Positions 1 through 64,000 of a stretch of DNA of 64,000 bases are shown here, in pieces; positions within the stretch are counted from its first letter, which is position 1; every line of letters begins with the position of its first letter. The position numbers were made by a program, and so were the translations under genes. Below the pieces are notes generated by a model. It saw only the letters and a list, made by a program, of their open reading frames with translations. It did not search any database and was not told the DNA's origin. This DNA is from Enterobacteria phage GiZh, in the sequence record NC_054903.1, one strand, 5' to 3'.

Positions 1-73
1 TCAAAAGACGTTTTGCATTATCGCAATACACGCATTTATGAATGTTGCTATCATAACCATATACTTTAAACAT
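1..73 (-). CDS. nrdC: NrdC thioredoxin/glutaredoxin, 5' end only (gene runs off window start)
   Basis: Reverse complement of 1-73 translates MFKVYGYDSNIHKCVYCDNAKRLL, the CxxC N-terminus I recognise from T4 NrdC; no stop before window edge. Confidence 0.85.
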   Translation of the reverse strand, partial: MFKVYGYDSNIHKCVYCDNAKRLL

Positions 74-74
74 A

Positions 75-317
75 TTATTCCTTAATTCCTAGTACTTGTT
101 TAAAAGTCTCGTCGTAATCAAGACTTTGGCCCGTTTGTTCTTTATGTTTGTATATAATATCACTTACTTCTGATAGCATATTTTTATATGAACGAGTTAA
201 AGCAGATTTAAGCACGCTGTATCTATCAGGAAATTTACCATGTTCATTATAATAAGCTATTGCTAATTCACGGACTGCCTTTTCAGCAGTCTCCATATAT
301 TCTTTACGCTTGGTCAT
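75..317 (-). CDS. hypothetical protein, 80 aa (position of T4 nrdC.1)
   Basis: ORF track 75..476; the first 53 codons overlap the upstream gene, so the internal ATG at 317 (MTKRKEY...) is chosen; alternative ATG at 296. Start uncertain. Confidence 0.5.
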
Positions 318-621
318 TTTCTTCTCGGTCAAATCGGTGTTTACAATGGCGACATTTATAACGAAGATTATTAGTCTGCCAATGGACCAATTGCACCTGT
401 TCAGTTCCACATTCAGGGCAATTAGGAACGTTTTTAGAAGCCCTTTCGCGACGTTCAACCATAGCCATAATAGCATCCCATGCTGGAGGTTTAAAGTCTA
501 AATCATCACAACCATGAATCTTTCCACGCATTTCCAGATCGTCTTCTTCACCAGCCATAATAATTTTAATTAGACTGGAATTACTTGAAGCTGCAATATC
601 TTCTAATAGACGCTTTTTCAT
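304..621 (-). CDS. zinc-ribbon protein, 105 aa
   Basis: CPECG...CRHC four-cysteine motif near C-terminus; ATG preceded by GAGGT; ATGA overlap with stop of the upstream gene. Confidence 0.65.
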
Positions 622-1547
622 TTCAATACCTCAATAGCATTACGTAAACCATTTGCTTTTGCATTAAGAGCTTTTAACAATTTGGTGTGTTCGGCAATCT
701 GGGCTTCAACTTCAATCAAACGGGCATTGAGATATTCACGTTCTTCACTCAGATTATCAACCTTTTCTACTTTAGGTTCTTTTACAACTGTCTTATATGT
801 ATTAGGGTTCTTCAGTTTAATTAGAATGCGTGAACTGTATAACATTGAACCATTATCTTCGGTTTCGTCATACATTTCCACTACGTCCATAATTTTTAAC
901 ATCATGCGGAGTTTATAAGACAACGAACGAATAGTTTTGTTGTGCTTATTAATTTCTTTAGCTGTCATGGTGCCAAGATTACGTGAGTAATAATAAGGAA
1001 CCTGGATATTAATTAATACTGATGAACCACCTGGCTTGTGTGTTACTTCATCAGCAATAACCCAGTCCTTAACATGAACTGTATTTGTACGGTCATCGCC
1101 CGCGGTAAATAGTTTGCGAGCATGCTTAAAAAGCATATTCACTTGGTCATTGAATTGACAAGCAAATTTATCAGCAAATTTAGTTTCAGGAATGGTAGAT
1201 AACCAATCAGCCAAATGAGTCTTTTTAACATCGTTAACAATAGTAAATTCAACCAAATCGGTTATAGATGTCTCAGATTTAATAAAGCTCGGCTTCATAA
1301 AGTTTTTAATGTTATCGTGAGCTACAGTAGAAGATAACATACGAGAACGTTTAAACCATTCAAGCAAATTACCTAACGAATGAGAATAAGCGTTTTGAGT
1401 ATCTTTACAGATATGATTTTCCTGGCCAACATATTGAAGGAAATCACGAAGAATATTATTGATTACTGCTCTGTGTCCGATCTGATAATTACGATGTTTA
1501 GTAATAAGACTGTCAAAATAATCAATGTAATGTTTACGAGTTTTCAT
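618..1547 (-). CDS. hypothetical protein, 309 aa, C-terminal coiled coil (paralog set member 1)
   Basis: ORF track; ATG with GAGAAG upstream; C-terminal ~45 aa heptad-like ([44 protein letters not shown]). Confidence 0.75.
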   Translation of the reverse strand: MKTRKHYIDYFDSLITKHRNYQIGHRAVINNILRDFLQYVGQENHICKDTQNAYSHSLGNLLEWFKRSRMLSSTVAHDNIKNFMKPSFIKSETSITDLVEFTIVNDVKKTHLADWLSTIPETKFADKFACQFNDQVNMLFKHARKLFTAGDDRTNTVHVKDWVIADEVTHKPGGSSVLINIQVPYYYSRNLGTMTAKEINKHNKTIRSLSYKLRMMLKIMDVVEMYDETEDNGSMLYSSRILIKLKNPNTYKTVVKEPKVEKVDNLSEEREYLNARLIEVEAQIAEHTKLLKALNAKANGLRNAIEVLK

Positions 1548-1599
1548 GTTCTTCTCACTTGGTTAATGATTTATGCTCCGAGCCATCCTTGGCTTTAAA

Positions 1600-2601
1600 T
1601 TACTTAATTAACTGTAAAGCTTGTTCAAGACGATCCAAGCGATTGACAGATTCTTCCCAAATCTTTTTAGCCTGCTCATATTCTTTCTGCGCTTTATTAG
1701 AAATTTCTAGAACTTCTTTATAAGCTTTTTCTAATGCAATAACTTCTGGACGAATTTCTGCCGGTTCAGGCGAATCATCAAGATTATCCATTAGTTCCTC
1801 AAGGGTAGTTTCTTCTTTAGGAGTATTCACAATTTCCTCACATTTTTGTTGATAAATTTCTTTATCAGTAGGTGAATAAGCACATTTCACTTCACGAAGA
1901 CTAATTACAATTTTATATCCTTCCCATCCGCATATATTCTTAAAAGGATATGTATGAATATTTTCTACTGTTTCCATACAAAGTAATGCAGTCTCTAACT
2001 GACGAGTTATAGTGCTAGCAATTGAGAAAAATTTATTAATATTCTTTTGGTTAGCGTTTGGTGTAAAAAATCCATAATTCACAAAAATAGCTACTTTATT
2101 TTCATCAAGCTCATATTCTTTTACGATAATCATATCAGAAGCCAAAGGATGAATTTGACGATAATCGCCATAACATAATTTAGAAGCTGATTTTAGAATT
2201 TGTCCTTTGAAAAGTCTGAAATTACTAATCCAACGACGAGTAAAAATATTCTCAGGGTCTTCTTTATTATTAAGATGATAAGAATTAACATCACCGAACC
2301 AATTATATCCTACTACATCTTTGGTTCGTTTAATTTCTTTCCCAAAATTACCAAGAATATCCCGATTAACCAAATATGAAAGAAGACGAGACTCTTTAAA
2401 AGTTTTCTTGATAACATCTTTATCTACACGGCTAGAAATTTTACGAATTTCATGAATAAATTTAGTAGAAGAAACAATACTTGCATCAACACTATTGAGC
2501 CATTGATTGATAATAGAAAGAACGATATTTTGACCAAACATCGGTATAGCTTTATCATCAATAACGCTATTGAATGATTTGATATATTCGTTACGAGTCA
2601 T
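1600..2601 (-). CDS. hypothetical protein, 333 aa, C-terminal coiled coil (paralog set member 2)
   Basis: ORF track 1600..2652 trimmed to ATG at 2601 (MTRNEYIKSF) with GAGGAG 6 nt upstream; the longer version would start inside the early promoter at 2630-2658. Confidence 0.75.
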   Translation of the reverse strand: MTRNEYIKSFNSVIDDKAIPMFGQNIVLSIINQWLNSVDASIVSSTKFIHEIRKISSRVDKDVIKKTFKESRLLSYLVNRDILGNFGKEIKRTKDVVGYNWFGDVNSYHLNNKEDPENIFTRRWISNFRLFKGQILKSASKLCYGDYRQIHPLASDMIIVKEYELDENKVAIFVNYGFFTPNANQKNINKFFSIASTITRQLETALLCMETVENIHTYPFKNICGWEGYKIVISLREVKCAYSPTDKEIYQQKCEEIVNTPKEETTLEELMDNLDDSPEPAEIRPEVIALEKAYKEVLEISNKAQKEYEQAKKIWEESVNRLDRLEQALQLIK

Positions 2602-2629
2602 ATTAATCTCCTCAGTAGAAAGTAAGAAC

Positions 2630-2658
2630 ATTATACCACATCCTTGTGGCAAAGTAAA
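2630..2658 (-). promoter_or_regulatory. early promoter with stem-loop (PeSL-type): -35 TTTACT, 17-bp spacer, -10 TATAAT
   Basis: Minus-strand sense GTTTACTttgccacaaggatgtggTATAAT; spacer holds inverted repeat CCACA/TGTGG; precedes the gene at 1600-2601. Confidence 0.6.
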
Positions 2659-3663
2659 CTAGTTCAGTGCATTTAGTGCATTGTTCAGTTTAGAACGTTG
2701 CTTCGTGAGATTTTTGACTTTTTCTTGTGCTTTTTCTAGCATCTTTTCAGCTTCTAACACTTCATTGGTCGCTTTAACGAGTTCATCATCTACTGCCTTG
2801 ATGGACTTCTCAATCGCATCCGCGTGCCATTTTTCAACAGGTTTAAGACTCGGATTTTCAACAGGAAGAAAATTCACTTTATTAAATTTCCATGCATCTT
2901 TATTACCTGAACTATACATCCAAAATTTAGGATCGTTTGATGAGTAATTAGTTTGGGGTTCAGGTTTTTTCTCTTGTGTAACTTCGTCCTTTCTCAAAAA
3001 ATCATATTTAAATGAAACGATCATATCAAGTTCATATGTTGTCGTATCTAATTTAAATCGTTCGAAATGCTGCGAAATCTTAGATTGAACAGCAGCAACA
3101 ACATCCATATACTTAAATGCTTCTGTCAGCTGTGATTTAAGACATTCACAAATTGAAAGAGAATTTTTTGTATTAGGTTTAAAGCTAATTCGTGCAGTTC
3201 TATTATTTTCTTTAGATGGTCTTACTTCCATTTGAAGAGTATAACCATCAAATTTCAGATTCTTTAAGTTAATATCAGAACCTTTTAATCGACTAGCAGT
3301 AGACAAAATTTGCTTTAATTGTTTACGGAATAGAGCAATAAATCTCCATTCAAGACGATAATGATTTGGATTGAAAAATCCAGATGATAAATCGACCTTA
3401 CTCTGACCGACGCCTTGAACAAATAGAGGATTTTTATAATCAATAGTTTTACAGAAATCGGTGAGCTGCTCACGAGCAGTCATTTGTGTAATATATCCCG
3501 CTTTACTAAAATGACGTAACCATTCACTGCTATTCATATATTTAAAGTGAATATCACGATTAACTTTATCAGGGTCTAAATTATTTTGGCACAAAAATGT
3601 CATAACATTACGGGTATAGCTGGCATTACGAACCATATCTTCAATTTGAGAACGAGTTTTCAT
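2659..3663 (-). CDS. hypothetical protein, 334 aa, C-terminal coiled coil (paralog set member 3)
   Basis: ORF track; ATG with AAGGA upstream; C-terminal coiled coil (AIEKSIKAVDDELVKATNEVLEAEKMLEKAQEKVKNLTKQRSKLNNALNALN). Confidence 0.75.
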   Translation of the reverse strand: MKTRSQIEDMVRNASYTRNVMTFLCQNNLDPDKVNRDIHFKYMNSSEWLRHFSKAGYITQMTAREQLTDFCKTIDYKNPLFVQGVGQSKVDLSSGFFNPNHYRLEWRFIALFRKQLKQILSTASRLKGSDINLKNLKFDGYTLQMEVRPSKENNRTARISFKPNTKNSLSICECLKSQLTEAFKYMDVVAAVQSKISQHFERFKLDTTTYELDMIVSFKYDFLRKDEVTQEKKPEPQTNYSSNDPKFWMYSSGNKDAWKFNKVNFLPVENPSLKPVEKWHADAIEKSIKAVDDELVKATNEVLEAEKMLEKAQEKVKNLTKQRSKLNNALNALN

Positions 3664-3671
3664 AGTGTTCC

Positions 3672-4559
3672 TTAAGATTTAAGTAAATCAACAATTTTAA
3701 TTAATTTTTCACGCTCAGATTTAGCTTTACTACTCAATCCAGATAGTCTGAAAATTTCATCGTCATACTGTTGAATAGAAATATTCAGCTCTTCAATTTG
3801 CTTATTAAAATAATCAATTTGTTCAGAATGTTTTTCGTTACTACGAACTGGTACAGGTTTTGTAGGCAATTTAGTTGAACTGGATTCATCCGGGCGATAA
3901 ATTAAAATACAACTTGAACCAATTGGACATTTTGCACCAGATGAATATTCTAACGTTCCAGCTTCTTTTAAAACTTCAAAAGCTAAACAGAGATGATGCC
4001 CCATATTAACATAATCTGTAGAGCGAGCTCTGACGTAATAATCATCGCCGCGAATACTAAATTTAAAGCATTTAAGGTCTTCTGTATTATTGGTCTTAAA
4101 AATCATTTGTTTATCTAGACCTTTAGCTAATCGAGCGCCTAATGCTAATAATCGTCGTTGATTTTCCCACAAATCTGCGATCATTTGGTCAAATGATAAT
4201 TTCGGCATTAGTCGACCATAAAGGTCATATCCTTTATTATAATTACGAAGAATTTCACTCGCGTTAATACGAGACAATGCTCCAATTTTATTAAGGGCTT
4301 TCATAATGCGATTAGATAAACCCATTCCAGACCCGTTTGTTCGCTGTAAATGTTTTTCTAATCCAAATCCAATATCAACTTTAAACTTATCTAAAATTTC
4401 TGCATGAACATCTCTGTCAATAACATTCAAATCCAAAGTTGGGTTAAATCTATGAAAAAATTTATCTGGCTCTCCACGACGAAGTATAGTCCATTCATTC
4501 AATTTTTTATTAACTAAAGATTTAATTACTGCATTGACATTATTAATTACTACTGACAT
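3672..4559 (-). CDS. hypothetical protein, 295 aa, C-terminal coiled coil (paralog set member 4)
   Basis: ORF track 3672..4580 trimmed to ATG at 4559 (MSVVINN) with GAGGA upstream; the table start is TTG. Confidence 0.72.
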   Translation of the reverse strand: MSVVINNVNAVIKSLVNKKLNEWTILRRGEPDKFFHRFNPTLDLNVIDRDVHAEILDKFKVDIGFGLEKHLQRTNGSGMGLSNRIMKALNKIGALSRINASEILRNYNKGYDLYGRLMPKLSFDQMIADLWENQRRLLALGARLAKGLDKQMIFKTNNTEDLKCFKFSIRGDDYYVRARSTDYVNMGHHLCLAFEVLKEAGTLEYSSGAKCPIGSSCILIYRPDESSSTKLPTKPVPVRSNEKHSEQIDYFNKQIEELNISIQQYDDEIFRLSGLSSKAKSEREKLIKIVDLLKS

Positions 4560-4566
4560 ATTTTCC

Positions 4567-4974
4567 TCACTCAATTTCAATTTTACTAAATATACAGAAT
4601 ATGATGGAAAAGACTATATAAGCACCACACACAGATTGAACTAATACCATTCCAAAGAACCAAACAATATTATCAAACAATGTCTGTTTTACGTCGAAAG
4701 GACGTAAACTTACAGTAATATTATCACCTTTTTCTATTGAAGAATACATCTCCGGTGAAATATATTCGCTAAATCTATAACCGTCTTTAAGTTCATATAC
4801 GGCAATAAACGATAAACTAGACCCCTTTCCTTGAGTTCCTGTAAGGGTATTAACTACAGTAACATCATAATCTTTATAATGCATATAATCATTAATAGCA
4901 TAATAACCATATGCAATTACTATACATAAACAACATATCAATAAATTCAATCTTTTAATTATCAACTGTTTCAT
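4567..4974 (-). CDS. small membrane protein, 135 aa
   Basis: Hydrophobic segments at N-terminus (LNLLICCLCIVIAYGYYAI) and C-terminus (IVWFFGMVLVQSVCGAYIVFSIIFCIF). Confidence 0.7.
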   Translation of the reverse strand: MKQLIIKRLNLLICCLCIVIAYGYYAINDYMHYKDYDVTVVNTLTGTQGKGSSLSFIAVYELKDGYRFSEYISPEMYSSIEKGDNITVSLRPFDVKQTLFDNIVWFFGMVLVQSVCGAYIVFSIIFCIFSKIEIE

Positions 4975-5029
4975 AATAATCTCAGTTAAAAGGGCTTAGA
5001 ACCATTATACCATCCTTGGTATAAAGCGG

Positions 5030-5557
5030 TTATGCGAGTACCGTCTTTAACCGTTCTTCAAACTTCCGAAGAGTATTCTGGCGTTCAGCTCTTTGCTTTT
5101 TGTAAGTTTCAATACGCTCTGAAATGAGAGTGTATCGTTCATTTACTGATTCTTTCATAAAATCAGGAATTTCACGAGAAGCTTTAATCTCGTCAAATTT
5201 ATCAATAACTGCTTGCTCTTCAGCAATTAAGTTATCATACATCAAAATATCTTTCTTGATGAACTCAATATCTTCTTGAGTTACACGAGATAATTTAGAT
5301 GCTTTATCCTTTTTGTACTGTTCGTTAGTATCACGAGACCAGTGTAATGTACGATTTTTATTCGTATTCTTGTAAATTTCTACAATACCAATCTCATCGA
5401 TAATAATGATCCAATTCCAACGGGATTTGTAAATTTGTCCTCCATCAACCGTGATTTCACCTCCAATTGAGATGTCATTAAAGAACTTGCTTTGTGCTTC
5501 AGATTTAAATTTACCATCGTTGTAATTTACCAAGTTAAAAATATCTTTAGCATTCAT
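5030..5557 (-). CDS. hypothetical protein, 175 aa, C-terminal coiled coil
   Basis: ORF track; ATG with GGAGG upstream; early promoter element at 5585-5613 immediately upstream. Confidence 0.7.
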   Translation of the reverse strand: MNAKDIFNLVNYNDGKFKSEAQSKFFNDISIGGEITVDGGQIYKSRWNWIIIIDEIGIVEIYKNTNKNRTLHWSRDTNEQYKKDKASKLSRVTQEDIEFIKKDILMYDNLIAEEQAVIDKFDEIKASREIPDFMKESVNERYTLISERIETYKKQRAERQNTLRKFEERLKTVLA

Positions 5558-5584
5558 TTTTGTTCCTCCGTAGTTGATAGTTGT

Positions 5585-5613
5585 ATAGTACCACAGAGGA
5601 ACGGTCTTGTAAA
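5585..5613 (-). promoter_or_regulatory. early promoter (PeSL-type): -35 TTTACA, 17 bp, -10 TACTAT
   Basis: Shares the 22-mer AGTTGATAGTTGTATAGTACCA (plus-strand reading) with the elements at 7024 and 22283; precedes the gene at 5030-5557. Confidence 0.55.
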
Positions 5614-5616
5614 CAA

Positions 5617-5919
5617 CTAAAAGAAACTTCTTTCACAATTTTTTCCACTGAACCATGCGCTCACTGCTTTCTTAGTCTCAGGAGCGGTGTTATCCATAAA
5701 CCATTCAAATGCAGCCTTTTTATGATTCTGGAGGGCTTCTCGGGCTTTAATCTGCTCACGGTCTATTAACACTAACATATGAGCCTTTCTTGTCACCAAG
5801 GGCTTCTTATGATTTTTTGAATATTCCCAATCATTTGTCCAACGCATTGTCGTTGCGAACTGAAATACTGCTTCTTTAATTTTAGTTTCGTAAATTTCAC
5901 GAGCCTTTGAGTATAACAT
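5617..5919 (-). CDS. hypothetical protein, 100 aa
   Basis: ORF track 5617..5931 trimmed to ATG at 5919 (MLYSKAREIY) which has GGAGGT upstream; the ATG at 5931 has no Shine-Dalgarno. Confidence 0.6.
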   Translation of the reverse strand: MLYSKAREIYETKIKEAVFQFATTMRWTNDWEYSKNHKKPLVTRKAHMLVLIDREQIKAREALQNHKKAAFEWFMDNTAPETKKAVSAWFSGKNCERSFF

Positions 5920-6020
5920 CACTACCTCCATTTACCAGTTTAATTCTAGTCATCTTTTTGATGGCAGTCCATATAATCTATTTCTGAACTGCCTTTTTGT
6001 CTTAGAAGTCCTCTTATGAA

Positions 6021-6989
6021 TTATTTCAGAAGAGTAACCTCAGCAATTTCTTCCCAACCATTTTTGTCGGTCATAATAAAGTCAGCAAGATAAAGAGCAG
6101 TACGCAGTGAAACATTGCGTAAACGATTAACATTGACTTTCATCCATGATAATGCTTTATAAGTTTCTTCATCAGAAAGACCACGCTTTTGCATCATGTC
6201 GGTTGAAAGAATAACATCTTCAACCCTGACCATAATTTCTTCATTAGTGTGAACACCCAAATCTAAATAAACTGAGCGGGACACTAATGCTTGTAAGTGT
6301 GGAGCAAGTTTAGTACCACGGTCTAATTCGCGGTCAATGTCAACGTTTGTGATAAAAACAATCGTTCCTTTAAATTCAAACTCACGGTCAATGCCTTTTT
6401 CTTCTAAGTAAGAAGACGCAGTGCTCCAGCAGACTTTACGGGTCTCTCCAGTGTCCAGAGCAGCTTTTAGAAGATTAAGAATGTCCATATCAGAGAAAAC
6501 ATCCACATCATCAATCAAAAGGACAGAATTCTCTTCACGATTATTCCAAAGCTGCTCATAAAGACCAATACCAGAGATTTTACCATTAATGCTTTTATAT
6601 TCAATGTATCCAATATCATTTGCTTTATTTAAAGCTTTATCTAAAGAATACGTTTTACCAATACCTGCTGCGCCGGAGATAATTAATGAACGAATATTTC
6701 CATTAATAATACCATTCGTCATCATTCCCATAACATTAAATCTTTTATTAATGCGGGTTTTCATATCTTCATATGATTCTTTAACTTCTTCAACTTTTAC
6801 ACCATCATATGAAATATCTGATTTGTAAACCCAAACACCGCGACGTTTACCGTCAATTTCAACAAAAACTTTACCATCTCCTTGTGCATCTACCGGAGCA
6901 TTATCTGGGAACCATTCGCCTAAGAGCTCAAAAGTTCCAGAGATTTCTTTACCGAAGTAGATACCCTTATTGATAGTTACAGTTTTCAT
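6021..6989 (-). CDS. AAA+ / P-loop ATPase, 322 aa
   Basis: Walker A GAAGIGKT and Walker B LLIDDVD in the translated ORF; table start (7001) is TTG, ATG at 6989 has GGAG upstream. Confidence 0.8.
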   Translation of the reverse strand: MKTVTINKGIYFGKEISGTFELLGEWFPDNAPVDAQGDGKVFVEIDGKRRGVWVYKSDISYDGVKVEEVKESYEDMKTRINKRFNVMGMMTNGIINGNIRSLIISGAAGIGKTYSLDKALNKANDIGYIEYKSINGKISGIGLYEQLWNNREENSVLLIDDVDVFSDMDILNLLKAALDTGETRKVCWSTASSYLEEKGIDREFEFKGTIVFITNVDIDRELDRGTKLAPHLQALVSRSVYLDLGVHTNEEIMVRVEDVILSTDMMQKRGLSDEETYKALSWMKVNVNRLRNVSLRTALYLADFIMTDKNGWEEIAEVTLLK

Positions 6990-7023
6990 TTTATTCTCCA
7001 AATCCGTATCAGTTGATAGTTGT

Positions 7024-7052
7024 ATAGTACCATAAAGCTTTATGCTTGTAAA
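7024..7052 (-). promoter_or_regulatory. early promoter (PeSL-type): -35 TTTACA, 17 bp, -10 TACTAT
   Basis: Spacer contains palindrome CATAAAGCTTTATG; upstream A/T-rich tract ttttgtgaaaaattttt; precedes the ATPase gene and follows the terminator at 7075-7104. Confidence 0.6.
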
Positions 7053-7074
7053 CCGTTTTGTGAAAAATTTTTGA

Positions 7075-7104
7075 AATAAAAAAAAAGGGAGCCCGAAGGC
7101 TCCC
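7075..7104 (-). terminator. rho-independent terminator after the nucleotidyltransferase-fold gene
   Basis: Stem GGGAGCC-(CGAA)-GGCTCCC followed on the minus strand by a 9-U run. Confidence 0.8.
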
Positions 7105-7106
7105 TA

Positions 7107-8120
7107 TCATTTATAATAACTTCGGTGGTTTTCAAGATAGACCTTCTCAAGGAAGTCATCCCAGAAACTCATGTCTACTGTTTTAGGCATACCGTTCTTA
7201 GAAGCTTCAGTAGATGCTGCTTCTACTTGATCGACCACATCTTCCAAAAACTCTTGAACTGTTTTAAATGGATGTTTACCCAACTTCACGTCGAGAATAA
7301 ATGGAGCATCTTGAAGTGGATAGACTAAGTCACCAGTTTTGTAAATTTCCAATAGTTGGAGTCCACCACGACAAGCATGACTCAAAGCTTTCCAGTCAAT
7401 ACCTTCATTGGCTTCGGCCTTACGAGCACGTTCACCATATTCAGCATCTAATTTGTTCAGTGACTGCTTAAGCTCAATAAGAGAAAGCGTTGTCTGATAT
7501 TTACGACCCAACACAGTGTAGAACGTTTGTGGGCCTGTTTTCTCATGATTATGGAACACCCATTCACAGAATTCGTTTTCTGGAAGACGATGCTTAATAT
7601 CTTCAACTTTAGTGCGACGCTGCTTAATAGAACCATCTTCTTGGTAATCAATCCACTGCTCAGGGATTTGATTAACTACTTTCAATACATCACGTAATGC
7701 AGCCAAACGAGAACCTTTGACACCGTATTTAGAAGCTTGCTTGCGGACATATCCTAAATATGATTTCATGTTAGTCGTATAAAAACGAGAACGGTTGTCT
7801 TGAATAAACTTCCACACATCAGGCAAATCAGATTTAACCACTAGTTCAGGTGGAGTGTGAAGCATATCTAATGCTACGGTTTCACCATCTGCTGCTAATT
7901 TAAAGAAATATTTAAGACTGTATAGTTCATGGTCAATATCATCTTTAGTGTTTTTAGATGATGTGTTGTTAGTGTTTTTACTCATATGCTCTTTAACATT
8001 TCCGATAAGAATATCGCGAGCAGGAGGAACAAAGATTTCTTTAAAATCTACATCAGATTCTGGAGTAGAAGTTCCATAAAGATGACTACCAAAATAGCTT
8101 TTCATTACTGTTTTCATCAT
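7107..8120 (-). CDS. nucleotidyltransferase-fold (Pol-beta-like) protein, 337 aa
   Basis: N-terminal GSHLYGTSTPESDVDF fits the G[SG]...D.D minimal nucleotidyltransferase signature; ATGA overlap with the upstream gene; strong terminator just downstream. Confidence 0.72.
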   Translation of the reverse strand: MMKTVMKSYFGSHLYGTSTPESDVDFKEIFVPPARDILIGNVKEHMSKNTNNTSSKNTKDDIDHELYSLKYFFKLAADGETVALDMLHTPPELVVKSDLPDVWKFIQDNRSRFYTTNMKSYLGYVRKQASKYGVKGSRLAALRDVLKVVNQIPEQWIDYQEDGSIKQRRTKVEDIKHRLPENEFCEWVFHNHEKTGPQTFYTVLGRKYQTTLSLIELKQSLNKLDAEYGERARKAEANEGIDWKALSHACRGGLQLLEIYKTGDLVYPLQDAPFILDVKLGKHPFKTVQEFLEDVVDQVEAASTEASKNGMPKTVDMSFWDDFLEKVYLENHRSYYK

Positions 8121-8578
8121 TCAGCCTTATATTCAATAACAGGACATACTTTAGCTTTACGCGCTTTTAAAAATTCGACGATAACCGATTTCTTGGGTTG
8201 AATAGGAGGTAAACCTTTATACGCCCTATCAATATTTTCTACGTGTAAAGCATAATCCTTTTTCCATTTATAATCTTTATATTTTTCACGCAAATGTGCA
8301 GGAATAACAAATGAACCGATAATAAGTAAAACAACCAAAAGCGCAAGTATAAATGCCGATGGAAGAAGAGTCCATAAACTACCGAAAATAAGCCAACGTT
8401 GTAGGCTTTCTGCACAAATAATTGTTAGCCCTACGAGTATAGCACATCCAAAAATAGAAACGAAAAATGTAGGAATGGCAATAGACCAAAAATATGCGCA
8501 TAGTGTCTTAGGTCGTTGCCATTCATCGTTAAACAATTTGAATAATTTATAATGCCAAGAGTTTTCATTAATAATCAT
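8117..8578 (-). CDS. membrane protein, 153 aa
   Basis: Three to four hydrophobic helices (e.g. IAIPTFFVSIFGCAILVGLTIICA; LALLVVLLIIGSFVIPA). Confidence 0.65.
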   Translation of the reverse strand: MIINENSWHYKLFKLFNDEWQRPKTLCAYFWSIAIPTFFVSIFGCAILVGLTIICAESLQRWLIFGSLWTLLPSAFILALLVVLLIIGSFVIPAHLREKYKDYKWKKDYALHVENIDRAYKGLPPIQPKKSVIVEFLKARKAKVCPVIEYKAE

Positions 8579-8580
8579 AA

Positions 8581-9102
8581 TTATCCTTTCATTGAAGGTG
8601 TAACAGTTGTTAAATACTTAATCATAGCCTCAGCTTCTGATTTTGATAGTGAAATTTCTTCACCGTTTTGGCGAATAGAAACAAAATCTGGATGACGATC
8701 ACCACCAGCTTTTAAAACACACATATAAGTATCAGCTTCGCCTTCAATATTTGAAATGATTGAAGCAGTTCCACACGAATGTGGTTTTTGATAAATCAAT
8801 ACAGCTTTTCTTCCACCATTTGACTGTTCATAGGCTTTTAATACATCAAACAAATCAGTTCTTTTATCAATAGCTAAAATGTTATTTTCATCTTCAATGT
8901 TAAATCCTTCGGATACTTCATAAAGCGTTACCCATAAATCACCAATGTCAATAACAGCATTTACTTTTCCACGGCTTTCAAGAGTATGACAAATTTTCTT
9001 GATTTCGTCATAACTCATTTTAATAATATCATCTCCTTGAATAAGAAAGATGTCATTTTTAAATTCAACACGAATTAAACCACTTTCACTTGAAATAAAC
9101 AT
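8581..9102 (-). CDS. hypothetical protein, 173 aa
   Basis: ORF track; ATG with GAGGA upstream; C-terminus (EAEAMIKYLTTVTPSMKG) resembles that of the next gene product. Confidence 0.65.
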   Translation of the reverse strand: MFISSESGLIRVEFKNDIFLIQGDDIIKMSYDEIKKICHTLESRGKVNAVIDIGDLWVTLYEVSEGFNIEDENNILAIDKRTDLFDVLKAYEQSNGGRKAVLIYQKPHSCGTASIISNIEGEADTYMCVLKAGGDRHPDFVSIRQNGEEISLSKSEAEAMIKYLTTVTPSMKG

Positions 9103-9108
9103 ATTTCC

Positions 9109-9420
9109 TCACTTTGAAATCATAGTTGGAATGACAGAATCAAGATAAGTCTTTAGTGCAATAGCTTCGTCTTTGGTAAATGTGACAATATGTGCTCGAG
9201 AATCATCATTTTGGCGAACAAGTACGACATCGCCATCTTCATAAGAAGTCTTGACATCCAAAGTCGTAGTATAGTTTGCAGCTACTGGATTAATAATGTT
9301 AGCACCGCGATCTTTAGCCCATTGAAGTTTAGCCTTTTCGGGTGTTTCGGCTGTTTCAGATTCTAAGAATTCTTTCACCTTGGCAACGAATGTTGCCCAA
9401 TTGTTGATAGAAAGACACAT
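9109..9420 (-). CDS. hypothetical protein, ~103 aa (start uncertain)
   Basis: ORF track 9109..9480 starts at GTG and overlaps the upstream gene by 50 nt; first in-frame ATG is at 9420 but lacks a clear Shine-Dalgarno. C-terminus EAIALKTYLDSVIPTMISK is paralogous to 8581..9102. Confidence 0.5.
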   Translation of the reverse strand: MCLSINNWATFVAKVKEFLESETAETPEKAKLQWAKDRGANIINPVAANYTTTLDVKTSYEDGDVVLVRQNDDSRAHIVTFTKDEAIALKTYLDSVIPTMISK

Positions 9421-9430
9421 AAATTCAGTT

Positions 9431-9652
9431 TCAAATATTACCGCCGTAAAGGCCACGATAAAAACGAACTTGGAGGTCACCTGTAATATTAGTTACACCG
9501 GTAACTCCTGAGGGAGCATAAGATAAAATCGCAGCCAGTTCCATAGGAAGAATAGTAATACTATCGTCTTCCTGCGTCAGAACGTATACATTACCGCGTT
9601 TTTCGATAACTAGGTCACCGAACAAATCAGTTGTTTCAATTACAGCTTTCAT
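9431..9652 (-). CDS. hypothetical protein, ~73 aa
   Basis: ORF track 9431..9664 (TTG start) trimmed to ATG at 9652; positioned for translational coupling to the upstream gene stop. Weak support. Confidence 0.45.
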   Translation of the reverse strand: MKAVIETTDLFGDLVIEKRGNVYVLTQEDDSITILPMELAAILSYAPSGVTGVTNITGDLQVRFYRGLYGGNI

Positions 9653-9653
9653 A

Positions 9654-9839
9654 TTATTTACCAATTAAAGTTTCAATATAAGAATCAAGATTTACTTTAG
9701 CTTCTTCCATAAGAGTTTTGTATTTAATCTTGTTAGCATGTCCGGAGAAAGCTGATTCATCAATAATTGTTGATGTATGAACAGCTTTACTATACGTCTC
9801 AATTAATTCTCTTAATTTAAAAGCCTGCTCACTTGTCAT
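9654..9839 (-). CDS. small helical protein, 61 aa
   Basis: ATG with GAGGAG upstream; early promoter element at 9972-10000 upstream. Confidence 0.55.
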   Translation of the reverse strand: MTSEQAFKLRELIETYSKAVHTSTIIDESAFSGHANKIKYKTLMEEAKVNLDSYIETLIGK

Positions 9840-9971
9840 TACATACTCCTCTGAATCATATCAATAATGTTGTTTACCAAATTATAAGTAAACATTGGGT
9901 AATTATATTGAATCATCACATACACAACAAACAAAACTTTCATTCTCTTCTCCTTGGCAGTTGACAAGATT

Positions 9972-10000
9972 ACTATACCATAACCTTGCCAACTTGTAAA
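9972..10000 (-). promoter_or_regulatory. early promoter-like element: -35 TTTACA, 17 bp, -10 TATAGT
   Basis: Located in the 170-bp intergenic gap upstream of the gene at 9654-9839. Confidence 0.45.
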
Positions 10001-10006
10001 CCATTA

Positions 10007-10177
10007 AATGACGTTTTCAATAAAATTCTGAAGCTTTGTGTGAGCATCAACCATGATTTTCATTTCTTCTTTGGCGAAAGCTGTACCTCTTTCCCGAGCA
10101 GAATACTCATAGTCAGAAACTGCATTAGCATATTCTTCAATTAGCTTCATTAAAAACATCTGCTTTTCAGTTTTCAT
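10007..10177 (-). CDS. small helical protein, ~56 aa (below the ORF-track length cut-off)
   Basis: My own translation of the minus strand: MKTEKQMFLMKLIEEYANAVSDYEY...; resembles neighbouring small ORFs in composition. Coordinates approximate. Confidence 0.4.
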
Positions 10178-10361
10178 TATTCCACCTAATCATTTCAAGA
10201 TATTGAACTAATTTAGCTTTAGATTTGTCCAAATCCTTTTTAGCTGCTTCTATACCGTCGTATGAATATCCTTCACAATGCTCAACTGCTAATTGGTATG
10301 AATCTATTTCAATATCATGCGCTAATTTAATGATTTTTTCAAACTGTTCGCGTGTTAGCAT
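10167..10361 (-). CDS. small acidic helical protein, 64 aa
   Basis: ORF track; ATG start. Confidence 0.55.
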   Translation of the reverse strand: MLTREQFEKIIKLAHDIEIDSYQLAVEHCEGYSYDGIEAAKKDLDKSKAKLVQYLEMIRWNNEN

Positions 10362-10363
10362 AA

Positions 10364-10567
10364 TTAAACTCTCGTATTATGATCGATAATTTCATCAAGA
10401 AACATATCTAACGCTTCTAAAGCATTATCAACTTTAGCTTCAAGTTCATCAATACCTTTATTTGCAATGCCTGACGAAAACCAAGCAAAGTCACTAAGTT
10501 CCTCGTCTGCTTTACGAATTAAAGCTACCAATTCTTTAATCTTATCCGCTTGCTCTATACTAATCAT
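10364..10567 (-). CDS. small acidic helical protein, 67 aa
   Basis: ORF track 10364..10603 trimmed to ATG at 10567 ([13 protein letters not shown]) with GGTGG upstream; TAATG overlap with the upstream stop. Confidence 0.55.
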   Translation of the reverse strand: MISIEQADKIKELVALIRKADEELSDFAWFSSGIANKGIDELEAKVDNALEALDMFLDEIIDHNTRV

Positions 10568-10755
10568 TATTCCACCACATATGACAGAGAGAATATTGCA
10601 CACGCCATGTGAGTTGCAACTTCATCACACATATTATAACGTTTCTTAAGAAATTCTACAAGTTCTTCACTAGTAACTTCATCCATGTCGACGAAAAAAT
10701 CACCATTAATGATGACGTAGATATTTCCTTCTTGATTGAGTGCTTCAATTTTCAT
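10567..10755 (-). CDS. small acidic protein, 62 aa
   Basis: ORF track 10567..10800 trimmed to ATG at 10755 ([10 protein letters not shown]) with AGAGGAG upstream; the longer version would start inside the promoter at 10784-10812. Confidence 0.55.
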
Positions 10756-10783
10756 GATGTTCTCCTCTTTATCCGATAGTTGT

Positions 10784-10812
10784 ATAGTATCACAGCTCAA
10801 ACGGAAAGTAAA
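10784..10812 (-). promoter_or_regulatory. early promoter (PeSL-type): -35 TTTACT, 17 bp, -10 TACTAT
   Basis: Immediately downstream of the terminator at 10818-10845 and upstream of the gene at 10567-10755. Confidence 0.55.
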
Positions 10813-10817
10813 CCGGT

Positions 10818-10845
10818 AAAATGAAAAAAGTCTCCCGAAGGAGAC
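10818..10845 (-). terminator. rho-independent terminator after the gene at 10851-11237
   Basis: Stem GTCTCC-(CGAA)-GGAGAC followed on the minus strand by UUUUUUCAUUUU. Confidence 0.75.
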
Positions 10846-10850
10846 TAATG

Positions 10851-11237
10851 TTATTCGAGGGAAAGAAGATACTTACTCTGGTAAAACATTCCAGTAATAT
10901 CATCTATCGTGCTTTGGATGGCTGGAGGCATTTCTTTATAAATGCTGTTAGATTGGTCTAGTATGTGATCAATCATTTTAATTGTGTCGGTAGGAAGTTT
11001 ACTGGCATCTGGAATTGAAGGCGTGTATTTTCTACCAGAATACCCCAAATATTGCTCACCAAATTTATCAATCAAATCTGGCAACTCGGAGAAAATAAAA
11101 TCGTATGCTTTGTGTCTAGCATAACTTTTAGTTTCAAAATGTGCAGAATGAAAATAAGCTTGTGCAGCCATTAATAAACCTAAGTATTCATCTGCCTTTG
11201 AAGGTTTTCCACTTTGTGAAAAGTCGCTGAATTTCAT
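10851..11237 (-). CDS. hypothetical protein, 128 aa (position of T4 rI.-1)
   Basis: ORF track; ATG; immediately downstream of rI. Confidence 0.7.
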
Positions 11238-11527
11238 TCAGTCTCCAATTTAATGTTCATAATTCTAGCGTATGATTGTGCCATCTCCGCGCCTCGTTCT
11301 ATACATTCAAAATCAGAAGAGCACGGGTCATTTTTATAGGTCGTTCTCATAAAACTATAGAATTGTTCAGACGATTCTACGCTTTTATTTTCAAAAAGTG
11401 TATAAACGTGCCTAATACCAGATTCCATAAATTTATCAAAATGAGGATCGACATTCGCTTCAATCGATGGAGATAAAACAAATGACAATCCTAGCATGGC
11501 AAAAAGTGCCGTTGCTTTTAAGGCCAT
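11234..11527 (-). CDS. rI: RI lysis-inhibition regulator (membrane-anchored, periplasmic)
   Basis: 97 aa, MALKATALFAMLGLSFVLSPSIEANVDPHFDKF...; I recognise this as T4 RI; N-terminal signal-anchor; AGGAGG upstream. Confidence 0.9.
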   Translation of the reverse strand: MALKATALFAMLGLSFVLSPSIEANVDPHFDKFMESGIRHVYTLFENKSVESSEQFYSFMRTTYKNDPCSSDFECIERGAEMAQSYARIMNIKLETE

Positions 11528-11539
11528 AAAGGCCTCCTA

Positions 11540-11752
11540 TCATTTTTGTCCTGTATTTACTTTATGCCGATGCACGGCCTTAACTTTATCAAGGTATTTT
11601 TCAAAATTTCGCAATCTAGTATAGTCTGCCGGAGATTGGTTGAGTGATACTTCTCGACGCAAAGCTGAAATGATATTTCCAACTTCCCTACGAATTTCAT
11701 CTAATTGAAGAACAGTAAGATTGCGAAGTTGCTTTTCAGTTAATTGTAGCAT
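11540..11752 (-). CDS. hypothetical protein, 70 aa (position of T4 rI.1)
   Basis: ORF track; ATG with AAAGGGG upstream. Confidence 0.65.
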
Positions 11753-11794
11753 ATATACCCCTTTAGTTAGATAAACCTATTTATAACTTTTGCA

Positions 11795-12376
11795 CTAACC
11801 GAGCTTTTTAGTTAATTCATTCCAATGTTTTCTGCACAAAGAAACATAAATTTCATCACCAATACAGATTTGATTACCTTCTTTAACTGGTGTTCCATCT
11901 TCCATTAATCGAGCTGTCATAATCGCTTTTTTGCCGCAATGACAAACTGCCTTTAGTTCAATAAGTTTATCTGCAATCGCTAAAAGTTCTTTAGAACCTT
12001 CAAACAATTTTCCAGCGAAATCAGTCCTTAATCCATAAGCCATAACAGGAACATTATATGTATCAACAATTCGGCTCAATTGATGCACCTGTTCAGTTTT
12101 TAAAAACTGAGCTTCATCTACAAATACGCAATGAATATCTTTTTGTGCTTCAGCCCATTTATAGAACTCGAAAATATCCATATCATCTGTAATAATATTC
12201 GCTTCCTGTTTAATTCCAATGCGAGAAACAACTTCACAGACAGAATCGCGAGTATCAATAGCAGGCTTAAGAACTAATACACTCATTCCACGTTCTTTAT
12301 AATTATGTGCAGCAGTCAAAAGAGAAGCAGATTTTCCAGCATTCATTGCTGCATAAGTAAAAATTAAACTCGCCAT
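11795..12376 (-). CDS. tk: thymidine kinase
   Basis: 193 aa; N-terminal P-loop-like AAMNAGKS and two CxxC pairs typical of type II thymidine kinases; matches T4 Tk length and sequence from memory. Confidence 0.92.
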   Translation of the reverse strand: MASLIFTYAAMNAGKSASLLTAAHNYKERGMSVLVLKPAIDTRDSVCEVVSRIGIKQEANIITDDMDIFEFYKWAEAQKDIHCVFVDEAQFLKTEQVHQLSRIVDTYNVPVMAYGLRTDFAGKLFEGSKELLAIADKLIELKAVCHCGKKAIMTARLMEDGTPVKEGNQICIGDEIYVSLCRKHWNELTKKLG

Positions 12377-12385
12377 ATCACCTTC

Positions 12386-12571
12386 TTAAAGCGTATTCAC
12401 ATAAGCTATTAATTCATTTTCTTTCTTATCAAACCGATCAGCAAATTCTTCCTGCTGTTCTGGAGATAGCGGGCCGTATTCATCATAAAAGGTGTTTGCT
12501 TCTATATGCTCATCTAGAAGTTCATGGATAAGCTCAAACAATTTATCTTTTTGTTCTTTGCTTAGACTCAC
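12386..12571 (-). CDS. small acidic helical protein, 61 aa (GTG start)
   Basis: ORF track; only start is GTG at 12571; composition like the 9654-10755 small proteins. Confidence 0.5.
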   Translation of the reverse strand: MSLSKEQKDKLFELIHELLDEHIEANTFYDEYGPLSPEQQEEFADRFDKKENELIAYVNTL

Positions 12572-12740
12572 AGTATGTCAATCCCCAAAAGTTTTAAAAT
12601 GACTCGTTTCTGATTCATAACCGCTACGATTGAATGACCGTTGGGGTCTTTTTGACCTGATCCAATTATAAATCCTTTTTGCGCAGAAAGTTCAATCAAA
12701 ACATCAAGTTCACGTAATAATTGATATTTTAAATCATCAT

Positions 12741-12953
12741 TCATTTTGGTTTACCTTCTTTAACGAAATCAGGATAAGGATAAAATCCTGAATAAAATCC
12801 TTCACCTTTATGATTGATGCATCCTTTATTAGAACAATAGCACCAATAATCGAAATCACAAGCCATTTCATCGTTGCATAAAGCAAAAACAACCGGCCAC
12901 TTACACTTTTCACAGTGGGCATTTTTAAGAATACTAGTTTGGCTCATAACCAT
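12741..12953 (-). CDS. cysteine-rich small protein, ~70 aa
   Basis: ORF track 12741..12968 (TTG start) trimmed to ATG at 12953; multiple Cys (CEKCKW...CNDEMACDFDYWCYCSNKGC) suggest metal binding. Confidence 0.5.
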   Translation of the reverse strand: MVMSQTSILKNAHCEKCKWPVVFALCNDEMACDFDYWCYCSNKGCINHKGEGFYSGFYPYPDFVKEGKPK

Positions 12954-13156
12954 GTAACCTTTAAGCAATATTCTTCTACATGTTGTTTACGACCTTTCTT
13001 ATCAATAAAGGTATATTCAACGAATGTTCCAATGTAGTCTTTATCTACATCATGTGGACTATTAATTGGACATTTAGTACGGCAAATGCGTTCCCATTGA
13101 CGAATAATTACTGCTTTGTTTTTAGGATCAAACGGATGCGGGTAATGTACTTTCAT
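12944..13156 (-). CDS. small Cys/His-containing protein, 70 aa
   Basis: ORF track; ATG with GGTGG upstream. Confidence 0.5.
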   Translation of the reverse strand: MKVHYPHPFDPKNKAVIIRQWERICRTKCPINSPHDVDKDYIGTFVEYTFIDKKGRKQHVEEYCLKVTWL

Positions 13157-13607
13157 AATCCACCACTATTAAATCAATATCAGGAGTAAACATGTCGATT
13201 AATTTAGAAACCTTATCCCAATCGCCGCCAGCAATACCACAACCTATGCGTGGAATGTAAATTACCGGTTTAAACAAAAGGGTTTCTGCCTGTAGATTTA
13301 ATTCTATCATGCAGTTTACTAAAGCACCATAATCAAGATTAGGACCTGGTTCGTATTGCGTATACAAGTTATAACATATGCCAAAACCATTAGGTTTATG
13401 TTTAAAAACAATAGACATATCGCCTAATTTATCACGAGAACCGTACTCAGTAGTGGTTTTATCTATTTCTAAAATTTTGGGATAGGCTCTTGCTAATTGA
13501 CCCGCTACACCTGAACCCATAGTATGAAAACAATTGCACCCGTGCGCAATAATATTACCTTGAAGAAATAGGGCGACAATATCGCCCTTGATATATTTTG
13601 CAATCAT
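13128..13607 (-). CDS. macro-domain (ADP-ribose binding/processing) protein, 159 aa
   Basis: Motifs GDIVALFLQGNIIAHGCNC, MGSGVAGQL and IGCGIAGGDW correspond to the three conserved macro-domain loops; ATGA overlap with the upstream gene. Confidence 0.8.
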   Translation of the reverse strand: MIAKYIKGDIVALFLQGNIIAHGCNCFHTMGSGVAGQLARAYPKILEIDKTTTEYGSRDKLGDMSIVFKHKPNGFGICYNLYTQYEPGPNLDYGALVNCMIELNLQAETLLFKPVIYIPRIGCGIAGGDWDKVSKLIDMFTPDIDLIVVDYESTLPASV

Positions 13608-13945
13608 CTAGTACTCAATCCTCGATTATAAGAATCTACCAAACGGTCAACCATTGAATGACAAGCGGCTTTATCTTTCTCCTCCGCAACTGAACATTCT
13701 AAGGTATTCCACTTTTTAGCATATCGTTTTAATAATGTATCGTTTTTGTATCTACTTGATTTATCTCTTTCTCCGTCTTTATATGCATATATTAATTTCT
13801 GCGCAAATTCAGCTTGGCATGCTTTATTTTTCCCGCAATAATCCGCTGCAGTACGGTTTACATACTCTCTAATTTCAGTATATGATGTATCTGCTAACGC
13901 AGAAAATGAAATTAATCCTATACATAAAACCAAAATTTTAGTCAT
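13604..13945 (-). CDS. small secreted protein, 113 aa (position of T4 vs)
   Basis: N-terminal signal peptide MTKILVLCIGLISFSALA; identity with T4 Vs is positional only. Confidence 0.6.
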   Translation of the reverse strand: MTKILVLCIGLISFSALADTSYTEIREYVNRTAADYCGKNKACQAEFAQKLIYAYKDGERDKSSRYKNDTLLKRYAKKWNTLECSVAEEKDKAACHSMVDRLVDSYNRGLSTR

Positions 13946-14483
13946 TTACTATTTCCAAAAGTTTATTATTTTTAAGGTAATTAGCCTTTTCTAGGACTTC
14001 AGAAGCATATTTAGAACCTGCTTTAACATTCCATCCCGAATTATAAGAGGATATTGCTTTTCTTATATCGCCCTTATGTATATTTAACCAATAAGAAAGT
14101 TCAATGTACGCCCAGGAAGCTGAATTGGATCGTTTATTCAACATTCTTTTTATTTCAGCATCGGTCATATTATAACCAAGTTCCTTAACTCTTGCTCGCA
14201 TAGTAGGCAAATAATTTTGGAACATTCCATAAGCGTGATGCTTTGGTTTAGATTTTAAATTAACTCCGCCAGAGCTTTCTTGCCATAAAATAGCAGCCAT
14301 TATATGACCTAATCCGCTCTTGTGGATATTTTTGTGTGTTTTATATTTTCCATCCTTAGAAAACTGTTCCCCGAATTGATACGCGTAACGCATGTTATCG
14401 AGTTGGACATTACTGAAAGTATGCTCGGAGCTATGTGCCATCATTGAAATGGCCAATAGACCAGCGAGTAGTGCTTTTCTCAT
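13938..14483 (-). CDS. secreted lytic transglycosylase (SLT domain), 181 aa
   Basis: Signal peptide MRKALLAGLLAISMMAHS; SLT catalytic region ILWQESSGG and AYGMFQ; GAGGT upstream of ATG. Confidence 0.8.
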   Translation of the reverse strand: MRKALLAGLLAISMMAHSSEHTFSNVQLDNMRYAYQFGEQFSKDGKYKTHKNIHKSGLGHIMAAILWQESSGGVNLKSKPKHHAYGMFQNYLPTMRARVKELGYNMTDAEIKRMLNKRSNSASWAYIELSYWLNIHKGDIRKAISSYNSGWNVKAGSKYASEVLEKANYLKNNKLLEIVND

Positions 14484-14490
14484 GCTTACC

Positions 14491-14952
14491 TCATTGAGTT
14501 TTAATTACTGCTTTAGAAGCCTTTCCTGGTAAACGACGACTGTTGATAATTGCCATCCTGCATTGAAGTGACGGGTTTTTGAACTTCTCATTAGGCTTAC
14601 AAACCGTAAATCCAAGCCAAAGATTTCCATCTGTGATTTCTAAACGTCCAGGACGATATTCAACCCCATCAATAAAATCCTCGTCAATGTCAGGACGCGG
14701 AGGCATACTCAGGAATTCATTAACTTCTAAAACATGGTCTTTTATTTTATGGAATAATTCAAAAACATATGTCTCATCAATCTCCCGTTGAATTGCACGA
14801 TCAAGAAGATGCTGAGAATATTTTAGATGAAACGATGAGACCCCTGCTGCTTTTGATGCCTCACGAATCTCATTGTTAATTTGACGAAACTCCGACTCAA
14901 AATGACGACGAAGCTTATTTCGACGGATAAAAACTTCTGTGTTGATAGTCAT
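14491..14952 (-). CDS. regB: RegB sequence-specific endoribonuclease
   Basis: 153 aa beginning MTINTEVFIRRNKLRRHFESEF; matches my recollection of T4 RegB in sequence, length and position; GAGGAG upstream; own early promoter at 14980-15008. Confidence 0.85.
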   Translation of the reverse strand: MTINTEVFIRRNKLRRHFESEFRQINNEIREASKAAGVSSFHLKYSQHLLDRAIQREIDETYVFELFHKIKDHVLEVNEFLSMPPRPDIDEDFIDGVEYRPGRLEITDGNLWLGFTVCKPNEKFKNPSLQCRMAIINSRRLPGKASKAVIKTQ

Positions 14953-14979
14953 GTTATTCTCCTCTTAACTGATAGAAAA

Positions 14980-15008
14980 ATTATACCACAGTCAAGAGGA
15001 AAAGTAAA
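14980..15008 (-). promoter_or_regulatory. early promoter (PeSL-type) of regB: -35 TTTACT, 17 bp, -10 TATAAT
   Basis: Inverted repeat TCCTCTT / AAGAGGA (14960-14966, 14994-15000) brackets the -10; 21-nt leader to the regB ATG. Confidence 0.6.
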
Positions 15009-15011
15009 CAG

Positions 15012-15290
15012 TTATTCTTTAAATCTAATCAATTTATTCATAGACTTTGAAACTTCTGCACGAACCTCACGTAAGTTTTTAAGCTGTTCAAGACGCTGCT
15101 CATAGTAAGCAATTTCATCTTCTTCGAGACAGTCCTGTGAATCTTCTTTAAGATAACGTGCATAGTCCTGAAAAGCTTTACGGACTACTTCCTGAAAGTC
15201 ATCAAGACTTTGAATTTTCTTAGGAGCGGCAGATACACGACGAGGTGCAGTATAATACTCATAACCAAACCCTGCACTTAATTGAGCCAT
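15012..15290 (-). CDS. hypothetical protein, 92 aa
   Basis: ORF track 15012..15332 (GTG start) trimmed to ATG at 15290 with AGAGGAA upstream; TAATG coupling to the upstream stop. Confidence 0.55.
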
Positions 15291-15556
15291 TAGTATTTTT
15301 CCTCTGGTTGGAACACTGCACGACAAGCCCACATACTGGCTTCTTTGAGTTTCGTTTTAGCAATAGTTAACTGATCGAGGCTTTCAGCGTAATTCTTCGC
15401 GAGTTCATCATCTTCACAGCTATCAAATGCTTCCCAAAATTCATCGTATAAAGCATCAAAGATAAGTCCTAAACGAACTTCAGCGTCTTTAATAGCATTT
15501 ACTTTACCGATTTTTTCGTCGGTATGCGGCTTATAACCTTTAATATCTTCAATCAT
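15290..15556 (-). CDS. small helical protein, 88 aa; position of T4 vs.4 (anti-CBASS Acb2 family?)
   Basis: ORF track 15290..15592 trimmed to ATG at 15556 (MIEDIKGY) with GAGGAA upstream. Assignment to vs.4/Acb2 is by gene order only. Confidence 0.5.
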
Positions 15557-15770
15557 ATTTGACTTCCTCACCAGTGCATAAATCATATTCAACTAAACGA
15601 ATAGGTTCATGAATGCCATATCCTTGAACAGAAATTTCTGTCGTAGGATAAATTCCATCAATATCACCCATATTCCAGGCTTCATTAAATTGCTGTTCGC
15701 CTGAATTACTAAACCACTCGGCGAAAGCATTTAGCACATCTTTAGAACCTTCAATAATTATCTTTGCCAT
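15549..15770 (-). CDS. hypothetical protein, 73 aa
   Basis: ORF track; TAATG coupling to the upstream stop. Confidence 0.55.
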   Translation of the reverse strand: MAKIIIEGSKDVLNAFAEWFSNSGEQQFNEAWNMGDIDGIYPTTEISVQGYGIHEPIRLVEYDLCTGEEVKYD

Positions 15771-16132
15771 TACAAACTCTCGGTGAAGGTACGAGCGATA
15801 ACGTCGCGCTGCTGTTCCGGAGTCAGAGAATTAAAGCGAACTGCATAACCTGATACACGGATGGTCAGCTGCGGATATTTTTCCGGATGCTTAACTGCAT
15901 CTTCCAGAGTTTCACGACGCAGAACGTTAACGTTCAGGTGTTGACCACCTTCAATTTTAACTGTAGGCTGTGGTTCAATTTCAATTTCACGGGCATGCAA
16001 ACCGTAGAAAATTTCTGGGTCTACAAAAGAGTCCTCTTTAAAGGTTTTAGAGACAATAATTCGTGCTTGAATACCATCTTCAAAATAAATAGTACCTTTA
16101 TGTGTGCCTTCAAGAATTTGATATGCTTTCAT
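15770..16132 (-). CDS. autonomous glycyl-radical cofactor protein (GrcA/YfiD-like), 120 aa
   Basis: C-terminus ...[33 protein letters not shown] carries the glycyl-radical motif RVSGY; C-terminal ~60 aa look identical to E. coli GrcA from memory; the 3' half of the gene is visibly GC-richer than flanking phage DNA. Confidence 0.9.
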
Positions 16133-16138
16133 ATAACC

Positions 16139-16468
16139 TCAATTAGAAAATAAATTTATCCAAGATTGTTCTTTAATTAAAAATGGCTCAGAATCATATG
16201 CCATTAAACTTTGGGTAATTAGTCCTTTAAAAGGCCCATCAATAAATTCCATGGTAAAATATGGAATTTTATTCATTAATCTTGCATTAGGAGCAGTGCA
16301 CAAAACTCTGCATCCTTTGAATACGCCTTTTTGTAATTTGTATTGCTTGGGATAAAATTCGCTTAAAATGTTATTATTTGCCAAAATTTCAAAATGATTT
16401 ACCAATTTATTTTTAATAGTTTTTGGCGAAAAATAGAGATATTCGAAAAGCTGTGTGTCTGTCATCAT
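16139..16468 (-). CDS. hypothetical protein, ~109 aa
   Basis: ORF track 16139..16519 trimmed to ATG at 16468 (MMTDTQLFEY), which forms an ATGA overlap with the upstream stop. Confidence 0.55.
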   Translation of the reverse strand: MMTDTQLFEYLYFSPKTIKNKLVNHFEILANNNILSEFYPKQYKLQKGVFKGCRVLCTAPNARLMNKIPYFTMEFIDGPFKGLITQSLMAYDSEPFLIKEQSWINLFSN

Positions 16469-17004
16469 TGCATTCCGATTACGAAAAACTGTGGACGAGT
16501 AATACCACCAATGCAACATTTACTATTACAGCAGTAGTGTACAGTGTCAATATGGACGCTATAAATCTTATCCATATCAGGAGATTTGACAGGCTCATCA
16601 ATTATATACAAAATTCGCGAAAGCGATAAACCTCTGAACTTGCTTCCTTTATTACCGATAAAACTACGGACAGAATCGGTAAATAAACGGAATCGAATAT
16701 CATCGCTAGAATAACGAGAAAATTCTTTTTTAATGTGGCCTGCAGAAATTTTAGCGTAAGCTGAAGTATTAGAAAGAACAATAACTGTTCCACCATCATA
16801 CAGCCAATTAGCGGCAAAGTTAGTTACTGCAGTTGATTTACCGGATTGACGTCCACCATCTATACGAAGTGTGCAGTACTGTTTAAGTAATTCTTCAAAT
16901 GGTGGGATATAATCGTTTTTACAAATTTCTTCTACTCTAGCATCAGAATGGTGTGTAAAAGCATTCATCAGGGATAGATAAGGACCAGTTAAAAATGTTC
17001 TCAT
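16465..17004 (-). CDS. small P-loop NTPase, ~179 aa
   Basis: Walker A GGRQSGKST and Walker-B-like LYIIDE; ORF track 16465..17052 trimmed to ATG at 17004 (MRTFLTGPY) with AGAGAG upstream. Confidence 0.62.
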   Translation of the reverse strand: MRTFLTGPYLSLMNAFTHHSDARVEEICKNDYIPPFEELLKQYCTLRIDGGRQSGKSTAVTNFAANWLYDGGTVIVLSNTSAYAKISAGHIKKEFSRYSSDDIRFRLFTDSVRSFIGNKGSKFRGLSLSRILYIIDEPVKSPDMDKIYSVHIDTVHYCCNSKCCIGGITRPQFFVIGMQ

Positions 17005-17145
17005 TTTATTCTCTCTAAATTTGGGCCATTCCGTGGCGCATGAATTGTCCATTTCTGTATTTACCCATTACCGCACTCAGGCTCGACCTTATCACAGGTT
17101 GGCGGGAATCCCTCACAGAATCATGAGGTCCAGCTTGTTCCCATA

Positions 17146-17619
17146 TTATTTGAACGATTTAACGTACTGAATAGAACCTTTACTATTCACAAAGGCAATT
17201 TTACCATTTTTATTATACATGGTAGCAGTACGTTGATAACCATAAGTTTGTTTACCAGATTGATAACCAACTAATGCGAAATTATCTTCGCCCATTTTAT
17301 TCTGTTTAGCGCGAATGCGTTCATGACCATGTGCCATAAGAACCTTAGCATCACCAGTTGCAATGGATCGACGAGTTTTTTCATCTTCAACTGTATTAAC
17401 AAAGTCGTCAAATGAATCAAATTTAGCATGAGATTTATTATACAATTTTCCATCTACTGCATAATTATATCCCTGTACATCCATCTCAACTTCTGTACCA
17501 TCATCCAATACAGCAGTGATTTTTTGACCTTTTTTAAATTTCAAAAGATCAGTAAAAGATTCAGCAATAATTTGAGAATTAATAGCTGCTTCAGTGATAA
17601 ATTCTTGATATGTTTTCAT
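17146..17619 (-). CDS. internal-protein-like capsid-targeted protein, 157 aa (ipII/ipIII position)
   Basis: N-terminus MKTYQEFITEAAINSQIIAE matches the T4 internal-protein capsid-targeting sequence (MKTYQEFIAE...) with Glu cleavage sites. Confidence 0.7.
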   Translation of the reverse strand: MKTYQEFITEAAINSQIIAESFTDLLKFKKGQKITAVLDDGTEVEMDVQGYNYAVDGKLYNKSHAKFDSFDDFVNTVEDEKTRRSIATGDAKVLMAHGHERIRAKQNKMGEDNFALVGYQSGKQTYGYQRTATMYNKNGKIAFVNSKGSIQYVKSFK

Positions 17620-17628
17620 ATGTTTCCT

Positions 17629-18045
17629 TTAAATGTAAATATTTTTACCGTAATACTTATACCAATGTGGTTTCATTAAAATTTTTTCATCAAGTCGTTG
17701 TTGACTCAATTTAATAGCTGATTTGCATGGATTATAATCATTTTTCCATTCTACTGGAATATCGCTGATGTCAGGAACTTCAGTATCTTTTATACTGAAC
17801 CCGCGTTTTAAGCATTCCGTTATAATGTCTAATTGACTCTTTCGCAAAAATTCTAACTTATCGTAAAAGAACGTAACATGACCAGAACCTAAAATAAACT
17901 CGGAAGATATTTTAAAATCTTTAACGCGCTTACCGTTTGCCACATGCTTACGAACTATACCAAAAACACGCGGCAATTCACGGTATTCTGCGATTAAATG
18001 TTGATCAGCAAGTTCAGATACTAAAGTCAAATTAATACGAGTCAT
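17629..18045 (-). CDS. denV: endonuclease V (pyrimidine-dimer DNA glycosylase)
   Basis: 138 aa, [29 protein letters not shown]...; I recognise this as T4 EndoV; GGAGGG upstream; early promoter at 18071-18099. Confidence 0.92.
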
Positions 18046-18070
18046 TTTATCCCTCCAATTAACTGTGAAT

Positions 18071-18099
18071 ATACTATCACAATTCTAGGAGAAAGTAAA
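18071..18099 (-). promoter_or_regulatory. early promoter (PeSL-type) of denV: -35 TTTACT, 17 bp, -10 TAGTAT
   Basis: Same -35/spacer/-10 architecture as the other elements. Confidence 0.55.
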
Positions 18100-18104
18100 C
18101 AACT

Positions 18105-18635
<531 letters not shown>

Positions 18636-19091
18636 TTAAAAGAGGCTGTTCATTATTCGGTAAAGTGAAGGACCCATCACATATTGCCACTGAGTACGAG
18701 GAATAAGAGCAAAAGCATCCATCTCTGGAATCATAACACCATCTTTATTTTCAAAATAAGACTCGCAATGGCAATTTCTAAACATCTCATGCTCTACTGG
18801 AATCGTATAATAAAACAGCTGTAAGTCTTTATTACTAGAATATTTAAATACACCTAGGTCTTCTAGAAGGTCTGGATTATAATTGCTAAAACCGGTCTCT
18901 TCTAAGCATTCTCTTCGTGCTGCATCTAGTGCGCTCAAATCAGAATTTTCTACACGGCCTTTTGGAATATCCCAACGATGTGCCATCATTCCAGGCTTAC
19001 GAGAACCAGTAACCCGTCCCATGAATAAATCTTTATCTTCTGTCATAAAGATAATACCAGCTGATAATGTTTTCATTTTAATTTCCTGCAT
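18636..19091 (-). CDS. nudE: Nudix hydrolase
   Basis: 151 aa with Nudix box GRVENSDLSALDAARRECLEETGF; same length and position as T4 NudE (e.1). Confidence 0.85.
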   Translation of the reverse strand: MQEIKMKTLSAGIIFMTEDKDLFMGRVTGSRKPGMMAHRWDIPKGRVENSDLSALDAARRECLEETGFSNYNPDLLEDLGVFKYSSNKDLQLFYYTIPVEHEMFRNCHCESYFENKDGVMIPEMDAFALIPRTQWQYVMGPSLYRIMNSLF

Positions 19092-19561
19092 TCGGTGATA
19101 AAATTATTTAAATTTTGAGTGTATTTCTTTTCATCAAAAATCTTTTGCTGCCTACGTAAACGCCATGGCATTTCAATGAACACGCACCATATTCCTGATA
19201 GTACTGCTGCTGTAAAAATATTAACAAGTATAATTAAAAGAATCCAATCTTCCGTTCTGCCTACTGGACTTTCTCCAAAGAAGCAAAATACAAATGATGT
19301 CACAGGAAAACTAATAATATACCACAGAATAACCTTCTTATCTGTGAACCAATCAGCGTTCGTTAACTTAGCACGACCATTTTGAATACACACGAATTTA
19401 TCATCTGTTACAGTAGATGGCTTAACTGCTTGATATCCCATTCTAAACTCCCTAATTAATCGTTTCTTTGTATCTTCAGAACAGCCGCTCCAGTCAACTC
19501 TATCGACTGAAATGCCATCGTCCCCATCATCTAAATCATACCAGCGAGTTTTTAAAATCAT
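19073..19561 (-). CDS. membrane protein, 162 aa
   Basis: Two C-terminal hydrophobic helices; C-terminal motif FITECRKLK shared with the next three genes. Confidence 0.65.
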   Translation of the reverse strand: MILKTRWYDLDDGDDGISVDRVDWSGCSEDTKKRLIREFRMGYQAVKPSTVTDDKFVCIQNGRAKLTNADWFTDKKVILWYIISFPVTSFVFCFFGESPVGRTEDWILLIILVNIFTAAVLSGIWCVFIEMPWRLRRQQKIFDEKKYTQNLNNFITECRKLK

Positions 19562-19932
19562 TTGATTTTCCTACAATCATTCACGAATTCTTTCATTGAT
19601 TCATTTTCAATATAAGACATGTAGTTATTATATTCTTTTAATTGTATTTTGTAATCCTTTTTTCTTTGCCAATTTATTTTAAAATTATCATAATGAAAAT
19701 ATAAAATAATACCAAAGAATGAAAATAATGAAATCGCTATAGTATAATGAAGTTCACTCCAAACTTCTATTATATCTACTATACCGCTGACATTACTGCG
19801 GATGTTTAAAATAATACAGTCAATCATTAATCCAATAAGACTACCAGCAAGAGCTGCAGCCAACGCCACAGCAAAAATTAAAAATGACTCAGAAAAAGAA
19901 TATTTGTCTTTATTTAGTTTTGGCTTTTGCAT
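19558..19932 (-). CDS. two-helix membrane protein, 124 aa
   Basis: Hydrophobic helices FLIFAVALAAALAGSLIGLMI and IAISLFSFFGIILYF; ends ...FVNDCRKIK; ATGA overlap with the downstream gene. Confidence 0.65.
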   Translation of the reverse strand: MQKPKLNKDKYSFSESFLIFAVALAAALAGSLIGLMIDCIILNIRSNVSGIVDIIEVWSELHYTIAISLFSFFGIILYFHYDNFKINWQRKKDYKIQLKEYNNYMSYIENESMKEFVNDCRKIK

Positions 19933-20306
19933 CGTGATTCCTTAACAAATTTCATAATTTCGTTAAATTCATGCATATCTAATTTAAGCTGGTGTTCCTT
20001 TTTAATCTTTTTACACTGAGCTTTCCATTCACGTACACGTTTACGATAATGCCTTCCTTGATACCAATATCCTACCCAATTTACAGGTACCAATAAAAAT
20101 GGAACTACTAATGGAAGAATTAGTGTTGCTCCAAATATTGCACCAGATTCAATATCAGTCATAACGTCTATAACTATTCCAGCAATCAACAGAATCACAA
20201 ATGATACGGCTACCACAGGACCTATTAACACATCAGTAGAAATTATCTGACGCTTTAATTCATACTTTAAGGGTTTACTTGGAAGATACATTGATGGCTT
20301 TGACAT
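19914..20306 (-). CDS. two-helix membrane protein, 130 aa
   Basis: Hydrophobic helices VVAVSFVILLIAGIVIDV and ILPLVVPFLLVPV; ends ...FVKESRCKSQN. Confidence 0.65.
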   Translation of the reverse strand: MSKPSMYLPSKPLKYELKRQIISTDVLIGPVVAVSFVILLIAGIVIDVMTDIESGAIFGATLILPLVVPFLLVPVNWVGYWYQGRHYRKRVREWKAQCKKIKKEHQLKLDMHEFNEIMKFVKESRCKSQN

Positions 20307-20880
20307 ATTCTCTGCATTCCTTCACAAATTTTTCTAATAATAAATCGCTTTCAAAATTGGGATTTTCTACGAATTTATCAAAAAGATTATCGACAATAGT
20401 TAAGATATTCTTTTTACTAAGAATACGTTTATTTTCATGCTTCGTTTCAGAATCAACTATAAGAGTAAAGAAATATTTCTTGCCCTGAAATTTTACAGTA
20501 GTATCAATATAGAATAAATTTGACTTTTGTAAATTACGTTTAAACCATGCATCACTTAAACTATAAACGCCAAGATAATCATAATCGTCGTTTAAATAAC
20601 AGACCGTCCATTCAGGAGAAACAAAATCAGTAAATTCAACGTCAAAATCGCATGTTAATAAATGAATTGATTCAATACTGTTAATAAGTATTCCAGGACG
20701 TATTAAAGACTTTTTACCTTTATAAAATCCAGAAAGACTTTCATCAGTTTCATATGAAGAACCCCAATAATAATTACGTCCTTCTGCCATACGTTTAAGA
20801 GCATTTAATAATTGGTCTGGAACATCAACCTGTCTTTGGAACTCTTCAAACATTGAATTGAAATCACTTTGCATTTTCAT
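20275..20880 (-). CDS. hypothetical protein, 201 aa
   Basis: ORF track; ATG; C-terminal ...KFVKECREYVK motif like the three downstream membrane proteins. Confidence 0.65.
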   Translation of the reverse strand: MKMQSDFNSMFEEFQRQVDVPDQLLNALKRMAEGRNYYWGSSYETDESLSGFYKGKKSLIRPGILINSIESIHLLTCDFDVEFTDFVSPEWTVCYLNDDYDYLGVYSLSDAWFKRNLQKSNLFYIDTTVKFQGKKYFFTLIVDSETKHENKRILSKKNILTIVDNLFDKFVENPNFESDLLLEKFVKECREYVKAINVSSK

Positions 20881-20896
20881 TCCTACTTACTCCAAG

Positions 20897-20917
20897 TAAT
20901 AGGGGCCGAAGCCCCTT
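20897..20917 (-). terminator. hairpin, weak terminator or RNA-processing stem-loop
   Basis: Stem GGGGC-(CGAA)-GCCCC; minus-strand 3' flank only weakly U-rich; same 20-mer as at 60769-60788. Confidence 0.4.
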
Positions 20918-20921
20918 ATCA

Positions 20922-21515
20922 TTATTTCAGAGAATTAATGTATTCCTGAACATCGGCAGAGGTAGTTTCAACCCCAGAAATATTGCCATTAAAGGTTTCA
21001 ACTCGAGCAAGAGTATCTTCAATATCAACCTTAGTCAGTGCTGCAATTTCAACTACATCATCAGCAGTACTAATTCCGAGGGCATTCGCGGCGCGAGTTT
21101 CACGGATATATTCCAATTTAACTGCAAGTTCTTGGCGAGCATCATCTAACTCAACTACTTTCTTGGCAATTTCAATTCGCATTTCAGCATAACCATCAGC
21201 TTTAGTAGTCAACTGCTCAGCTGTTCGACGATATAGTAAACCGAGTTTAGCATGCATTGTTACATCTTGACCTTCAGAAAGAAGCTTGCGAATTTCACGC
21301 TCTTTTGATTCGGCCTGCTTATTCTTTTCGACAATAAGTTCACGAATACGCTTTTCTTCATTAATAGATTTAACAGAAGCAGTTTTTAGATCTTTAATCT
21401 TATCAAGTAGTTTTGCTGCCGCAGCAGTATACTGTTCTTCAACAGATAGATTTTTAGCCATAGCAGAACCAAGTTTAGTGCGAATAAACTCAACAATTTT
21501 CTTCAGCATGTTCAT
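20922..21515 (-). CDS. coiled-coil protein, 197 aa
   Basis: Largely helical/heptad sequence throughout; AAAGGAA upstream of ATG; own promoter at 21560-21588. Any PspA/Vipp1 relationship is speculative. Confidence 0.62.
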
Positions 21516-21559
21516 AGCATTTCCTTTAGTTAATTAAGGGTTTTATAATCCGTGGGAGT

Positions 21560-21588
21560 ATTATACTCTACTCCCAAGAGTTTGTAAA
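21560..21588 (-). promoter_or_regulatory. early promoter (PeSL-type): -35 TTTACA, 17 bp, -10 TATAAT
   Basis: Inverted repeat GGGAGTA / TACTCCC around the -10; precedes the gene at 20922-21515. Confidence 0.6.
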
Positions 21589-21589
21589 C

Positions 21590-21919
21590 TTATTCTTCGT
21601 CCAATTCATCAATAAATTTATCGATACTACTATTAATAGACTCATCGATGATTAACAAAGCATCATCTATAATATTAATATTTTCTAAAGCATCAATATA
21701 AGCTTGATTGACTATAGACCATGCCCTTTGAAAATATGGGGCTTCATCATCAGGACTGAACCAACGTACACCTTCAAAGATACGTTTAGCATAATCCAAC
21801 ACCCATTGTACAGGCATGTTTTGAGAGCGTTCATTAAACTCTTCAAAGTCCTTAGATTCAAAAAGCTCTTCAGGATAATAATTTCTATTACAAAAAGCTT
21901 TACTAAAGTTACGTTTCAT
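21590..21919 (-). CDS. hypothetical acidic protein, 109 aa
   Basis: ORF track; ATG with GAGGAG upstream; own promoter at 21946-21974. Confidence 0.6.
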   Translation of the reverse strand: MKRNFSKAFCNRNYYPEELFESKDFEEFNERSQNMPVQWVLDYAKRIFEGVRWFSPDDEAPYFQRAWSIVNQAYIDALENINIIDDALLIIDESINSSIDKFIDELDEE

Positions 21920-21945
21920 AATGTTCTCCTCAAAGTTATAGGCTC

Positions 21946-21974
21946 ATAATATCTCAATCATGAGCCTGTGTAAA
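21946..21974 (-). promoter_or_regulatory. early promoter (PeSL-type): -35 TTTACA, 17 bp, -10 TATTAT
   Basis: Inverted repeat GGCTCAT / ATGAGCC; precedes the gene at 21590-21919. Confidence 0.55.
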
Positions 21975-21975
21975 C

Positions 21976-22239
21976 TTATTTCATATTATTGAAATATTCT
22001 TCAGCAATTTCATCATTATCATGATAAACTTTAGAAGACAGTTTAACATAACTTTCAGCAGTGAACATGTTAATCACAACCTTTACAGTATACCACTGAC
22101 CATCTTCATTACCCATTACTGCGTAAGTTTCAAACAACGGATGATCAGGACCGATAACTTTAATATCATTCACTGTACGACCGAAATCTTCTGAAACACA
22201 TTTCATAAAGAAGTTGAACAGCTCACCGTAATTATCCAT
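21976..22239 (-). CDS. hypothetical protein, ~87 aa
   Basis: ORF track 21976..22302 (TTG start lying inside the promoter at 22283-22311) trimmed to ATG at 22239 (MDNYGELF) with GGAGA upstream. Confidence 0.55.
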   Translation of the reverse strand: MDNYGELFNFFMKCVSEDFGRTVNDIKVIGPDHPLFETYAVMGNEDGQWYTVKVVINMFTAESYVKLSSKVYHDNDEIAEEYFNNMK

Positions 22240-22282
22240 TTCATTCTCCAAGTTATTTTCTGTATCAGTAGTTGATAGTTGT

Positions 22283-22311
22283 ATAGTACCATGGAAGGAC
22301 AAGGATGTAAA
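22283..22311 (-). promoter_or_regulatory. early promoter (PeSL-type): -35 TTTACA, 17 bp, -10 TACTAT
   Basis: Same 22-mer and upstream A/T tract (ccgttttgtgaaaaaattttt) as the element at 7024; precedes the gene at 21976-22239. Confidence 0.6.
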
Positions 22312-22440
22312 CCGTTTTGTGAAAAAATTTTTAAAAAGTTTTGGGGAATTCTAGGGCAGGGAGGGGAAATCAAAGGATAGGATAATATATTATAAAGGGT
22401 AGAAACTAAATGATGTCTAGAGAGGCCTGGAAAGGCCTAG

Positions 22441-22473
22441 ATACCAAAAAGCCCCAACCTTTCGGCTAGGGCT
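22441..22473 (-). terminator. rho-independent terminator after the IP-like gene at 22481-22954
   Basis: Bipartite stem AGCCC...GGGCT with inner CC-UUUC-GG, followed on the minus strand by UUUUU; near-duplicate of the element at 22996-23028. Confidence 0.65.
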
Positions 22474-22480
22474 AAGAATG

Positions 22481-22954
22481 TTATTTGATTTGTTTAGCAG
22501 ACCAAATGCGGTCTTTAATAATTTTTTGGATGTCTTCAACATATTCAAGAGAGTGAACATGTGGGTTATCTTTGAAACTATAAGCACGAGCTAGCTTTTG
22601 GCCTTCAGTTTTAATTACTAAAAGCTCTTTAAGGATAGCTTCATATTTGGAGATAATTCCTTTAACAATATTTTTCTCTTGTGCGACTTTAGGATCTGCT
22701 TTAGGAGCAGGTTTACCTGAAGCCTTTGCAAAAGCAGCTCCAGTAGCAACTAAACTTTTCCAGGCCATACTAACTGCATTTCCCGTAAATCCTTCCGCTT
22801 TCATATCGCGAGCAAATTGGAATCGTGACTCATCGGAAGCATCTTTATAGGAATATTTACCCGCGGCAATGGCAGCTTTTGCAACAGCTTGAATTTCAGT
22901 GCTAGATGCTTCATTTAACACCGCTTCATTTAAAAATTGAGCATATGATTTCAT
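22481..22954 (-). CDS. internal-protein-like capsid-targeted protein, 157 aa
   Basis: N-terminus MKSYAQFLNEAVLNEAS resembles the internal-protein capsid-targeting sequence; TATAAATA late promoter at 22991-22998 upstream and hairpin terminators on both sides. Confidence 0.65.
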   Translation of the reverse strand: MKSYAQFLNEAVLNEASSTEIQAVAKAAIAAGKYSYKDASDESRFQFARDMKAEGFTGNAVSMAWKSLVATGAAFAKASGKPAPKADPKVAQEKNIVKGIISKYEAILKELLVIKTEGQKLARAYSFKDNPHVHSLEYVEDIQKIIKDRIWSAKQIK

Positions 22955-22990
22955 CTTATTTCCTGTTTTAATTTGTAGATTTAATATACT

Positions 22991-22998
22991 TATTTATA
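22991..22998 (-). promoter_or_regulatory. late promoter TATAAATA (minus strand) upstream of the IP-like gene at 22481-22954
   Basis: Plus strand reads TATTTATA, ~37 nt upstream of the ATG. Confidence 0.55.
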
Positions 22999-23028
22999 CT
23001 AAAAAGCCCCAACCTTTCGGTCGGGGCT
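22996..23028 (-). terminator. rho-independent terminator at the downstream end of the tRNA / stable-RNA cluster
   Basis: Stem AGCCCC...GGGGCT with inner hairpin, followed on the minus strand by UUUUU. Confidence 0.65.
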
Positions 23029-23077
23029 AAGCCTTGCGGCAACCTTGTCGGGGTTCCACCTGCTAAGGCAAGTGTTT

Positions 23078-23340
23078 GTACGAAACGCCGGGATTCGAAC
23101 CCGGTTATTAAGTAGTTGACGCTACTCAATATTTTTAAAAGGCCATATCTCGACCATATCCGAACGTTCCGTCAAAAACGCTACTCGGCTTACGGCAAAG
23201 ATATTTCCTCGAATCGATAATTCGGTGCGCCGTTTCTGCTGTGATGTAAGGGGGCATTAACCGATCGTAAAGATTTGTTAATGCCAGTCCTTACCCAGGG
23301 AACATCAGTCCGACGACTTACCGGTAGCGACCCGGTTTCT
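23078..23340 (-). ncRNA. putative structured stable RNA(s) downstream of tRNA-Arg (resembling T4 species 1 / species 2 RNAs)
   Basis: No ORF; tRNA-like T-arm CCGGG-ATTCGAA-CCCGG at 23088-23104; perfect 9-bp helix GGCATTAAC/GTTAATGCC (23254-23262 with 23277-23285); region ends at the hairpin terminator 22996-23028. Boundaries approximate. Confidence 0.35.
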
Positions 23341-23344
23341 TGTT

Positions 23345-23420
23345 TGGTCGAGGCAGTAGGGATCGAACCTACGACCTAGGACTTAGAAGGTCCTTGCTCT
23401 TCCTTCTGAGCTATGCCTCG
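23345..23420 (-). tRNA. tRNA-Arg (anticodon UCU)
   Basis: Acceptor CGAGGCA/TGCCTCG, anticodon stem-loop AGGAC-CTTCTAA-GTCCT, T-arm GTAGG-TTCGATC-CCTAC, CCA encoded. Confidence 0.82.
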
Positions 23421-23424
23421 GATT

Positions 23425-23499
23425 TGGCGGACGTGATAGGATTCGAACCTATAACCAATCGCTTAACAGGCGATCGCTCTGCCATTGAGCTACACATCC
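23425..23499 (-). tRNA. tRNA-Asn (anticodon GUU)
   Basis: Sequence GGATGTGTAGCTCAATGGCAGAGCGATCGCCTGTTAAGCGATTGGTTATAGGTTCGAATCCTATCACGTCCGCCA. Confidence 0.82.
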
Positions 23500-23503
23500 A
23501 AAT

Positions 23504-23590
23504 TGGTGGGGAGTGATGGAGTCGAACCACCCGAGTCGCAATGACAATGGATTTACAGTCCACACCGCTACCTCTACGGGATAACTCCCC
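23504..23590 (-). tRNA. tRNA-Tyr (anticodon GUA), class II
   Basis: Acceptor GGGGAGT/ACTCCCC, anticodon stem-loop GTGGA-CTGTAAA-TCCAT, variable arm TGTCATTGCGACTCG resembling bacterial tRNA-Tyr, T-loop TTCGACT, CCA encoded. Confidence 0.75.
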
Positions 23591-23602
23591 TAATTCATAA
23601 TT

Positions 23603-23677
23603 TGGTGGCCCTGGGTGGAATTGAACCACCATCTGGCGATTATGAGTCGCTTGCTTGAACCTTCCAGCTACAGGGCC
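23603..23677 (-). tRNA. tRNA with anticodon CAU (Ile with modified C34, or Met)
   Basis: Acceptor GGCCCTG/CAGGGCC, anticodon loop CTCATAA, T-arm GGTGG-TTCAATT-CCACC, CCA encoded; starts 1 nt after tRNA-Thr. T4 has an Ile tRNA at this position (memory). Confidence 0.75.
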
Positions 23678-23678
23678 T

Positions 23679-23754
23679 TGGTGCTGATTGACGGAATCGA
23701 ACCGCCGACCTTCTCATTACAAGTGAGTTGCTCTACCTACTGAGCTAAATCAGC
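23679..23754 (-). tRNA. tRNA-Thr (anticodon UGU)
   Basis: Acceptor GCTGATT/AATCAGC, D-arm GCTC-AGTAGGTA-GAGC, anticodon loop CTTGTAA, T-loop TTCGATT, CCA encoded. Confidence 0.85.
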
Positions 23755-23759
23755 AAAAC

Positions 23760-23849
23760 TGGCGGAGGCGATAGGATTTGAACCTATGAGTCGCCGGAGC
23801 GACTGCCGGTTTTCAAGACCGGTGCATTAAACCACTCTGCCACGCCTCC
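23760..23849 (-). tRNA. tRNA-Ser (anticodon UGA), class II
   Basis: Acceptor GGAGGCG/CGCCTCC, anticodon loop CTTGAAA, long variable arm, CCA encoded; starts 2 nt after tRNA-Pro. Confidence 0.85.
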
Positions 23850-23851
23850 AG

Positions 23852-23925
23852 TCTCCATACAAGGATTTGAACCTTGGACCTCCTGATCCCAAATCAGGCG
23901 CTCTACCAAACTGAGCTACACGGAG
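23852..23925 (-). tRNA. tRNA-Pro (anticodon UGG)
   Basis: Sequence CTCCGTGTAGCTCAGTTTGGTAGAGCGCCTGATTTGGGATCAGGAGGTCCAAGGTTCAAATCCTTGTATGGAG; CCA not encoded. Confidence 0.88.
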
Positions 23926-23935
23926 TAAATTAAAT

Positions 23936-24009
<74 letters not shown>

Positions 24010-24014
24010 AAATT

Positions 24015-24101
24015 TGGTGCGAGAAGTGGGACTCGAACCCACAAGGAAATCATTCCGCAGCATTTTAAGTGCTGTACCTTTACCAATTTGACCATTCTCG
24101 C
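24015..24101 (-). tRNA. tRNA-Leu (anticodon UAA), class II long variable arm
   Basis: Acceptor GCGAGAA/TTCTCGC, T-loop TTCGAGT, anticodon loop CTTAAAA, CCA encoded; starts 1-2 nt after tRNA-Gln (dimeric precursor arrangement). Confidence 0.85.
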
Positions 24102-24102
24102 G

Positions 24103-24175
24103 CTGGGAATAAAGGACTCGAACCTTTGCATCCTGGAATCAAAATCCAGTGCCTTACCAACTTGGCTAATTCCCA
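24103..24175 (-). tRNA. tRNA-Gln (anticodon UUG)
   Basis: Hand-folded cloverleaf: acceptor TGGGAAT/ATTCCCA, T-arm AAAGG-TTCGAGT-CCTTT, anticodon loop TTTTGAT; CCA not encoded. Ends +/-2 nt. Confidence 0.85.
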
Positions 24176-24272
24176 ATTATTAACAAAGGCTCTTAAGCAA
24201 GAACCCTTGATGATAGAGGGTATTAATCAGTGCGATATGAGTTAATAATAACAAATAATTCTTAAAGCATAT

Positions 24273-24560
24273 TTACCATTTATGATAATACATATTTACG
24301 ATGCATTCAAGACCCAAAGGATTCTTGAAAATATCATATTCAAGAGGACCTTTTTCTGTTTCAATAAAGAAATCAAAATTTACTGTATTAAATTTACGGT
24401 CTTCCTTTACTAATTTAACTTGTGAAGATGAACGGTCAATGTAAACCTTTTCAACTTCAAAATATGTTAAAATGCCATAATCATCAATCAAGGCTTTAGC
24501 CGCGTCTTGATCATATTTATATCCATTTTCAATGGACGATACTTTCGCATAAAGAATCAT
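24273..24560 (-). CDS. hypothetical protein, ~95 aa
   Basis: ORF track 24273..24566 (TTG) trimmed to ATG at 24560 with GAAGGT upstream. Confidence 0.55.
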   Translation of the reverse strand: MILYAKVSSIENGYKYDQDAAKALIDDYGILTYFEVEKVYIDRSSSQVKLVKEDRKFNTVNFDFFIETEKGPLEYDIFKNPLGLECIVNMYYHKW

Positions 24561-24562
24561 TA

Positions 24563-24943
24563 TCAACCTTCATCAACAATAGTATGCGTATTGGCATTTA
24601 CAATTTGCCACCAATCAAAGCGATTGGAACCATAATCTGGTTTGTTTTCATTTTCTTTGATAATGTCACGGAGTTCATCTTCAGTGGCGGCTTTCGCGAT
24701 TAAATCAGCATATCCACCACGAGGATAATAATTATCACCTGCAAAAAGTAAAAAGTTTGGTTTAATGTTATTGAACTCTTCAAGAGTAATAACCTTTCCT
24801 GACGGTTGAACAATCTCTACATATTTATATCCCAATTTTTGAGCAGCATCTACTGCTTCAAGCAAAGTATCATGAGCCCATCCAATTTGACAACCTGGCT
24901 TTTCAGATGGATTAGCCTGATAATCCGCATACACTTTGTACAT
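24563..24943 (-). CDS. hypothetical protein, ~126 aa
   Basis: ORF track 24563..24982 trimmed to ATG at 24943 (MYKVYADYQ) with AAAGGTG upstream; the longer form would overlap the upstream gene. Confidence 0.55.
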   Translation of the reverse strand: MYKVYADYQANPSEKPGCQIGWAHDTLLEAVDAAQKLGYKYVEIVQPSGKVITLEEFNNIKPNFLLFAGDNYYPRGGYADLIAKAATEDELRDIIKENENKPDYGSNRFDWWQIVNANTHTIVDEG

Positions 24944-24944
24944 T

Positions 24945-25130
24945 CTATTCACCTTTAGAAATTTTATCCATAACGATAGCAATTAAACCAATTAAAAATG
25001 CTACTACAAGTGAAAACACATTTTCTGCTGTAGTCAATAATCCGCATATAAATCCAACAAACATTGAAAAACTAAAAGCAGAAGCAGAAATTGCAATAGC
25101 AACATTTCGAATTAATTCACAACGTTTCAT
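24945..25130 (-). CDS. small membrane protein, 61 aa
   Basis: Two hydrophobic helices (VAIAISASAFSFSMFVGFICGLL; VVAFLIGLIAIVM); GAGGAG upstream; promoter at 25159-25187. Confidence 0.6.
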   Translation of the reverse strand: MKRCELIRNVAIAISASAFSFSMFVGFICGLLTTAENVFSLVVAFLIGLIAIVMDKISKGE

Positions 25131-25158
25131 TTTATTCTCCTCGGTAGTTGATAGGGTA

Positions 25159-25187
25159 ATAGTATCACTACCCTATCTAAAAGTAAA
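25159..25187 (-). promoter_or_regulatory. early promoter (PeSL-type): -35 TTTACT, 17 bp, -10 TACTAT
   Basis: Inverted repeat GATAGGG / CCCTATC; precedes the small membrane-protein gene at 24945-25130. Confidence 0.6.
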
Positions 25188-25188
25188 C

Positions 25189-25422
25189 TTATTTTTTACG
25201 AAAAATTGATTTATTTTCTGCTGCCCATTTTTCAATAACTGCAGCAGGACCAGTAACAACAATTTTATCACCGTAATCTTCTGCGGCGAGTTGACCGAAA
25301 TTATCTAATGCATCACGAAGAACTCCATGAGGCATTTCACCCATTTTATCTTTCTTGCCGGTGTAAATAAACTCAACTTTTACATCAGAAGATTCAGCGA
25401 TAAACTCTTTGAAAGTTTTCAT
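25189..25422 (-). CDS. internal-protein-like capsid-targeted protein, ~77 aa (ipI locus)
   Basis: ORF track 25189..25488 trimmed to ATG at 25422 giving MKTFKEFIAESS..., a capsid-targeting-type N-terminus; the table start lies upstream of the promoter at 25457-25485. Confidence 0.6.
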   Translation of the reverse strand: MKTFKEFIAESSDVKVEFIYTGKKDKMGEMPHGVLRDALDNFGQLAAEDYGDKIVVTGPAAVIEKWAAENKSIFRKK

Positions 25423-25456
25423 TTTGATTTCCATTTGGTTTTGTTTTGATAGAGTA

Positions 25457-25485
25457 ATAGTATCACTACTAAAACCCTGTGTAAA
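25457..25485 (-). promoter_or_regulatory. early promoter (PeSL-type): -35 TTTACA, 17 bp, -10 TACTAT
   Basis: Near-identical copy of the element at 25787-25815, including the upstream tract caactttgtgaaattattttaaatc; precedes the IP-like gene at 25189-25422. Confidence 0.6.
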
Positions 25486-25498
25486 CAACTTTGTGAAA

Positions 25499-25756
25499 TT
25501 ATTTTAAATCTTCTAATCGTTTCTTCATCTTAGAACCATTTTTAGCAATTTCTCCTGCATCTGAGCATAATGCTAAAAGCGCTTTAACTTTAGTTTGGTC
25601 TCCTTTAAAAGATGAAGGATCGACTGCAGCAGCAAGTTCTTTAATACGAGAGAAAAGACGCTCAGCTTCAGCTAAAGCCATTCCAAGCTTTACTTCCATA
25701 CCGTGGGAAGATTCGGTGATAGTAGTTTTTGTAGCAAACTCTTTGAAAGTTTTCAT
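25499..25756 (-). CDS. internal-protein-like capsid-targeted protein, 85 aa (ipI locus)
   Basis: N-terminus MKTFKEFATKTTITESS; flanked by near-identical promoter cassettes at 25457-25485 and 25787-25815. Confidence 0.65.
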   Translation of the reverse strand: MKTFKEFATKTTITESSHGMEVKLGMALAEAERLFSRIKELAAAVDPSSFKGDQTKVKALLALCSDAGEIAKNGSKMKKRLEDLK

Positions 25757-25786
25757 TTTATTTTCCTAATTAATTTTGATGAGATA

Positions 25787-25815
25787 ATAGTATCACTACC
25801 TCATCAACGTGTAAA
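25787..25815 (-). promoter_or_regulatory. early promoter (PeSL-type): -35 TTTACA, 17 bp, -10 TACTAT
   Basis: Inverted repeat GATGAG / CTCATC; precedes the IP-like gene at 25499-25756. Confidence 0.6.
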
Positions 25816-25828
25816 CAACTTTGTGAAA

Positions 25829-26525
<697 letters not shown>

Positions 26526-26526
<1 letters not shown>

Positions 26527-27239
26527 TATAGTACCTTTAGTGTATTTTTAATTTTAGAAAAAAGTTCTTCAAGAGAACCATCGTTTGTAATTACTAAATC
26601 GCCATCACGAATTGGCAATCCAGCTTCTGTAATATGAGTATCATTGGATTTTTGACCAGGACGAACTACATGAATTACTGTAGCACCCATCTCCCTAGCC
26701 GCATCCATTTCATGATCTTGACGAGTATCAGGAACGATATAATAATCATAACCTGAGTTAAATTTATCAAGATAATCTAAAGCAAATAATTTTACCCAAT
26801 ACATGCGGTCGAAGTTATTAACAATCAAATCCGTACCTAGGGCTTGCATCAGACGACGGACTGACCATTGATCTTCAATATTATTTATAACGTCAGCAAT
26901 CTTATTAAATGCTACGAAATTAACTGCGTCATCAAAAACAAACACACCTTTAATTGGGCTTTTACTATTAAGATAGCAAAATGCTTGTTCCATAATCGTA
27001 ATTACTTCTAATTTAGTCAGATTTAAATTAGTCTCACGATCATAGTCAATTCCTTCAAACTCTTTACGAGTTAAGCAAGGATAGTCAGTGTTTTCTGCAA
27101 ATACGCCCCATGCATAAGCTAATGCATCTTTAATAGGACCAGCAAGTTGATATTTAACTGCAGAATAATTATTCATGATAAAATCTGCAGTAGTATCTTT
27201 TCCACTACGCTTTACACCGCTTAAAAAGATTAGTTTCAT
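26526..27239 (-). CDS. 1: deoxynucleoside monophosphate kinase
   Basis: ORF track 26526..27278 trimmed to ATG at 27239 giving MKLIFLSGVKRSGKDT (P-loop), the T4 gp1 N-terminus; GAGGAG upstream. Confidence 0.9.
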
Positions 27240-27288
27240 GTGTTTCTCCTCAAATTTAATTAAGATTATAACACACAAAACTGAAGCA

Positions 27289-27819
27289 TTAAACTTCTGC
27301 TATAATTTTACCATCTTTTTCTACTTGAAAATAGGTGTAAGGAATCGTTGCAGTACATACTAAAGCCGGGTCTGAATCTTCTGTGTAGCTAAATTCTACT
27401 TCAGACAGGTCAGAAACCCAAGGCTTATAAAAATTTATTGACATCACGATTTCAGTTTTGCTATTATCTAAGATGTAAAGCGTAATGTATTCAGGACCTG
27501 TTTTTTGAGCAGTATTTTCACCTGTAAGATAGTTGCTAGTTCCTAGCATCCATTCATACATTCCTATCCACGACTTAAGTTCTTCATCAACTATAAATCT
27601 CACAATGAGTGGATCATACTCGAATGTAACACCTGGACGTTGTGCTCGGCCCAGTCCAAACGGCCCAGTCACGGTATCAGTAACAGGTATTCTAATTCCT
27701 GGAATAGGAACTGACTGAGCATTTAAAGTAAAAGCAGATGTAGTATTACTATGTGGTATTGATACTACAAAGTTAGTTGTATTTGCTTGGTTAAAAATTT
27801 GTTGCAGAGCTTGCGACAT
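27289..27819 (-). CDS. 3: gp3 tail completion / sheath stabiliser
   Basis: ORF track 27289..27900 (TTG) trimmed to ATG at 27819 (MSQALQQIF) with GAGGA upstream, giving 176 aa, the T4 gp3 length; position between genes 1 and 2. Confidence 0.8.
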   Translation of the reverse strand: MSQALQQIFNQANTTNFVVSIPHSNTTSAFTLNAQSVPIPGIRIPVTDTVTGPFGLGRAQRPGVTFEYDPLIVRFIVDEELKSWIGMYEWMLGTSNYLTGENTAQKTGPEYITLYILDNSKTEIVMSINFYKPWVSDLSEVEFSYTEDSDPALVCTATIPYTYFQVEKDGKIIAEV

Positions 27820-27925
27820 ATATTCCTCATAATGCTTTATAACTGTTGGTGGTATAATGGGTCTAAGTCCCTTCCATTCAATTCCATTTAGAACAAACAA
27901 CAGAAAAGAATGGAAGATAATAGAA

Positions 27926-28750
27926 TTAGATATTTGACCAGACTTTGTTTGCAGAGAAACGTTTTCCTTTTGAAACGAACTGCTGAAGTGGCATCAACAC
28001 AACGTTCGCCCAATCTTTCGGGGCGATTTCAACAAGGCTACCCATAATATTACCAGGTATATATGCCTTAATCATTTGGTCTGCACCCCTAAATCCTTTC
28101 ACTTGACTCCAATCAATTTTTAATTTCGTTTTATTAGTAATAGTAGGTGTATTTGAATATTGCTTTAAAAGCTCTTCTAGAAATTGCTGACGAGCTTTAG
28201 GTGGAATATAGTGCAAGTTTAATCCGTACATTAAATTATGCTTACCTAAACCAAGGTAAATTATCAAAGGAAATTTATCCCAGTAAGGAAGAGTTTCCTT
28301 GTGTTTAGCATCATAAGCAAAAGCATATATTCGTCCCGGCTGCGGGCGAACAACTTTATGTCCTTTTACTTGCTTAATAGTTTCAGCAAACCACTTTCTG
28401 GTTTTATTATTAATTGCTGCGCCTTCATTACGAATTTTATCACGCAATGTTTGCCTGAATGAATTTATCATAAGCAGTTGTCTTTCTTGCTTATTGAGTT
28501 TATTCATTGGTTTTGATTCAAGCTTTTGAATCTTTTCAGCCGTTTTAATTCCTGAAGCATATTTTGACATTGCCGAAGTAAACGTAGAGTATTTGATTCC
28601 TCTTTCTTCAGCAAATTGTTTTCCTGTCATTCCTTTTGCTTTGGCCTTTTTATATTCAAGACCTATTTGAATCCATTTCTTTTCGTTTAATGATTGCTTA
28701 ACCTTTGGAACTTGGGGAGTGCTTTCATTAATTATTTGAAAAATAGCCAT
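27926..28750 (-). CDS. 2: gp2 DNA end-protector protein
   Basis: 274 aa, same length and position as T4 gp2. Confidence 0.85.
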
Positions 28751-29202
28751 TATGCCCCCTTAAAGCCAAGAGCTCGTAATCCATCTTCTGTTAGAATTCT
28801 AAATTTTATTCCACGCTTTTCAGCTAAAGACTGTGCTGCTTTCCATTTGTCAGTATTAACAGAATATGTATAAATTTCATTCATAAATCTTTTCTTCGCT
28901 GCGGTTGTTAGATGTGCTGGTTTAACTGGTGGTTGTGTTTCTTTTTTAGGTTTTATTTCAATAAAAAATTCTTGTCCAGAAGAATCTTTCATCCAAATAT
29001 CCATGAAGTATCTACGTTTTTTCCCTTCTGCATTACAAAAATAAGGAATTACTGCTGTTTCACTACCCCATGCAATAATTTCTGGATTTTTATCTAACCA
29101 TTCAAAAAAGAATTTTTCCCAATTTGATCTATACGTAATTTTTTTAGGGTCACCTCTATACTTTGATATATTTTTAGGAACCCATTTTCCAGAATATGCC
29201 AT
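28750..29202 (-). CDS. 4: gp4 head completion protein
   Basis: 150 aa, position and length as T4 gp4; TATAAATA late promoter on the minus strand at 29229-29236. Confidence 0.85.
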
Positions 29203-29213
29203 TGGATTCTCCT

Positions 29214-29221
29214 TATAAATA
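29214..29221 (+). promoter_or_regulatory. late promoter TATAAATA for gene 53
   Basis: Exact octamer ~29 nt upstream of the gene 53 ATG. Confidence 0.6.
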
Positions 29222-29228
29222 GATAATA

Positions 29229-29236
29229 TATTTATA
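29229..29236 (-). promoter_or_regulatory. late promoter TATAAATA (minus strand) for gene 4
   Basis: Plus strand reads TATTTATA; divergent from the gene 53 promoter 8 nt away. Confidence 0.6.
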
Positions 29237-29249
29237 AACAGGAGGGCCC

Positions 29250-29840
29250 ATGCTCTTTACATTTTTTGATCCGATTGAATATGCGGCCAAAACGGTGAAT
29301 AAAAACGCGCCGACTATTCCTATGACAGATATTTTTAGAAACTATAAAGACTATTTTAAACGCGCTCTTGCGGGATACCGCTTACGTACTTATTATATTA
29401 AAGGTTCACCACGCCCGGAAGAATTAGCAAATGCTATATATGGAAATCCACAGCTGTATTGGGTTTTATTGATGTGTAATGATAATTATGATCCGTATTA
29501 TGGATGGATTACTTCGCAAGAAGCTGCTTATCAAGCATCTATACAAAAATACAAAAACGTAGGTGGAGACCAAATAGTATATCATGTGAATGAAAACGGT
29601 GAAAAATTTTATAATTTAGTATCATATGATGATAATCCATATGTTTGGTATGATAAAGGCGATAAAGCTAAAAAATATCCTCAATATGAAGGAGCGCTTG
29701 CTGCGGTCGATACGTATGAAGCTGCTGTTCTTGAAAATGAAAAACTTCGTCAAATAAAAATAATAGCAAAATCAGACATCAATTCATTTATGAACGACCT
29801 TATACGTATAATGGAGAAATCTTATGGAAATGATAAGTAA
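29250..29840 (+). CDS. 53: gp53 baseplate wedge protein
   Basis: 196 aa; GGAGGG upstream; late promoter at 29214-29221; position and length as T4 gp53. Confidence 0.88.
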   Translation: MLFTFFDPIEYAAKTVNKNAPTIPMTDIFRNYKDYFKRALAGYRLRTYYIKGSPRPEELANAIYGNPQLYWVLLMCNDNYDPYYGWITSQEAAYQASIQKYKNVGGDQIVYHVNENGEKFYNLVSYDDNPYVWYDKGDKAKKYPQYEGALAAVDTYEAAVLENEKLRQIKIIAKSDINSFMNDLIRIMEKSYGNDK

Positions 29841-31551
29841 TAACCTCAATTGGTTTGTTGGTGTTGTTGAAGATAGAATGGACCCATTAAAATTAGGTCG
29901 TGTTCGTGTTCGTGTTGTTGGTCTGCATCCACCTCAAAGAGCACAAGGTGATGTAATGGGTATTCCAACTGAAAAATTACCATGGATGTCAGTTATTCAA
30001 CCTATAACTTCTGCAGCAATGTCAGGAATTGGAGGCTCCGTTACTGGTCCGGTAGAAGGAACTAGAGTTTATGGTCATTTTTTAGACAAATGGAAAACTA
30101 ACGGAATTGTCCTTGGCACGTATGGTGGAATAGTTCGCGAAAAACCGAATAGACTTGAAGGATTTTCTGACCCAACTGGGCAGTATCCTAGACGTTTAGG
30201 AAATGATACGAACGTATTAAACCAAGGCGGAGAAGTAGGATATGATTCGTCTTCTAATATTATCCAAGATAGCAATCTAGATACTGCGATAAATCCCGAT
30301 GATAGACCGCTATCAGAAATTCCAACTGATGATAATCCAAATATGTCAATGGCTGAAATGCTTCGCCGTGATGAAGGATTAAGACTAAAAGTTTATTGGG
30401 ATACTGAAGGATATCCGACAATTGGTATTGGTCATCTTATCATGAAGCAGCCAGTTCGTGATATGACTCAAATTAATAAAGTTTTATCAAAACAAGTTGG
30501 TCGTGAAATTACCGGAAATCCAGGTTCTATTACAATGGAAGAAGCGGTAGCTTTATTTGAACGTGATTTGGCTGATATGCAACGTGACATTAAATCACAT
30601 TCTAAAGTTGGCCCAGTTTGGCAAGCAGTTAATCGTTCTCGTCAAATGGCATTAGAAAATATGGCATTTCAGATGGGTGTTGGCGGTGTAGCTAAATTTA
30701 ACACAATGTTAACTGCTATGTTAGCCGGAGATTGGGAAAAGGCATATAAAGCTGGTCGTGATTCATTGTGGTATCAACAAACAAAAGGCCGTGCATCCCG
30801 TGTTACCATGATTATTCTTACGGGAAATTTAGAATCATATGGCGTTGAAGTGAAAACCCCAGCTAGGTCTCTATCAGCAATGGCTGCTACTGTAGCTAAA
30901 TCTTCTGACCCTGCTGACCCTCCTATTCCAAATGACTCGAGAATTTTATTCAAAGAACCAGTTTCTTCATATAAAGGTGAATATCCTTATGTGCATACAA
31001 TGGAAACTGAAAGTGGACATATTCAGGAATTTGATGATACCCCTGGGCAAGAACGATATAGATTAGTTCATCCAACTGGGACTTATGAAGAAGTATCACC
31101 GTCAGGGAGAAGAACAAGAAAAACTGTTGATAATTTGTATGATATAACCAACGCTGATGGTAATTTTTTGGTAGCTGGCGATAAAAAGACTAACGTCGGT
31201 GGGTCAGAAATTTATTACAACATGGATAATCGTCTCCACCAAATAGATGGAAGCAATACAATATTTGTGCGTGGCGATGAAACTAAGACGGTTGAAGGTA
31301 ATGGAACTATCCTAGTTAAAGGTAATGTTACTATTGTAGTTGAAGGTAATGCTGACATTACAGTTAAAGGAGATGCTACCACTTTAGTTGAAGGAAATCA
31401 GACTAATACAGTAAATGGAAATCTTTCTTGGAAAGTTGCTGGGACAGTTGATTGGGACGTTGGTGGTGATTGGACAGAAAAAATGGCATCTATGAGTTCT
31501 ATTTCATCTGGTCAATACACAATTGATGGATCGAGGATTGACATTGGCTAA
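29824..31551 (+). CDS. 5: gp5 baseplate hub / cell-puncturing device with lysozyme domain
   Basis: 575 aa; N-terminus MEMISNNLNWFVGVVEDRMDPLKLGRVRVRV as T4 gp5; internal lysozyme domain (MAEMLRRDEGLRLKVYWDTEGYPTIGIGHLI) parallels gene e in this window; C-terminal beta-helix VEGN repeats. Confidence 0.97.
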   Translation: MEMISNNLNWFVGVVEDRMDPLKLGRVRVRVVGLHPPQRAQGDVMGIPTEKLPWMSVIQPITSAAMSGIGGSVTGPVEGTRVYGHFLDKWKTNGIVLGTYGGIVREKPNRLEGFSDPTGQYPRRLGNDTNVLNQGGEVGYDSSSNIIQDSNLDTAINPDDRPLSEIPTDDNPNMSMAEMLRRDEGLRLKVYWDTEGYPTIGIGHLIMKQPVRDMTQINKVLSKQVGREITGNPGSITMEEAVALFERDLADMQRDIKSHSKVGPVWQAVNRSRQMALENMAFQMGVGGVAKFNTMLTAMLAGDWEKAYKAGRDSLWYQQTKGRASRVTMIILTGNLESYGVEVKTPARSLSAMAATVAKSSDPADPPIPNDSRILFKEPVSSYKGEYPYVHTMETESGHIQEFDDTPGQERYRLVHPTGTYEEVSPSGRRTRKTVDNLYDITNADGNFLVAGDKKTNVGGSEIYYNMDNRLHQIDGSNTIFVRGDETKTVEGNGTILVKGNVTIVVEGNADITVKGDATTLVEGNQTNTVNGNLSWKVAGTVDWDVGGDWTEKMASMSSISSGQYTIDGSRIDIG

Positions 31552-32080
31552 TATACTTCCAATGAGCGCTGATTTAGGAGAATCCATGGAAGGTTCTTCT
31601 ATCGACGTCACCTTTACCGCTCAATTAGAAACAGGTGAAACGTTAGTATCTATAAATATAACTAGTTACGAAGAAACTCCTGGGGTTTTAGTAGAAGAAA
31701 ATCGCTTATACGGAACGTATGAATCTGTATTTGGTTTTGGAAATGACGCGTTGAAATATCGTTTAGGTGATGAATTTAAAACTGCTGCTTCATGGGAAGA
31801 ACTTCCTACTGATTCTGACACTCAGTTGTATTTGTGGAAAGCTCCTCAAAATCTCCAGAAGACATTCACTTACGAAGTAACATTAATATATGACTACCAA
31901 GAACAAAGTGAATCTGGAGGTTCTGGCAGTAATTCTAGGTCATCTTCTGATACTACTGAACCGACGGATCCTCCTGCTCCAGTAAGAAAAACTCTAGTTA
32001 AAAATTACACAAAAACTATAGTTGGAAATTGGAGTCGTTGGGCTAATAAACTGAGAAGCTATGTATATGAGAGGCCATAA
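31526..32080 (+). CDS. small baseplate-region protein (T4 5.1 position), start uncertain
   Basis: ORF track 31523..32080 starts at TTG; first ATG at 31526, alternative ATG at 31562 just after the gp5 stop. Ser/Gly-rich acidic middle. Confidence 0.6.
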
Positions 32081-32374
32081 ATGTCAGGATTGAGTTATGA
32101 TAAATGCGTTACCGCAGGTCATGAAGCGTGGCCTCCAACAGTTGTGAATGCTACACAAAGTAAAGTATTCACTGGAGGAATTGCTGTTCTCGTAGCAGGT
32201 GATCCAATTACAGAACATACAGAAATTAAAAAGCCATATGAAACACATGGCGGAGTGACACAACCCAGAACTTCTAAGGTATATGTCACTGGAAAGAAAG
32301 CTGTTCAAATGGCTGATCCAATATCATGCGGTGATACTGTGGCTCAGGCATCATCTAAAGTATTCATTAAATAG
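32081..32374 (+). CDS. 5.4: gp5.4 PAAR-repeat spike-tip protein
   Basis: 97 aa; length, position directly before gene 6 and Gly/Val-rich PAAR-like sequence as in T4 gp5.4. Confidence 0.85.
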
Positions 32375-32382
32375 GATTTAAA

Positions 32383-34365
32383 ATGGCAAATACCCCTGTA
32401 AATTATCAATTAACAAGAACAGCAAATGCTATTCCCGAGATATTCGTCGGGGGTACGTTTGCTGAAATAAAACAAAACCTCATTGAATGGCTTAATGGCC
32501 AAAATGAATTTTTGGATTATGATTTTGAAGGCTCAAGATTAAACGTTCTGTGTGACCTTTTGGCTTATAATACGCTGTACATTCAACAGTTTGGTAATGC
32601 TGCTGTGTATGAAAGCTTTATGCGTACTGCTAACTTACGAAGTTCAGTTGTTCAAGCTGCACAAGATAACGGATATTTACCTACTTCAAAATCCGCTGCA
32701 CAGACCGAAATTATGTTAACATGCACCGACGCATTGAATAGGAATTACATTACAATTCCTCGCGGAACTCGCTTTTTAGCATATGCAAAAGATACTTCTG
32801 TTAATCCATATAACTTCGTTTCTACCGAAGACGTTATTGCTATTCGTGATAAAAATAACCAATATTTTCCGCGTTTAAAATTGGCCCAGGGACGTATAGT
32901 AAGAACTGAAATCATTTATGATAAATTAACACCTATTATCATTTATGACAAAAATATAGATAGAAACCAAGTTAAACTATACGTTGATGGAGCAGAATGG
33001 ATTAACTGGACAAGAAAGTCAATGGTTCATGCTGGTTCTACATCAACAATTTACTACATGCGTGAAACTATTGATGGAAATACTGAGTTTTATTTTGGTG
33101 AAGGTGAGATTTCTGTTAATGCGGCAGAAGGAGCATTGACTGCTAATTATATTGGGGGTCTTAAACCTACCCAGAACTCTACGATTGTTATTGAGTACAT
33201 CAGTACTAACGGCGCAGATGCGAATGGCGCAGTCGGATTTTCATATGCAGATACATTGACAAATATAACTGTCATCAACATTAATGAAAATCCAAACGAT
33301 GACCCAGATTTTGTTGGGGCAGATGGCGGCGGCGATCCAGAAGATATTGAACGTATTCGCGAATTGGGTACTATTAAACGCGAAACCCAGCAACGCTGCG
33401 TAACTGCGACTGACTATGATACATTCGTTTCAGAGAGATTTGGTTCTATTATTCAAGCAGTTCAGACGTTCACTGATTCTACTAAACCTGGTTATGCATT
33501 TATTGCTGCTAAACCTAAATCAGGGCTATATTTAACTACTGTACAGCGCGAAGATATTAAAAATTATCTCAAAGACTATAATTTAGCTCCTATTACGCCA
33601 TCAATTATTTCTCCTAATTATCTTTTTATTAAGACTAATTTAAAAGTCACATATGCTTTAAATAAGCTACAAGAATCCGAACAGTGGCTCGAAGGTCAAA
33701 TAATTGATAAAATTGATCGTTATTATACCGAAGACGTAGAAATTTTTAACTCATCTTTCGCTAAATCTAAGATGTTGACATATGTAGATGATGCAGATCA
33801 CTCTATCATTGGCTCATCAGCGACAATTCAAATTGTTCGTGAAGTACAAAACTTCTATAAAACGCCTGAAGCAGGTATTAAATACAATAATCAAATAAAA
33901 GATCGTTCTATGGAATCTAATACGTTTTCATTTAATTCTGGACGAAAGGTTGTGAATCCTGATACTGGTTTAGAAGAAGATGTATTATATGACGTTCGCA
34001 TAGTATCAACAGACCGAGATTCTAAAGGAATAGGTAAAGTTATTATTGGTCCATTTGCTTCTGGCGATGTTACAGAAAATGAAAACATTCAGCCGTATAC
34101 AGGCAACGATTTTAACAAATTAGCAAATTCTGATGGACGCGACAAATACTATGTTATCGGTGAAATAAATTATCCAGCTGACATGATTTATTGGAATATC
34201 GCTAAAATTAATTTAACATCTGAAAAATTTGAAGTTCAGACTATTGAATTATATTCTGACCCAACCGATGATGTTATCTTTACTCGCGATGGTTCACTGA
34301 TTGTATTTGAAAATGACTTACGTCCACAATACTTAACTATCGATTTGGAGCCTATATCACAATGA
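32383..34365 (+). CDS. 6: gp6 baseplate wedge protein
   Basis: 660 aa, synteny and length as T4 gp6. Confidence 0.9.
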   Translation: MANTPVNYQLTRTANAIPEIFVGGTFAEIKQNLIEWLNGQNEFLDYDFEGSRLNVLCDLLAYNTLYIQQFGNAAVYESFMRTANLRSSVVQAAQDNGYLPTSKSAAQTEIMLTCTDALNRNYITIPRGTRFLAYAKDTSVNPYNFVSTEDVIAIRDKNNQYFPRLKLAQGRIVRTEIIYDKLTPIIIYDKNIDRNQVKLYVDGAEWINWTRKSMVHAGSTSTIYYMRETIDGNTEFYFGEGEISVNAAEGALTANYIGGLKPTQNSTIVIEYISTNGADANGAVGFSYADTLTNITVININENPNDDPDFVGADGGGDPEDIERIRELGTIKRETQQRCVTATDYDTFVSERFGSIIQAVQTFTDSTKPGYAFIAAKPKSGLYLTTVQREDIKNYLKDYNLAPITPSIISPNYLFIKTNLKVTYALNKLQESEQWLEGQIIDKIDRYYTEDVEIFNSSFAKSKMLTYVDDADHSIIGSSATIQIVREVQNFYKTPEAGIKYNNQIKDRSMESNTFSFNSGRKVVNPDTGLEEDVLYDVRIVSTDRDSKGIGKVIIGPFASGDVTENENIQPYTGNDFNKLANSDGRDKYYVIGEINYPADMIYWNIAKINLTSEKFEVQTIELYSDPTDDVIFTRDGSLIVFENDLRPQYLTIDLEPISQ

Positions 34366-37300
34366 CAGTAAAAGCACCTTCAGTCACTAGTCTCAGAATT
34401 TCCAAGTTATCCGCAAATCAGGTGCAAGTACGCTGGGATGACGTTGGTGCTAATTTCTACTATTTTGTAGAAATCGCTGAGACAAAAACAAACTCGGGGG
34501 AAAAACTCCCGAGTAATCAATATCGTTGGATTAATTTAGGATATACTGCAAATAACAGCTTCTTTTTTGATGATGCTGATCCATTGACATCATACATTAT
34601 CAGAGTAGCTACAGCTGCGCAAGATTTTGAGCAGTCTGATTGGATTTATACCGAAGAGTTTGAAACTTTTGCTACAAATGCTTATACATTTCAAAACATG
34701 ATTGAAATGCAATTAGCTAATAAATTCATTCAGGAAAAATTTACTCTTAATAATTCTGATTATGTTAATTTTAATAATGACACTATAATGGCTGCATTGA
34801 TGAATGAATCATTTCAATTCAGCCCATCGTATGTTGATGTTTCATCAATAAGTAATTTTATTATTGGTGAAAATGAGTATCATGAAATACAAGGTTCTAT
34901 TCAGCAAGTATGTAAGGATATTAACCGAGTTTATTTGATGGAATCAGAAGGAATTCTATATCTTTTTGAGCGCTATCAACCTGTAGTTAAAGTATCCAAT
35001 GATAAAGGACAAACTTGGAAAGCTGTAAAGCTCTTCAATGACCGCGTAGGATATCCTTTATCTAAGACAGTATATTACCAATCTGCGAACACAACATACG
35101 TTCTAGGATACGACAAGATTTTCTATGGCCGCAAATCTACTGATGTTAGATGGTCAGCCGATGATGTCAGATTTAGTTCTCAGGATATAACATTTGCTAA
35201 ACTTGGCGACCAGTTACATTTAGGATTTGATGTAGAAATTTTTGCCACTTACGCGACTTTGCCAGCGAATGTATACCGCATTGCAGAAGCTATTACTTGC
35301 ACCGATGATTACATTTACGTTGTCGCCAGAGACAAAGTTAGATACATAAAAACGAGTAATGCACCTATAGATTCTGATCCATTATCTCCAACATATTCGG
35401 AAAGACTTTTTGAACCTGATACCATGACTATAACCGGAAATCCTAAAGCAGTATGTTATAAAATGGATTCTATCGGTGATAAAGTTTTTGCTCTTATTAT
35501 TGGTGAAGTTGAAACATTAAATGCTAATCCTAGAACATCAAAAATAATTGATTCCGCTGATAAAGGAATATATGTTTTAAATCATGACGAAAAAACATGG
35601 AAAAGAGTTTTCGGTAATACCGAAGAAGAAAGAAGACGTATTCAACCCGGATATGCGAATATGTCAACTGATGGTAAATTAGTTTCTCTGTCTTCGAGTA
35701 ATTTTAAATTTTTAAGTGATAACGTTGTTAATGACCCTGAAACTGCTGTAAAATACCAGTTAATCGGTGCTGTTAAATACGAATTTCCTCGCGAATGGTT
35801 AGCTGATAAACATTATCATATGATGGCGTTTATAGCGGATGAAAAATCTGATTGGGAGACTTTTACTCCTCAACCGATGAAATACTACGCAGAACCGTTC
35901 TTTAATTGGTCTAAAAAATCTAACACTCGTTGTTGGATAAACAACTCTGATAAAGCTGTTGTAGTTTATGCAGATTTGAAATACACCAAAGTTATTGAAA
36001 ATATTCCAGAAACGTCACCAGATAGATTAGTGCATGAATACTGGGATGATGGCGATTGCACTATAGTAATGCCAAATGTTAAATTCACTGGATTTAAAAA
36101 ATATGCATCTGGGATGCTTTTCTATAAAGCCTCTGGTGAAATAATTTCTTACTATGATTTTAACTATCGCGTGAGAGATACAGTAGAAATTATTTGGAAG
36201 CCAACTGAAGTATTTTTAAAAGCATTTTTACAAAACCAAGAGCATGAAACTCCTTGGTCGCCTGAAGAAGAGCGTGGATTGGCTGACCCTGATTTAAGAC
36301 CATTGATTGGCACAATGATGCCTGATTCTTATTTGTTGCAGGATTCGAATTTTGAGGCATTTTGCGAAGCATATATTCAGTATCTTTCTGATGGATATGG
36401 AACTCAGTATAACAATTTACGAAATTTAATTCGTAACAAATATCCACGAGAAGAGCATGCATGGGAATATTTGTGGTCAGAGATATATAAAAGAAACATT
36501 TATTTAAATGCTGATAAACGCGATGCTGTTGCGAGATTCTTTGAATCACGTAGCTATGATTTTTATTCTACTAAAGGAATTGAAGCATCATACAAGTTTC
36601 TTTTTAAAGTTCTTTATAATGAAGAAGTTGAAATTGAAATTGAATCTGGGGCTGGTACTGAATATGATATAATCGTTCAATCTGATTCTTTGACTGAAGA
36701 CTTAGTAGGACAAACGATTTATACGGCAACAGGAAGATGTAATGTTACTTATATAGAAAGAAGCTATTCTAATGGTAAATTGCAATGGACCGTAACTATT
36801 CATAATCTTTTGGGACGATTAATTGCTGGACAAGAAGTTAAAGCAGAAAGACTCCCTAGTTTTGAAGGCGAAATTATTCGTGGGGTCAAAGGAAAGGATT
36901 TGCTTCAAAACAATATAGACTATATTAATAGAAGTAGATCATATTATGTAATGAAAATTAAATCCAATTTACCTTCTTCTCGTTGGAAATCTGACGTTAT
37001 TCGTTTTGTTCATCCAGTAGGATTTGGATTTATAGCAATTACCCTTTTAACGATGTTTATTAATGTTGGTTTAACTCTTAAACACACAGAGACTATAATT
37101 AATAAATACAAAAACTATAAATGGGATTCTGGATTGCCTACTGAATATGCTGATAGAGTAGCTAAATTGACTCCAACTGGTGAAATTGAGCATGATTCGG
37201 TAACAGGCGAAGCAATTTATGAGCCTGGCCCAATGGCTGGTGTAGAATATCCTCTTCCTGATGACTATAATGCTGAAAATAACAATTCAATATTTCAAGG

Positions 37301-37460
37301 TCAATTGCCGTCTGAACGACGTAAATTAATGAGTCCTCTATTTGACGCATCTGGAACAACATTTGCGCAATTTAGAGATTTAGTTAATAAACGTCTAAAA
37401 GATAATATAGGAAATCCAAGAGACCCTGAAAATCCAACACAGGTTAAAATAGATGAATGA
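34362..37460 (+). CDS. 7: gp7 baseplate wedge initiator
   Basis: 1032 aa, synteny and length as T4 gp7. Confidence 0.9.
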   Translation: MTVKAPSVTSLRISKLSANQVQVRWDDVGANFYYFVEIAETKTNSGEKLPSNQYRWINLGYTANNSFFFDDADPLTSYIIRVATAAQDFEQSDWIYTEEFETFATNAYTFQNMIEMQLANKFIQEKFTLNNSDYVNFNNDTIMAALMNESFQFSPSYVDVSSISNFIIGENEYHEIQGSIQQVCKDINRVYLMESEGILYLFERYQPVVKVSNDKGQTWKAVKLFNDRVGYPLSKTVYYQSANTTYVLGYDKIFYGRKSTDVRWSADDVRFSSQDITFAKLGDQLHLGFDVEIFATYATLPANVYRIAEAITCTDDYIYVVARDKVRYIKTSNAPIDSDPLSPTYSERLFEPDTMTITGNPKAVCYKMDSIGDKVFALIIGEVETLNANPRTSKIIDSADKGIYVLNHDEKTWKRVFGNTEEERRRIQPGYANMSTDGKLVSLSSSNFKFLSDNVVNDPETAVKYQLIGAVKYEFPREWLADKHYHMMAFIADEKSDWETFTPQPMKYYAEPFFNWSKKSNTRCWINNSDKAVVVYADLKYTKVIENIPETSPDRLVHEYWDDGDCTIVMPNVKFTGFKKYASGMLFYKASGEIISYYDFNYRVRDTVEIIWKPTEVFLKAFLQNQEHETPWSPEEERGLADPDLRPLIGTMMPDSYLLQDSNFEAFCEAYIQYLSDGYGTQYNNLRNLIRNKYPREEHAWEYLWSEIYKRNIYLNADKRDAVARFFESRSYDFYSTKGIEASYKFLFKVLYNEEVEIEIESGAGTEYDIIVQSDSLTEDLVGQTIYTATGRCNVTYIERSYSNGKLQWTVTIHNLLGRLIAGQEVKAERLPSFEGEIIRGVKGKDLLQNNIDYINRSRSYYVMKIKSNLPSSRWKSDVIRFVHPVGFGFIAITLLTMFINVGLTLKHTETIINKYKNYKWDSGLPTEYADRVAKLTPTGEIEHDSVTGEAIYEPGPMAGVEYPLPDDYNAENNNSIFQGQLPSERRKLMSPLFDASGTTFAQFRDLVNKRLKDNIGNPRDPENPTQVKIDE

Positions 37461-38457
37461 TTCAAGTGTTATCTATCGTGCGATAGTTACTTCAAAATTT
37501 AGAACAGAAAAAATGTTGAATTTTTATAATTCAATTGGAAGTGGTCCGGATAAAAACACTATCTTTATCACATTTGGAAGATCAGAACCGTGGTCATCAA
37601 ATGAAAATGAGGTGGGCTTTGCTCCACCTTATCCAACTGATTCTGTATTAGGCGTAACTGACATGTGGACGCATATGATGGGAACCGTAAAGGTTCTTCC
37701 ATCTATGCTTGATGCAGTTATTCCTCGTAGAGATTGGGGAGATACTAGATATCCGGATCCATATACATTTAGAATTAACGATATTGTAGTGTGTAACTCA
37801 GCTCCTTACAATGCTACTGAATCAGGCGCAGGCTGGTTAGTATATCGCTGTTTAGATGTTCCTGACACAGGAATGTGTTCAATAGCATCTTTAACTGATA
37901 AAGATGAATGCCTTAAGTTAGGTGGAAAATGGACTCCTTCTGTTAGGTCAATGACTCCTCCTGAAGGTCGAGGAGACGCGGAAGGAACAATCGAACCAGG
38001 AGACGGATATGTTTGGGAATATCTTTTTGAGATTCCGCCTGATGTATCTATAAATAGATGCACGAATGAATATATCGTGGTTCCTTGGCCTGAGGAATTA
38101 AAAGAAGACCCGGCTAGATGGGGGTATGAAGATAATCTCACTTGGCAACAAGATGATTTTGGATTAATTTACCGTGTTAAGGCAAATACTATCCGTTTTA
38201 AAGCATATTTAGATTCAGTTTATTTTCCAGAAGCTGCATTGCCGGGAAATAAAGGATTTAGACAAATATCAATAATCACGAATCCTCTTGAAGCTAAAGC
38301 TCATCCAAATGACCCAAATGTTAAAGCTGAAAAGGATTATTATGATCCGGAAGATTTAATGAGGCATTCGGGCGAAATGATTTATATGGAAAATAGGCCA
38401 CCTATTATTATGGCAATGGATCAGACAGAAGAAATCAATATTCTGTTTACATTTTAA
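37453..38457 (+). CDS. 8: gp8 baseplate wedge protein
   Basis: 334 aa, synteny and length as T4 gp8; hairpin terminator follows. Confidence 0.9.
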   Translation: MNDSSVIYRAIVTSKFRTEKMLNFYNSIGSGPDKNTIFITFGRSEPWSSNENEVGFAPPYPTDSVLGVTDMWTHMMGTVKVLPSMLDAVIPRRDWGDTRYPDPYTFRINDIVVCNSAPYNATESGAGWLVYRCLDVPDTGMCSIASLTDKDECLKLGGKWTPSVRSMTPPEGRGDAEGTIEPGDGYVWEYLFEIPPDVSINRCTNEYIVVPWPEELKEDPARWGYEDNLTWQQDDFGLIYRVKANTIRFKAYLDSVYFPEAALPGNKGFRQISIITNPLEAKAHPNDPNVKAEKDYYDPEDLMRHSGEMIYMENRPPIIMAMDQTEEINILFTF

Positions 38458-38462
38458 ATTAA

Positions 38463-38489
38463 GGGAGCCCATGGGCTCCCCTTTTCTTT
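38463..38489 (+). terminator. rho-independent terminator after gene 8
   Basis: Stem GGGAGCCC-(AT)-GGGCTCCC followed by CTTTTCTTT. Confidence 0.8.
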
Positions 38490-38496
38490 ATAAATA
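38489..38496 (+). promoter_or_regulatory. late promoter TATAAATA for gene 9
   Basis: Exact octamer right after the gene 8 terminator. Confidence 0.6.
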
Positions 38497-38520
38497 CTAT
38501 AAACTCATAAGGAAACCGCT

Positions 38521-39387
38521 ATGTTCATTCAAGAACCAAAGAAATTGATTGATACCGGCGAAATTGGTAACGCTTCTACTGGTGATATCTTATTCGACGG
38601 TGGTAATAAAATTAATAGTGATTTTAACGCAATTTATAATGCGTTTGGCGATCAGCGTAAAATGGCAGTAGCAAATGGCACTGGAGCAGATGGTCAAATT
38701 ATCCATGCTACTGGATATTATCAAAAACACACTATCGCAGAGTATGCAACTCCAGTAAAAGTTGGCACTAGGCATGATATTGATACCTCTACTGTAGGTG
38801 TTAAAGTTATCATTGAAAGAGGCGAACTCGGCGATTGTGTTGAATTCATTAACTCTAATGGATCAATATCAGTTACTAATCCTTTGACAATTCAAGCTAT
38901 TGATTCAATTAAAGGTGTTTCAGGTAATTTAGTAGTAACTAGCCCATATAGTAAAGTTACTTTACGCTGTATTTCATCTGATAATTCTACGTCGGTTTGG
39001 AATTATTCTATTGAAAGTATGTTTGGACAAAAGGAATCACCAGCTGAAGGTACATGGAATATTTCTACATCTGGATCAGTTGACATTCCATTATTTCATC
39101 GCACTGAATACAATATGGCTAAATTACTAGTTACATGCCAATCGGTAGATGGAAGAAAAATTAAAACAGCAGAAATAAATATTCTTGTGGATACTGTTAA
39201 TTCAGAGGTCATTTCTTCTGAATATGCTGTCATGCGAGTTGGGAATGAAACCGAAGAAGACGAAATCGCTAATATTGCATTTAGTATTAAAGAAAATTAC
39301 GTAACGGCGACTATAAGTTCTTCAACTGTCGGTATGAGAGCAGCAGTTAAAGTTATCGCTACGCAGAAAATCGGGGTGGCTCAATAA
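38521..39387 (+). CDS. 9: gp9 baseplate wedge / long-tail-fibre socket
   Basis: 288 aa, synteny and length as T4 gp9; late promoter at 38489-38496. Confidence 0.9.
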   Translation: MFIQEPKKLIDTGEIGNASTGDILFDGGNKINSDFNAIYNAFGDQRKMAVANGTGADGQIIHATGYYQKHTIAEYATPVKVGTRHDIDTSTVGVKVIIERGELGDCVEFINSNGSISVTNPLTIQAIDSIKGVSGNLVVTSPYSKVTLRCISSDNSTSVWNYSIESMFGQKESPAEGTWNISTSGSVDIPLFHRTEYNMAKLLVTCQSVDGRKIKTAEINILVDTVNSEVISSEYAVMRVGNETEEDEIANIAFSIKENYVTATISSSTVGMRAAVKVIATQKIGVAQ

Positions 39388-41195
39388 TGAAACAAAATAT
39401 TAATATCGGTAATGTTGTAGATGATGGTACCGGTGACTACCTGCGTAAAGGTGGTATAAAAATAAATGAAAACTTTGATGAGCTTTATTATGAACTCGGT
39501 GATGGTGATGTTCCATATTCAGCCGGTGCCTGGAAAACTTATAATGCTTCATCAGGACAAACATTAACAGCAGAATGGGGAAAATCGTACGCTATTAATA
39601 CATCTTCTGGAAGAGTGACTATAAATCTTCCAAAGGGCACAGTTAATGATTACAACAAGGTAATTAGAGCTAGAGACGTATTTGCTACGTGGAACGTCAA
39701 CCCAGTTACACTAGTAGCTGCTTCCGGCGATACGATTAAAGGGTCTGCAGTACCAGTTGAAATTAATGTTCAATTCAGCGATTTAGAACTAGTGTATTGT
39801 GCCCCAGGACGTTGGGAATATGTCAAAAATAAACAAATTGACAAAATTACCAGTTCAGACATTAGTAATGTAGCTCGTAAAGAATTTTTAGTTGAAGTTC
39901 AAGGACAAACGGACTTTTTAGATGTTTTCCGTGGAACCAGTTATAATGTAAATAACATCAGAGTAAAACATCGTGGTAACGAATTATATTACGGCGATGT
40001 GTTTAGCGAAAACAGTGATTTTGGCTCTCCAGGCGAAAATGAAGGAGAACTGGTTCCTCTTGATGGATTTAATATTCGATTAAGACAGCCTTGTAATATT
40101 GGTGACACTGTTCAAATTGAAACATTTATGGATGGTGTATCGCAGTGGAGAAGTTCATATACAAGACGTCAAATTAGATTGTTAGATTCAAAATTAACGT
40201 CAAAAACTTCTCTAGAAGGAAGTATTTACGTTACTGATTTATCAACAATGAAATCAATTCCATTTTCTGCTTTTGGATTAATTCCAGGAGAACCTATTAA
40301 TCCTAACTCTCTTGAGGTTCGTTTTAATGGGATTTTGCAGGAATTGGCTGGCACAGTTGGAATGCCATTATTTCATTGTGTTGGTGCCGATTCAGACGAT
40401 GAAGTAGAATGCTCTGTTTTAGGTGGAACTTGGGAACAATCTCATACCGATTATTCAGTTGAAACTGATGAAAACGGCATACCGGAAATTTTACATTTCG
40501 ATAGAGTATTTGAGCATGGTGACATTATCAATATCACCTGGTTTAATAATGATTTGGGTACATTATTAACAAAAGATGAGATTATTGATGAAACTGATAA
40601 TCTTTATGTATCGCAAGGACCAGGGGTAGATATTTCCGGTGATGTAAATTTAACAGACTTCGATAAAATTGGTTGGCCAAATGTAGAAGCAGTTCAATCT
40701 TATCAACGCGAATTTAATGCTGTTTCAAATATCTTTGATACGATTTATCCTATTGGAACTATATATGAAAACGCTGTTAATCCAAACAACCCTGTTACAT
40801 ATATGGGATTCGGCTCATGGAAATTATTTGGGCAAGGAAAAGTTTTAGTTGGATGGAATGAAGATATTTCGGATCCGAATTTTGCTCTAAATAACAACGA
40901 TTTAGATTCTGGCGGAAATCCTTCGCATACTGCAGGTGGAACAGGTGGTTCTACTTCTGTTACATTGGAAAATGCTAATCTTCCTGCAACTGAAACAGAT
41001 GAAGAAGTTCTAATAGTTGATGAAAATGGATCAGTCATTGTTGGTGGGTGTCAATACGATCCAGATGAATCCGGTCCAATTTACACTAAATACCGTGAAG
41101 CTAAAGCATCTACTAACTCTACTCACACTCCGCCAACATCAATAACTAACATTCAACCATATATTACAGTTTATCGTTGGATAAGGATTGCATAA
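39387..41195 (+). CDS. 10: gp10 baseplate wedge tail pin
   Basis: 602 aa, synteny and length as T4 gp10. Confidence 0.9.
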
Positions 41196-41854
41196 TGAGT
41201 TTACTTAATAATAAAGCGGGAGTTATTTCCCGCTTAGCCGATTTTCTTGGTTTTAGACCTAAAGCTGGTAATATAGATGTAATGAATCGTCAATCAGTTG
41301 GGTCAGTGACAATTTCTCAATTAGCGAAAGGATTCTATGAACCAAACGTAGAATCAGCTATTAATGATGTTCATAATTTTTCTATAAAAGACATTGGTAC
41401 AATTATTACTAATAAAACTGGTGTTTCTCCTGAGGGTGTTTCTCAAACTGATTATTGGGCATTTTCTGGAACTGTAACAGACGATTCTCTTCCTCCGGGT
41501 TCTCCTGTCACAGTATTAGTATTTGGTCTTCCAGTTTCAGCAACTACTGGAATGACGGCAATTGAGTTTGTTGCAAAAGTTCGTGTTGCCCTTCAAGAAG
41601 CTATTGCGTCATTTACTGCTATCAACTCATATAAAGACCATCCGACAGATGGTAGTAAATTAGAAGTTACTTATTTAGATAATCAAAAACATGTATTAAG
41701 CACATATTCTACATATGGAATAACTATTTCACAGGAAATTATTTCTGAGTCTAAACCTGGCTACGGTACATGGAATTTATTAGGCGCACAAACTGTAACT
41801 TTAGATAATCAGCAGACTCCTACAGTACTTTATCATTTTGAGAGAACAGCATGA
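41195..41854 (+). CDS. 11: gp11 baseplate wedge / short-tail-fibre attachment
   Basis: ORF track 41177..41854 (TTG) trimmed to ATG at 41195 giving [20 protein letters not shown], the T4 gp11 N-terminus; 219 aa; TAATG coupling with the gp10 stop. Confidence 0.93.
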
Positions 41855-43434
41855 GTAATAATACATATCAACACGTTTCTAATGAATCTCGTTATGTAAA
41901 ATTTGATCCAACTGGTACAAATTTTCCGGAAGAGATTACTGATGTTCAGGCTGCTATAGCAGCCATTTCTCCTGCTGGCGTAAATGGAGTTCCTGATGCA
42001 TCGTCAACAACAAAGGGAATTTTATTTCTTGCCACTGAACAGGAAGTTATAGATGGAACTAATAATACCAAAGCAGTTACACCGGCAACGTTGGCAACAA
42101 GATTATCATATCCAAATGCTACCGAAGAAGTTTATGGACTTACACGTTATTCAACAGACGATGAAGCTGTAGCTGGTGTTAATAATGAATCATCTATAAC
42201 TCCGGCTAAATTTACTACAGCAATTAATCACATTTTTGATACACGAATTTCTTCTGAAAGTTCACTTGGCGTTATTAAGTTATCATCTCTACCGCAAGCA
42301 TTAGCTGGTGCAGATGATACTACTGCAATGACTCCATTAAAAACGCAGCAGTTAGCTATTAAATTAATTGCGCAAATTGCTCCTTCTGAAACCACAGCTA
42401 CCGAATCGGACCAAGGTGTTGTTCAATTAGCAACAGTAGCGCAGGTTCGTCAGGGAACTTTAAGAGAAGGTTATGCGATTTCTCCTTATACGTTTATGAA
42501 TTCATCTGCTACTGAAGAATATAAAGGCGTAATTAAATTAGGAACACAGTCAGAAGTTAACTCGAATAATGCTTCTGTTGCTGTTACTGGTGCAACTCTT
42601 AATGGTCGTGGTTCTACAACGTCAATGAGAGGCGTAGTTAAATTAACTACAACTGCCGGCTCACAGAGTGGAGGTGATGCTTCGTCAGCACTAGCTTGGA
42701 ATGCTGACGTTATCCATCAAAGAGGCGGTCAAACTATTAATGGAACACTCCGCATTAATAACACGCTTACAATAGCTTCAGGTGGAGCAAATATTACCGG
42801 AACAGTTAACATGACCGGTGGTTATATTCAAGGTAAGCGTGTCGTAACACAAAATGAAATTGATAGAACTATTCCTGTCGGAGCTATTATGATGTGGGCC
42901 GCTGATAGTCTTCCTAGTGATGCTTGGCGTTTTTGCCACGGTGGAACTGTTTCAGCATCAGATTGTCCATTATATGCTTCTAGAATTGGAACAAGATACG
43001 GCGGAAGTTCATCAAATCCTGGATTACCTGATATGCGTGGTCTTTTTGTTCGCGGCTCTGGTCGTGGCTCTCACTTAACAAATCCAAATGTTAATGGTAA
43101 TGACCAGTTTGGTAAGCCTAGATTAGGTGTAGGTTGTACTGGTGGATATGTTGGTGAAGTACAGAAACAACAGATGTCTTATCATAAACATGCTGGCGGA
43201 TTTGGTGAGCATGATGATTCTGGAGCATTCGGTAATACCCGTAGATCAAATTTTGTTGGTACACGTAAAGGACTTGACTGGGATAACCGTTCATACTTCA
43301 CCAATGACGGATATGAAATTGACCCGGCATCACAACGAAATTCCAAATATACATTAAATCGTCCTGAATTAATTGGAAATGAAACACGTCCATGGAACAT
43401 TTCTTTAAACTACATAATTAAGGTAAAAGAATGA
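41851..43434 (+). CDS. 12: gp12 short tail fibre
   Basis: 527 aa, synteny and length as T4 gp12. Confidence 0.9.
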
Positions 43435-44894
43435 CAGATATTGTACTGAATGACTTACCATTCGTTGACGGCCCTCCTGCGGAGGGCCAGAGCCGCATTT
43501 CCTGGATTAAAAACGGCGAAGAAATATTAGGAGCTGACACACAGTATGGAAGCGAAGGTTCAATGAATAGACCTACAGTTTCTGTACTAAGAAATGTTGA
43601 AGTTCTTGATAAAAACATTGGAATACTTAAAACATCTTTAGAAACCGCAAATAGTGATATTAAAACCATCCAGGGCATCTTAGATGTATCTGGTGATATT
43701 GAAGCTTTAGCGCAAATAAGTATCAATAAAAAGGATATTTCTGACCTCAAAACGCTAACCAGTGAACATACAGAAATATTAAATGGAACTAATAGTACTG
43801 TTGACAACATTCTTGCTGATATTGGTCCATTTAACTCCGAGGCCAACTCTGTATACAGAACAATCAGAAATGATTTACTGTGGATAAAGCGTGAACTTGG
43901 ACAATACACTGGTCAAGATATTAATGGTCTTCCTGTTGTAGGAAATCCTAGTAGTGGAATGAAGCATCGCATTATTAATAATACTGATGTCATTACTTCA
44001 CAGGGAATACGTTTAAGTGAATTAGAAACAAAATTTATTGAATCTGATGTAGGTTCTTTGACCATTGAAGTTGGTAATCTTCGCGAAGAGCTTGGACCGA
44101 AACCACCGTCTTTTTCACAGACTGTTTATAGTCGTTTAAATGAAATTGACACTAAACAGACAACAGTTGAGTCTGATATTAGTGCTATTAAGACCTCAAT
44201 AGGATATCCAGGAAATAATTCGATTATTACGAGTGTTAATACAAACACTGATAATATTGCATCTATTAATTTAGAGCTAAATCAAAGTGGAGGTATTAAA
44301 CAGCGTTTAACCGTTATTGAAACTTCTATTGGTTCAGATGATATTCCTTCGAGTATTAAAGGCCAAATCAAAGATAATACAACTTCAATCGAATCTTTAA
44401 ATGGAATCGTCGGTGAAAACACTTCATCTGGTTTAAGAGCGAATGTTTCGTGGTTAAACCAAATTGTTGGAACTGATTCTAGCGGTGGACAACCTTCTCC
44501 TCCTGGGTCTCTTTTAAACCGAGTTTCTACAATTGAAACTTCTGTTTCAGGCTTGAATAACGATGTTCAAAACCTACAAGTAGAGATTGGTAATAACAGC
44601 ACAGGAATTAAAGGGCAAGTTGTAGCGTTAAATACTTTAGTAAATGGAACTAACCCAAATGGTTCAACTGTTGAAGAACGCGGATTAACCAATTCAATAA
44701 AAGCTAACGAAACCAACATTGCATCAGTTACACAAGAAGTGAATACAGCTAAAGGCAATATATCTTCTTTACAAGGCGATGTTCAAGCTCTCCAAGAAGC
44801 AGGTTATATTCCTGAAGCTCCAAAAGATGGCCAAGCTTACGTTCGTAAAGACGGCGAATGGGTATTGCTTTCTACCTTTTTATCACCAGCATAA
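43431..44894 (+). CDS. wac: fibritin (whisker antigen control)
   Basis: 487 aa; long coiled-coil body; C-terminal foldon [27 protein letters not shown]. Confidence 0.95.
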
Positions 44895-44897
44895 CAT

Positions 44898-44925
44898 GGG
44901 GCCGCAAGGCCCCAAAGGATTTTAA
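44898..44925 (+). terminator. hairpin terminator after wac
   Basis: Stem GGGGCC-(GCAA)-GGCCCC; downstream U-run is weak. Confidence 0.6.
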
Positions 44926-46627
<1,702 letters not shown>

Positions 46628-46668
46628 TAAATATTATAAACTAATTAAAGCCCAGATTAGGAGAAATC

Positions 46669-49809
<3,141 letters not shown>

Positions 49810-49837
49810 TATTAAAGCATATTAAAGAGGATTAAAA

Positions 49838-51817
49838 ATGACTTTATTATCTCCGGGCATTGAGCTCAAAGAAACTACGGTTCAAAGCACCGTGGTTAAT
49901 AACTCTACTGGTACAGCAGCTTTGGCCGGTAAATTCCAGTGGGGTCCTGCTTTTCAAATTAAACAGGTTACAAATGAAGTAGATTTAGTTAATACTTTTG
50001 GTCAACCTACAGCTGAAACTGCTGACTATTTTATGTCTGCAATGAATTTCTTACAATACGGAAATGATTTGCGAGTTGTGCGTGCTGTCGATAGAGATAC
50101 CGCTAAAAACTCATCTCCGATTGCCGGTAATATTGAATACACTATTTCTACCCCAGGTAGTAACTACGCGGTTGGAGATAAAATCACTGTTAAGTATGTT
50201 TCAGAAGATGTTGAAACAGAAGGTAAAATTACTGAAGTAGATGCTGATGGAAAAATTAAGAAAATTAATATTCCTACCGCAAAAATTATCGCTAAAGCGA
50301 AAGAAGTCGGTGAATACCCAGCATTAGGTTCTAACTGGACTGCGGAAATTTCTTCGTCTTCCTCTGGTTTAGCTGCAGTAATAACTCTTGGAAAAATTAT
50401 TACTGATTCTGGTATTTTATTAGCTGAAATTGAAAATGCCGAAGCTGCTATGACAGCTGTTGACTTTCAAGCAAATCTCGAAAAATATGGAATTCCAGGA
50501 GTAGTAGCTCTTTATCCAGGCGAATTAGGCGATAAAATTGAAATTGAAATCGTATCTAAAGCTGACTATGCAAAAGGAGCTTCTGCATTACTCCCAATTT
50601 ATCCAGGTGGTGGTACTCGTGCATCTACTGCTAAAGCAGTGTTTGGATATGGACCACAAACTGATTCACAGTACGCTATTATAGTTCGTCGCAATGATGC
50701 TATTGTTCAAAGCGTTGTTCTTTCAACTAAGCGTGGTGAAAAAGATATTTACGATAGTAACATCTATATCGATGACTTTTTCGCAAAAGGCGGCTCAGAA
50801 TATATTTTTGCAACTGCACAAAACTGGCCAGAAGGCTTCTCTGGAATTTTAACTCTGTCTGGTGGATTATCATCAAATGCTGAAGTAACAGCAGGAGATT
50901 TGATGGAAGCTTGGGACTTCTTTGCTGACCGTGAATCCGTTGATGTTCAACTGTTTATTGCGGGTTCTTGTGCCGGTGAATCTTTAGAAACAGCATCTAC
51001 TGTCCAAAAACACGTCGTTTCAATTGGGGATGCTCGCCAAGATTGCTTAGTATTGTGCTCACCACCACGTGAAACTGTAGTTGGAATTCCTGTAACTCGC
51101 GCTGTTGACAACTTAGTCAACTGGAGAACCGCAACAGGTTCATACACTGATAATAACTTTAATATCAGTTCAACCTATGCAGCAATTGATGGTAACTATA
51201 AGTATCAGTATGACAAATATAATGATGTGAATCGTTGGGTTCCATTAGCAGCTGATATTGCTGGTTTATGCGCAAGAACTGATAACGTTTCTCATACTTG
51301 GATGTCTCCAGCTGGTTATAATCGTGGCCAAATTTTGAACGTTATTAAACTGGCTATTGAAACTCGCCAAGCTCAGCGCGACCGTTTATACCAAGAAGCT
51401 ATTAACCCGGTAACTGGCACAGGTGGCGATGGTTACGTATTGTATGGTGATAAAACAGCTACTTCTGTTCCTTCTCCGTTTGATCGTATTAACGTTCGTC
51501 GTCTGTTTAATATGTTGAAAACGAATATCGGACGTAGTTCAAAATATCGTTTGTTCGAATTAAACAATGCGTTTACTCGTTCATCATTCCGCACAGAAAC
51601 TGCCCAGTACTTACAGGGAATTAAAGCTCTTGGTGGAATTTATGAATATCGTGTAGTTTGCGATACAACAAATAACACTCCGTCAGTAATTGATAGAAAT
51701 GAGTTTGTTGCAACATTCTACATTCAACCGGCGCGCAGTATAAATTATATTACTTTGAATTTCGTCGCAACTGCTACTGGTGCAGATTTCGATGAGTTAA
51801 CTGGTCTTGCAGGTTAA
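49838..51817 (+). CDS. 18: gp18 contractile tail sheath
   Basis: 659 aa, synteny and length as T4 gp18; late promoter at 49802-49809. Confidence 0.95.
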   Translation: MTLLSPGIELKETTVQSTVVNNSTGTAALAGKFQWGPAFQIKQVTNEVDLVNTFGQPTAETADYFMSAMNFLQYGNDLRVVRAVDRDTAKNSSPIAGNIEYTISTPGSNYAVGDKITVKYVSEDVETEGKITEVDADGKIKKINIPTAKIIAKAKEVGEYPALGSNWTAEISSSSSGLAAVITLGKIITDSGILLAEIENAEAAMTAVDFQANLEKYGIPGVVALYPGELGDKIEIEIVSKADYAKGASALLPIYPGGGTRASTAKAVFGYGPQTDSQYAIIVRRNDAIVQSVVLSTKRGEKDIYDSNIYIDDFFAKGGSEYIFATAQNWPEGFSGILTLSGGLSSNAEVTAGDLMEAWDFFADRESVDVQLFIAGSCAGESLETASTVQKHVVSIGDARQDCLVLCSPPRETVVGIPVTRAVDNLVNWRTATGSYTDNNFNISSTYAAIDGNYKYQYDKYNDVNRWVPLAADIAGLCARTDNVSHTWMSPAGYNRGQILNVIKLAIETRQAQRDRLYQEAINPVTGTGGDGYVLYGDKTATSVPSPFDRINVRRLFNMLKTNIGRSSKYRLFELNNAFTRSSFRTETAQYLQGIKALGGIYEYRVVCDTTNNTPSVIDRNEFVATFYIQPARSINYITLNFVATATGADFDELTGLAG

Positions 51818-51833
51818 TACGGTGCATTCTAAA

Positions 51834-51851
51834 GGCCTGTTTCGGCAGGCC
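51834..51851 (+). terminator. hairpin terminator after gene 18
   Basis: Stem GGCCTG-(TTTCG)-CAGGCC; lacks a clean U-run. Confidence 0.5.
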
Positions 51852-51852
51852 A

Positions 51853-51860
51853 TATAAATA
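51853..51860 (+). promoter_or_regulatory. late promoter TATAAATA (distal) for gene 19
   Basis: Exact octamer immediately after the gene 18 terminator hairpin. Confidence 0.55.
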
Positions 51861-51911
51861 CACTATATCCTTAATTCTTTAATTCTATATGCCCTAGGTT
51901 AAACATAGGGA

Positions 51912-51919
51912 TATAAATA
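51912..51919 (+). promoter_or_regulatory. late promoter TATAAATA (proximal) for gene 19
   Basis: Exact octamer 15 nt upstream of the ATG. Confidence 0.6.
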
Positions 51920-51933
51920 CTACAGAGGCTAAT

Positions 51934-52425
51934 ATGTTTGTAGATGATGTAACACGAGCGTTTGAATCTGGTGATTTTGCTCGACCTAACTTATTCCAAG
52001 TAGAAATTTCTTATCTTGGACAAAATTTTACGTTTCAATGTAAAGCCACTGCTTTACCAGCTGGTATTGTAGAAAAAATTCCAGTCGGATTTATGAACCG
52101 TAAAATTAACGTAGCAGGCGATCGTACATTCGATGACTGGACTGTTACAGTAATGAACGATGAAGCTCATGATGCTCGCCAGAAGTTCGTTGATTGGCAA
52201 AGCATTGCTGCGGGGCAAGGAAACGAAATTACTGGTGGAAAACCTGCAGAGTATAAAAAGAGCGCTATCGTTCGTCAATATGCTCGTGACGCTAAAACAG
52301 TAACAAAAGAAATTGAAATTAAAGGTCTGTGGCCTACTAACGTGGGTGAACTTCAATTAGATTGGGATTCAAACAATGAAATCCAAACCTTTGAAGTAAC
52401 TCTTGCTCTCGATTATTGGGAATAA
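51934..52425 (+). CDS. 19: gp19 tail tube
   Basis: 163 aa, synteny and length as T4 gp19; two late promoters upstream. Confidence 0.93.
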   Translation: MFVDDVTRAFESGDFARPNLFQVEISYLGQNFTFQCKATALPAGIVEKIPVGFMNRKINVAGDRTFDDWTVTVMNDEAHDARQKFVDWQSIAAGQGNEITGGKPAEYKKSAIVRQYARDAKTVTKEIEIKGLWPTNVGELQLDWDSNNEIQTFEVTLALDYWE

Positions 52426-52457
52426 AATGAATGGGGAGAAATCCCCATCCTGCTTAA

Positions 52458-54082
<1,625 letters not shown>

Positions 54083-54083
<1 letters not shown>

Positions 54084-54322
54084 TGGAAGGTTTAATTGAA
54101 GCTATTAAATCAAACGACCTCGTAGCCGCTCGTAAATTATTTGTTGAAGCCATGGCTGCAAGAACGACTGATTTAATTAAAGAAGAAAAAATCGCTATCG
54201 CTCGTAATTTCTTAATCGAAGGTGAAGAACCTGATGACGAGGATGATGACGAAGACGAAGATAGTGATGATAAAGACGACAAAAAAGACAAAGACTCTGA
54301 CGAAGACGAGGATGATGAATAA
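54083..54322 (+). CDS. 67: gp67 prohead core protein (acidic C-terminal tail)
   Basis: 79 aa ending in a poly-Asp/Glu tail; position between 20 and 68 as in T4. Confidence 0.88.
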
Positions 54323-54747
54323 TGCTTCTGATCCCTGAAACTCATGAATTAGTTCTCGAGAATGTCGAAGCACTTATTCCTGAAGCACAGGGTCGCTTTG
54401 ACGAATTGTCTTCTGCTTTAAATAAAGACGATATAAATACAATTGTCGAGAATATGCTTGATGATGAAACTGATTTAGCGGTTGCATTAGCTTCTATTAA
54501 TGAAAATATGCCGTTAAATGAATTTATCGTTAAACATGTTTCTGCCCGTGGTGAAATTACTCGCACTAAAGATCGCAAAACCCGCGAACGTAATGCATTT
54601 CAAACTACCGGGTTGTCTAAAGCAAAACGTAGACAAATTGCTCGTAAAGCTACCAAAACGAAGATTGCCAATCCAGCAGGTCAATCTCGTGCTCAGCGTA
54701 AGCGTAAAAAAGCTCTTAAACGCCGTAAAGCATTAGGATTAAGCTAA
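54322..54747 (+). CDS. 68: gp68 prohead core protein
   Basis: 141 aa with basic C-terminus; position as in T4. Confidence 0.85.
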
Positions 54748-55385
54748 TGAATGAACCCCAATTACTAATTGAAACTTGGGGTCAACCTGGCGAAATTATT
54801 GATGGCGTACCAATGCTTGAATCTCATGATGGAAAAGACTTAGGTTTAAAACCTGGTTTATACATCGAAGGAATATTCATGCAAGCGGAAGTCGTCAATA
54901 GAAATAAACGTCTTTATCCAAAACGTATATTAGAAAAAGCGGTAAAAGACTATATTAATGAGCAAGTTTTAACTAAACAAGCTCTCGGAGAATTAAATCA
55001 TCCTCCACGCGCTAATGTTGACCCGATGCAAGCCGCTATCATTATAGAAGATATGTGGTGGAAAGGAAATGACGTATACGGACGAGCTCGTGTTATTGAA
55101 GGTGACCATGGTCCTGGAGATAAATTAGCAGCTAATATTCGTGCCGGATGGATTCCAGGAGTTTCTTCTCGTGGATTAGGTTCATTGACTGACACAAATA
55201 AAGGTTATCGTATCGTAAACGAAGGATTCAAATTAACTGTAGGTGTTGATGCAGTATGGGGTCCAAGTGCTCCAGATGCATGGGTAACTCCTAAGGAAAT
55301 TACCGAATCACAGACGGCGGAAGCCGATACAAGTGCCGATGACGCCTATATGGCTCTCGCAGAGGCCATGAAAAAAGCGTTATAA
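54747..55385 (+). CDS. 21: gp21 prohead core protease
   Basis: 212 aa, synteny and length as T4 gp21. Confidence 0.92.
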   Translation: MNEPQLLIETWGQPGEIIDGVPMLESHDGKDLGLKPGLYIEGIFMQAEVVNRNKRLYPKRILEKAVKDYINEQVLTKQALGELNHPPRANVDPMQAAIIIEDMWWKGNDVYGRARVIEGDHGPGDKLAANIRAGWIPGVSSRGLGSLTDTNKGYRIVNEGFKLTVGVDAVWGPSAPDAWVTPKEITESQTAEADTSADDAYMALAEAMKKAL

Positions 55386-55388
55386 ATA
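55381..55388 (+). promoter_or_regulatory. late promoter TATAAATA for gene 22
   Basis: Exact octamer overlapping the gene 21 stop. Confidence 0.6.
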
Positions 55389-55415
55389 TTATTATCTAAA
55401 CAACAGGACTACAAA

Positions 55416-56225
55416 ATGCTTAAAGAACAACTGATTGCCGAAGCGCAGAAAATTGATGCTTCCGTTGCTCTTGATAGTATTTTCGAATCAGTTAATATTT
55501 CTCCGGAAGCAAAAGAAACTTTCGGCACTGTATTCGAAGCTACCGTCAAGCAGCACGCCGTTAAATTAGCTGAATCTCATATCGCTAAAATTGCTGAAAA
55601 AGCAGAAGAAGAAGTAGAAAAAAATAAAGAAGAAGCAGAAGAAAAAGCTGAGAAGAAAATCGCTGAGCAAGCTTCTAAATTCCTTGACCATCTTGCAAAA
55701 GAATGGCTCACTGAAAATAAATTAGCAGTAGATAAAGGCATCAAAGCCGAACTGTTTGAATCCATGCTTGGTGGATTAAAAGAGCTCTTTGTTGAACACA
55801 ACGTTGTTGTTCCAGAAGAATCAGTTGATGTTGTAGCTGAAATGGAAGAAGAGCTGCAAGAACATAAAGAAGAATCAGCTCGTCTGTTCGAAGAACTCAA
55901 TAAGCGTGACGCATATATCAATTATGTGCAGCGTGAAGTGGCATTGAGCGAAAGTACTAAAGATCTGACTGAGTCTCAAAAAGAAAAAGTCTCTGCTCTG
56001 GTCGAAGGTATGGATTATTCAGATGCATTCTCAAGTAAATTGAGTGCAATCGTAGAAATGGTGAAGAAATCTAATAAAGATGAAAGCACTATTACTGAGA
56101 GTATAAATACTCCTGATACTGAAGCAGCCGGACTGAATTTCGTCACTGAAGCTGTAGAAGATAAATCTGCATCTGGTGCAGAAGATATTGTAAGTGTATA
56201 TGCGAAAGTCGCATCTCGTTTCTAA
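55416..56225 (+). CDS. 22: gp22 prohead scaffold protein
   Basis: 269 aa, acidic coiled-coil; synteny and length as T4 gp22. Confidence 0.92.
   Translation: MLKEQLIAEAQKIDASVALDSIFESVNISPEAKETFGTVFEATVKQHAVKLAESHIAKIAEKAEEEVEKNKEEAEEKAEKKIAEQASKFLDHLAKEWLTENKLAVDKGIKAELFESMLGGLKELFVEHNVVVPEESVDVVAEMEEELQEHKEESARLFEELNKRDAYINYVQREVALSESTKDLTESQKEKVSALVEGMDYSDAFSSKLSAIVEMVKKSNKDESTITESINTPDTEAAGLNFVTEAVEDKSASGAEDIVSVYAKVASRF
56102..56109 (+). promoter_or_regulatory. candidate late promoter TATAAATA for gene 23 (inside gene 22 coding sequence)
   Basis: Exact octamer ~140 nt upstream of the gene 23 ATG; no octamer in the short 22-23 gap. Confidence 0.45.
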
Positions 56226-56243
56226 TTTTAAAGGTTAACACAA

Positions 56244-57809
56244 ATGACTATCAAAACTAAAGCTGAACTTTTGAACAAATGGAAGCCATTACTGGAAGGT
56301 GAAGGTTTACCGGAAATTGCTAATAGCAAACAAGCGATTATCGCTAAAATCTTTGAAAACCAGGAAAAAGATTTCCAGACAGCTCCGGAATATAAAGACG
56401 AAAAAATTGCTCAGGCATTCGGTTCTTTCTTAACAGAAGCTGAAATCGGTGGTGACCACGGTTATAATGCTACTAACATTGCTGCAGGTCAGACTTCTGG
56501 CGCGGTAACTCAGATTGGCCCAGCTGTTATGGGTATGGTACGTCGTGCTATTCCTAACCTGATTGCTTTCGATATTTGTGGTGTTCAGCCGATGAACAGC
56601 CCGACTGGCCAGGTATTCGCACTGCGCGCAGTATACGGTAAAGACCCAATCGCTTCCGATGCTAAAGAAGCATTCCACCCAATGTATGGTCCAGATGCAA
56701 TGTTCTCTGGTCAGGGTGCTGCTAAGAAATTCCCAGCTCTGGCTGCTAGCACACAAACCACAGTAGGTGATATCTATACTCACTTCTTCCAGGAAACTGG
56801 TACTGTATATCTGCAAGCTTCTGTTCAAGTAACAATCGATGCTGGCGCGACTGATGCTGCTAAATTAGATGCTGAAATTAAGAAACAAATGGAAGCTGGT
56901 GCACTGGTAGAAATCGCTGAAGGTATGGCTACTTCTATCGCTGAACTCCAGGAAGGTTTCAATGGTTCTACCGATAACCCATGGAATGAAATGGGCTTCC
57001 GTATCGATAAACAAGTTATCGAAGCTAAATCTCGTCAGCTGAAAGCTGCTTACTCTATCGAATTAGCACAAGACCTCCGTGCTGTTCACGGTATGGATGC
57101 TGATGCTGAACTGTCTGGTATTCTGGCTACCGAAATTATGCTGGAAATCAACCGCGAAGTTGTTGATTGGATTAACTACTCAGCGCAGGTTGGTAAATCT
57201 GGTATGACCCTGACTCCGGGTTCTAAAGCTGGTGTATTTGACTTCCAGGACCCAATCGATATTCGTGGTGCTCGCTGGGCGGGTGAATCCTTTAAAGCTC
57301 TGTTGTTCCAGATTGACAAAGAAGCAGTTGAAATTGCTCGTCAGACCGGTCGTGGTGAAGGTAACTTCATTATCGCTTCCCGTAACGTAGTTAACGTTCT
57401 GGCTTCAGTTGATACTGGCATTTCTTATGCTGCGCAAGGTCTGGCTACCGGCTTTAACACTGATACTACCAAGTCAGTATTTGCTGGTGTTCTGGGTGGT
57501 AAATACCGTGTATATATCGACCAGTATGCTAAACAGGATTATTTCACTGTAGGTTATAAAGGTCCGAACGAAATGGATGCTGGTATTTACTACGCTCCAT
57601 ATGTAGCTCTGACTCCGCTGCGTGGTTCCGATCCGAAGAACTTCCAACCAGTAATGGGATTCAAAACTCGTTACGGTATCGGTATCAACCCATTTGCAGA
57701 ATCCGCTGCTCAGGCTCCGGCTTCTCGCATCCAGAGCGGTATGCCTTCTATTCTGAATAGCCTTGGTAAAAACGCTTACTTCCGCCGTGTATATGTTAAA
57801 GGTATCTAA
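56244..57809 (+). CDS. 23: gp23 major capsid protein
   Basis: 521 aa; high-GC third-position codon bias typical of a highly expressed gene; synteny and length as T4 gp23. Confidence 0.96.
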   Translation: MTIKTKAELLNKWKPLLEGEGLPEIANSKQAIIAKIFENQEKDFQTAPEYKDEKIAQAFGSFLTEAEIGGDHGYNATNIAAGQTSGAVTQIGPAVMGMVRRAIPNLIAFDICGVQPMNSPTGQVFALRAVYGKDPIASDAKEAFHPMYGPDAMFSGQGAAKKFPALAASTQTTVGDIYTHFFQETGTVYLQASVQVTIDAGATDAAKLDAEIKKQMEAGALVEIAEGMATSIAELQEGFNGSTDNPWNEMGFRIDKQVIEAKSRQLKAAYSIELAQDLRAVHGMDADAELSGILATEIMLEINREVVDWINYSAQVGKSGMTLTPGSKAGVFDFQDPIDIRGARWAGESFKALLFQIDKEAVEIARQTGRGEGNFIIASRNVVNVLASVDTGISYAAQGLATGFNTDTTKSVFAGVLGGKYRVYIDQYAKQDYFTVGYKGPNEMDAGIYYAPYVALTPLRGSDPKNFQPVMGFKTRYGIGINPFAESAAQAPASRIQSGMPSILNSLGKNAYFRRVYVKGI

Positions 57810-57824
57810 TCTTTGACGATTTAA

Positions 57825-57853
57825 GGGACCTTCGGGTCCCTTTAGTTGTTTTT
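57825..57853 (+). terminator. rho-independent terminator after gene 23
   Basis: Stem GGGACC-(TTCG)-GGTCCC followed by TTTAGTTGTTTTT. Confidence 0.8.
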
Positions 57854-57857
57854 ATGG

Positions 57858-57865
57858 TATAAATA
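57858..57865 (+). promoter_or_regulatory. late promoter TATAAATA for gene 24
   Basis: Exact octamer between the gene 23 terminator and the gene 24 ATG. Confidence 0.6.
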
Positions 57866-57892
57866 AATCATATAAACCAAAAGGAAAGCGCA

Positions 57893-59176
57893 ATGGCTAA
57901 AATCAACGAACTTCTGCGCGAATCAACCACAACGAATAGCAACTCAATCGGTCGCCCAAATCTCGTTGCTTTGACTCGCGCTACCACTAAATTAATATAT
58001 TCTGACATTGTAGCAACGCAAAGAACTAATCAACCTGTTGCTGCTTTTTACGGTATCAAATACCTTAACCCAGATAACGAATTTACATTTAAAACTGGTG
58101 CTACTTACGCTGGCGAAGCTGGATACGTAGACCGAGAACAAATCACAGAATTAACAGAAGAGTCTAAATTAACTCTCAATAAAGGCGATTTATTCAAATA
58201 TAATAATATCGTTTATAAAGTATTAGAAGATACACCATTTGCTGATATTGAAGAAAGCGACTTAGAGTTAGCTCTTCAGATTGCAATCGTTCTTTTAAAG
58301 GTTCGTCTATTTTCTGATGCAGCATCAACAAGCAAATTTGAAAGCTCTGATAGCGAAATTGCAGATGCTAGATTCCAGATTAATAAATGGCAAACCGCCG
58401 TTAAATCTCGTAAACTTAAAACTGGTATCACAGTTGAATTAGCACAAGATTTAGAAGCAAATGGATTCGATGCTCCTAATTTCTTGGAAGATTTGCTTGC
58501 AACTGAAATGGCAGATGAAATCAATAAAGATATTCTGCAGTCTTTGATTACAGTATCAAAACGTTATAAAGTTACAGGAATTACTGATACTGGATTCATT
58601 GATTTGAGTTATGCATCTGCACCTGAAGCTGGTCGTTCATTATACCGAATGGTATGTGAAATGGTTTCACATATCCAAAAAGAATCAACTTATACAGCAA
58701 CGTTTTGTGTTGCTTCAGCTCGTGCCGCTGCGATTCTTGCTGCATCAGGTTGGTTAAAACATAAACCAGAAGATGATAAATATCTTTCACAAAATGCCTA
58801 TGGGTTCTTAGCTAATGGTTTACCGCTTTATTGCGATACTAACAGCCCATTAGATTATGTAATCGTTGGCGTAGTAGAAAATATCGGTGAAAAAGAAATT
58901 GTTGGATCAATTTTCTATGCTCCGTATACAGAAGGTCTCGACTTAGATGACCCTGAACATGTTGGTGCATTTAAAGTTGTGGTTGATCCAGAAAGCTTAC
59001 AACCGTCTATCGGTTTATTAGTTAGATATGCTTTATCAGCAAATCCTTATACCGTAGCAAAAGATGAAAAAGAAGCAAGAATAATTGACGGTGGAGACAT
59101 GGATAAAATGGCGGGTCGTTCAGATTTGTCTGTTTTATTAGGTGTTAAATTACCAAAAATTATTATTGATGAATAA
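57893..59176 (+). CDS. 24: gp24 capsid vertex protein
   Basis: 427 aa; paralogous to gp23 in T4; late promoter at 57858-57865; bidirectional terminator follows. Confidence 0.93.
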   Translation: MAKINELLRESTTTNSNSIGRPNLVALTRATTKLIYSDIVATQRTNQPVAAFYGIKYLNPDNEFTFKTGATYAGEAGYVDREQITELTEESKLTLNKGDLFKYNNIVYKVLEDTPFADIEESDLELALQIAIVLLKVRLFSDAASTSKFESSDSEIADARFQINKWQTAVKSRKLKTGITVELAQDLEANGFDAPNFLEDLLATEMADEINKDILQSLITVSKRYKVTGITDTGFIDLSYASAPEAGRSLYRMVCEMVSHIQKESTYTATFCVASARAAAILAASGWLKHKPEDDKYLSQNAYGFLANGLPLYCDTNSPLDYVIVGVVENIGEKEIVGSIFYAPYTEGLDLDDPEHVGAFKVVVDPESLQPSIGLLVRYALSANPYTVAKDEKEARIIDGGDMDKMAGRSDLSVLLGVKLPKIIIDE

Positions 59177-59181
59177 AACAA

Positions 59182-59207
59182 AGGGACCGAAAGGTCCCTT
59201 TTTATTT
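59182..59207. terminator. bidirectional terminator between gene 24 (plus) and rnlB (minus)
   Basis: Stem AGGGACC-(GAAA)-GGTCCCT with T-runs on both sides. Confidence 0.75.
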
Positions 59208-60213
59208 AGCTCACCAACTCAATCCAAGCTGGACGAAGTACATCTTGTACCATTTTAACTAATTCCTTTTTAATCAAAGAAGGATTATCTGCTTGAGTTA
59301 GAGTAATACCTTCACGAGAAGTTTCTTCCAAAATATCTTGAACAGTTAGCCCCATCACCTTTCCAAAATCCTTTGGACCAATTTCGCCAATTTTAGAAAT
59401 AACGTTATTTACGCGGTTTAGTGTAACGTAACAAGCTAAAATTCCAACCAATTTGTTATCAGCTTCTGATAGCTCAACTTTAGCTTTAATAGGCTTATCA
59501 GACTTTTTCTTTTCACTAAATTTAGAGTTCTTGCATTTAATCGCTACACGAGCACCGTTTGGCAGCCATTTAGGGAAACAAGGCTTCAGAACATAACCTT
59601 CTGCAGTATTATCACCAATAACATTAGCATCAAATACACAATTATTTGCTTCGACAAGGTCTTCCGATGCCGTAACGTTATAAGCGGCTAAGACGGAATC
59701 AAGGTCGTTTGGAATCATGATAAGAGCATCAAATGTTCCACGTCCAAGCATTGGTGCCATTTTAAAACCAAACGTATTACAGAAATCTTGCATTTCGTAA
59801 TCACTCATGTAATAAGTATCACCGCTTTCCGTGTTTATGATGATATCGAATACATAGAAATCTTTTTCACCGTAGTCAACACCTTTCTGAATTCCACCAC
59901 CAGCGAATTCACCAAAGACTTGATATGTCACCGGCACTGAAGTTGAAATACTGTCCATGACTTCTTGAACGCCTTTAATAGCTTTATCATACTTTTTGAG
60001 TACTATTTCATAGCCATAAAAATCTTCTGCTGGAAGAATAGGGCCAGTACGTTTAGCGCAAGTTACTTTATCACGCTCAATAATCAATGAGAAATTTGTA
60101 CCATGAATCTTTTCACGAGCTACCCACTCCCCACCAGTCAATCCCAAGCTATAAAGTTTTTCAATAAATTTAGAGTTATAATGATTTTCAAGACTGCTAT
60201 ACTTTTTAAACAT
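59206..60213 (-). CDS. rnlB: RNA ligase 2
   Basis: 335 aa beginning [43 protein letters not shown] with the ligase lysine motif KIHGTN; I recognise this as T4 Rnl2. Confidence 0.95.
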
Positions 60214-60222
60214 AATTAATCC

Positions 60223-60501
60223 TCAAAATGTAATTTCTAACCAATCACCATCACGCTGATCACTATTAACTTTAAAGCTGAATCCTTCTTTTCTCAGCCA
60301 ATCACCAATTTCTTCAGTAATCAATTTATCGCGAGCAGTACAATAATAACTAAAATATGTTTTACCTTGTTCAGCTGCTTTATTAGCAAGTTCTGAAAAA
60401 TCTTTAATAAAACACTCTAACTTAAACTGTTTACTTTTTAATGCTTTTTCGCGTAATTGATTAGCAAAAGATTCATTTTCATAAAGATCATACTGTTCCA
60501 T
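60223..60501 (-). CDS. hypothetical protein, 92 aa (T4 24.2 position)
   Basis: ORF track; between rnlB and hoc. Confidence 0.65.
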   Translation of the reverse strand: MEQYDLYENESFANQLREKALKSKQFKLECFIKDFSELANKAAEQGKTYFSYYCTARDKLITEEIGDWLRKEGFSFKVNSDQRDGDWLEITF

Positions 60502-60703
60502 TTTTCACCTTTTTATTGATATGTCTTTTTCTATAGACAACTTTTTCTCGAGTTTCAAATTTATTCTTAGCAGTCATAGCTCGAGCCCATAATACAGCCA
60601 CTTCTTTCGCCTGTAAGTTTAATTCACGAGCAATTTCAATGAATGACTTTCCAGACTCATGAAGAGTAAACACCACAACCTCAGTTCTCATAATCAATCT
60701 CAT
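60488..60703 (-). CDS. hypothetical small basic protein, 71 aa (T4 24.3 position)
   Basis: ORF track; overlaps the downstream gene by 14 nt. Confidence 0.6.
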   Translation of the reverse strand: MRLIMRTEVVVFTLHESGKSFIEIARELNLQAKEVAVLWARAMTAKNKFETREKVVYRKRHINKKVKNGTV

Positions 60704-60756
60704 GTTATCGAGTTGGTGCCATTATATACATCATTTTCTGATTGTGTTTTGTGTGC

Positions 60757-60786
60757 TTTCAAAATGAAGAAAGGGGCCGAAGCCCC
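60757..60786 (-). terminator. rho-independent terminator after hoc
   Basis: Stem GGGGC-(CGAA)-GCCCC followed on the minus strand by UUUCUUCAUUUU. Confidence 0.65.
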
Positions 60787-60792
60787 TTATGA

Positions 60793-61923
60793 TTATGGAT
60801 AGGTATAGATGATACCAGTTTCTAAAGCAGTTTTATGAATGATGTATCCATTACGTGATTCTTGAACATCAACTTCTGGATAGTCTTTCATCATCTTCTG
60901 AAGAGTGTAACGATGCAGGTAGTATTTACTATCTGGGTCTTCAGTTTTCCAATCTTTACCTTCTTCAGTCATTTTTTGAATTTCATCCATAACCCACCAA
61001 CCGCACCAGATGTAAGCTGAGCTACGGTGTGGAAGAGGATGAACATAAGGTAATTCACCTTCTGGTTCTGGAGCAACTTTATCAGTTACCTGAACTTGAC
61101 CTTCTGCCGTAATAGTTTTGCTATCATAATCAGCAGCAGTAACAGTTGCAGTAACTTCAATAGTTTGACTTCCAATAGATGAGGTATCAACGGTATATAC
61201 ATTAGTTGACCCTTCTACAGGAGAAGAATCTTTCTTCCATGAATACGCAATTTGCGCTTCTTCTGGAGCATCAGTGACATTAGCAGTAAATGTAGCCGAA
61301 GCATCTTGTTGAACGTTAATAGAAGGAGGAGTCAATGTAACCTGTGGATTCATTGTCTTCTTATTAACTGTCAATGATACTTCATTAGAAGTAACTTCCT
61401 TTGTATCATAATCTGTCGCGGTTACTTGAGCTACACACTTAATTGTTTTAACTCCGCTTGTGTCAGGAGTGTAATTGAATGTAGCGTCAGTTGCTTCGCT
61501 TACAGGAGAACCGTCAACGTGCCATTGATACGTAGCAGATGCACCTGGCGGCTGTGAATCTAAGGCAGCGGTAAATTGAACGGCTGTTCCGATTACTCCC
61601 TCCGGAGGACTAGCAGGAGTTACGGCTAATGTAGTTGTCTGTGTTTTATTTTGAACCGTGATAGTTGTAGTAGTTTCTGCTGTTTCAGGTTCAGATTCTG
61701 CAACTTGATTGGTTGCAACGACTTTAATAGTCTTTTGACCGGCAGGTCCTTTTAGTACATAACTAAAAGTTGCTGACGTTTCTTCCTGCGGAGCGTCGTC
61801 TACAGTCCAAGCATATGTAATAGGTCCATCTCCAGTTTGACCACTGGGTGTAGCAGTAAACTGCTGAGTCTGATCTATAACTCCAGTAGGTGTTTTAGGA
61901 GTTATATCAACTGTAAAAGCCAT
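60793..61923 (-). CDS. hoc: Hoc, highly immunogenic outer capsid protein
   Basis: 376 aa; repeated Thr/Val-rich Ig-like segments; length and position as T4 Hoc; terminator at 60757-60786. Confidence 0.92.
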   Translation of the reverse strand: MAFTVDITPKTPTGVIDQTQQFTATPSGQTGDGPITYAWTVDDAPQEETSATFSYVLKGPAGQKTIKVVATNQVAESEPETAETTTTITVQNKTQTTTLAVTPASPPEGVIGTAVQFTAALDSQPPGASATYQWHVDGSPVSEATDATFNYTPDTSGVKTIKCVAQVTATDYDTKEVTSNEVSLTVNKKTMNPQVTLTPPSINVQQDASATFTANVTDAPEEAQIAYSWKKDSSPVEGSTNVYTVDTSSIGSQTIEVTATVTAADYDSKTITAEGQVQVTDKVAPEPEGELPYVHPLPHRSSAYIWCGWWVMDEIQKMTEEGKDWKTEDPDSKYYLHRYTLQKMMKDYPEVDVQESRNGYIIHKTALETGIIYTYP

Positions 61924-61932
61924 AAGTTATCC

Positions 61933-62613
61933 TTATTTTAATGTTACGAAAGAAGAATTACGTGTTTCACGAATTAAAACTGATCCGTCACGATTAATGT
62001 AGTAAATTAAGCTAAATAAAGTTTGGTGCGCCGACGCGTGTTCAAAACTAGTTGGGTGAGATTTCCAATCCGGAGTTTCAGCAATCCACTGGTAAATCCA
62101 CCAAGGAACAGTGCAGAATCCTGGATTTTTTCCAATCAGCTGAAGATTCGGACTAAAGTTTTCCGGAAGAGTAAATACAGACGGCTTTTCAGATTCAATA
62201 ATCTCAGCTACAGCCTGCTCGAATTTTTCTTCAACAAAAGGAGTATCTTCAATCAAAACATCGGTATTTTCAGGAATTTTATCCGTTTCTACTACTTCAA
62301 TTTTAATGTCAGATTTAACCGGAGAATCAATCAGAAGTGCTGCTTCTGGATTGACTTCTTCATCGTCATATTTTAATCCGTCTGCAGCATCAGCAGCATC
62401 AATTAAGTCTTTAATAGATAACCCATCAGTCTCTGGCATAGGTTCACTAGCGAGCTTCTGGAGGGCTTCTTCAATATCATTAACGATATTATCAAAAGAT
62501 TTATTCTTTTTGACCTTTATACCAAACTGTTCAGCATATTCAGCTAATTTAGCTTTAGCTTCTTTATTATCATCAAGAGCCTTCAGCTCTGCAATATAAT
62601 CTTTATCTATCAT
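61933..62613 (-). CDS. inh: Inh, capsid-associated inhibitor of gp21 protease
   Basis: 226 aa; length and position as T4 Inh. Confidence 0.85.
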   Translation of the reverse strand: MIDKDYIAELKALDDNKEAKAKLAEYAEQFGIKVKKNKSFDNIVNDIEEALQKLASEPMPETDGLSIKDLIDAADAADGLKYDDEEVNPEAALLIDSPVKSDIKIEVVETDKIPENTDVLIEDTPFVEEKFEQAVAEIIESEKPSVFTLPENFSPNLQLIGKNPGFCTVPWWIYQWIAETPDWKSHPTSFEHASAHQTLFSLIYYINRDGSVLIRETRNSSFVTLK

Positions 62614-62626
62614 AATATTTCCTCAG

Positions 62627-62634
62627 TATAAATA
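62627..62634 (+). promoter_or_regulatory. late promoter TATAAATA for uvsW
   Basis: Exact octamer 30 nt upstream of the uvsW ATG. Confidence 0.6.
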
Positions 62635-62663
62635 TAGATATATTTATTACATGGTATTTAGAC

Positions 62664-64000
62664 ATGACTGACATTAAAGTACATTTTTATGATTTTAGTC
62701 ACGTGAGAATTGATTGTGAAGAAAGTACATTTCATGAACTCCGTGATTTCTTTAGCTTTGAAGCTGATGGGTATCGTTTTAATCCGAAGTACAAATATGG
62801 TCATTGGGATGGACGAATCCGTCTTTTAGATTATAATCGTCTTCTTCCATTCGGCTTAGTCGGGCAAATTAAAAAGTTCTGCGATAACTTTGGCTATAAA
62901 GCCTGGATTGACCCACAGATTAACGAAAAAGAAGAATTATCAAGAAAAGATTTTGATGAATGGCTTTCTAAATTAGAAATCTATTCAGGAAATAAAAGAA
63001 TTGAACCGCATTGGTATCAAAAAGATGCAGTGTTCGAAGGATTAGTTAATCGTCGTAGAATTCTTAATCTTCCAACATCCGCAGGTAAATCTTTAATTCA
63101 AGCTTTGCTCGCTCGGTATTATTTGGAAAATTATGAAGGTAAAATTCTTATCATTGTTCCAACAACTGCTCTGACAACTCAGATGGCTGATGACTTTGTT
63201 GACTATCGTTTATTCAGTCATGCAATGATAAAGAAAATTGGTGGTGGAGCATCAAAAGATGATAAATATAAAAATGATGCGCCAGTTGTTGTTGGTACAT
63301 GGCAAACTGTAGTAAAACAGCCAAAAGAATGGTTCTCACAGTTTGGAATGATGATGAATGATGAATGCCATCTTGCCACAGGAAAAAGTATTTCATCTAT
63401 CATATCAGGTTTAAATAACTGCATGTTCAAATTCGGTTTGTCCGGTTCATTACGTGATGGCAAAGCCAATATCATGCAGTATGTTGGAATGTTTGGTGAA
63501 ATATTTAAGCCAGTAACGACTTCTAAGTTAATGGAAGATGGACAAGTAACTGAGCTAAAAATTAATAGTATTTTTCTTCGCTATCCCGATGAGTTCACTA
63601 CTAAATTAAAGGGAAAAACTTATCAAGAAGAAATAAAAATTATTACTGGGCTTAGTAAAAGAAATAAATGGATCGCTAAATTAGCTATTAAGCTTGCGCA
63701 AAAAGATGAAAACGCTTTTGTCATGTTTAAACATGTATCACATGGTAAAGCTATTTTCGATTTAATTAAAAATGAATACGATAAAGTTTATTACGTATCA
63801 GGGGAAGTTGATACCGAAACCCGCAATATAATGAAAACCTTAGCTGAAAATGGTAAAGGAATAATTATAGTAGCTAGTTATGGTGTATTTTCTACTGGTA
63901 TTTCAGTTAAAAATCTGCATCACGTTGTTTTAGCGCACGGCGTTAAATCAAAAATTATTGTATTACAAACAATCGGTCGTGTATTACGTAAGCATGGTTC
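62664..64000 (+). CDS. uvsW: UvsW helicase, N-terminal ~445 aa (runs off window end)
   Basis: Not in the ORF track (no stop within window). My translation from the ATG at 62664 gives MTDIKVHFYDFSHVRIDCEESTFHELRDFF..., with helicase motif I (NLPTSAGKS) and DECH box (MMMNDECH); late promoter at 62627-62634. Confidence 0.9.
   Translation, partial: MTDIKVHFYDFSHVRIDCEESTFHELRDFFSFEADGYRFNPKYKYGHWDGRIRLLDYNRLLPFGLVGQIKKFCDNFGYKAWIDPQINEKEELSRKDFDEWLSKLEIYSGNKRIEPHWYQKDAVFEGLVNRRRILNLPTSAGKSLIQALLARYYLENYEGKILIIVPTTALTTQMADDFVDYRLFSHAMIKKIGGGASKDDKYKNDAPVVVGTWQTVVKQPKEWFSQFGMMMNDECHLATGKSISSIISGLNNCMFKFGLSGSLRDGKANIMQYVGMFGEIFKPVTTSKLMEDGQVTELKINSIFLRYPDEFTTKLKGKTYQEEIKIITGLSKRNKWIAKLAIKLAQKDENAFVMFKHVSHGKAIFDLIKNEYDKVYYVSGEVDTETRNIMKTLAENGKGIIIVASYGVFSTGISVKNLHHVVLAHGVKSKIIVLQTIGRVLRKHG

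Follow-up and report, generated by a model that had tools for sequence, protein, structure and literature searches.

Early-promoter cassettes of a Tequatrovirus: predicted read-through RNA hairpins and partial support for a role in module shuffling

What are the near-identical sequences that recur between the small genes of this stretch, and do they do more than start transcription? The window (the whole 64-kb stretch analysed) is from a Tequatrovirus and includes the nrdC–tk–regB–denV–e–tRNA–ipI region. Between its genes, all on the minus strand, lie exactly 13 elements that follow the pattern GTTTAC(A/T)–17 bp–(TG)n–TAnnnT. The initial annotation, which had counted thirteen minus-strand copies with an exact 17-bp spacer, was right on both points (13/13 for the spacer). 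The strict pattern TTTAC-N18-TAYWAT gives 11 matches (0.59 expected), all on the minus strand and inside 2630-25815. The -10 hexamer proposed earlier, TA(T/C)(A/T)AT, describes these 11 and fails at 9972 (TATAGT) and 18071 (TAGTAT), the two sites gained when the -10 is loosened to TANNNT. Every site is followed, 25-44 nt later, by a Shine-Dalgarno sequence (SD) and an ATG. In a matrix search of the kind suggested by the annotation, built from these 13 sites, members score 32-58 bits (9.4-47.7 in leave-one-out) and the top non-member position on both strands (128 kb) scores 4.7 bits; coding sequence, the plus strand and the window's late-gene half yielded no element in the scan. Taken jointly, the evidence is best explained, with a probability of about 0.8, by early promoters, nine of the 13 with a stem formed in sense RNA, whose cassettes are one of several recombination substrates. 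The elements are listed below; promoters are named by the first coordinate of the core.

2630-2658, minus strand: nrdC.4-homologue early promoter (TTTACT-17-TATAAT, TG at -15/-14; 39.5 bits)
5562-5613, minus strand: nrdC.8-homologue early promoter with hairpin (core 5585-5613, hairpin 5562-5602)
7024-7105, minus strand: nrdC.10-homologue early promoter with terminator (core 7024-7052)
9955-10003, minus strand: mobD.2-region-homologue early promoter (core 9972-10000, -10 TATAGT), upstream of a small ORF at 9839-9967
10784-10846, minus strand: mobD.5-homologue early promoter with terminator (core 10784-10812)
14957-15008, minus strand: regB early promoter with hairpin (core 14980-15008)
18050-18099, minus strand: denV early promoter with two-part hairpin (core 18071-18099, -10 TAGTAT)
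21549-21588, minus strand: e.6-homologue early promoter with hairpin (core 21560-21588, no TG)
21940-21974, minus strand: e.7-homologue early promoter with hairpin (core 21946-21974, no TG)
22283-22311, minus strand: e.8-homologue early promoter (repeat families D1 and D4)
25150-25187, minus strand: trna.4-homologue early promoter with hairpin (core 25159-25187)
25441-25488, minus strand: internal-protein gene early promoter (core 25457-25485) with imperfect hairpin (z -2.6)
25776-25815, minus strand: second internal-protein gene early promoter with hairpin (core 25787-25815)

By their sequence and their identity to characterised T4 promoters, the 13 elements are sigma-70-dependent immediate-early promoters of a T4-type phage. 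They have a common layout: an A/T-rich upstream region (74% A+T vs 64% background), a GTTTAC(A/T) -35, the 17-bp spacer and a TAnnnT -10, usually extended by TG (11/13). The motif ATCA[AG] occurs exactly 7 nt past the -10 in seven of them (p=1e-7), often at the start site. Orthologous T4 regions are identical or near-identical to the window's promoters: P14980 is the exact T4 regB promoter, with the T4 sequence continuing from the -35 hexamer to the start codon, and for each of the remaining 12 a T4 counterpart can be recognised. Experiments have identified the regB promoter of T4 as an early one (PMC3014915). In T4, early promoters are built from UP, -35, TGn and -10 elements, are very strong and are active immediately after infection (Hinton 2010, PMC2988021); the window's elements have the same parts, a UP-like A/T tract included, and do not differ from them as promoters. 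Each cassette occupies the gap, ~55-120 bp long (~240 bp at P22283), that separates the stop codon of one small early gene from the next SD, so that every gene or short group of genes is served by a promoter of its own. Early promoters of T4 were reportedly also the subject of work by Liebig and Ruger in 1989 and by Wilkens and Ruger in 1996, cited in PMC9391042 and PMC2988021.

Nine of the 13 cassettes carry a statistically supported hairpin across the -10 (stems of 8-18 bp, RNAfold z -2.4 to -5.2). The annotation had described 5-7 bp inverted repeats at the -10, and a stem-loop, in most cassettes; each of its examples can be found, though the stems exceed the stated length and four cassettes have no spanning stem. 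In the nine, the complementary segments are the spacer and the discriminator or early leader, positions that sigma-70 leaves free. At regB, the SD itself, CAGUUAAGAGGAGAA, pairs with the spacer segment UUUUCCUCUUGACUG in an 18-bp hairpin (14957-15003; z -5.2). At nrdC.8, the spacer supplies the 5' arm, GUUCCUCUGUGGU, and the SD is covered by the 3' arm, ACUACGGAGGAAC (own leader ranked 1/13; z -3.6). The denV hairpin (18050-18094; z -4.6) consists of AAUUGUGA/UCACAGUU plus CUCC/GGAG over the SD. P9972 has a 15-bp hairpin over the -10 (main stem 9959-9994; own leader again rank 1; z -5.2). The remaining stems are those of e.6, UGGGAGUA/UACUCCCA across the -10 (21549-21579; z -2.4); e.7, 11 bp, AGGCUCAUGAU/AUUAUGAGCCU (21940-21967; z -4.4); trna.4, 12 bp, GAUAGGGUAGUG/UAUUACCCUAUC (25150-25177; z -3.0); P25787, 14 bp, UGAUGAGGUAGUGA/UAUUAUCUCAUCA (25776-25807; z -4.0); and the imperfect one of P25457. 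Two of the four cassettes lacking a -10-spanning stem follow canonical terminators: P7024 (cassette fold z +0.6) is preceded by one with a stem at 7086-7105 and a U-run (z -2.8), and by an A/T-rich UP region, and P10784 (z +0.2) comes immediately after one with a stem at 10829-10846 and a U-run. P2630 has just a small intra-spacer hairpin, CCACA/UGUGG (2634-2651; z -1.9), and no spacer-leader complementarity in our test; P22283 has no hairpin (z +1.0).

The annotation had assigned the cassettes to the promoter-early stem-loop (PeSL) type. Sequence comparison bears this out: the T4/PST PeSL consensus, TTTACW...N17...TAYWAT (Comeau, Arbiol & Krisch 2014, PMC4122927), is identical, and the class is therefore already known; the finding is correct, not new. 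As in T4/PST, the order is A/T-rich upstream region, promoter, stem-loop, SD and start codon, and the elements are intergenic in hyperplastic regions and indel-associated; the 'half' PeSLs described there (PMC4122927) resemble the one that our comparison finds in U12/U14. According to a figure legend in that paper, T-even stems directly precede the promoter and are regarded as terminators, whereas nine of the window's 13 stems span the -10, have no U-run and in three cases cover the SD. In stem position the window resembles the PeSLs of RB49/phi1, whose stems lie between -35 and -10 or over the -10 and in which G-T pairs were noted (Arbiol et al. 2010, PMC2839356). There too, cassettes flank small ORFs, which inter-cassette recombination excises or inserts. 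Unlike those of the window, RB49 promoters are near-perfect TTGACA/TATAAT and their stems G/C-rich. Arbiol et al. termed the T-even elements analogues, not homologues, attributed the description of such elements at T-even IP loci to Repoila 1994, and tested mini-circles and terminator activity in RB49/phi1 only (PMC2839356). The new detail here is the predicted formation of hairpins in sense read-through RNA, with the 3' arm over the SD at regB, denV and nrdC.8.

Do the arms pair as RNA or as DNA? Among all 13 leaders, the best pairing partner of a spacer is its own leader in 8/13 cases, and the observed mean spacer-leader energy was reached in 0/20,000 permutations. Of 75 variants from eight genomes, 36% fall within the best 5% of partners. 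At the orthologous denV, regB, e.6, mobD.2-region and nrdC.8 promoters, arm pairs differ yet stay complementary. The mobD.2-region stem is perfectly Watson-Crick in T4, has two G.U pairs in the window and is TTGGTAGGA/TCCTACCAA in SF; the e.6 stem is compensated in SF (UGAGAGCA/UGCUCUCA) and reads AUUAGA/UCUAAU in T4. Variants of the trna.4 stem in JoYop and T2 have G.U pairs, and RB51 and T4 have a C in the P25787 stem where the window has a U (G-C vs G.U). With a mismatch-neutral score, internal stem mismatches are G.T/T.G in 13 cases vs C.A in one, a count that collapses to ~10 vs 1 independent positions. The sense fold beats the antisense fold in 8/9 stems (mean 5.7 kcal/mol, p=0.01) and in 38/48 variants. 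The compensatory changes, the bias for G.U over A.C and the stability of the sense strand show that the stems are selected as sense-strand RNA structures. That the inverted repeats act as DNA, either as a cruciform or hairpin cut or bound by recombination proteins (e.g. endonuclease VII) or as the operator of a dimeric protein, and so set off recombination directly or control the promoter, is very improbable. Operators are typically inverted repeats centred on the promoter, some crossover points do lie within stems, and Arbiol 2010 left a site-specific recombination mechanism open. However, each promoter has arm sequences of its own, which co-vary with one another, so that the promoters share no recognition sequence, and neither the asymmetric mismatches (G.T 13, A.C 1) nor the 5.7 kcal/mol sense advantage would be expected of a cruciform or duplex operator, both being symmetric. 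The strand-asymmetry test may be compatible with a hairpin in single-stranded non-template DNA.

RNA started locally lacks the 5' arm, which lies upstream of +1, and cannot fold into the hairpin; only transcripts reading through from upstream would do so. At three of the 13 sites, regB, denV and nrdC.8, the 3' arm covers the SD. Opening the ribosome-binding site (RBS) is calculated to cost 19-19.5 kcal/mol in read-through vs 2.3 in local RNA at regB, 14.6 vs 0.8 at nrdC.8 (z 9.3) and 10-13.0 vs 6.2 at denV. The regB occlusion recurs in five lineages (SF, VR7, a Jiaodavirus and two further ones) with different stems and registers (8.5-20.5 vs 0.8-3.9 kcal/mol, z 3.5-9.8), and the denV occlusion with three different Tequatrovirus stems and in Mosigvirus. 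Since the 3' arm is the SD, read-through RNA is predicted to be translationally silent for these three genes; expression of each would be tied to its own promoter, which would itself be shut off within minutes. The T4 genes e, soc, 49 and I-TevI have RBS-sequestering hairpins of the same arrangement, with the promoter within or at the 5' arm and the SD/AUG in the 3' arm; their long transcripts are untranslatable and just the locally initiated one is translated (Uzan & Miller 2010, PMC3014915). In those genes the internal promoter is late (or middle) and expression is delayed, whereas the window's are early, which predicts confinement of regB, denV and nrdC.8 expression to the first minutes. 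None of the three is on the published list of T4 RBS-sequestered genes (PMC3014915), and spacer-leader complementarity is not discussed in the reviews of T4 early promoters consulted (e.g. PMC2988021). It is from the sequence and from T4 that we infer this function of the hairpins.

At five -10-proximal stems the RBS stays open (z -0.3 to -2.0) and a U-tract is absent. The stems other than those of regB, denV and nrdC.8 lie just before +1 and probably mark where transcripts are bounded, by attenuation, pausing or protection of the 3' end. Could all of the stems, as proposed for PeSLs, simply be terminators or attenuators of upstream units, with the RBS pairing incidental? We regard this as rather unlikely. 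The stems do lie where the transcript of the upstream gene has its 3' end, an RB49 PeSL stem-loop cut downstream lacZ about as strongly as the rrnB T1 terminator (PMC2839356), and two stemless cassettes have canonical terminators in the equivalent place, which suggests that the position needs a boundary function. Yet a U-run follows 0/9 spanning stems, a terminator scan detected 0/9, and the stem tested in RB49 is G/C-rich, whereas those of the T-even phages are rich in A/U. T4 delayed-early expression, moreover, relies on read-through (PMC2988021), and an occlusion of regB kept in five lineages by different sequences and registers is hardly incidental.

The annotation had further held that the cassettes mark the variable modules. 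Comparison of the window with 14 relatives gave 67 unique breakpoints, 12 of them inside cassettes (18% vs 4% expected, p=1e-5); the other 55 (82%) lie at homing-endonuclease insertions, terminator repeats and gene-start homologies. A breakpoint is present at 9/13 cassettes vs 22/45 other gene junctions (p=0.16; 19/45 and p=0.08 in a second count), and the number per junction is 1.15 vs 0.60 (p=0.018), a ~2-fold excess that is modest beside the T4/PST picture (PMC4122927). The claim is thus only partly supported: it is borne out against chance and by the in-register junctions, is weak against the junction null (p=0.16), and does not hold for regB, which all the relatives examined conserve. The conserved cassette flanks (UP/-35 and TG/-10/+1), with 16-32 nt of identity between non-allelic copies, are the top repeat families of the region and its longest dispersed direct repeats. 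One 22-mer occurs three times, at 5572-5593, 7011-7032 and 22270-22291 (0 expected); the annotation had reported it at the promoter cores, 13 nt away. P22283 and P7024 have in common this 22-mer (-10 to ~+9) and a 21-nt UP/-35 block. The block noted at 25441-25510 and 25771-25840 is real and comprises 32 + 16 identical nt around a ~14-nt variable segment.

Junctions between two cassettes are in register at 21590/21976, 21536/21923 and 25171/25446; RB51 lacks segment 25171-25446, with a junction overlap of 24 bp. The e.6 cassette has breakpoints at 21590 and 21536, and the e.7 module between the e.6 and e.7 cassettes is swapped or deleted in Kha5h, T2, JoYop, RB51, U12 and U14, with ends at 21976/21590 or 21923/21536; U12 and U14 retain an orphan half-cassette. 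Six relatives have breakpoints at 25168-25188 in the trna.4 cassette, and in T2 and Manna an inserted ORF lies between duplicated 69-bp pieces of the P7024 cassette. Chimeric promoters occur in T2 (L004:25997) and at denV, where an ipIII-type promoter of T4 extends to ~+12 and is followed by the denV leader, RB51 being arranged alike; ipIII and ipII are absent here. P25457 is probably a third, since its hairpin arms appear to derive from two different cassettes. The flanks would thus be one of several substrates of ectopic recombination by which genes between cassettes are deleted, inserted or swapped. This role is partly supported: the topology of the exchanges is observed directly, their rate we infer, and the excess over the gene-junction null is weak. 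It is possible, though we doubt it, that the elements are plain early promoters without any special part in shuffling, alike by promoter constraint, at which breakpoints coincide since viable indels fall between genes. The weak junction-level enrichment (9/13 vs 19-22/45) and the 55 breakpoints outside cassettes fit such an account, and laboratory T4 deletes the same kinds of genes via 6-10 bp microhomologies (PMC9391042), so cassettes are not required for such deletions. It accounts poorly for the doubled number of distinct breakpoints per cassette junction, the paired junctions in the same register of two cassettes, the chimeric promoters with mismatched arms and the orphan half-cassette; 22-32 nt of non-allelic identity far exceeds what a promoter consensus needs, and mini-circles were shown experimentally for RB49/phi1 PeSLs (PMC2839356).

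The segment 25130-25830, with breakpoints at cassette +16 to +39 and at +92/+93 in the coding start, behaves like the polymorphic IP loci of T-even phages. There, as Repoila et al. reportedly found in 1994 (EMBO J 13:4181, cited in PMC2839356 and PMC4122927), shuffling of IP genes takes place between two conserved parts, the early-promoter/stem sequences and the N-terminal capsid-targeting sequence. That work is said to cover IP loci only, whereas the window's cassette type is spread over 23 kb.

The pattern TTTAC-N18-TAYWAT occurs 11 times in the window, always on the minus strand and always within 2630–25815, against 0.59 occurrences expected. Relaxing the −10 hexamer to TAnnnT adds two sites, at 9972 (TATAGT) and 18071 (TAGTAT), which gives 13 promoter-like sites. 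All 13 carry the core of a T4-type early promoter on the coding strand (a GTTTAC(A/T) −35 element, a 17-bp spacer and a TAnnnT −10 element) and are followed by a Shine-Dalgarno (SD) sequence and an ATG located 25–44 nt past the −10. A weight matrix built from these sites (span −30 to +12) and scanned over both strands of the 64 kb scores them at 32–58 bits (9.4–47.7 in leave-one-out), and the best site elsewhere reaches 4.7 bits. Pattern and matrix scan thus confirm the 13 sites of the initial annotation, whose −10 formula, TAYWAT, describes 11 of them but not TATAGT and TAGTAT. It had named a similar density inside coding sequence as the observation that would count against these sites; the motif does not occur there, and the sites stand. 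All 13 cassettes (promoter with or without stem-loop) lie in the nrdC-to-ipI early region, and none is found in the late-gene part at 27.5–64 kb.

Cassettes of the window, named P plus the lower coordinate of the promoter core (coordinate, strand, description, z-score of the 66-nt cassette folded as RNA)
2630, minus, promoter with a small hairpin inside the spacer only, z −1.9
5585, minus, promoter with a stem spanning the −10, ATCA(A/G) after the −10, z −3.6
7024, minus, promoter with a canonical terminator directly upstream, ATCA(A/G) after the −10, z +0.6
9972, minus, promoter with a stem spanning the −10, z −5.2
10784, minus, promoter with a canonical terminator directly upstream, z +0.2
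14980, minus, promoter with a stem spanning the −10, ATCA(A/G) after the −10, z −5.2
18071, minus, promoter with a stem spanning the −10, z −4.6
21560, minus, promoter with a stem spanning the −10, z −2.4
21946, minus, promoter with a stem spanning the −10, z −4.4
22283, minus, promoter without a stem, ATCA(A/G) after the −10, z +1.0
25159, minus, promoter with a stem spanning the −10, ATCA(A/G) after the −10, z −3.0
25457, minus, promoter with a stem spanning the −10, ATCA(A/G) after the −10, z −2.6
25787, minus, promoter with a stem spanning the −10, ATCA(A/G) after the −10, z −4.0

The window belongs to a T4-type phage (Tequatrovirus). Its first 27.5 kb, one of the "hyperplastic" early regions of T-even phages, is collinear with T4 and has all its genes on the minus strand, in the order nrdC.2 to nrdC.11, mobD region, rI, tk, vs, regB, denV, e, nudE and e.2–e.8, followed, again as in T4, by a tRNA cluster, the ipI region and 57B/57A. 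About 400 phage records align to positions 2000–26500 across 80% or more of that length, with best identities of 96–97%. In the window, denV directly follows e (17629–18599); it lacks ipIII and ipII, which lie between the two in T4, and has an ipIV-like gene (17146–17619) downstream of denV. RB51 is arranged alike. Loss of ipIII has also occurred repeatedly in laboratory evolution of T4 (PMC9391042).

The promoters resemble those of T4 beyond their core. TG is present at −15/−14 (a TGn extended −10) in 11 of 13, and the 25 nt upstream of the −35 contain 74% A+T compared to a background of 64%; T4 early promoters have been described as a combination of UP, −35, TGn and −10 elements (PMC2988021). 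In seven promoters, the distance from the −10 to ATCA(A/G) is exactly 7 nt (p = 1e-7), and this motif is probably a conserved start site with its initial transcribed sequence; similar ATCAAC motifs follow early promoters of Mosigvirus SF, Gaprivervirus VR7 and a Jiaodavirus. The cassettes match their intergenic counterparts in T4 exactly or almost exactly, and P14980 is the exact T4 regB promoter sequence from the −35 hexamer through the start codon. [quoted passage not shown] Solely by orthology, initiation right after infection by the unmodified host RNA polymerase is predicted; the copies of the T4 GenBank/RefSeq record carry no annotated promoters, and a literature search for T4 transcription-start-site datasets found none that was usable. 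Three of the promoters share a 22-mer, which begins one base ahead of the −10 hexamer and extends to about +9, as had been noticed initially, but its copies are at 5572, 7011 and 22270, 13 nt away from where they had been placed. The block said to be common to both internal-protein promoters is present as 32 + 16 identical nt around a variable segment. T4's own denV promoter (T4 record L002, ~21385–21415) reads TTTACA-16-TACTAT and is missed by a fixed 17-bp pattern because its spacer is 16 bp long; such scans will return too few early promoters when applied to relatives.

A stem spanning the −10 is present in nine of the 13 cassettes (z ≤ −2.4). The −35/−10 spacer supplies its 5′ arm, the discriminator together with the early leader supplies its 3′ arm, and the loop consists of the −10. 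P7024 and P10784 have a terminator in place of the spanning stem, and P2630 and P22283 lack a convincing one. The inverted repeats of the initial annotation are real but longer than the 5–7 bp it gave. Spacer–leader pairing was compared with permutations that preserve both composition and the SD motif. At eight sites, the best partner of the spacer among the 13 leaders is the leader of its own cassette, and the mean spacer–leader pairing energy (−13.1 vs −8.1 kcal/mol) is matched by none of 20,000 permutations. Across eight genomes with 75 distinct variants of the promoters, 36% of the variants rank in the best 5% of partners.

Stem-loops before ipIII, ipII, denV and orf61.9 were reportedly noted by Valerie et al. 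in 1986. The consensus TTTACW...N17...TAYWAT has been published for promoter-early stem-loop (PeSL) elements of the T4/PST pair (Comeau et al. 2014, PMC4122927), PeSL stems have been located between the −35 and −10 or overlapping the −10 (Arbiol et al. 2010, PMC2839356), and Repoila et al. (1994), as cited in PMC2839356, described such elements at T-even IP loci. The class of cassettes is therefore already known. With the same consensus in print and with stems, SD and start codon, and intergenic location all present, the proposed PeSL identity is right, and the finding amounts to a rediscovery of T4 early promoters and T-even PeSLs, its main value being the correct annotation of the early transcription units of this phage. 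From computation we infer, beyond the cited papers, stems that form only in read-through RNA, occlusion of the ribosome-binding site at regB, denV and nrdC.8 that compensatory changes have preserved, and a modest excess of breakpoints.

Because the start site is located ~7 nt past the −10, RNA initiated at the cassette's own promoter (local RNA) lacks the 5′ arm, and the hairpin therefore forms only in read-through RNA, which arrives from upstream. Orthologues retain complementarity with different arm sequences.

Stem arms in orthologous cassettes (5′ arm / 3′ arm)
denV, window: CTCC..AATTGTGA / TCACAGTTAATTGGAG
denV, Kha5h, JoYop and SF: TCCTCCAAG / CTTGGAGGA
denV, T4: TCTCCTGTAG / CTACAGGAGA
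denV, VR7: TCTCC / GGAGA plus GATAGGGT / ACCCTATC
e.6, window: TGGGAGTA / TACTCCCA
e.6, SF: TGAGAGCA / TGCTCTCA
mobD.2 region, T4: AGTTGACAAGATTA / TAATCTTGTCAACT
mobD.2 region, SF: TTGGTAGGA / TCCTACCAA

Since stems change register between genera, orthologues do not align in columns, and the place of column-wise covariation counts was taken by tests based on permutation, opening energy and mismatch type. Under a mismatch-neutral score, the internal mismatches of 29 unique stems comprise 13 G·T/T·G, one C·A and four others, with about 10 independent positions for G·T/T·G versus one for C·A. The sense fold is more stable than its reverse complement in eight of nine stems (by 5.7 kcal/mol on average, p = 0.01) and in 38 of 48 variants. 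Mismatch asymmetry and sense-strand stability therefore point to a structure selected on the sense strand, that of the read-through RNA; single-stranded non-template DNA is less likely. A symmetric DNA cruciform or a protein operator is disfavoured by the strand-asymmetric mismatches and fold energies, and by arms that have no sequence in common. Nor are the spanning stems canonical intrinsic terminators, a role rejected on sequence: no U-run follows any of the nine, a terminator scan called none of them, and a G+C-rich hairpin with an immediate U-run is found only in the separate hairpins at 7086–7105 and 10829–10846.

The energy needed to open the ribosome-binding site (RBS, −14 to +4 around the AUG) was compared between read-through and local RNA. 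At three of the 13 sites, the SD/AUG is predicted to pair with the 5′ arm upstream of the local start: regB (19.5 kcal/mol in read-through vs 2.3 in local RNA; z 4.8 against shuffled spacers), denV (10.3 vs 5.7; z 3.3) and nrdC.8 (14.6 vs 0.8; z 9.3). The opening-energy test gave no RBS occlusion at the other 10, and SD sequestration was rejected as the general function of the stems. The predicted regB occlusion is conserved in five lineages, with different stems and registers (read-through/local, kcal/mol): Mosigvirus SF (17.3/2.8), two RB69-like contigs (19.4–20.5/2.6–2.9), Gaprivervirus VR7 (15.3/2.8), a Jiaodavirus (9.5/2.0) and three Moonvirus-like contigs (8.5–14.2/0.8–3.9). Occlusion of denV is predicted for three different Tequatrovirus stems and for Mosigvirus, and is weaker in VR7. 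At five −10-proximal stems (9972, 21560, 21946, 25159 and 25787), the RBS is as open as, or more open than, in shuffled controls (z −0.3 to −2.0). These stems are not canonical terminators because they have no U-run; candidate roles are attenuation, pausing, protection of the local promoter, and protection of 3′ ends after RegB or RNase E cleavage.

In T4 e, soc, 49 and I-TevI, a late promoter lies within the 5′ arm of an RBS hairpin (PMC3014915). The regB, denV and nrdC.8 cassettes have the same design, but with an early promoter embedded, so that expression would be limited to the first minutes; such a limit agrees with the tight control that RegB is said to need (PMC3014915). That promoter-embedded 5′ arms are a systematic insulation device of T-even phages has, in our estimate, about an even chance of being correct (probability roughly 0.5). 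The parts of the spacer and discriminator that sigma-70 leaves unconstrained would then encode anti-leader or anti-SD sequence. The three genes would be translatable only from their own immediate-early transcripts, and their expression would end with early-promoter shut-off although read-through RNA continues, a temporal mirror image of the late-promoter hairpins. The regB arrangement would have been kept by compensatory evolution in at least five genus-level lineages, and the hairpin may also shield GGAG in read-through RNA from RegB cleavage. Hairpins acting only on read-through RNA would offer a way to stop a dense run of promoters from summing its output and, if so, would explain how RegB, a potentially harmful nuclease, is confined to the first minutes.

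Breakpoints were mapped by comparing window positions 1–27500 with seven and then 14 relatives, chaining blastn alignments and clustering the endpoints of indels and replacements; the cassette zone was taken as −25 to +59. There are 61 unique breakpoints with seven relatives and 67 with 14, of which 12 fall in cassettes, compared to 4% expected (p = 4e-6 and 1e-5, respectively). The other 82% comprise seg/mob homing-endonuclease insertions, a terminator-flanked module and gene-start homologies. Because viable indels must fall between genes, cassettes were also compared with other gene junctions. A breakpoint is present at nine of 13 cassette junctions versus 19 of 45 others with seven relatives (p = 0.08), or 22 of 45 with 14 (p = 0.16), and distinct breakpoints per junction number 1.15 versus 0.60 (p = 0.018). 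Cassettes are therefore about 2-fold richer in breakpoints than other junctions, and the strong coincidence obtained against uniform positions (p = 1e-5) is weakened with gene junctions as the null. The initial annotation was right about what the elements are but only partly about their evolutionary role: that cassettes mark variable modules agrees with 12 of 67 breakpoints and with in-register junctions, but the excess over other junctions is only ~2-fold, which tempers the published view of PeSLs driving T-even genome plasticity. Among the dispersed direct repeats of the region, the cassettes make up the top families, and they mark sites of gain and loss of genes with accessory and anti-defence functions (internal proteins, the nrdC.x ORFs and the e.x ORFs).

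Individual junctions are in register with the promoters. The e.7 module is swapped in Kha5h, T2 and JoYop, where each end lies 2 bp upstream of a −35 (21590/21976), and in RB51, where each end lies ~23 nt after a −10 (21536/21923). RB51 also lacks 25171–25446; the junction overlap of 24 bp is the conserved TG/−10 block of two cassettes. In U12 and U14, e.7 is missing, and what remains is one complete promoter and, behind it, the orphan −10 half of the following promoter, which corresponds to the "half PeSL" of Comeau et al. 2014 (PMC4122927). The topologies of the RB51 deletion and the U12/U14 e.7 loss match those that recombination between neighbouring cassettes would leave on excising mini-circles. 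The denV promoter that the window shares with RB51 is the T4 ipIII promoter to about +12 joined to the denV leader. A T2 promoter combines a trna.4-type 5′ arm with an ipI-type 3′ arm and has lost pairing; P25457 looks like a chimera of the same kind. Laboratory T4 readily deletes segments containing ipIII and nrdC.5 via 6–10 bp microhomologies (PMC9391042), so the region is plastic and cassettes are not required.

Several rearrangements involve other elements. A 36-nt direct repeat (89% identical; 22441–22476 and 22996–23031, minus strand), each copy of which is a strong terminator hairpin with a U-run (z −3.6 and −3.8), flanks a 520-bp module with an ORF at 22481–22954. T4, T2 and Manna lack this module, with a 35-bp junction overlap, and a different insertion, 667 bp long, is present at this hairpin in U12 and U14. 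Terminator hairpins are therefore also swap points, independent of promoters. A 2.0-kb deletion in U11 (8107–8130 / 10168–10191) and a 1.9-kb deletion in Manna (1852 / 3753) have 22–23 bp overlaps that are not promoters. The U11 overlap is at gene-start sequences (repeat family D5); that of Manna is within the nrdC.4/nrdC.5 coding regions, where a homologous stretch would explain it. Between nrdC.11 and nrdC.10 (window 7024–7105), T2 (L004 7335–8331) and Manna (L008 7354–8974) have an extra ORF, annotated in T2 as RNA polymerase ADP-ribosylase and flanked there by a duplicated 69-bp piece of P7024 (terminator tail, UP region and −35). In the tRNA cluster (23341–24290, with 10 tRNAs at 23345–24175), relatives carry insertions of 156–1154 bp between tRNA genes at 23341, 23420–23667, 23850–23931, 24104–24167 and 24281, several of which bear a SegB-like or HNH homing-endonuclease annotation; breakpoints of this kind have no relation to cassettes. 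An Rfam search of the window returned ten tRNAs and nothing else.

Two further intergenic features are of note. A G+C-rich palindromic hairpin, AGGGGCCGAAGCCCCT (20899–20919), with no adjoining promoter, lies in the 41 nt that separate the e.6 homologue from that of e.5. Upstream of P22283, ~110 nt of non-coding, C-rich and G-poor sequence (22312–22420, minus strand) is unusually unstructured (MFE −0.45 kcal/mol, z +2.5; 200 of 200 shuffles fold better), and its composition is reminiscent of a Rho-utilisation site.

Follow-up and report, generated by a model that had tools for sequence, protein, structure and literature searches.

The closest described system to the genes analysed here is their own Pfam family, DUF7438, with the T4 members MobD.2a, MobD.3, MobD.4, Tk.1 and Tk.2, and a full-text literature search (DUF7438 and the mobD.x names) returned no functional study of any member. 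Mentions of the mobD.x genes were incidental, concerning the mobD.5 promoter, a deletable block, and omics and CRISPRi tables. Primer extension has located the mobD.5 promoter of T4 (PMC1702504), and the T4 nrdC.11-mobD.3 block can be deleted (PMC9825161). In T4, MobD.3 and MobD.4 are early both as RNA and as protein (PMC9697503, supplement files 4 and 6); for Tk.2 the RNA is early and the protein middle-class (PMC9697503, supplement). Knock-down by CRISPRi-ART had no fitness effect for mobD.2a, mobD.3, mobD.4, tk.1 or tk.2, each of which fell in the class 'Not Fit' (PMC11879866, supplement file 15). In the Mosigvirus AV110, six of 45 early proteins screened were found to inhibit E. coli growth (bioRxiv 10.64898/2026.09.14.751387). 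A preprint (10.1101/2025.11.20.689424) reports that the tk.4 macrodomain is AdfM, an anti-DarTG2 factor.

The stretch of DNA we analysed (64 kb, hereafter the window) belongs to a Tequatrovirus, a T4-like phage, and has 99.4% identity to Shigella phage Sf22 over the region. The original prediction had proposed five open reading frames (ORFs) in this region as a diversified set of small early effectors, short, acidic and helical, and all five were found on the minus strand where they had been placed. Paralogue A (9654..9839, 61 aa) lies between a mobD.2-like ORF and the mobD.1 homologue, paralogue B (10004..10177, 57 aa) is an intact MobD.2a, and paralogue C (10167..10361, 64 aa) is MobD.3. Paralogue D (10364..10567) is a long-loop allele of MobD.4, with a length of 67 aa as counted from the ATG picked in the original prediction, while paralogue E (12386..12571, 61 aa, GTG start) is a divergent Tk.2 allele with tk immediately downstream. 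The ORF that had been described as missing from the ORF track does exist and is paralogue B, at 57 aa and not the 56 aa first given. Two neighbours on the same strand fall outside the family, namely the mobD.5 homologue (10567..10755, 62 aa, phrog_3024), which had no DUF7438 match, and the mobD.2-like hydrophobic ORF (9839..9943, 34 aa). The latter is gp3 in the Sf22 annotation, where it is described as 'somewhat similar to T4 MobD.2'.

All five ORFs matched Pfam DUF7438 (PF24219) over the whole model (positions 1-56/57 of 57), with bit scores of 57.8, 59.8, 66.5, 57.0 and 69.5 for A to E against a gathering score of 25, which bears out their description as paralogues within a single family of short proteins. 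Their lengths (57-67 aa) fit a single-domain family of ~55-70 aa, and they were assigned to phrog_4859 (A), phrog_2758 (B) and phrog_653 (C, D and E). An independent HMM, trained on 26 family members with <45% identity to each of the five, was searched against 1,194 six-frame ORFs of the window and retrieved exactly the five, at E values from 5.6e-13 (A) to 6.9e-7 (B), so that the profile similarity called for in the original prediction is significant; the next ORF was at 0.049. T4 Tk.1, absent from the training set, was recovered in the family HMM search at E 2e-8. With HMMs in which one group was left out at a time, the left-out gene scored E 0.008-0.5 and always ranked first among the non-training ORFs. 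Compared pairwise, the five proteins were just 23-34% identical, and profile-profile comparisons among the five ortholog groups gave low probabilities because each ortholog-group alignment is shallow, so that family-wide models are needed.

A sixth DUF7438 member was not found by HMM search of the ORFs in the window. Three candidates with a superficial likeness, rI.1 (11540-11752), a 58-aa ORF (12568-12744) and MobD.5, had no match, and the ORF at 25499-25756, which gave the E value of 0.049, is internal-protein-like and was set aside as a chance match. Searches of the five against NCBIfam and PADLOC (defence-side models) gave no meaningful match. We conclude with high confidence that the five ORFs are DUF7438 paralogues, each a single two-helix hairpin of ~60 residues. 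Their paralogy is already catalogued (Pfam DUF7438; PHROGs 653, 2758 and 4859) and the family is not new; as it has no known function, membership tells nothing on mechanism.

Two widespread database names for family members or their neighbours lack support, one being 'helicase loader' and the other 'molybdopterin-guanine dinucleotide biosynthesis protein MobD'. The first is the RefSeq/phrog_4859 label for paralogue A and refers to gp59, which in T4 has ~217 aa. The 61-aa paralogue A had no gp59 match in Pfam or NCBIfam at E <=1; beyond DUF7438 it gave only a sub-threshold Pfam match to ToastRack (E 0.033) and nothing in NCBIfam, and the true helicase loader is annotated elsewhere in relatives, for example as a 654-nt gene in AV110 (WPK33919). 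The second is the RefSeq name of MobD.4 and MobD.5, neither of which had such a match in Pfam or NCBIfam, and it appears to derive from the T4 gene symbol mobD, which denotes a homing endonuclease.

The proposal that the proteins are helical was checked with AlphaFold2 on paralogues D and E, and both were predicted as two-helix hairpins, with helices at residues 4-30 and 37-65 in D (pLDDT 81) and at 5-32 and 37-60 in E (pLDDT 91.5). Conserved positions in DUF7438 comprise a capping-box-like S/T-x-E-Q at the N-terminus, the helix 1 hydrophobics K-L-x-x-L-I with a small residue mid-helix, and L-x-x-[Y/F]-[I/L/V]-x-x-[L/I] at the end of helix 2, whereas the loop and the helix surfaces are variable. 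In the predicted models the conserved positions pack together as the core at the hairpin's open end; being structural, they give no pointer to a common active surface. Approximately half of the residues in the helices are apolar. The N-terminal pattern said to recur in the family was found in its strict form (EQ..K[LI].EL[IV]) three times among the 66,644 residues of the window's six-frame ORFs (0.0008 expected), within the ORFs at 9654, 10364 and 12386 only; in the remaining two the pattern is degenerate (EKQMFLMKLI, EQFEKIIKLA). A sequence search of solved structures gave nothing below E 0.07. Foldseek against PDB and BFVD returned generic hairpins and uncharacterised phage proteins, with best E values of 0.39 (PDB) and 0.02 (BFVD), and no match reached E <=0.001.

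The translational coupling that had been suggested was evident in the sequence as overlaps and short gaps. TAATG overlaps couple mobD.5 with D and the mobD.2-like ORF with A, D and C are separated by 2 nt, C and B overlap by 11 nt, and the GTG start of E lies in a GTGA overlap with the 58-aa ORF upstream. Shine-Dalgarno sites were found for A (GAGGAG), B (GGTGGA) and the mobD.2-like ORF (AAGGAG). Two early promoters of T4 type precede paralogues A to D, and E lies in the tk operon, the same operon as tk.4/AdfM. The first promoter (10784..10813, minus strand; GTTTAC, 17-nt spacer, TGATACTAT) serves the operon mobD.5 - D - C - B and is almost identical to its T4 counterpart, with both hexamers the same; it was missing from a generic scan because its 8/12 matches fall under the threshold, and it was read from the sequence directly. 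The second (9972..10000, minus strand; TTTACA, 17-nt spacer, TG-n-TATAGT; 10/12 matches with TG in the scan) drives the mobD.2-like ORF, A and the mobD.1 homologue, has the same hexamers as in T4, and corresponds in position to the T4 early promoter Pe57954/Pe57.9 (PMC6024815). An intrinsic terminator after rI.-1 (10829..10846, minus strand; 7-bp stem, 4-nt TTCG loop, T run) sets the rI and mobD.5 operons apart; it is kept in T4 and also carries a terminator annotation in phage e11/2.

Early expression is supported by the conservation of both promoters with mapped T4 promoters and by the early transcripts of the T4 orthologues. Evidence for translation was divided, with protein detected in T4 for MobD.3, MobD.4, Tk.1 and Tk.2 and none for the MobD.2a type. 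In the T4 reference mobD.2a is a pseudogene, frameshifted to 38 aa; the gene is intact here, B being 84% identical to the readable part of T4 MobD.2a, and its coding support consists only of its Shine-Dalgarno site and a dN/dS of 0.00-0.29 (six relatives). Values of dN/dS for the other genes were 0.03-0.20 (C), 0.14-0.26 (D) and 0.09-0.41 (E), and the four genes B to E are under purifying selection; for A the comparison had just 1-4 substitutions available.

That the set is diversified was also borne out, as copy number varies and the alleles are deeply divergent. C was 98% identical to T4 MobD.3 and D 76% identical to T4 MobD.4 (67 aa against 60 aa in T4), while E shared only 54% amino acid identity with T4 Tk.2 even though the genomes are otherwise ~97% identical. 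Relative to T4, the window has A as an extra copy and lacks Tk.1. Eight relatives carried 2-6 DUF7438 copies per locus; the A-type was present in 191 phage records against ~700 carrying the region, and the E-type in 726. Among 46 orthologues of D, variation was located mostly in the loop and central part. The family is very small, comprising 26 clusters among 1.84 billion proteins. One copy, in P0117, lies in another early region between the 30.8 and frd.2 homologues, and the single member outside T4-like phages (L003) adjoins a dCMP deaminase gene, downstream of genes for a family-A DNA polymerase and a DNA methyltransferase.

Our best explanation overall, a DUF7438 hairpin family serving as host-binding modules, comes close to an even chance without reaching it, and its central claim, that the hairpins bind host proteins stoichiometrically early in infection, is advanced tentatively. 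The hydrophobic faces exceed what a lone hairpin needs; for this reason the most likely mode of action would be dimerisation into four-helix bundles, or docking in a partner's helix-binding groove. The proteins may be stoichiometric binding modules against host proteins during early infection, with the target set by the loop and surface residues particular to each paralogue. Gain and loss of copies and allele swaps between phages would then mirror host-specific usefulness in host takeover or counter-defence. The laboratory dispensability of the genes fits a counter-defence role and equally any minor role; the support for counter-defence comes from context, in that E shares its operon with tk.4/AdfM.

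A different role, on the phage's own complexes for nucleotide metabolism or replication and not on host proteins, where the proteins would be small adaptors or help in assembly, seems unlikely. The neighbours are nucleotide-metabolism genes (tk, the nrdC region), the L003 member lies beside dCMP deaminase, downstream of polymerase and methyltransferase genes, and the tight translational coupling suggests a fixed stoichiometry. However, T4 knock-down had no fitness effect, copies readily disappear, acquire frameshifts or are exchanged among close relatives, the loci have no conserved neighbour in common (P0117 carries its copy in another early region), and the 'helicase loader' label of phrog_4859 is without sequence support.

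A second possibility, in line with the protein mimics or inhibitors suggested in the original prediction, is that the proteins are acidic DNA or protein mimics, which would copy nucleic acid or the surface of a host protein and block a DNA-binding enzyme. Small acidic helical phage proteins are well known as mimics, Ocr and Arn among them, and D and E are strongly acidic (pI 4.27 and 4.34, with 16 D+E residues in 61-67 aa). The description of the whole set as acidic held for these two, but the other three are just mildly so (pI 6.06 for A, 5.27 for B and 5.02 for C), with A at a net charge of -1. Further, the acidic positions are not conserved, the conserved columns being mainly hydrophobic or capping residues, and a hairpin of 60 residues is short for a DNA mimic. 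We regard mimicry as improbable. Dimers that bind RNA or DNA in the manner of Rop and tune early gene expression are a decidedly improbable reading. ColE1 Rop has the same size and architecture (a 63-aa hairpin forming a four-helix-bundle dimer), and Rop variants were among the Foldseek matches with TM scores of 0.69-0.80, but these matches were not significant (E 1.5) and hhalign profile comparison with Rop gave a probability of 0.2%. All five proteins are also net negative (-1 to -10) without a conserved basic patch, and this charge makes nucleic-acid binding by DUF7438 unlikely. Decaying or functionless filler ORFs, retained through linkage alone in a hyperplastic region, would agree with the laboratory dispensability, the T4 mobD.2a frameshift and the patchy presence, but selection and proteomics largely refute this very improbable reading, with dN/dS of B to E well under 1 at dS up to ~2, ORFs intact in hundreds of genomes from several genera, protein detected in T4, and Shine-Dalgarno sites and promoters conserved.

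Returning to host-binding modules, the AV110 screen offers the one functional lead, a tentative one. We assigned AV110 Gp numbers from the CDS order of OR352940.1, anchored on Gp94/Gp95, and on this numbering the growth inhibitors Gp204 and Gp208 would be candidate DUF7438 members by sequence, Gp204 being MobD.2a-type (47% identical to B) and Gp208 Tk.2-type (57% identical to E). The growth effect of Gp208 was strain-specific and its effects were weak, with metabolic burden considered possible by the authors (bioRxiv 10.64898/2026.09.14.751387). The Gp208 assignment conflicts with the AV110 selection rule, which admitted only 'early' or 'NA' proteins, as Tk.2 of T4 is classed as 'middle', and the same numbering would make Gp214 RegB, a gene of known function. 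In a more speculative form that we consider distinctly unlikely, the copies would be combinatorial hairpins forming homo- or heterodimers, and each bundle would neutralise a host factor of its own that varies between strains, for instance a component of anti-phage defence. Such bundles would explain the coupled tandem arrays, the variable loops and the copy-number turnover among close relatives, and would lead to strain-specific growth inhibition if Gp204 and Gp208 really are members.

Should the proteins prove to be a multi-copy set of inhibitors of host factors or defence, at least five T4 ORFs, labelled 'hypothetical' ever since genome sequencing, would gain a function, and a very small engineerable scaffold would join the anti-defence repertoire. 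Useful outcomes in any case are a paralogy that is real though catalogued, the intact 57-aa MobD.2a, and the two names without support.

Among known systems, DUF7438 resembles ColE1 Rop/Rom in being an antiparallel helix-loop-helix of ~60 residues with broad hydrophobic faces apt for a four-helix bundle, but differs in having no sequence relationship to it and no Pfam Rop match. The other comparison is with small host-directed early proteins of T-even phages. AV110 Emp (Gp94), a 109-aa alpha/beta protein, is unrelated to DUF7438, yet Emp and T4 Alc are likewise early, small, dispensable in the laboratory and encoded in variable early regions.

The original prediction placed five short ORFs of the window in one family of small acidic helical early effectors, of a kind that often acts as mimics or inhibitors, and all five were present as described, on the minus strand: A (9654-9839, 61 aa), B (10004-10177, 57 aa, MobD.2a), C (10167-10361, 64 aa, MobD.3), D (10364-10567, 67 aa, MobD.4) and E (12386-12571, 61 aa, an allele of Tk.2 with a GTG start). 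The strict form of the shared N-terminal pattern was found in A, D and E only (three occurrences, with 0.0008 expected in the 66,644 six-frame residues of the window), while B and C held degenerate versions. Pairwise identity among the five was 23-34%, with a best BLASTP E-value of 2e-4 in a five-sequence database, and because this direct similarity is weak the pattern alone would not prove homology. Profile evidence was decisive: each of the five matched the full 57-position model of PF24219 (DUF7438) at 57-70 bits (gathering score, 25 bits), and the three PHROGs over which they are distributed (653, 2758, 4859) cross-match. Three additional homology tests were included against circularity. 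When each ortholog group was left out in turn, the omitted gene was always the best non-training ORF among 1,194 (E-values of 0.008-0.5). An independent model, trained on 26 family members each less than 45% identical to all of A-E, returned exactly A-E from the 1,194 window ORFs (5.6e-13 to 6.9e-7), and T4 Tk.1, present neither in the window nor in the training set, also scored significantly. The Pfam and family-model searches placed rI.1, MobD.5 and the 58-aa ORF adjoining E outside the family. From these profile comparisons, the homology of A-E as a single paralogous family is solid, as had been predicted.

The best non-member under the independent model was ORF 25499-25756 (E-value of 0.049), an internal-protein-like sequence that we rejected as a sixth member and attribute to chance. 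This ORF and its neighbor (25189-25488) both start with MKTFKEF, similar to the capsid-targeting sequence with which T4 internal proteins begin.

The region surrounding the family (9400-12800) shared 99.4% identity with Shigella phage Sf22 and 97-99% with hundreds of Tequatrovirus genomes, with every gene carried on the minus strand. Using the Sf22 and T4 annotations, we assigned a gene order that begins, in the direction of transcription, with a Tk.3 homologue, a 70-aa ORF, the 58-aa ORF and E, and continues through tk, rI.1, rI and rI.-1 to a terminator and an early promoter. Behind this promoter lie mobD.5, D, C and B, and a second early promoter precedes a mobD.2-like ORF, A (without a T4 counterpart) and a mobD.1 homologue. 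The terminator behind rI.-1 (10846-10829) consists of a 7-bp stem, a 4-nt TTCG loop and a T run, and the first promoter (10813-10784) of GTTTAC, a 17-nt spacer and TGATACTAT, with mobD.5 starting 29 nt downstream. This terminator and promoter stretch is nearly identical in T4, where the position of the mobD.5 promoter is known from primer extension (PMC1702504). The second promoter (10000-9972; TTTACA-17-TG-n-TATAGT) has the same hexamers in T4 and coincides in position with the T4 early promoter Pe57954/Pe57.9 (PMC6024815). The same terminator-promoter layout was observed in the Mosigvirus used for comparison, immediately before its B-type gene.

Several other features were observed. In the mobD.1 homologue (9109-9664), an additional A in an A-run at position 9433 breaks the reading frame into two ORFs that overlap (9109-9480 and 9431-9664), and this A is the sole difference from Sf22 across 560 aligned bases; Sf22 has one 180-aa ORF here, and the split may be either a true frameshift or a homopolymer sequencing error. 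A small Cys-rich ORF (12741-12968; …CEKCKWPVVFALCNDEMACDFDYWCYCSNKGCINHKGEG…), flanked by the 58-aa ORF and the Tk.3 homologue and also kept in Mosigvirus AV110, may encode a zinc-binding mini-protein. Ten tRNA genes (Arg, Asn, Tyr, Met/Ile-CAT, Thr, Ser, Pro, Gly, Leu, Gln) were clustered on the minus strand at 23345-24175. T4 has eight tRNA genes, so that those for Asn and Tyr would be the additional ones here.

Coding capacity was examined using orthologues from T4, phage e11/2, PYPS2T, IME339, sb1, a Mosigvirus and a Gaprivervirus. With dS reaching about 2, dN/dS was 0.00-0.29 for B, 0.03-0.20 for C, 0.14-0.26 for D and 0.09-0.41 for E; substitutions in A were too few for dN/dS to be informative, and its ORF was intact in 191 phage records. 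Shine-Dalgarno sequences were clear for A, B and D and weak for C (GAGAG) and E. The start of E lies in a GTGA overlap with the stop codon of the preceding ORF, the remaining junctions being TAATG overlaps, one 2-nt gap and one 11-nt overlap. Time-resolved omics of T4 classified MobD.3 and MobD.4 as early RNA and early protein, Tk.1 and Tk.2 as early RNA and middle protein, and MobD.2a as early RNA with no protein call (PMC9697503, supplement files 4 and 6). The missing MobD.2a protein is explained by the T4 reference gene (NC_000866; 2997-3178 of the T4 stretch L002), which is frameshifted to 38 aa with its C-terminal half (…EEMKIMVDAHTKLQNFIENVI) readable in a different frame, while B is intact at 57 aa.

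The family proved very narrow, since its profile retrieved only 26 clusters (E-values up to 0.001) from 1.84 billion representative proteins. Nearly all placeable members belonged to Tevenvirinae (Tequatrovirus, Mosigvirus, Gaprivervirus). One member lay in another early region of a T4-like contig. Two members were found on high-GC metagenomic phage contigs unrelated to T4 (L003, 6001-6213, 59%; L004, 1056-1232, 64%), one a 62.7-kb contig with a family-A DNA polymerase, an integrase and a dCMP deaminase, and the family therefore extends, sparsely, past Tevenvirinae. Copies per locus numbered five in this window and Sf22, six in e11/2, five in T4 (one broken), four in IME339, three in Mosigvirus APCEc01 and two in Gaprivervirus MN01. 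Gaprivervirus TH54 carried four within 6 kb, three of these in tandem as an overlapping head-to-tail array (897-1085 and 2932-3556 of stretch L018). Among phage records the E/Tk.2 type was observed 726 times and the A type 191 times. E was 54% identical in amino acids to T4 Tk.2 (L002, 5532-5717), with dS near 1 and flanks about 97% identical, a pattern that points to allele replacement via recombination rather than rapid local evolution. The slot adjoining tk is a recombination hot spot. The T4 Tk.1 copy is absent from the window, and the 58-aa and 70-aa ORFs are inserted upstream of E.

AlphaFold2, run with family alignments, agreed with the predicted helical character, giving one antiparallel helix-loop-helix each for D (helices 4-30 and 37-65, pLDDT 81) and E (helices 5-32 and 37-60, pLDDT 91.5). 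The columns conserved family-wide (an S/T-x-E-Q helix start, K-L-x-x-L-I, a mid-helix alanine, and L-x-x-[Y/F]-[I/L/V]-x-x-[L/I] close to the C-terminus) are modeled as packing together at the open end of the hairpin, and among orthologues of D, as among those of E, most variation fell between the last part of helix 1 and the first part of helix 2, the loop included. About one in two helical residues is apolar, a larger share than a single hairpin would bury, and this suggests dimerisation or docking to a partner. Fold searches of the PDB and BFVD gave no significant hit, the matches being confined to generic hairpins and to phage proteins that are uncharacterised, and a sequence search of the PDB gave no match.

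Our literature search found no functional study of any family member. In T4, mobD.2a, mobD.3, mobD.4, tk.1 and tk.2 were all 'Not Fit' by CRISPRi-ART (PMC11879866 supplement) and a viable genome-reduced phage had lost the nrdC.11-to-mobD.3 block (PMC9825161); the T4 members of DUF7438 are dispensable. A screen of Mosigvirus AV110 found that 6 of 45 early proteins inhibit growth (Gp94, Gp135, Gp204, Gp208, Gp214, Gp263; bioRxiv 10.64898/2026.09.14.751387). Mapping these numbers by CDS order in OR352940.1, anchored on Gp94 (109 aa) adjoining the MotA-like Gp95, Gp204 would be a MobD.2a-type member (WPK34046, 59 aa), Gp208 a Tk.2-type member (WPK34050, 60 aa) and Gp202 the A-position member. If this numbering holds, two family members would be growth inhibitors, which is the single functional lead for the family. 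This mapping has two weak points: Tk.2 is 'middle', whereas the AV110 study took only homologues of 'early' or 'NA' T4 proteins, and the same numbering makes Gp214 RegB, whose function is known. The effector or mimic interpretation of A-E is best described as a reasonable guess. We rank first, tentatively and at somewhat under even odds, a mechanism in which hairpin dimers would bind host proteins stoichiometrically, followed by an adaptor role internal to the phage, then an acidic-mimic role and then Rop-like nucleic-acid binding. That the ORFs are functionless filler is contradicted by the selection and proteomics data and is essentially excluded. A macro-domain protein homologous to T4 Tk.4 (13128-13607) was also observed in the operon of E, four genes upstream of it; a 2025 preprint describes Tk.4 as the anti-DarTG2 factor AdfM (10.1101/2025.11.20.689424).

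The names 'helicase loader' and 'molybdopterin-guanine dinucleotide biosynthesis protein MobD', given by RefSeq or PHROG to 9654-9839, 10364-10567, 10567-10755 and their RefSeq counterparts (L001, L007, L009), lacked Pfam or NCBIfam support and appear to have propagated through annotation transfer. The CRISPRi-ART supplement lists MobD.3, MobD.4, Tk.1 and Tk.2 in phrog_653 (PMC11879866), and the paralogy had therefore been recorded previously. The five-ORF family is the already catalogued DUF7438; earlier work on T4 had shown its members there to be expressed and dispensable.

What the first reader, a model, noticed from the sequence alone, without database searches (positions are those of the whole stretch)
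13128..13607. Phage-encoded macro domain (ADP-ribose binding/hydrolase) protein
The 159-aa product has the three macro-domain signature loops (GDIVALFLQGNIIAHGCNC, MGSGVAGQL, IGCGIAGGDW). Macro domains remove or bind ADP-ribose. In a phage early region that fits reversal of host ADP-ribosylating defences (DarT-like DNA ADP-ribosylation or protein mono-ADP-ribosyltransferase toxins) or regulation of the phage's own ADP-ribosyltransferases. The gene lies in the tk-vs segment, translationally coupled to its neighbours.
Basis: partly seen in the sequence, partly recalled or inferred. Interest (0 to 1): 0.6.

Follow-up and report, generated by a model that had tools for sequence, protein, structure and literature searches.

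The report
T4-like phage macrodomain gene tk.4 (adfM)
This is a real and already annotated macrodomain gene of a T4-like phage; its T4 counterpart was recently shown to protect the phage from the bacterial DarTG2 system, which blocks phage replication by attaching ADP-ribose to phage DNA.

Summary
Window 13128-13607 (minus strand) is a 159-aa ORF carrying all three quoted loops. It scores above the Pfam Macro threshold, and its AlphaFold model (pLDDT 93) is a macro fold. The closest solved structures are BT1257, DarG, Poa1p and TARG1, all of the ALC1-like class.

The window is a Tequatrovirus, and the gene sits where T4 has tk.4, between tk.3 and vs. Near-identical GenBank records already call it a "macro domain containing protein". 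A 2025 preprint showed that a T4 tk.4 knockout becomes sensitive to DarTG2 and renamed the gene adfM.

Two refinements:
- **Active site.** The catalytic lysine of DarG and TARG1 is an invariant glutamine (Q84) here. The same is true of Streptomyces SCO6735, which cleaves thymidine-ADP-ribose by a water-mediated mechanism. PhiKZ "AdfM" is a different, lysine-type DarG-like protein.
- **Divergent allele.** This protein is only 57% identical to T4 Tk.4, although the flanking genes are 96-100% identical. It is closer (75-77%) to Dhakavirus alleles, so the gene was replaced by recombination. This allele has not been tested experimentally.

Interest is low.

The parts
13128..13607 (-). tk.4 / adfM-type coding sequence: a 159-aa, single-domain macrodomain protein
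13530..13544 (-). Loop 1 motif H22-G-C-N25-C26. N25 aligns with SCO6735 Asn27 and the Asn of DarG; H22 aligns with SCO6735 His24
   Evidence: Invariant in 70 homologues; alignment with SCO6735, BT1257 and DarG; mutagenesis of the SCO6735 equivalents in PMC9411070
13494..13520 (-). Glycine-rich loop M30-G-S-G-V-A-G-Q-L38, the GxG ADP-ribose-binding loop after the second strand
   Evidence: G33 and A35 are invariant; G31 occurs in 62 of 70; G31 and G33 are invariant across the TARG1, DarG and SCO6735 alignment
13356..13370 (-). N80-L-Y-T-Q84 motif. Q84 occupies the position of the catalytic Lys of TARG1 (K84) and DarG (K80), and of the essential Gln85 of SCO6735
   Evidence: HMM alignment to TARG1; hhalign to Mtb DarG; multiple alignment; Q present in 70 of 70 homologues; SCO6735 Q85A/E mutants are inactive (PMC9411070)
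13218..13253 (-). Phosphate-binding loop P119-R-I-G-C-G-I-A-G-G-D-W130. It nearly matches GCGLAGGxW of SCO6735 and BT1257. A126 replaces TARG1 Asp125
   Evidence: G122 and G124 align with SCO6735 G126 and G128 (G128E reduces activity)
13604..13607 (-). ATGA overlap of the vs stop codon (TGA) with the tk.4 start codon (ATG). A GAGGA Shine-Dalgarno-like element lies 11 nt upstream
13128..13156 (-). 29-nt overlap of the tk.4 3' end with the start of tk.3 (DUF7202); in T4 the overlap is 4 nt
   Evidence: residues 156-159 are disordered in the model
13110..13490 (.). Tract of low nucleotide identity to T4 (30-73% per 30-nt block) inside otherwise 97-100% identical DNA. This is the replaced part of the allele
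   Evidence: Sliding identity; protein identities of flanking genes versus tk.4

Best explanation
The gene is the tk.4 (adfM) ortholog of a T4-like phage. It encodes a stand-alone ALC1-like (TARG1/DarG/SCO6735-related) macrodomain, made from the leftward tk-regB gene string.

The most likely function is as an orphan antitoxin-like ADP-ribosylglycohydrolase. When host DarT2 attaches ADP-ribose to thymidine in single-stranded phage DNA, the enzyme binds the ADP-ribose in the cleft formed by its loops (H22-C26, M30-L38, P119-W130). It then cleaves the ribose-thymine bond, releasing ADP-ribose and restoring replicable DNA.

The chemistry is probably that of SCO6735 rather than DarG. Gln84, held by Asn25, positions the distal ribose, and a water molecule starts the reaction. 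No catalytic lysine is involved.

What is shown:
- The fold, the motifs and the synteny.
- The DarTG2 phenotype of the T4 ortholog.
- Thymidine-ADP-ribose cleavage by the Gln-type relative SCO6735.

What is inferred:
- That this 57%-identical allele has the same activity.
- That the T4 protein acts by hydrolysis rather than by binding DarT2.
For: - **Orthology.** Same locus as T4 tk.4, with 57% identity and E 4e-69.
- **Genetics.** The T4 tk.4 knockout is sensitised to DarTG2 (10.1101/2025.11.20.689424).
- **Active site.** Q84, N25, H22 and GCGxAGGxW are shared with SCO6735. SCO6735 cleaves DarT-made thymidine-ADP-ribose on DNA, and its Q85A/E and N27S mutants are inactive or nearly so (PMC9411070).
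- **Conservation.** The motif residues are invariant in 70 homologues, including the T4 type.
- **Context.** No ADP-ribosyltransferase domain was found among the immediate neighbours, which is consistent with an orphan eraser.
Against: - No enzyme assay exists for any Tk.4 protein in the papers I could search.
- The allele tested genetically is the T4 type, which T2 and T6 also carry. This one differs at 43% of positions.
- Two DNA-contacting lysines of SCO6735 (K34, K89) are not conserved here (S32). The long mobile loop of the SCO6735/BT1257 subclass is also missing. The SCO6735 mechanism may therefore not transfer fully.
- The active-site similarity to Poa1p (HxCNC loop) leaves room for small-molecule substrates.
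- The DarTG2 phenotype alone cannot distinguish hydrolysis from DarT2 inhibition by binding, which SCO6735 Q85A also shows.
Confidence: 0.7

Rival explanations
1. It acts on small soluble ADP-ribose derivatives, not on DNA. Candidate substrates are ADP-ribose-1''-phosphate (as for yeast Poa1p), O-acetyl-ADP-ribose, or ADP-ribose-based immune signals or toxic metabolites. This is the origin of the 'phosphatase' label in T4 and PHROGs.
For: - T4 Tk.4 is annotated 'phosphatase; contains A1pp phosphatase motif', and PHROG 335 is labelled 'phosphatase'.
- A comparative survey argued that phage Macro domains mainly counter low-molecular-weight ADP-ribose derivatives (PMC9503650).
Against: - The only phenotype known for the ortholog is specific to DarTG2, a DNA-modifying system.
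- Q84 and N25 match the residues needed for thymidine-ADP-ribose cleavage in SCO6735.
- The 'phosphatase' name is an inherited annotation, not a measurement.
Confidence: 0.1
2. It neutralises DarT2 mainly by binding and inhibiting the toxin, or by shielding ADP-ribosylated DNA. Catalysis would be dispensable.
For: Catalytically dead SCO6735 Q85A, DarG K80A and TARG1 K84A all inhibit DarT in vitro, and SCO6735 does so most strongly (PMC9411070). Other phage anti-DarT factors (AdfA, AdfB) act by binding the toxin (PMC11825919). A fast-diverging surface with a swapped allele would fit co-evolution with a protein partner.
Against: Every residue expected for catalysis is invariant across homologues with 40-96% identity from many hosts. 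That is hard to explain for a pure binder. The protein also lacks the C-terminal DarT-binding domain of DarG (159 aa, one domain).
Confidence: 0.08
3. It reverses protein ADP-ribosylation. The marks could be those made by the phage's own Alt, ModA or ModB, or those made by host or competitor protein ADP-ribosyltransferases.
For: TARG1 and SCO6735 also remove ADP-ribose from glutamate/aspartate-modified protein (PMC9411070). T4-like phages encode their own ADP-ribosyltransferases (PMC9503650).
Confidence: 0.06
4. Its main substrate is RNA: it removes ADP-ribose from uracil bases or RNA ends.
For: TARG1-like macrodomains, including bacterial ones, efficiently hydrolyse uracil-ADP-ribose (PMC13036486). 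RNA-targeting ADP-ribosyltransferase defences against T-even phages exist (CmdTAC, PMC11618068, title and abstract).
Against: The abstract of PMC11618068 says CmdTAC gives robust defence against T-even phages, so Tk.4 does not seem to neutralise it. No uracil-modifying bacterial defence appeared in my literature searches.
Confidence: 0.05

Closest known systems
T4 Tk.4 = AdfM (anti-DarT factor Macrodomain), bioRxiv 10.1101/2025.11.20.689424
   Same: Same locus (between tk.3 and vs), same family, and all invariant motif residues shared, including N25, Q84 and W130.
   Different: Only 57% identical, although the flanking genes are 96-100% identical. The third loop here is GCGIAGGDW, the family consensus; T4 has GAGIGKGNW. 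This protein is 4 residues longer and overlaps tk.3 by 29 nt. This allele has not been tested on DarTG2.
Streptomyces coelicolor SCO6735 and Bacteroides BT1257 (Gln-type subclass of ALC1-like macrodomains; PDB 5E3B, 2FG1, 2AFC)
   Same: Best sequence and structure matches. Gln replaces the catalytic Lys. The supporting Asn, the His and the GCGxAGGxW loop are shared. All are stand-alone proteins without a DarT partner.
   Different: About 27% identity. The 5-6-residue extension of the 'mobile loop' is absent here, and SCO6735 Lys34 and Lys89 have no counterpart.
DarG macrodomain (antitoxin of DarTG2; PDB 5M3I, 5M31, 7OMU)
   Different: Gln instead of the Lys of the P-T-K motif. There is no C-terminal DarT-binding domain and no adjacent darT.
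PhiKZ gp104 'AdfM' (Cell Rep 2026, PMC13309987)
   Same: Same name and the same proposed role. It removes DarT2-made ADP-ribose from DNA in vitro.
   Different: It belongs to a different macrodomain lineage. It is a true DarG-like protein (E 9e-25 to Mtb DarG) and keeps the P-T-K lysine. It is only marginally similar to the window protein (BLASTP E 0.001).
Human TARG1/OARD1 and yeast Poa1p
   Different: The TARG1 catalytic dyad K84/D125 corresponds to Q84/A126 here. Poa1p is an ADP-ribose-1''-phosphate phosphatase.

Membership tests
Macro domain superfamily (Pfam PF01661) | Profile score above the curated threshold | tested here: met
   33.1 bits against a cut-off of 22, residues 22-136
Macro domain superfamily (Pfam PF01661) | Alpha/beta macro fold with a central mixed sheet | tested here: met
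Macro domain superfamily (Pfam PF01661) | Conserved glycine-rich ADP-ribose and phosphate-binding loops | tested here: met
   G33, G122 and G124 are invariant in 70 homologues; G31, G33 and G122 are invariant across the TARG1, DarG and SCO6735 alignment
ALC1-like (TARG1/DarG/SCO6735) macrodomain class | Closest structures belong to this class rather than to the MacroD, viral nsP3 or PARG classes | tested here: met
DarG (DarTG2 antitoxin) | Catalytic lysine (K80) in the P-T-K motif | tested here: not met
   Gln84 aligns to that lysine; Gln occurs in 70 of 70 homologues
DarG (DarTG2 antitoxin) | Second, DarT-interacting C-terminal domain | tested here: not met
   159 aa in a single macro domain spanning residues 2-151 of the model
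DarG (DarTG2 antitoxin) | Encoded next to its darT toxin | tested here: not met
   The neighbours are tk.3 (DUF7202), vs, vs.1 (SLT) and regB, with no ADP-ribosyltransferase domain found. A chromosomal Pelagimonas homologue also has no such neighbour
SCO6735/BT1257 subclass | Gln at the catalytic position, held by a conserved Asn | tested here: met
   Q84 and N25 align with Gln85 and Asn27 (read with the numbering)
SCO6735/BT1257 subclass | Mobile loop about five residues longer than in DarG and TARG1 | tested here: not met
   BT1257 and SCO6735 carry a 5-6-residue insertion after the Gln that the Tk.4 family, TARG1 and DarG lack
SCO6735/BT1257 subclass | DNA-positioning lysines Lys34 and Lys89 | tested here: not met
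   Lys34 aligns with S32 (Ala in most homologues). Lys89 falls in the loop that differs here
AdfM of T-even phages (T4 Tk.4) | Orthologous position and homology | tested here: met
   Lies between tk.3 and vs; 57% identity, E 4e-69
AdfM of T-even phages (T4 Tk.4) | Needed for growth on a DarTG2 host | not testable with these tools
   Shown only for the T4 allele. T2 and T6 carry that allele. Phages with the window allele have not been examined
Poa1p-type ADP-ribose-1''-phosphate phosphatase | Phosphatase activity on ADP-ribose-1''-phosphate | not testable with these tools

The most novel reading that the evidence does not exclude
Tevenvirinae carry two old, deeply diverged tk.4 lineages. One is the window/Dhakavirus type with the GCGIAGGDW loop. 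The other is the T4/Mosigvirus type with GAGIG(K/G)GNW. They are swapped by recombination as a cassette confined to the gene. The two lineages may differ in specificity, for example against different DarT2 variants or different ADP-ribosylated bases, or in whether they act by hydrolysis or by toxin binding. In that case the dimorphism would record an arms race with ADP-ribosylating defences.
Probability: 0.2. Interest if true: 0.5.

Novelty: already known. Interest (0 to 1): 0.2.

Why it matters
This result mainly serves as a correct annotation. In these phages the gene should be called a macrodomain ADP-ribosylglycohydrolase (tk.4/adfM type), not a "phosphatase" or "hypothetical protein".

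Three smaller points may help people working on DarTG:
- The T-even AdfM is a glutamine-type enzyme like SCO6735, not a lysine-type DarG copy. Its chemistry, and any inhibitor design, should therefore follow SCO6735.
- The name AdfM now covers two unrelated macrodomain lineages, T4 Tk.4 and PhiKZ gp104.
- About 300 sequenced T4-like phages carry an allele only 57% identical to the tested one. Resistance to DarTG2 should not be assumed for them without a test.

Tried and rejected
- **DarG orphan copy.** I considered that the protein is a direct orphan copy of DarG and rejected it. The catalytic Lys is replaced by Gln, there is no second domain, and its sequence scores are better to BT1257 and TARG1.
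- **Same family as PhiKZ AdfM.** Rejected. The pairwise BLASTP E-value is only 0.001, and gp104 matches DarG at 9e-25 with the Lys retained.
- **Toxin partner nearby.** None was found among the six neighbouring ORFs, in the annotation of the near-identical phage A2, or next to a chromosomal bacterial homologue.
- **Promoter scan.** The scan of 11500-16500 found no more sigma-70-like sites than shuffled sequence (15 against 19 expected). It therefore says nothing about early expression; the 'early region' statement rests on my own knowledge of T4.
- **CmdTAC paper.** I checked it for a link to phage macrodomains and found only reference-list mentions.
- **Literature search.** A search for further work on tk.4 and DarT returned only the HIDEN-SEQ preprint.
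- **Active-site geometry.** I could not inspect it in the model, because coordinates are not exposed to the scripts.

Full report
**Observation.** Window 13128-13607 on the minus strand is an ATG-initiated ORF of 159 codons. The product scores 33.1 bits on Pfam Macro (PF01661) against a cut-off of 22, and 1e-70 on PHROG 335, which is labelled 'phosphatase'. G+C content is 36.7%, close to the window mean of 36.1%.

The vs stop codon overlaps the start codon as ATGA at 13604-13607, with a GAGGA element 11 nt upstream. The 3' end runs 29 nt into the next gene, tk.3. Translational coupling is a reasonable inference from this layout, but it was not measured.

**Where the window comes from.** The 3 kb around the gene is 99% identical to Tequatrovirus genomes such as Shigella phage A2 and Escherichia phage ECO4. 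In phage A2 the same ORF is already annotated 'macro domain containing protein, IPR002589'.

Gene order is rI, tk, small ORFs, tk.3, this gene, vs, vs.1, regB. That places the gene at the position of T4 tk.4, which RefSeq annotates 'phosphatase; contains A1pp phosphatase motif'.

**Fold and class.**
- I aligned 70 homologues with 40-96% identity. H22, G23, N25, C26, G33, A35, D49, N80, Y82, Q84, P119, G122, G124 and W130 are invariant.
- AlphaFold2 on this alignment gave mean pLDDT 93.4 and pTM 0.88. Only the last four residues are disordered.
- A profile search of PDB sequences gives a similar picture: BT1257 6e-20, TARG1 7e-17, SCO6735 1e-15, Poa1p 4e-15, DarG 7e-12.

**What is already published.**
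- A November 2025 preprint used a T4 transposon library on an E. coli host expressing DarTG2. tk.4 was the single significant hit, and a clean tk.4 knockout became sensitive to DarTG2. The authors renamed the gene adfM (anti-DarT factor Macrodomain) and proposed enzymatic removal of ADP-ribose from DNA. They showed no biochemistry (10.1101/2025.11.20.689424).
- Earlier work had shown that T4 lacking adfA and adfN stays resistant to DarTG2, and predicted a further factor (PMC11825919).
- A 2026 Cell Reports paper gave the same name, AdfM, to PhiKZ gp104 and showed that it removes DarT2-made ADP-ribose from an oligonucleotide (PMC13309987).

**Refinement 1: the active site is not DarG-like.**
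- TARG1 uses Lys84 and Asp125, and DarG uses Lys80. In HMM, hhalign and MAFFT alignments the lysine position is Gln84 here, and the aspartate position is Ala126. Gln is present in 70 of 70 homologues, including T4, T2 and T6.
- The same substitution defines SCO6735 and BT1257. SCO6735 cleaves DarT-made thymidine-ADP-ribose on DNA faster than DarG or TARG1.
- SCO6735 mutants Q85A and Q85E are dead, and N27S is nearly dead. The authors proposed a water-initiated mechanism in which Gln85, held by Asn27, positions the distal ribose (PMC9411070).
- The window protein has the equivalents N25 and Q84, plus H22 and an almost identical GCG(I/L)AGGxW loop. The SCO6735 chemistry is therefore the best available model.
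- The protein is not a clean member of that subclass, however. The 5-6-residue 'mobile loop' extension is missing, and Lys34 and Lys89 have no counterpart.
- PhiKZ gp104 is a true DarG-type protein. It matches Mtb DarG at 9e-25, retains the P-T-K lysine, and is barely similar to the window protein (E 0.001). The name AdfM therefore covers two separate recruitments of macrodomains by phages.

**Refinement 2: this is a swapped allele.**
- The protein is 57% identical to T4 Tk.4. Its neighbours are nearly identical to T4: Tk 99.5%, Tk.3 95.7%, Vs 97-99%, Vs.1 100% and RegB 99.3%.
- Nucleotide identity to T4 is 97-100% on both sides and falls to 30-73% between about 13110 and 13490, within the gene.
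- The gene tree disagrees with the flanking genes. The window protein is 75-77% identical to Dhakavirus alleles, whose flanking genes are only 46-71% identical. T4 Tk.4 is 84.5% identical to a Mosigvirus allele.
- In the phage collection, 311 records carry an allele at least 90% identical to the window type, and 224 carry one at least 90% identical to the T4 type.
- T2, T4 and T6, the classic laboratory phages, all carry the T4 type. The window type has therefore not been tested, as far as I could find.

**Context.** None of the six neighbouring ORFs has an ADP-ribosyltransferase domain. A chromosomal homologue in Pelagimonas also stands alone. Other homologues lie in phage-like contigs. This fits an orphan eraser rather than a toxin-antitoxin pair.

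**Mechanism and rivals.**
- Best-supported reading (confidence 0.7): an orphan, glutamine-type ADP-ribosylglycohydrolase removes DarT2-made thymidine-ADP-ribose from phage single-stranded DNA.
- Rival: processing of small ADP-ribose derivatives, as with Poa1p and as the 'phosphatase' label suggests (0.1).
- Rival: toxin inhibition by binding, which dead SCO6735 also shows (0.08).
- Rival: reversal of protein ADP-ribosylation (0.06).
- Rival: reversal of RNA uracil ADP-ribosylation (0.05).
- None of the rivals is excluded by computation. The assays in the next-steps section would separate them.

**Verdict.** This is a genuine, correctly read macrodomain gene. It is already annotated in public records, and a function has already been assigned to its T4 ortholog. 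Residual interest lies in the glutamine-type chemistry and in the untested divergent allele. Interest is 0.2, and novelty is 'already known'.

Noticed in passing
window 12386-12968 (minus strand): The small-ORF segment between tk and tk.3 is not collinear with T4. It holds a 61-aa DUF7438 protein only 52% identical to T4 Tk.2, a 58-aa ORF with no Pfam match or T4 counterpart, and a 70-75-aa 'Phage zinc binding domain' (PF23895) ORF that T4 lacks at this place. T4 tk.1 has no counterpart here.
   Followed up: partly
window 13570-13588 (both strands): A perfect 7-bp inverted repeat, AGGGCGA-n5-TCGCCCT, lies inside tk.4 codons 7-13. The scan scored it as terminator-like on both strands. It sits in the part of the gene that is still about 97% identical to T4, and it may be coincidental.
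   Followed up: no
window 13604-13945 (minus strand): The vs product is 113 aa here against 115 aa in T4. Two residues are deleted in the hydrophobic, signal-peptide-like N-terminus; the rest is nearly identical.
   Followed up: no
window 14980-15008 (minus strand): The best sigma-70-like site of the region (TTTACT, 17-nt spacer, TATAAT, with an extended -10 TG) lies just upstream of regB. It is a candidate promoter for the regB-vs-tk.4 string. Promoter-like sites in the region as a whole are no more frequent than in shuffled sequence.
   Followed up: no
L008 541-888 and 5001-5447: A phage-like metagenomic contig carries a Tk.4-family macrodomain within about 4 kb of an Acb5 (anti-CBASS) gene and a PolyA_pol-type nucleotidyltransferase. 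This suggests a cluster of counter-defence genes.
   Followed up: no
L003 (Mosigvirus), L004 and L005 (Dhakavirus), tk.4 loci: The tk.4 gene tree is incongruent with the neighbouring genes across three Tevenvirinae genera. This indicates repeated exchange of this one gene between genera.
   Followed up: partly

Follow-up and report, generated by a model that had tools for sequence, protein, structure and literature searches.

An Escherichia coli grcA segment within the vs.6 gene of T4-like phage GiZh: a probable case of host-to-phage recombination

The DNA analysed here, referred to as the window, is a 64,000-nucleotide stretch of Enterobacteria phage GiZh (NC_054903.1). It represents a T4-like (Tequatrovirus-type) segment whose minus strand carries regB, vs.3-vs.8, denV and e, ordered relative to one another as they are in T4; all features described below lie on this strand. 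The gene of interest is a complete open reading frame of 120 amino acids at 15770..16132, which we assigned to the T4 vs.6 (Y06I) orthologues, GrcA-like autonomous glycyl-radical cofactors, on the basis of the open reading frame list, Pfam family PF01228, PHROG 1209 and the match to T4. Its product shares 119 of 120 residues with T4 vs.6, scores 66.8 bits against the Pfam Gly_radical profile (PF01228; cut-off 22.2) and is covered over its whole length by PHROG 1209 (residues 1-120 on profile positions 1-121, E = 1e-62). The neighbouring genes match the vs.5 and vs.7 families, and the place of the gene between vs.7 and vs.5 is conserved. Direct reading of the sequence revealed a GAGG Shine-Dalgarno element (16137..16140) that lies 4 nt 5' of the vs.6 ATG and overlaps the TGA stop codon of the vs.7 homologue; on the 3' side, sequence and open reading frame coordinates place a vs.5 homologue at 15549-15770, the ATG of which overlaps the vs.6 TAA (TAATG). 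Because a scan for promoters and terminators adjoining vs.6 yielded nothing above shuffle expectation and nothing convincing, vs.6 is probably read within a longer transcript.

The phage protein is small and stand-alone, and it ends in a glycyl-radical domain with the motif RVSGYAV. The predicted radical site is Gly95, encoded by the GGT codon at 15848..15850; the prediction follows from the position of the motif and from alignments in which Gly95 corresponds to Gly102 of GrcA (6OWR) and to Gly734 of PflB (1H16). The alignment to GrcA covers residues 22-120, that to PflB residues 58-120 only. Unlike a mere detached PflB C-terminus, the protein thus possesses an N-terminal region that is homologous to GrcA from residue 22 onwards. 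Its C-terminal 60 residues (EGGQ...TESL), including the RVSGYAV motif, are identical to residues 68-127 of E. coli GrcA (YfiD, TIGR04365, 6OWR), as the original prediction had put forward. The GiZh protein falls 7 residues short of E. coli GrcA in length; its first ~20 residues bear no relation to those of GrcA, and its residues 22-59 are only about one third identical; the phage gene has an AT-rich 5' half and resides in a phage operon, whereas E. coli grcA is located next to ung. The GrcA equivalog profile TIGR04365 was matched over positions 25-126 only, and the score of 153.3 bits missed the cut-off of 170 (E. coli GrcA, 234), which we attribute to the diverged N-terminus. These comparisons suggest that the phage protein descends from GrcA and works like one, but that the phage vs.6 family is the better place for it.

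At the nucleotide level the gene is a mosaic of three parts. The first, gene nt 1-178 (15955..16132; residues 1-59), is phage-type: it has ~44% nucleotide identity to E. coli grcA and is without a blastn match in any of 5426 complete E. coli genomes, although the chromosomal grcA was matched in every one of these genomes with vs.6 as query. The second, gene nt 179-346 (15787..15954; residues 60-115), encodes the glycyl-radical domain and is a host-derived patch identical to E. coli grcA at 167 of 168 nt. The third, at 15770..15786, is a phage-type tail comprising the last five codons, TTC ACC GAG AGT TTG, followed by TAA; it encodes FTESL as in E. coli, with 5 synonymous differences, and outgroup phages have tails of the GAG AGT CTA/TTG type. 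The blastn match to E. coli grcA was accordingly limited to gene nt 179-363 (window 15770-15954), with up to 96.8% identity, and the longest exact run was 122 nt. In the pairwise alignment, the sole mismatch within the patch is synonymous and falls at gene nt 303 (15830..15830), where GiZh has AAT and both E. coli and the other 14 E. coli-type phage sequences compared have AAC; the other five mismatches, synonymous as well, are in the last five codons. The best single breakpoint was found at aligned column 178, with 79/178 matches on its 5' side and 179/185 on its 3' side (Fisher p = 1.5e-31). We place the 5' crossover between nt 178 and about 189 and the 3' crossover between nt 345 and 348.

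Base composition changes along with identity. GC content and GC3 are 34.5% and 20% for nt 1-177, and 48.6% and 43% for nt 178-360, the corresponding values for the 3' half of E. coli grcA being 49.4% and 41.7%. The patch itself has a GC content of 48.8%, which places it in the top 1.6% of 168-nt segments of the 64 kb. It is also the sole match to an E. coli chromosome that megablast detected within the window; the other matches were weak ones between the tRNA cluster and a few plasmids. Thus, neither of the two results that had been named in advance as speaking against a host origin, a uniform GC profile and an identity to E. coli grcA no higher than that of other phage genes, was obtained. 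The AT-rich, phage-like 5' half was as predicted. The GC-rich, host-like 3' half was borne out in its composition, but the host-like tract is internal and stops 17 nt before the end of the open reading frame. An assembly chimera or contamination was ruled out because the patch occurs in >600 independent genomes, including the separate 8-kb T4 record X04567.

We interpret vs.6 of GiZh as the T4 vs.6/Y06I orthologue in which the segment encoding the radical domain has probably been replaced from the E. coli chromosomal grcA gene by homologous recombination, in the direction from host to phage (estimated probability roughly 0.88). The synonymous sites carry much of this argument. Between the patch and E. 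coli grcA, dS is 0.024; for the same segment of E. coli and Salmonella grcA, it is 1.15. As a protein, the radical domain hardly varies among the phages and bacteria examined, and host grcA is strongly expressed, with a biased use of codons. One could therefore imagine that no recombination took place, the whole gene having been captured once long ago, with subsequent drift in its 5' half and with its 3' half held in place by strong selection on protein sequence, codon usage or mRNA structure. Such a course of events is extremely unlikely. Enterobacter phage EC-F2 has the same 60 C-terminal residues as E. coli and yet differs from it by 28 synonymous and 0 non-synonymous changes (dS 1.6); EC-F2 and Cronobacter phage Invicta both keep the E. 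coli C-terminal 60-residue peptide with DNA that is only 83% identical. The E. coli and Salmonella peptides are nearly the same in spite of their synonymous divergence, the last five codons of GiZh encode the same residues as those of E. coli but are synonymously diverged, and Klebsiella phages follow Klebsiella-type synonymous sites. Because same-peptide phages differ at 28 synonymous sites and because E. coli and Salmonella have diverged so far, the identity of the patch is not explained by protein constraint. The baseline is given by the homologues of Slopek-, Pseudoteven-, Karam- and Krischviruses, T5-like phages and jumbo phages, which are 66-86% identical to the best bacterial grcA. Recent recombination with the host gene, as originally proposed, is thus the only reading in agreement with the synonymous-site data. 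As a further indication of age, E. coli differs from a sister Escherichia species by a dS of 0.048, and the phage patch is at least as close to E. coli. Shigella phage sb2 shows 0 mismatches over the 163 nt compared (nt 181-343), and its only two differences 3' of nt 178 are both in the tail.

The direction of the transfer can be read from the bacterial orthologues. For its two halves, E. coli grcA yields dS values of 0.43/0.50 with Citrobacter, 1.15/0.91 with Salmonella and 0.78/0.82 with Klebsiella. Both halves are equally diverged from the orthologues, which indicates that the bacterial gene was inherited vertically throughout and that the phage was the recipient. The GC3 of the patch is E. 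coli-like and not phage-like. The reverse route, in which phage sequence replaced the 3' halves of grcA in E. coli and Klebsiella, has a precedent of sorts in the two-way exchange proposed for cyanophage psbA (PMC1484495). For grcA we judge it very unlikely: the equal divergence of the two E. coli halves is what vertical descent predicts, the GC3 of the patch lies well above that of the phage 5' half, and phage lineages that are free of the patch have a different, more AT-rich version of the segment. Moreover, a surviving recipient is rare after lytic infection. On the comparisons above, transfer from host to phage is hence the direction that we adopt. As for the donor gene, pflB and tdcE were ruled out, since the best matches are annotated as grcA and the peptide is of the GrcA type and not of the PflB type.

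The following sequence of events would account for the mosaic. An ancient phage copy of grcA, AT-rich and with a diverged N-terminal half, is found throughout T4-like, T5-like and some jumbo phages. Later, in the course of an infection, homologous recombination or gene conversion would have put E. coli grcA sequence in the place of its radical-domain segment, nt 179-346, the exchange being confined to this stretch, the only one in which the similarity between the two genes still suffices for pairing. The start of the patch coincides exactly with the start of the conserved EGGQHLNV block, and, since the exchange must end before the stop codon, a few phage-type codons would survive as the tail. 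That the bounds of the tract are the limits of phage-host homology is the expected signature of homologous recombination or gene conversion, and not of illegitimate capture. Since T-even phages break down host DNA and contain modified cytosine, exchange between phage and chromosome should be rare. T4 does recombine with homologous DNA that is present in its host cell, plasmid marker rescue being one example, and fragments of the degraded chromosome would be a plausible donor. In the E. coli-infecting group such events were probably repeated. Sequence comparison shows the mosaic structure, its direction, its singularity within the window and the parallel Klebsiella event described below; the recombination mechanism, the recurrence within this group and a selective benefit of the host match are what we infer from these patterns.

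The patch is not specific to GiZh, a point that goes beyond the original prediction: it is present in ~630 phage genomes of three genera. With E. coli grcA as query, 631 phage records matched at 95-99%, always over grcA nt 200-384 only; the 5' half of host grcA was found in none of these 631 records. The carriers of the E. coli-type patch are Tequatroviruses (including T4, T2 and the RB phages), Mosigviruses and Carettavirus. Identity between GiZh and the Mosig- and Carettaviruses is 67-75% in the flanks, 89-90% in the vs.6 5' half, 96-99% in the patch and 76% in the tail. In the comparison with phiE142, the 5' half has 10.5 synonymous differences and the patch has 2 (p = 0.009), and this deficit indicates that the patch postdates the separation of these genera. 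The correspondence between patch and host is imperfect, as Tequatroviruses isolated on Yersinia, Salmonella and Citrobacter also have the E. coli-type patch. We did not find a Salmonella-type patch; a search of all phages with Salmonella grcA gave nothing above 90%. Likewise, a recent patch was absent from the other Klebsiella and Enterobacter phage genera examined.

Comparing the junctions across T-even phages, as had been suggested, gave a different picture for the two ends: the 5' junction is the same in all E. coli-type phages, while endpoints on the 3' side are staggered. In Tequatroviruses whose 5' halves are nearly identical, the points at which the host-like tract stops form a series of steps over the last six codons. 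GiZh and RB33 end in TTC ACC GAG AGT TTG, L098 and Ozark in TTT ACC GAG AGT TTG, L097 and SG1 in TTT ACT GAG AGT TTG, and T4 in TTT ACT GAA AGT TTG, the E. coli sequence being TTT ACT GAA AGC CTG. In UFV-AREG1, the sequence is phage-type already from the Thr codon that precedes the tail (ACA, then TTC ACC), and AAG (Lys) replaces the Glu codon. T4 itself, which has the same neighbourhood (regB, vs.3-vs.8, denV) and the same E. coli-type patch as GiZh, differs in that its host-like tract extends two codons further 3' (TTT ACT GAA versus TTC ACC GAG) and in having His73, where GiZh and E. coli have Arg. Polymorphisms within the patch are partly shared with bacteria: E. coli-type bacterial alleles vary at 7 sites, and 5 of the 14 polymorphic sites of the phages coincide with these, the base being the same (hypergeometric p = 0.009). 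The codon for Ser94 illustrates this, being TCA in GiZh, sb2, RB9 and L100 and TCC in T4 and most others. In a 60-mer test, 4816 of 5432 E. coli records had TCC and the remainder differed within the 60-mer; TCA is the allele of the E. coli reference strain used here. The staggered ends and shared polymorphisms favour several host-to-phage events within the E. coli group, a reading drawn from 15 sequences and few sites.

A parallel case was found in Klebsiella phages. The Jiaodaviruses carry an equivalent patch, for which a Klebsiella-type grcA would be the donor, with 1-2 mismatches in about 165 nt. Their vs.6 genes (JD18, KMI13, Mineola) have the same 5' junction and the same order of phage 5' half, host patch and phage tail as GiZh; they differ from GiZh in that the donor encodes LLDAVEH instead of LEDAVKH, that GC3 of the 3' half reaches up to 0.58 and that the length of the tail varies between 10 and 18 nt by phage. 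The two patch types thus differ at two residues, each corresponding to its host type. In KMI13, 2 mismatches were counted in about 164 nt against the chromosomal grcA of the metagenome contig L180; the phage-type tail of 18 nt is kept, and GC3 rises from 0.23 to 0.58. L180 is an unlabelled contig that was found in a metagenome scan with Klebsiella GrcA as query. It encodes a bacterial N-terminus, and we assigned it to the Klebsiella/Raoultella clade solely from the 92% identity of its 5' half to a GTDB Klebsiella MAG. In an earlier bacterial set of 80 species representatives, which was without K. pneumoniae and K. oxytoca, the Klebsiella phage had appeared only 91% host-like. A Klebsiella-type query retrieved 101 records at 95-99% identity and, at >=99% (a single mismatch in 168 nt), 6 Klebsiella-phage records. 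Jiaodaviruses whose 5' halves are 99-100% identical resemble different Klebsiella alleles and have tracts that end at different points. Comparison of the two patch types indicates that at least two independent exchanges took place in T-even phages, one of the E. coli type (Tequatro-, Mosig- and Carettavirus) and one of the Klebsiella type (Jiaodavirus). Two further sets of metagenomic sequences were examined and rejected: IMG/VR L125, which is 91% identical to Yersinia grcA and was considered as a third event, has a bacterial-type N-terminus and is a bacterial gene on a 'viral' contig, and IMG/VR L165-L175, considered as grcA, are pflB ends. IMG/VR L122 was left out because of a frameshift.

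For the number of exchanges within the E. coli group there is an alternative account. A single capture of the E. coli patch could have been followed by its spread among Tequatro-, Mosig- and Carettaviruses through phage-phage recombination in co-infections, in which case the staggered ends and shared polymorphisms would reflect crossovers between phages together with recurrent mutation. T-even phages recombine avidly with each other; the common 5' junction of all E. coli-type phages and the occurrence of the E. coli patch in phages from Yersinia, Salmonella and Citrobacter, where it travels with the phage lineages, agree with this account, and the shared polymorphisms are mostly at third positions and could recur. 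However, the 5' junction is uninformative because homology starts there, and an A/C transversion at nt 282 and a T/A transversion at nt 204 are common to phage and bacterial alleles. In addition, the phage patches are closer to E. coli than to the patches of other phage genera (dS 0.024 versus 0.05-0.16), the independent Klebsiella-type patch suggests that host-to-phage exchange at this site is repeatable, and the different allele affinities within the Jiaodaviruses are seen on 99-100% identical 5' halves. We regard a single capture followed by spread as a serious contender that nonetheless falls well short of an even chance. Repeated host-to-phage exchange leads to a broader, tentative idea, for which we would give slightly less than even odds: that the radical-domain segment is overwritten again and again by that of the current enterobacterial host, a form of concerted evolution across the virus-host boundary. 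If so, it may be favoured since an exact match to the PflA and PflB of the host gives the best rescue; the allele and the endpoint of the patch would then be a record of recent host use and provide a natural assay of recombination between lytic phages and the chromosome.

With respect to function, the vs.6 protein is predicted to be a stand-alone glycyl-radical 'spare part' that rescues oxygen-cleaved pyruvate formate-lyase (PFL). The prediction is based on T4 Y06I, which PFL-AE activates and which brings O2-cleaved PFL back to activity (Wagner et al. 2001, cited in PMC8683613). As inferred from the Y06I and YfiD literature, PflA of the host would install the radical on Gly95, and the radical-bearing protein would dock on a PFL molecule whose radical domain had been cut off by oxygen, upon which activity would be restored. 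The phage copy may in this way keep up the fermentative supply of acetyl-CoA and ATP after shut-off of host genes, grcA included. The boundary of the mosaic agrees with that between two structural parts: the structured radical domain is what the patch encodes, and the phage-type half matches the disordered N-terminus, a region that aids installation of the radical and is dispensable for catalysis (PMC13450708). The best solved relatives of the protein are GrcA (6OWR) and the C-terminus of PflB (1H16, 94 bits).

The original prediction had named both host PFL and the phage anaerobic ribonucleotide reductase (RNR) as possible beneficiaries. Rescue of PFL is documented for the T4 orthologue, whereas the second target found no support here. 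T-even phages do encode NrdD and NrdG, and in the jumbo Klebsiella phage RCIP0023 a grcA-like gene lies directly downstream of nrdD. A role in nucleotide metabolism was also speculated on by Nolan et al. 2006 (PMC1524935). Yet the radical domain is that of E. coli GrcA, with the PflB C-terminus next, and no RNR chain was among the 33 solved-structure matches; spare-part rescue, including that with T4 Y06I, has been demonstrated for PFL only (PMC8683613, PMC13450708). That the protein serves the phage NrdD instead of host PFL is therefore improbable.

Both the vs.6 gene and what its product does biochemically have been known since 2001, and the gene is counted among the few open reading frames of unknown function that are conserved across T4-like genomes (PMC1524935). 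For the mosaic structure of vs.6 or its Klebsiella parallel we found no description in the searchable literature; key subscription papers lie outside it, and an earlier mention is possible. The closest known process is the recombination of cyanophage psbA and psbD with host genes, which is intragenic (Zeidner et al. 2005; Sullivan et al. 2006, PMC1484495). Both cases involve a host-derived metabolic gene in T4-like phages, patchy GC content, segments exchanged with the host, clustering by host and signs of repeated exchange (PMC1484495). Of the features expected of phage-host intragenic recombination of the psbA type, vs.6 displays an excess of identity to the host, a shift in composition at the junctions, an assignable direction and more than one exchange. 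Unlike in psbA and psbD, the donor segment in vs.6 is nearly identical to living host alleles (0-2 mismatches), such that partners and direction are unambiguous, and the patch consists of one short tract, defined at both ends, in classical enterobacterial T-evens.

The importance of the finding is limited in that this type of process is known from cyanophage photosynthesis genes and in that the benefit of vs.6 during infection is putative. The host-type sequence may be selected for its fit to PflA and PflB, or it may be a neutral outcome of homology. Within these bounds, the vs.6 patch appears to provide unusually clean sequence evidence that, in nature, phages that are strictly virulent and degrade host DNA can nonetheless be converted at a homologous gene by the host chromosome. 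It suggests a marker of host use for T-even phages, and makes vs.6 a tractable system for measuring both phage-host recombination and the value of a radical domain that matches the host.

In vs.6, the grcA-like glycyl-radical gene, the host-like patch of the window has its 5' junction exactly at the site of a short inverted repeat, AGGTG-TTGAC-CACCT, which is followed by a T-rich run (window 15936-15950, + strand). In a terminator scan of the gene's surroundings in the window, this repeat scored as terminator-like on the non-coding strand. Its presence at the junction is probably a coincidence, because the stem is only 5 bp long and the same sequence is found in E. coli grcA.

The same junction is straddled by a 55-bp tandem duplication (gene nt 171-225) in vs.6 of Escherichia phage vB-Eco-KMB39 (L085, locus 301-718); the resulting frameshift splits the gene into two annotated ORFs. 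This duplication could be genuine or an assembly error. The shortest E. coli-type tract within the sample compared was that of vs.6 from Escherichia phage UFV-AREG1 (L261, locus 74-436), in which the tail reads ACA TTC ACC AAG and thus encodes FTKSL rather than FTESL. A similar tail, FTKEM, is present in the Karamviruses.

In the Klebsiella jumbo phage RCIP0023 (L096, locus 354-716), nrdD, which encodes the anaerobic ribonucleotide reductase, lies immediately upstream of the grcA-like gene; the 3' half of the latter is very AT-rich (GC3 of 0.08) and lacks the host-like patch. The replicon unnamed4 of Klebsiella sp. WOUb02, 276 kb in length and labelled a plasmid, carries a full-length bacterial grcA (L025, locus 501-881).

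When the window was compared with the E. coli collection by megablast, only one region matched besides the vs.6 patch: window 23439-23593, which is 83-91% identical to tRNA-Tyr/Thr genes carried by a few E. coli plasmids. Ten tRNA genes, for Arg, Asn, Tyr, Met(CAT), Thr, Ser, Pro, Gly, Leu and Gln, are clustered at window 23345-24175 on the - strand.

The gene order around denV differs from that of T4. An ORF of the internal virion protein family (157 aa; window 17146-17619, - strand; PHROG 3155, E = 6e-102) lies between the vs.8 homologue and denV, whereas T4 has no gene at this position. Conversely, ipII and ipIII separate denV from e in T4, whereas e (window 18105-18599) directly follows denV in the window.
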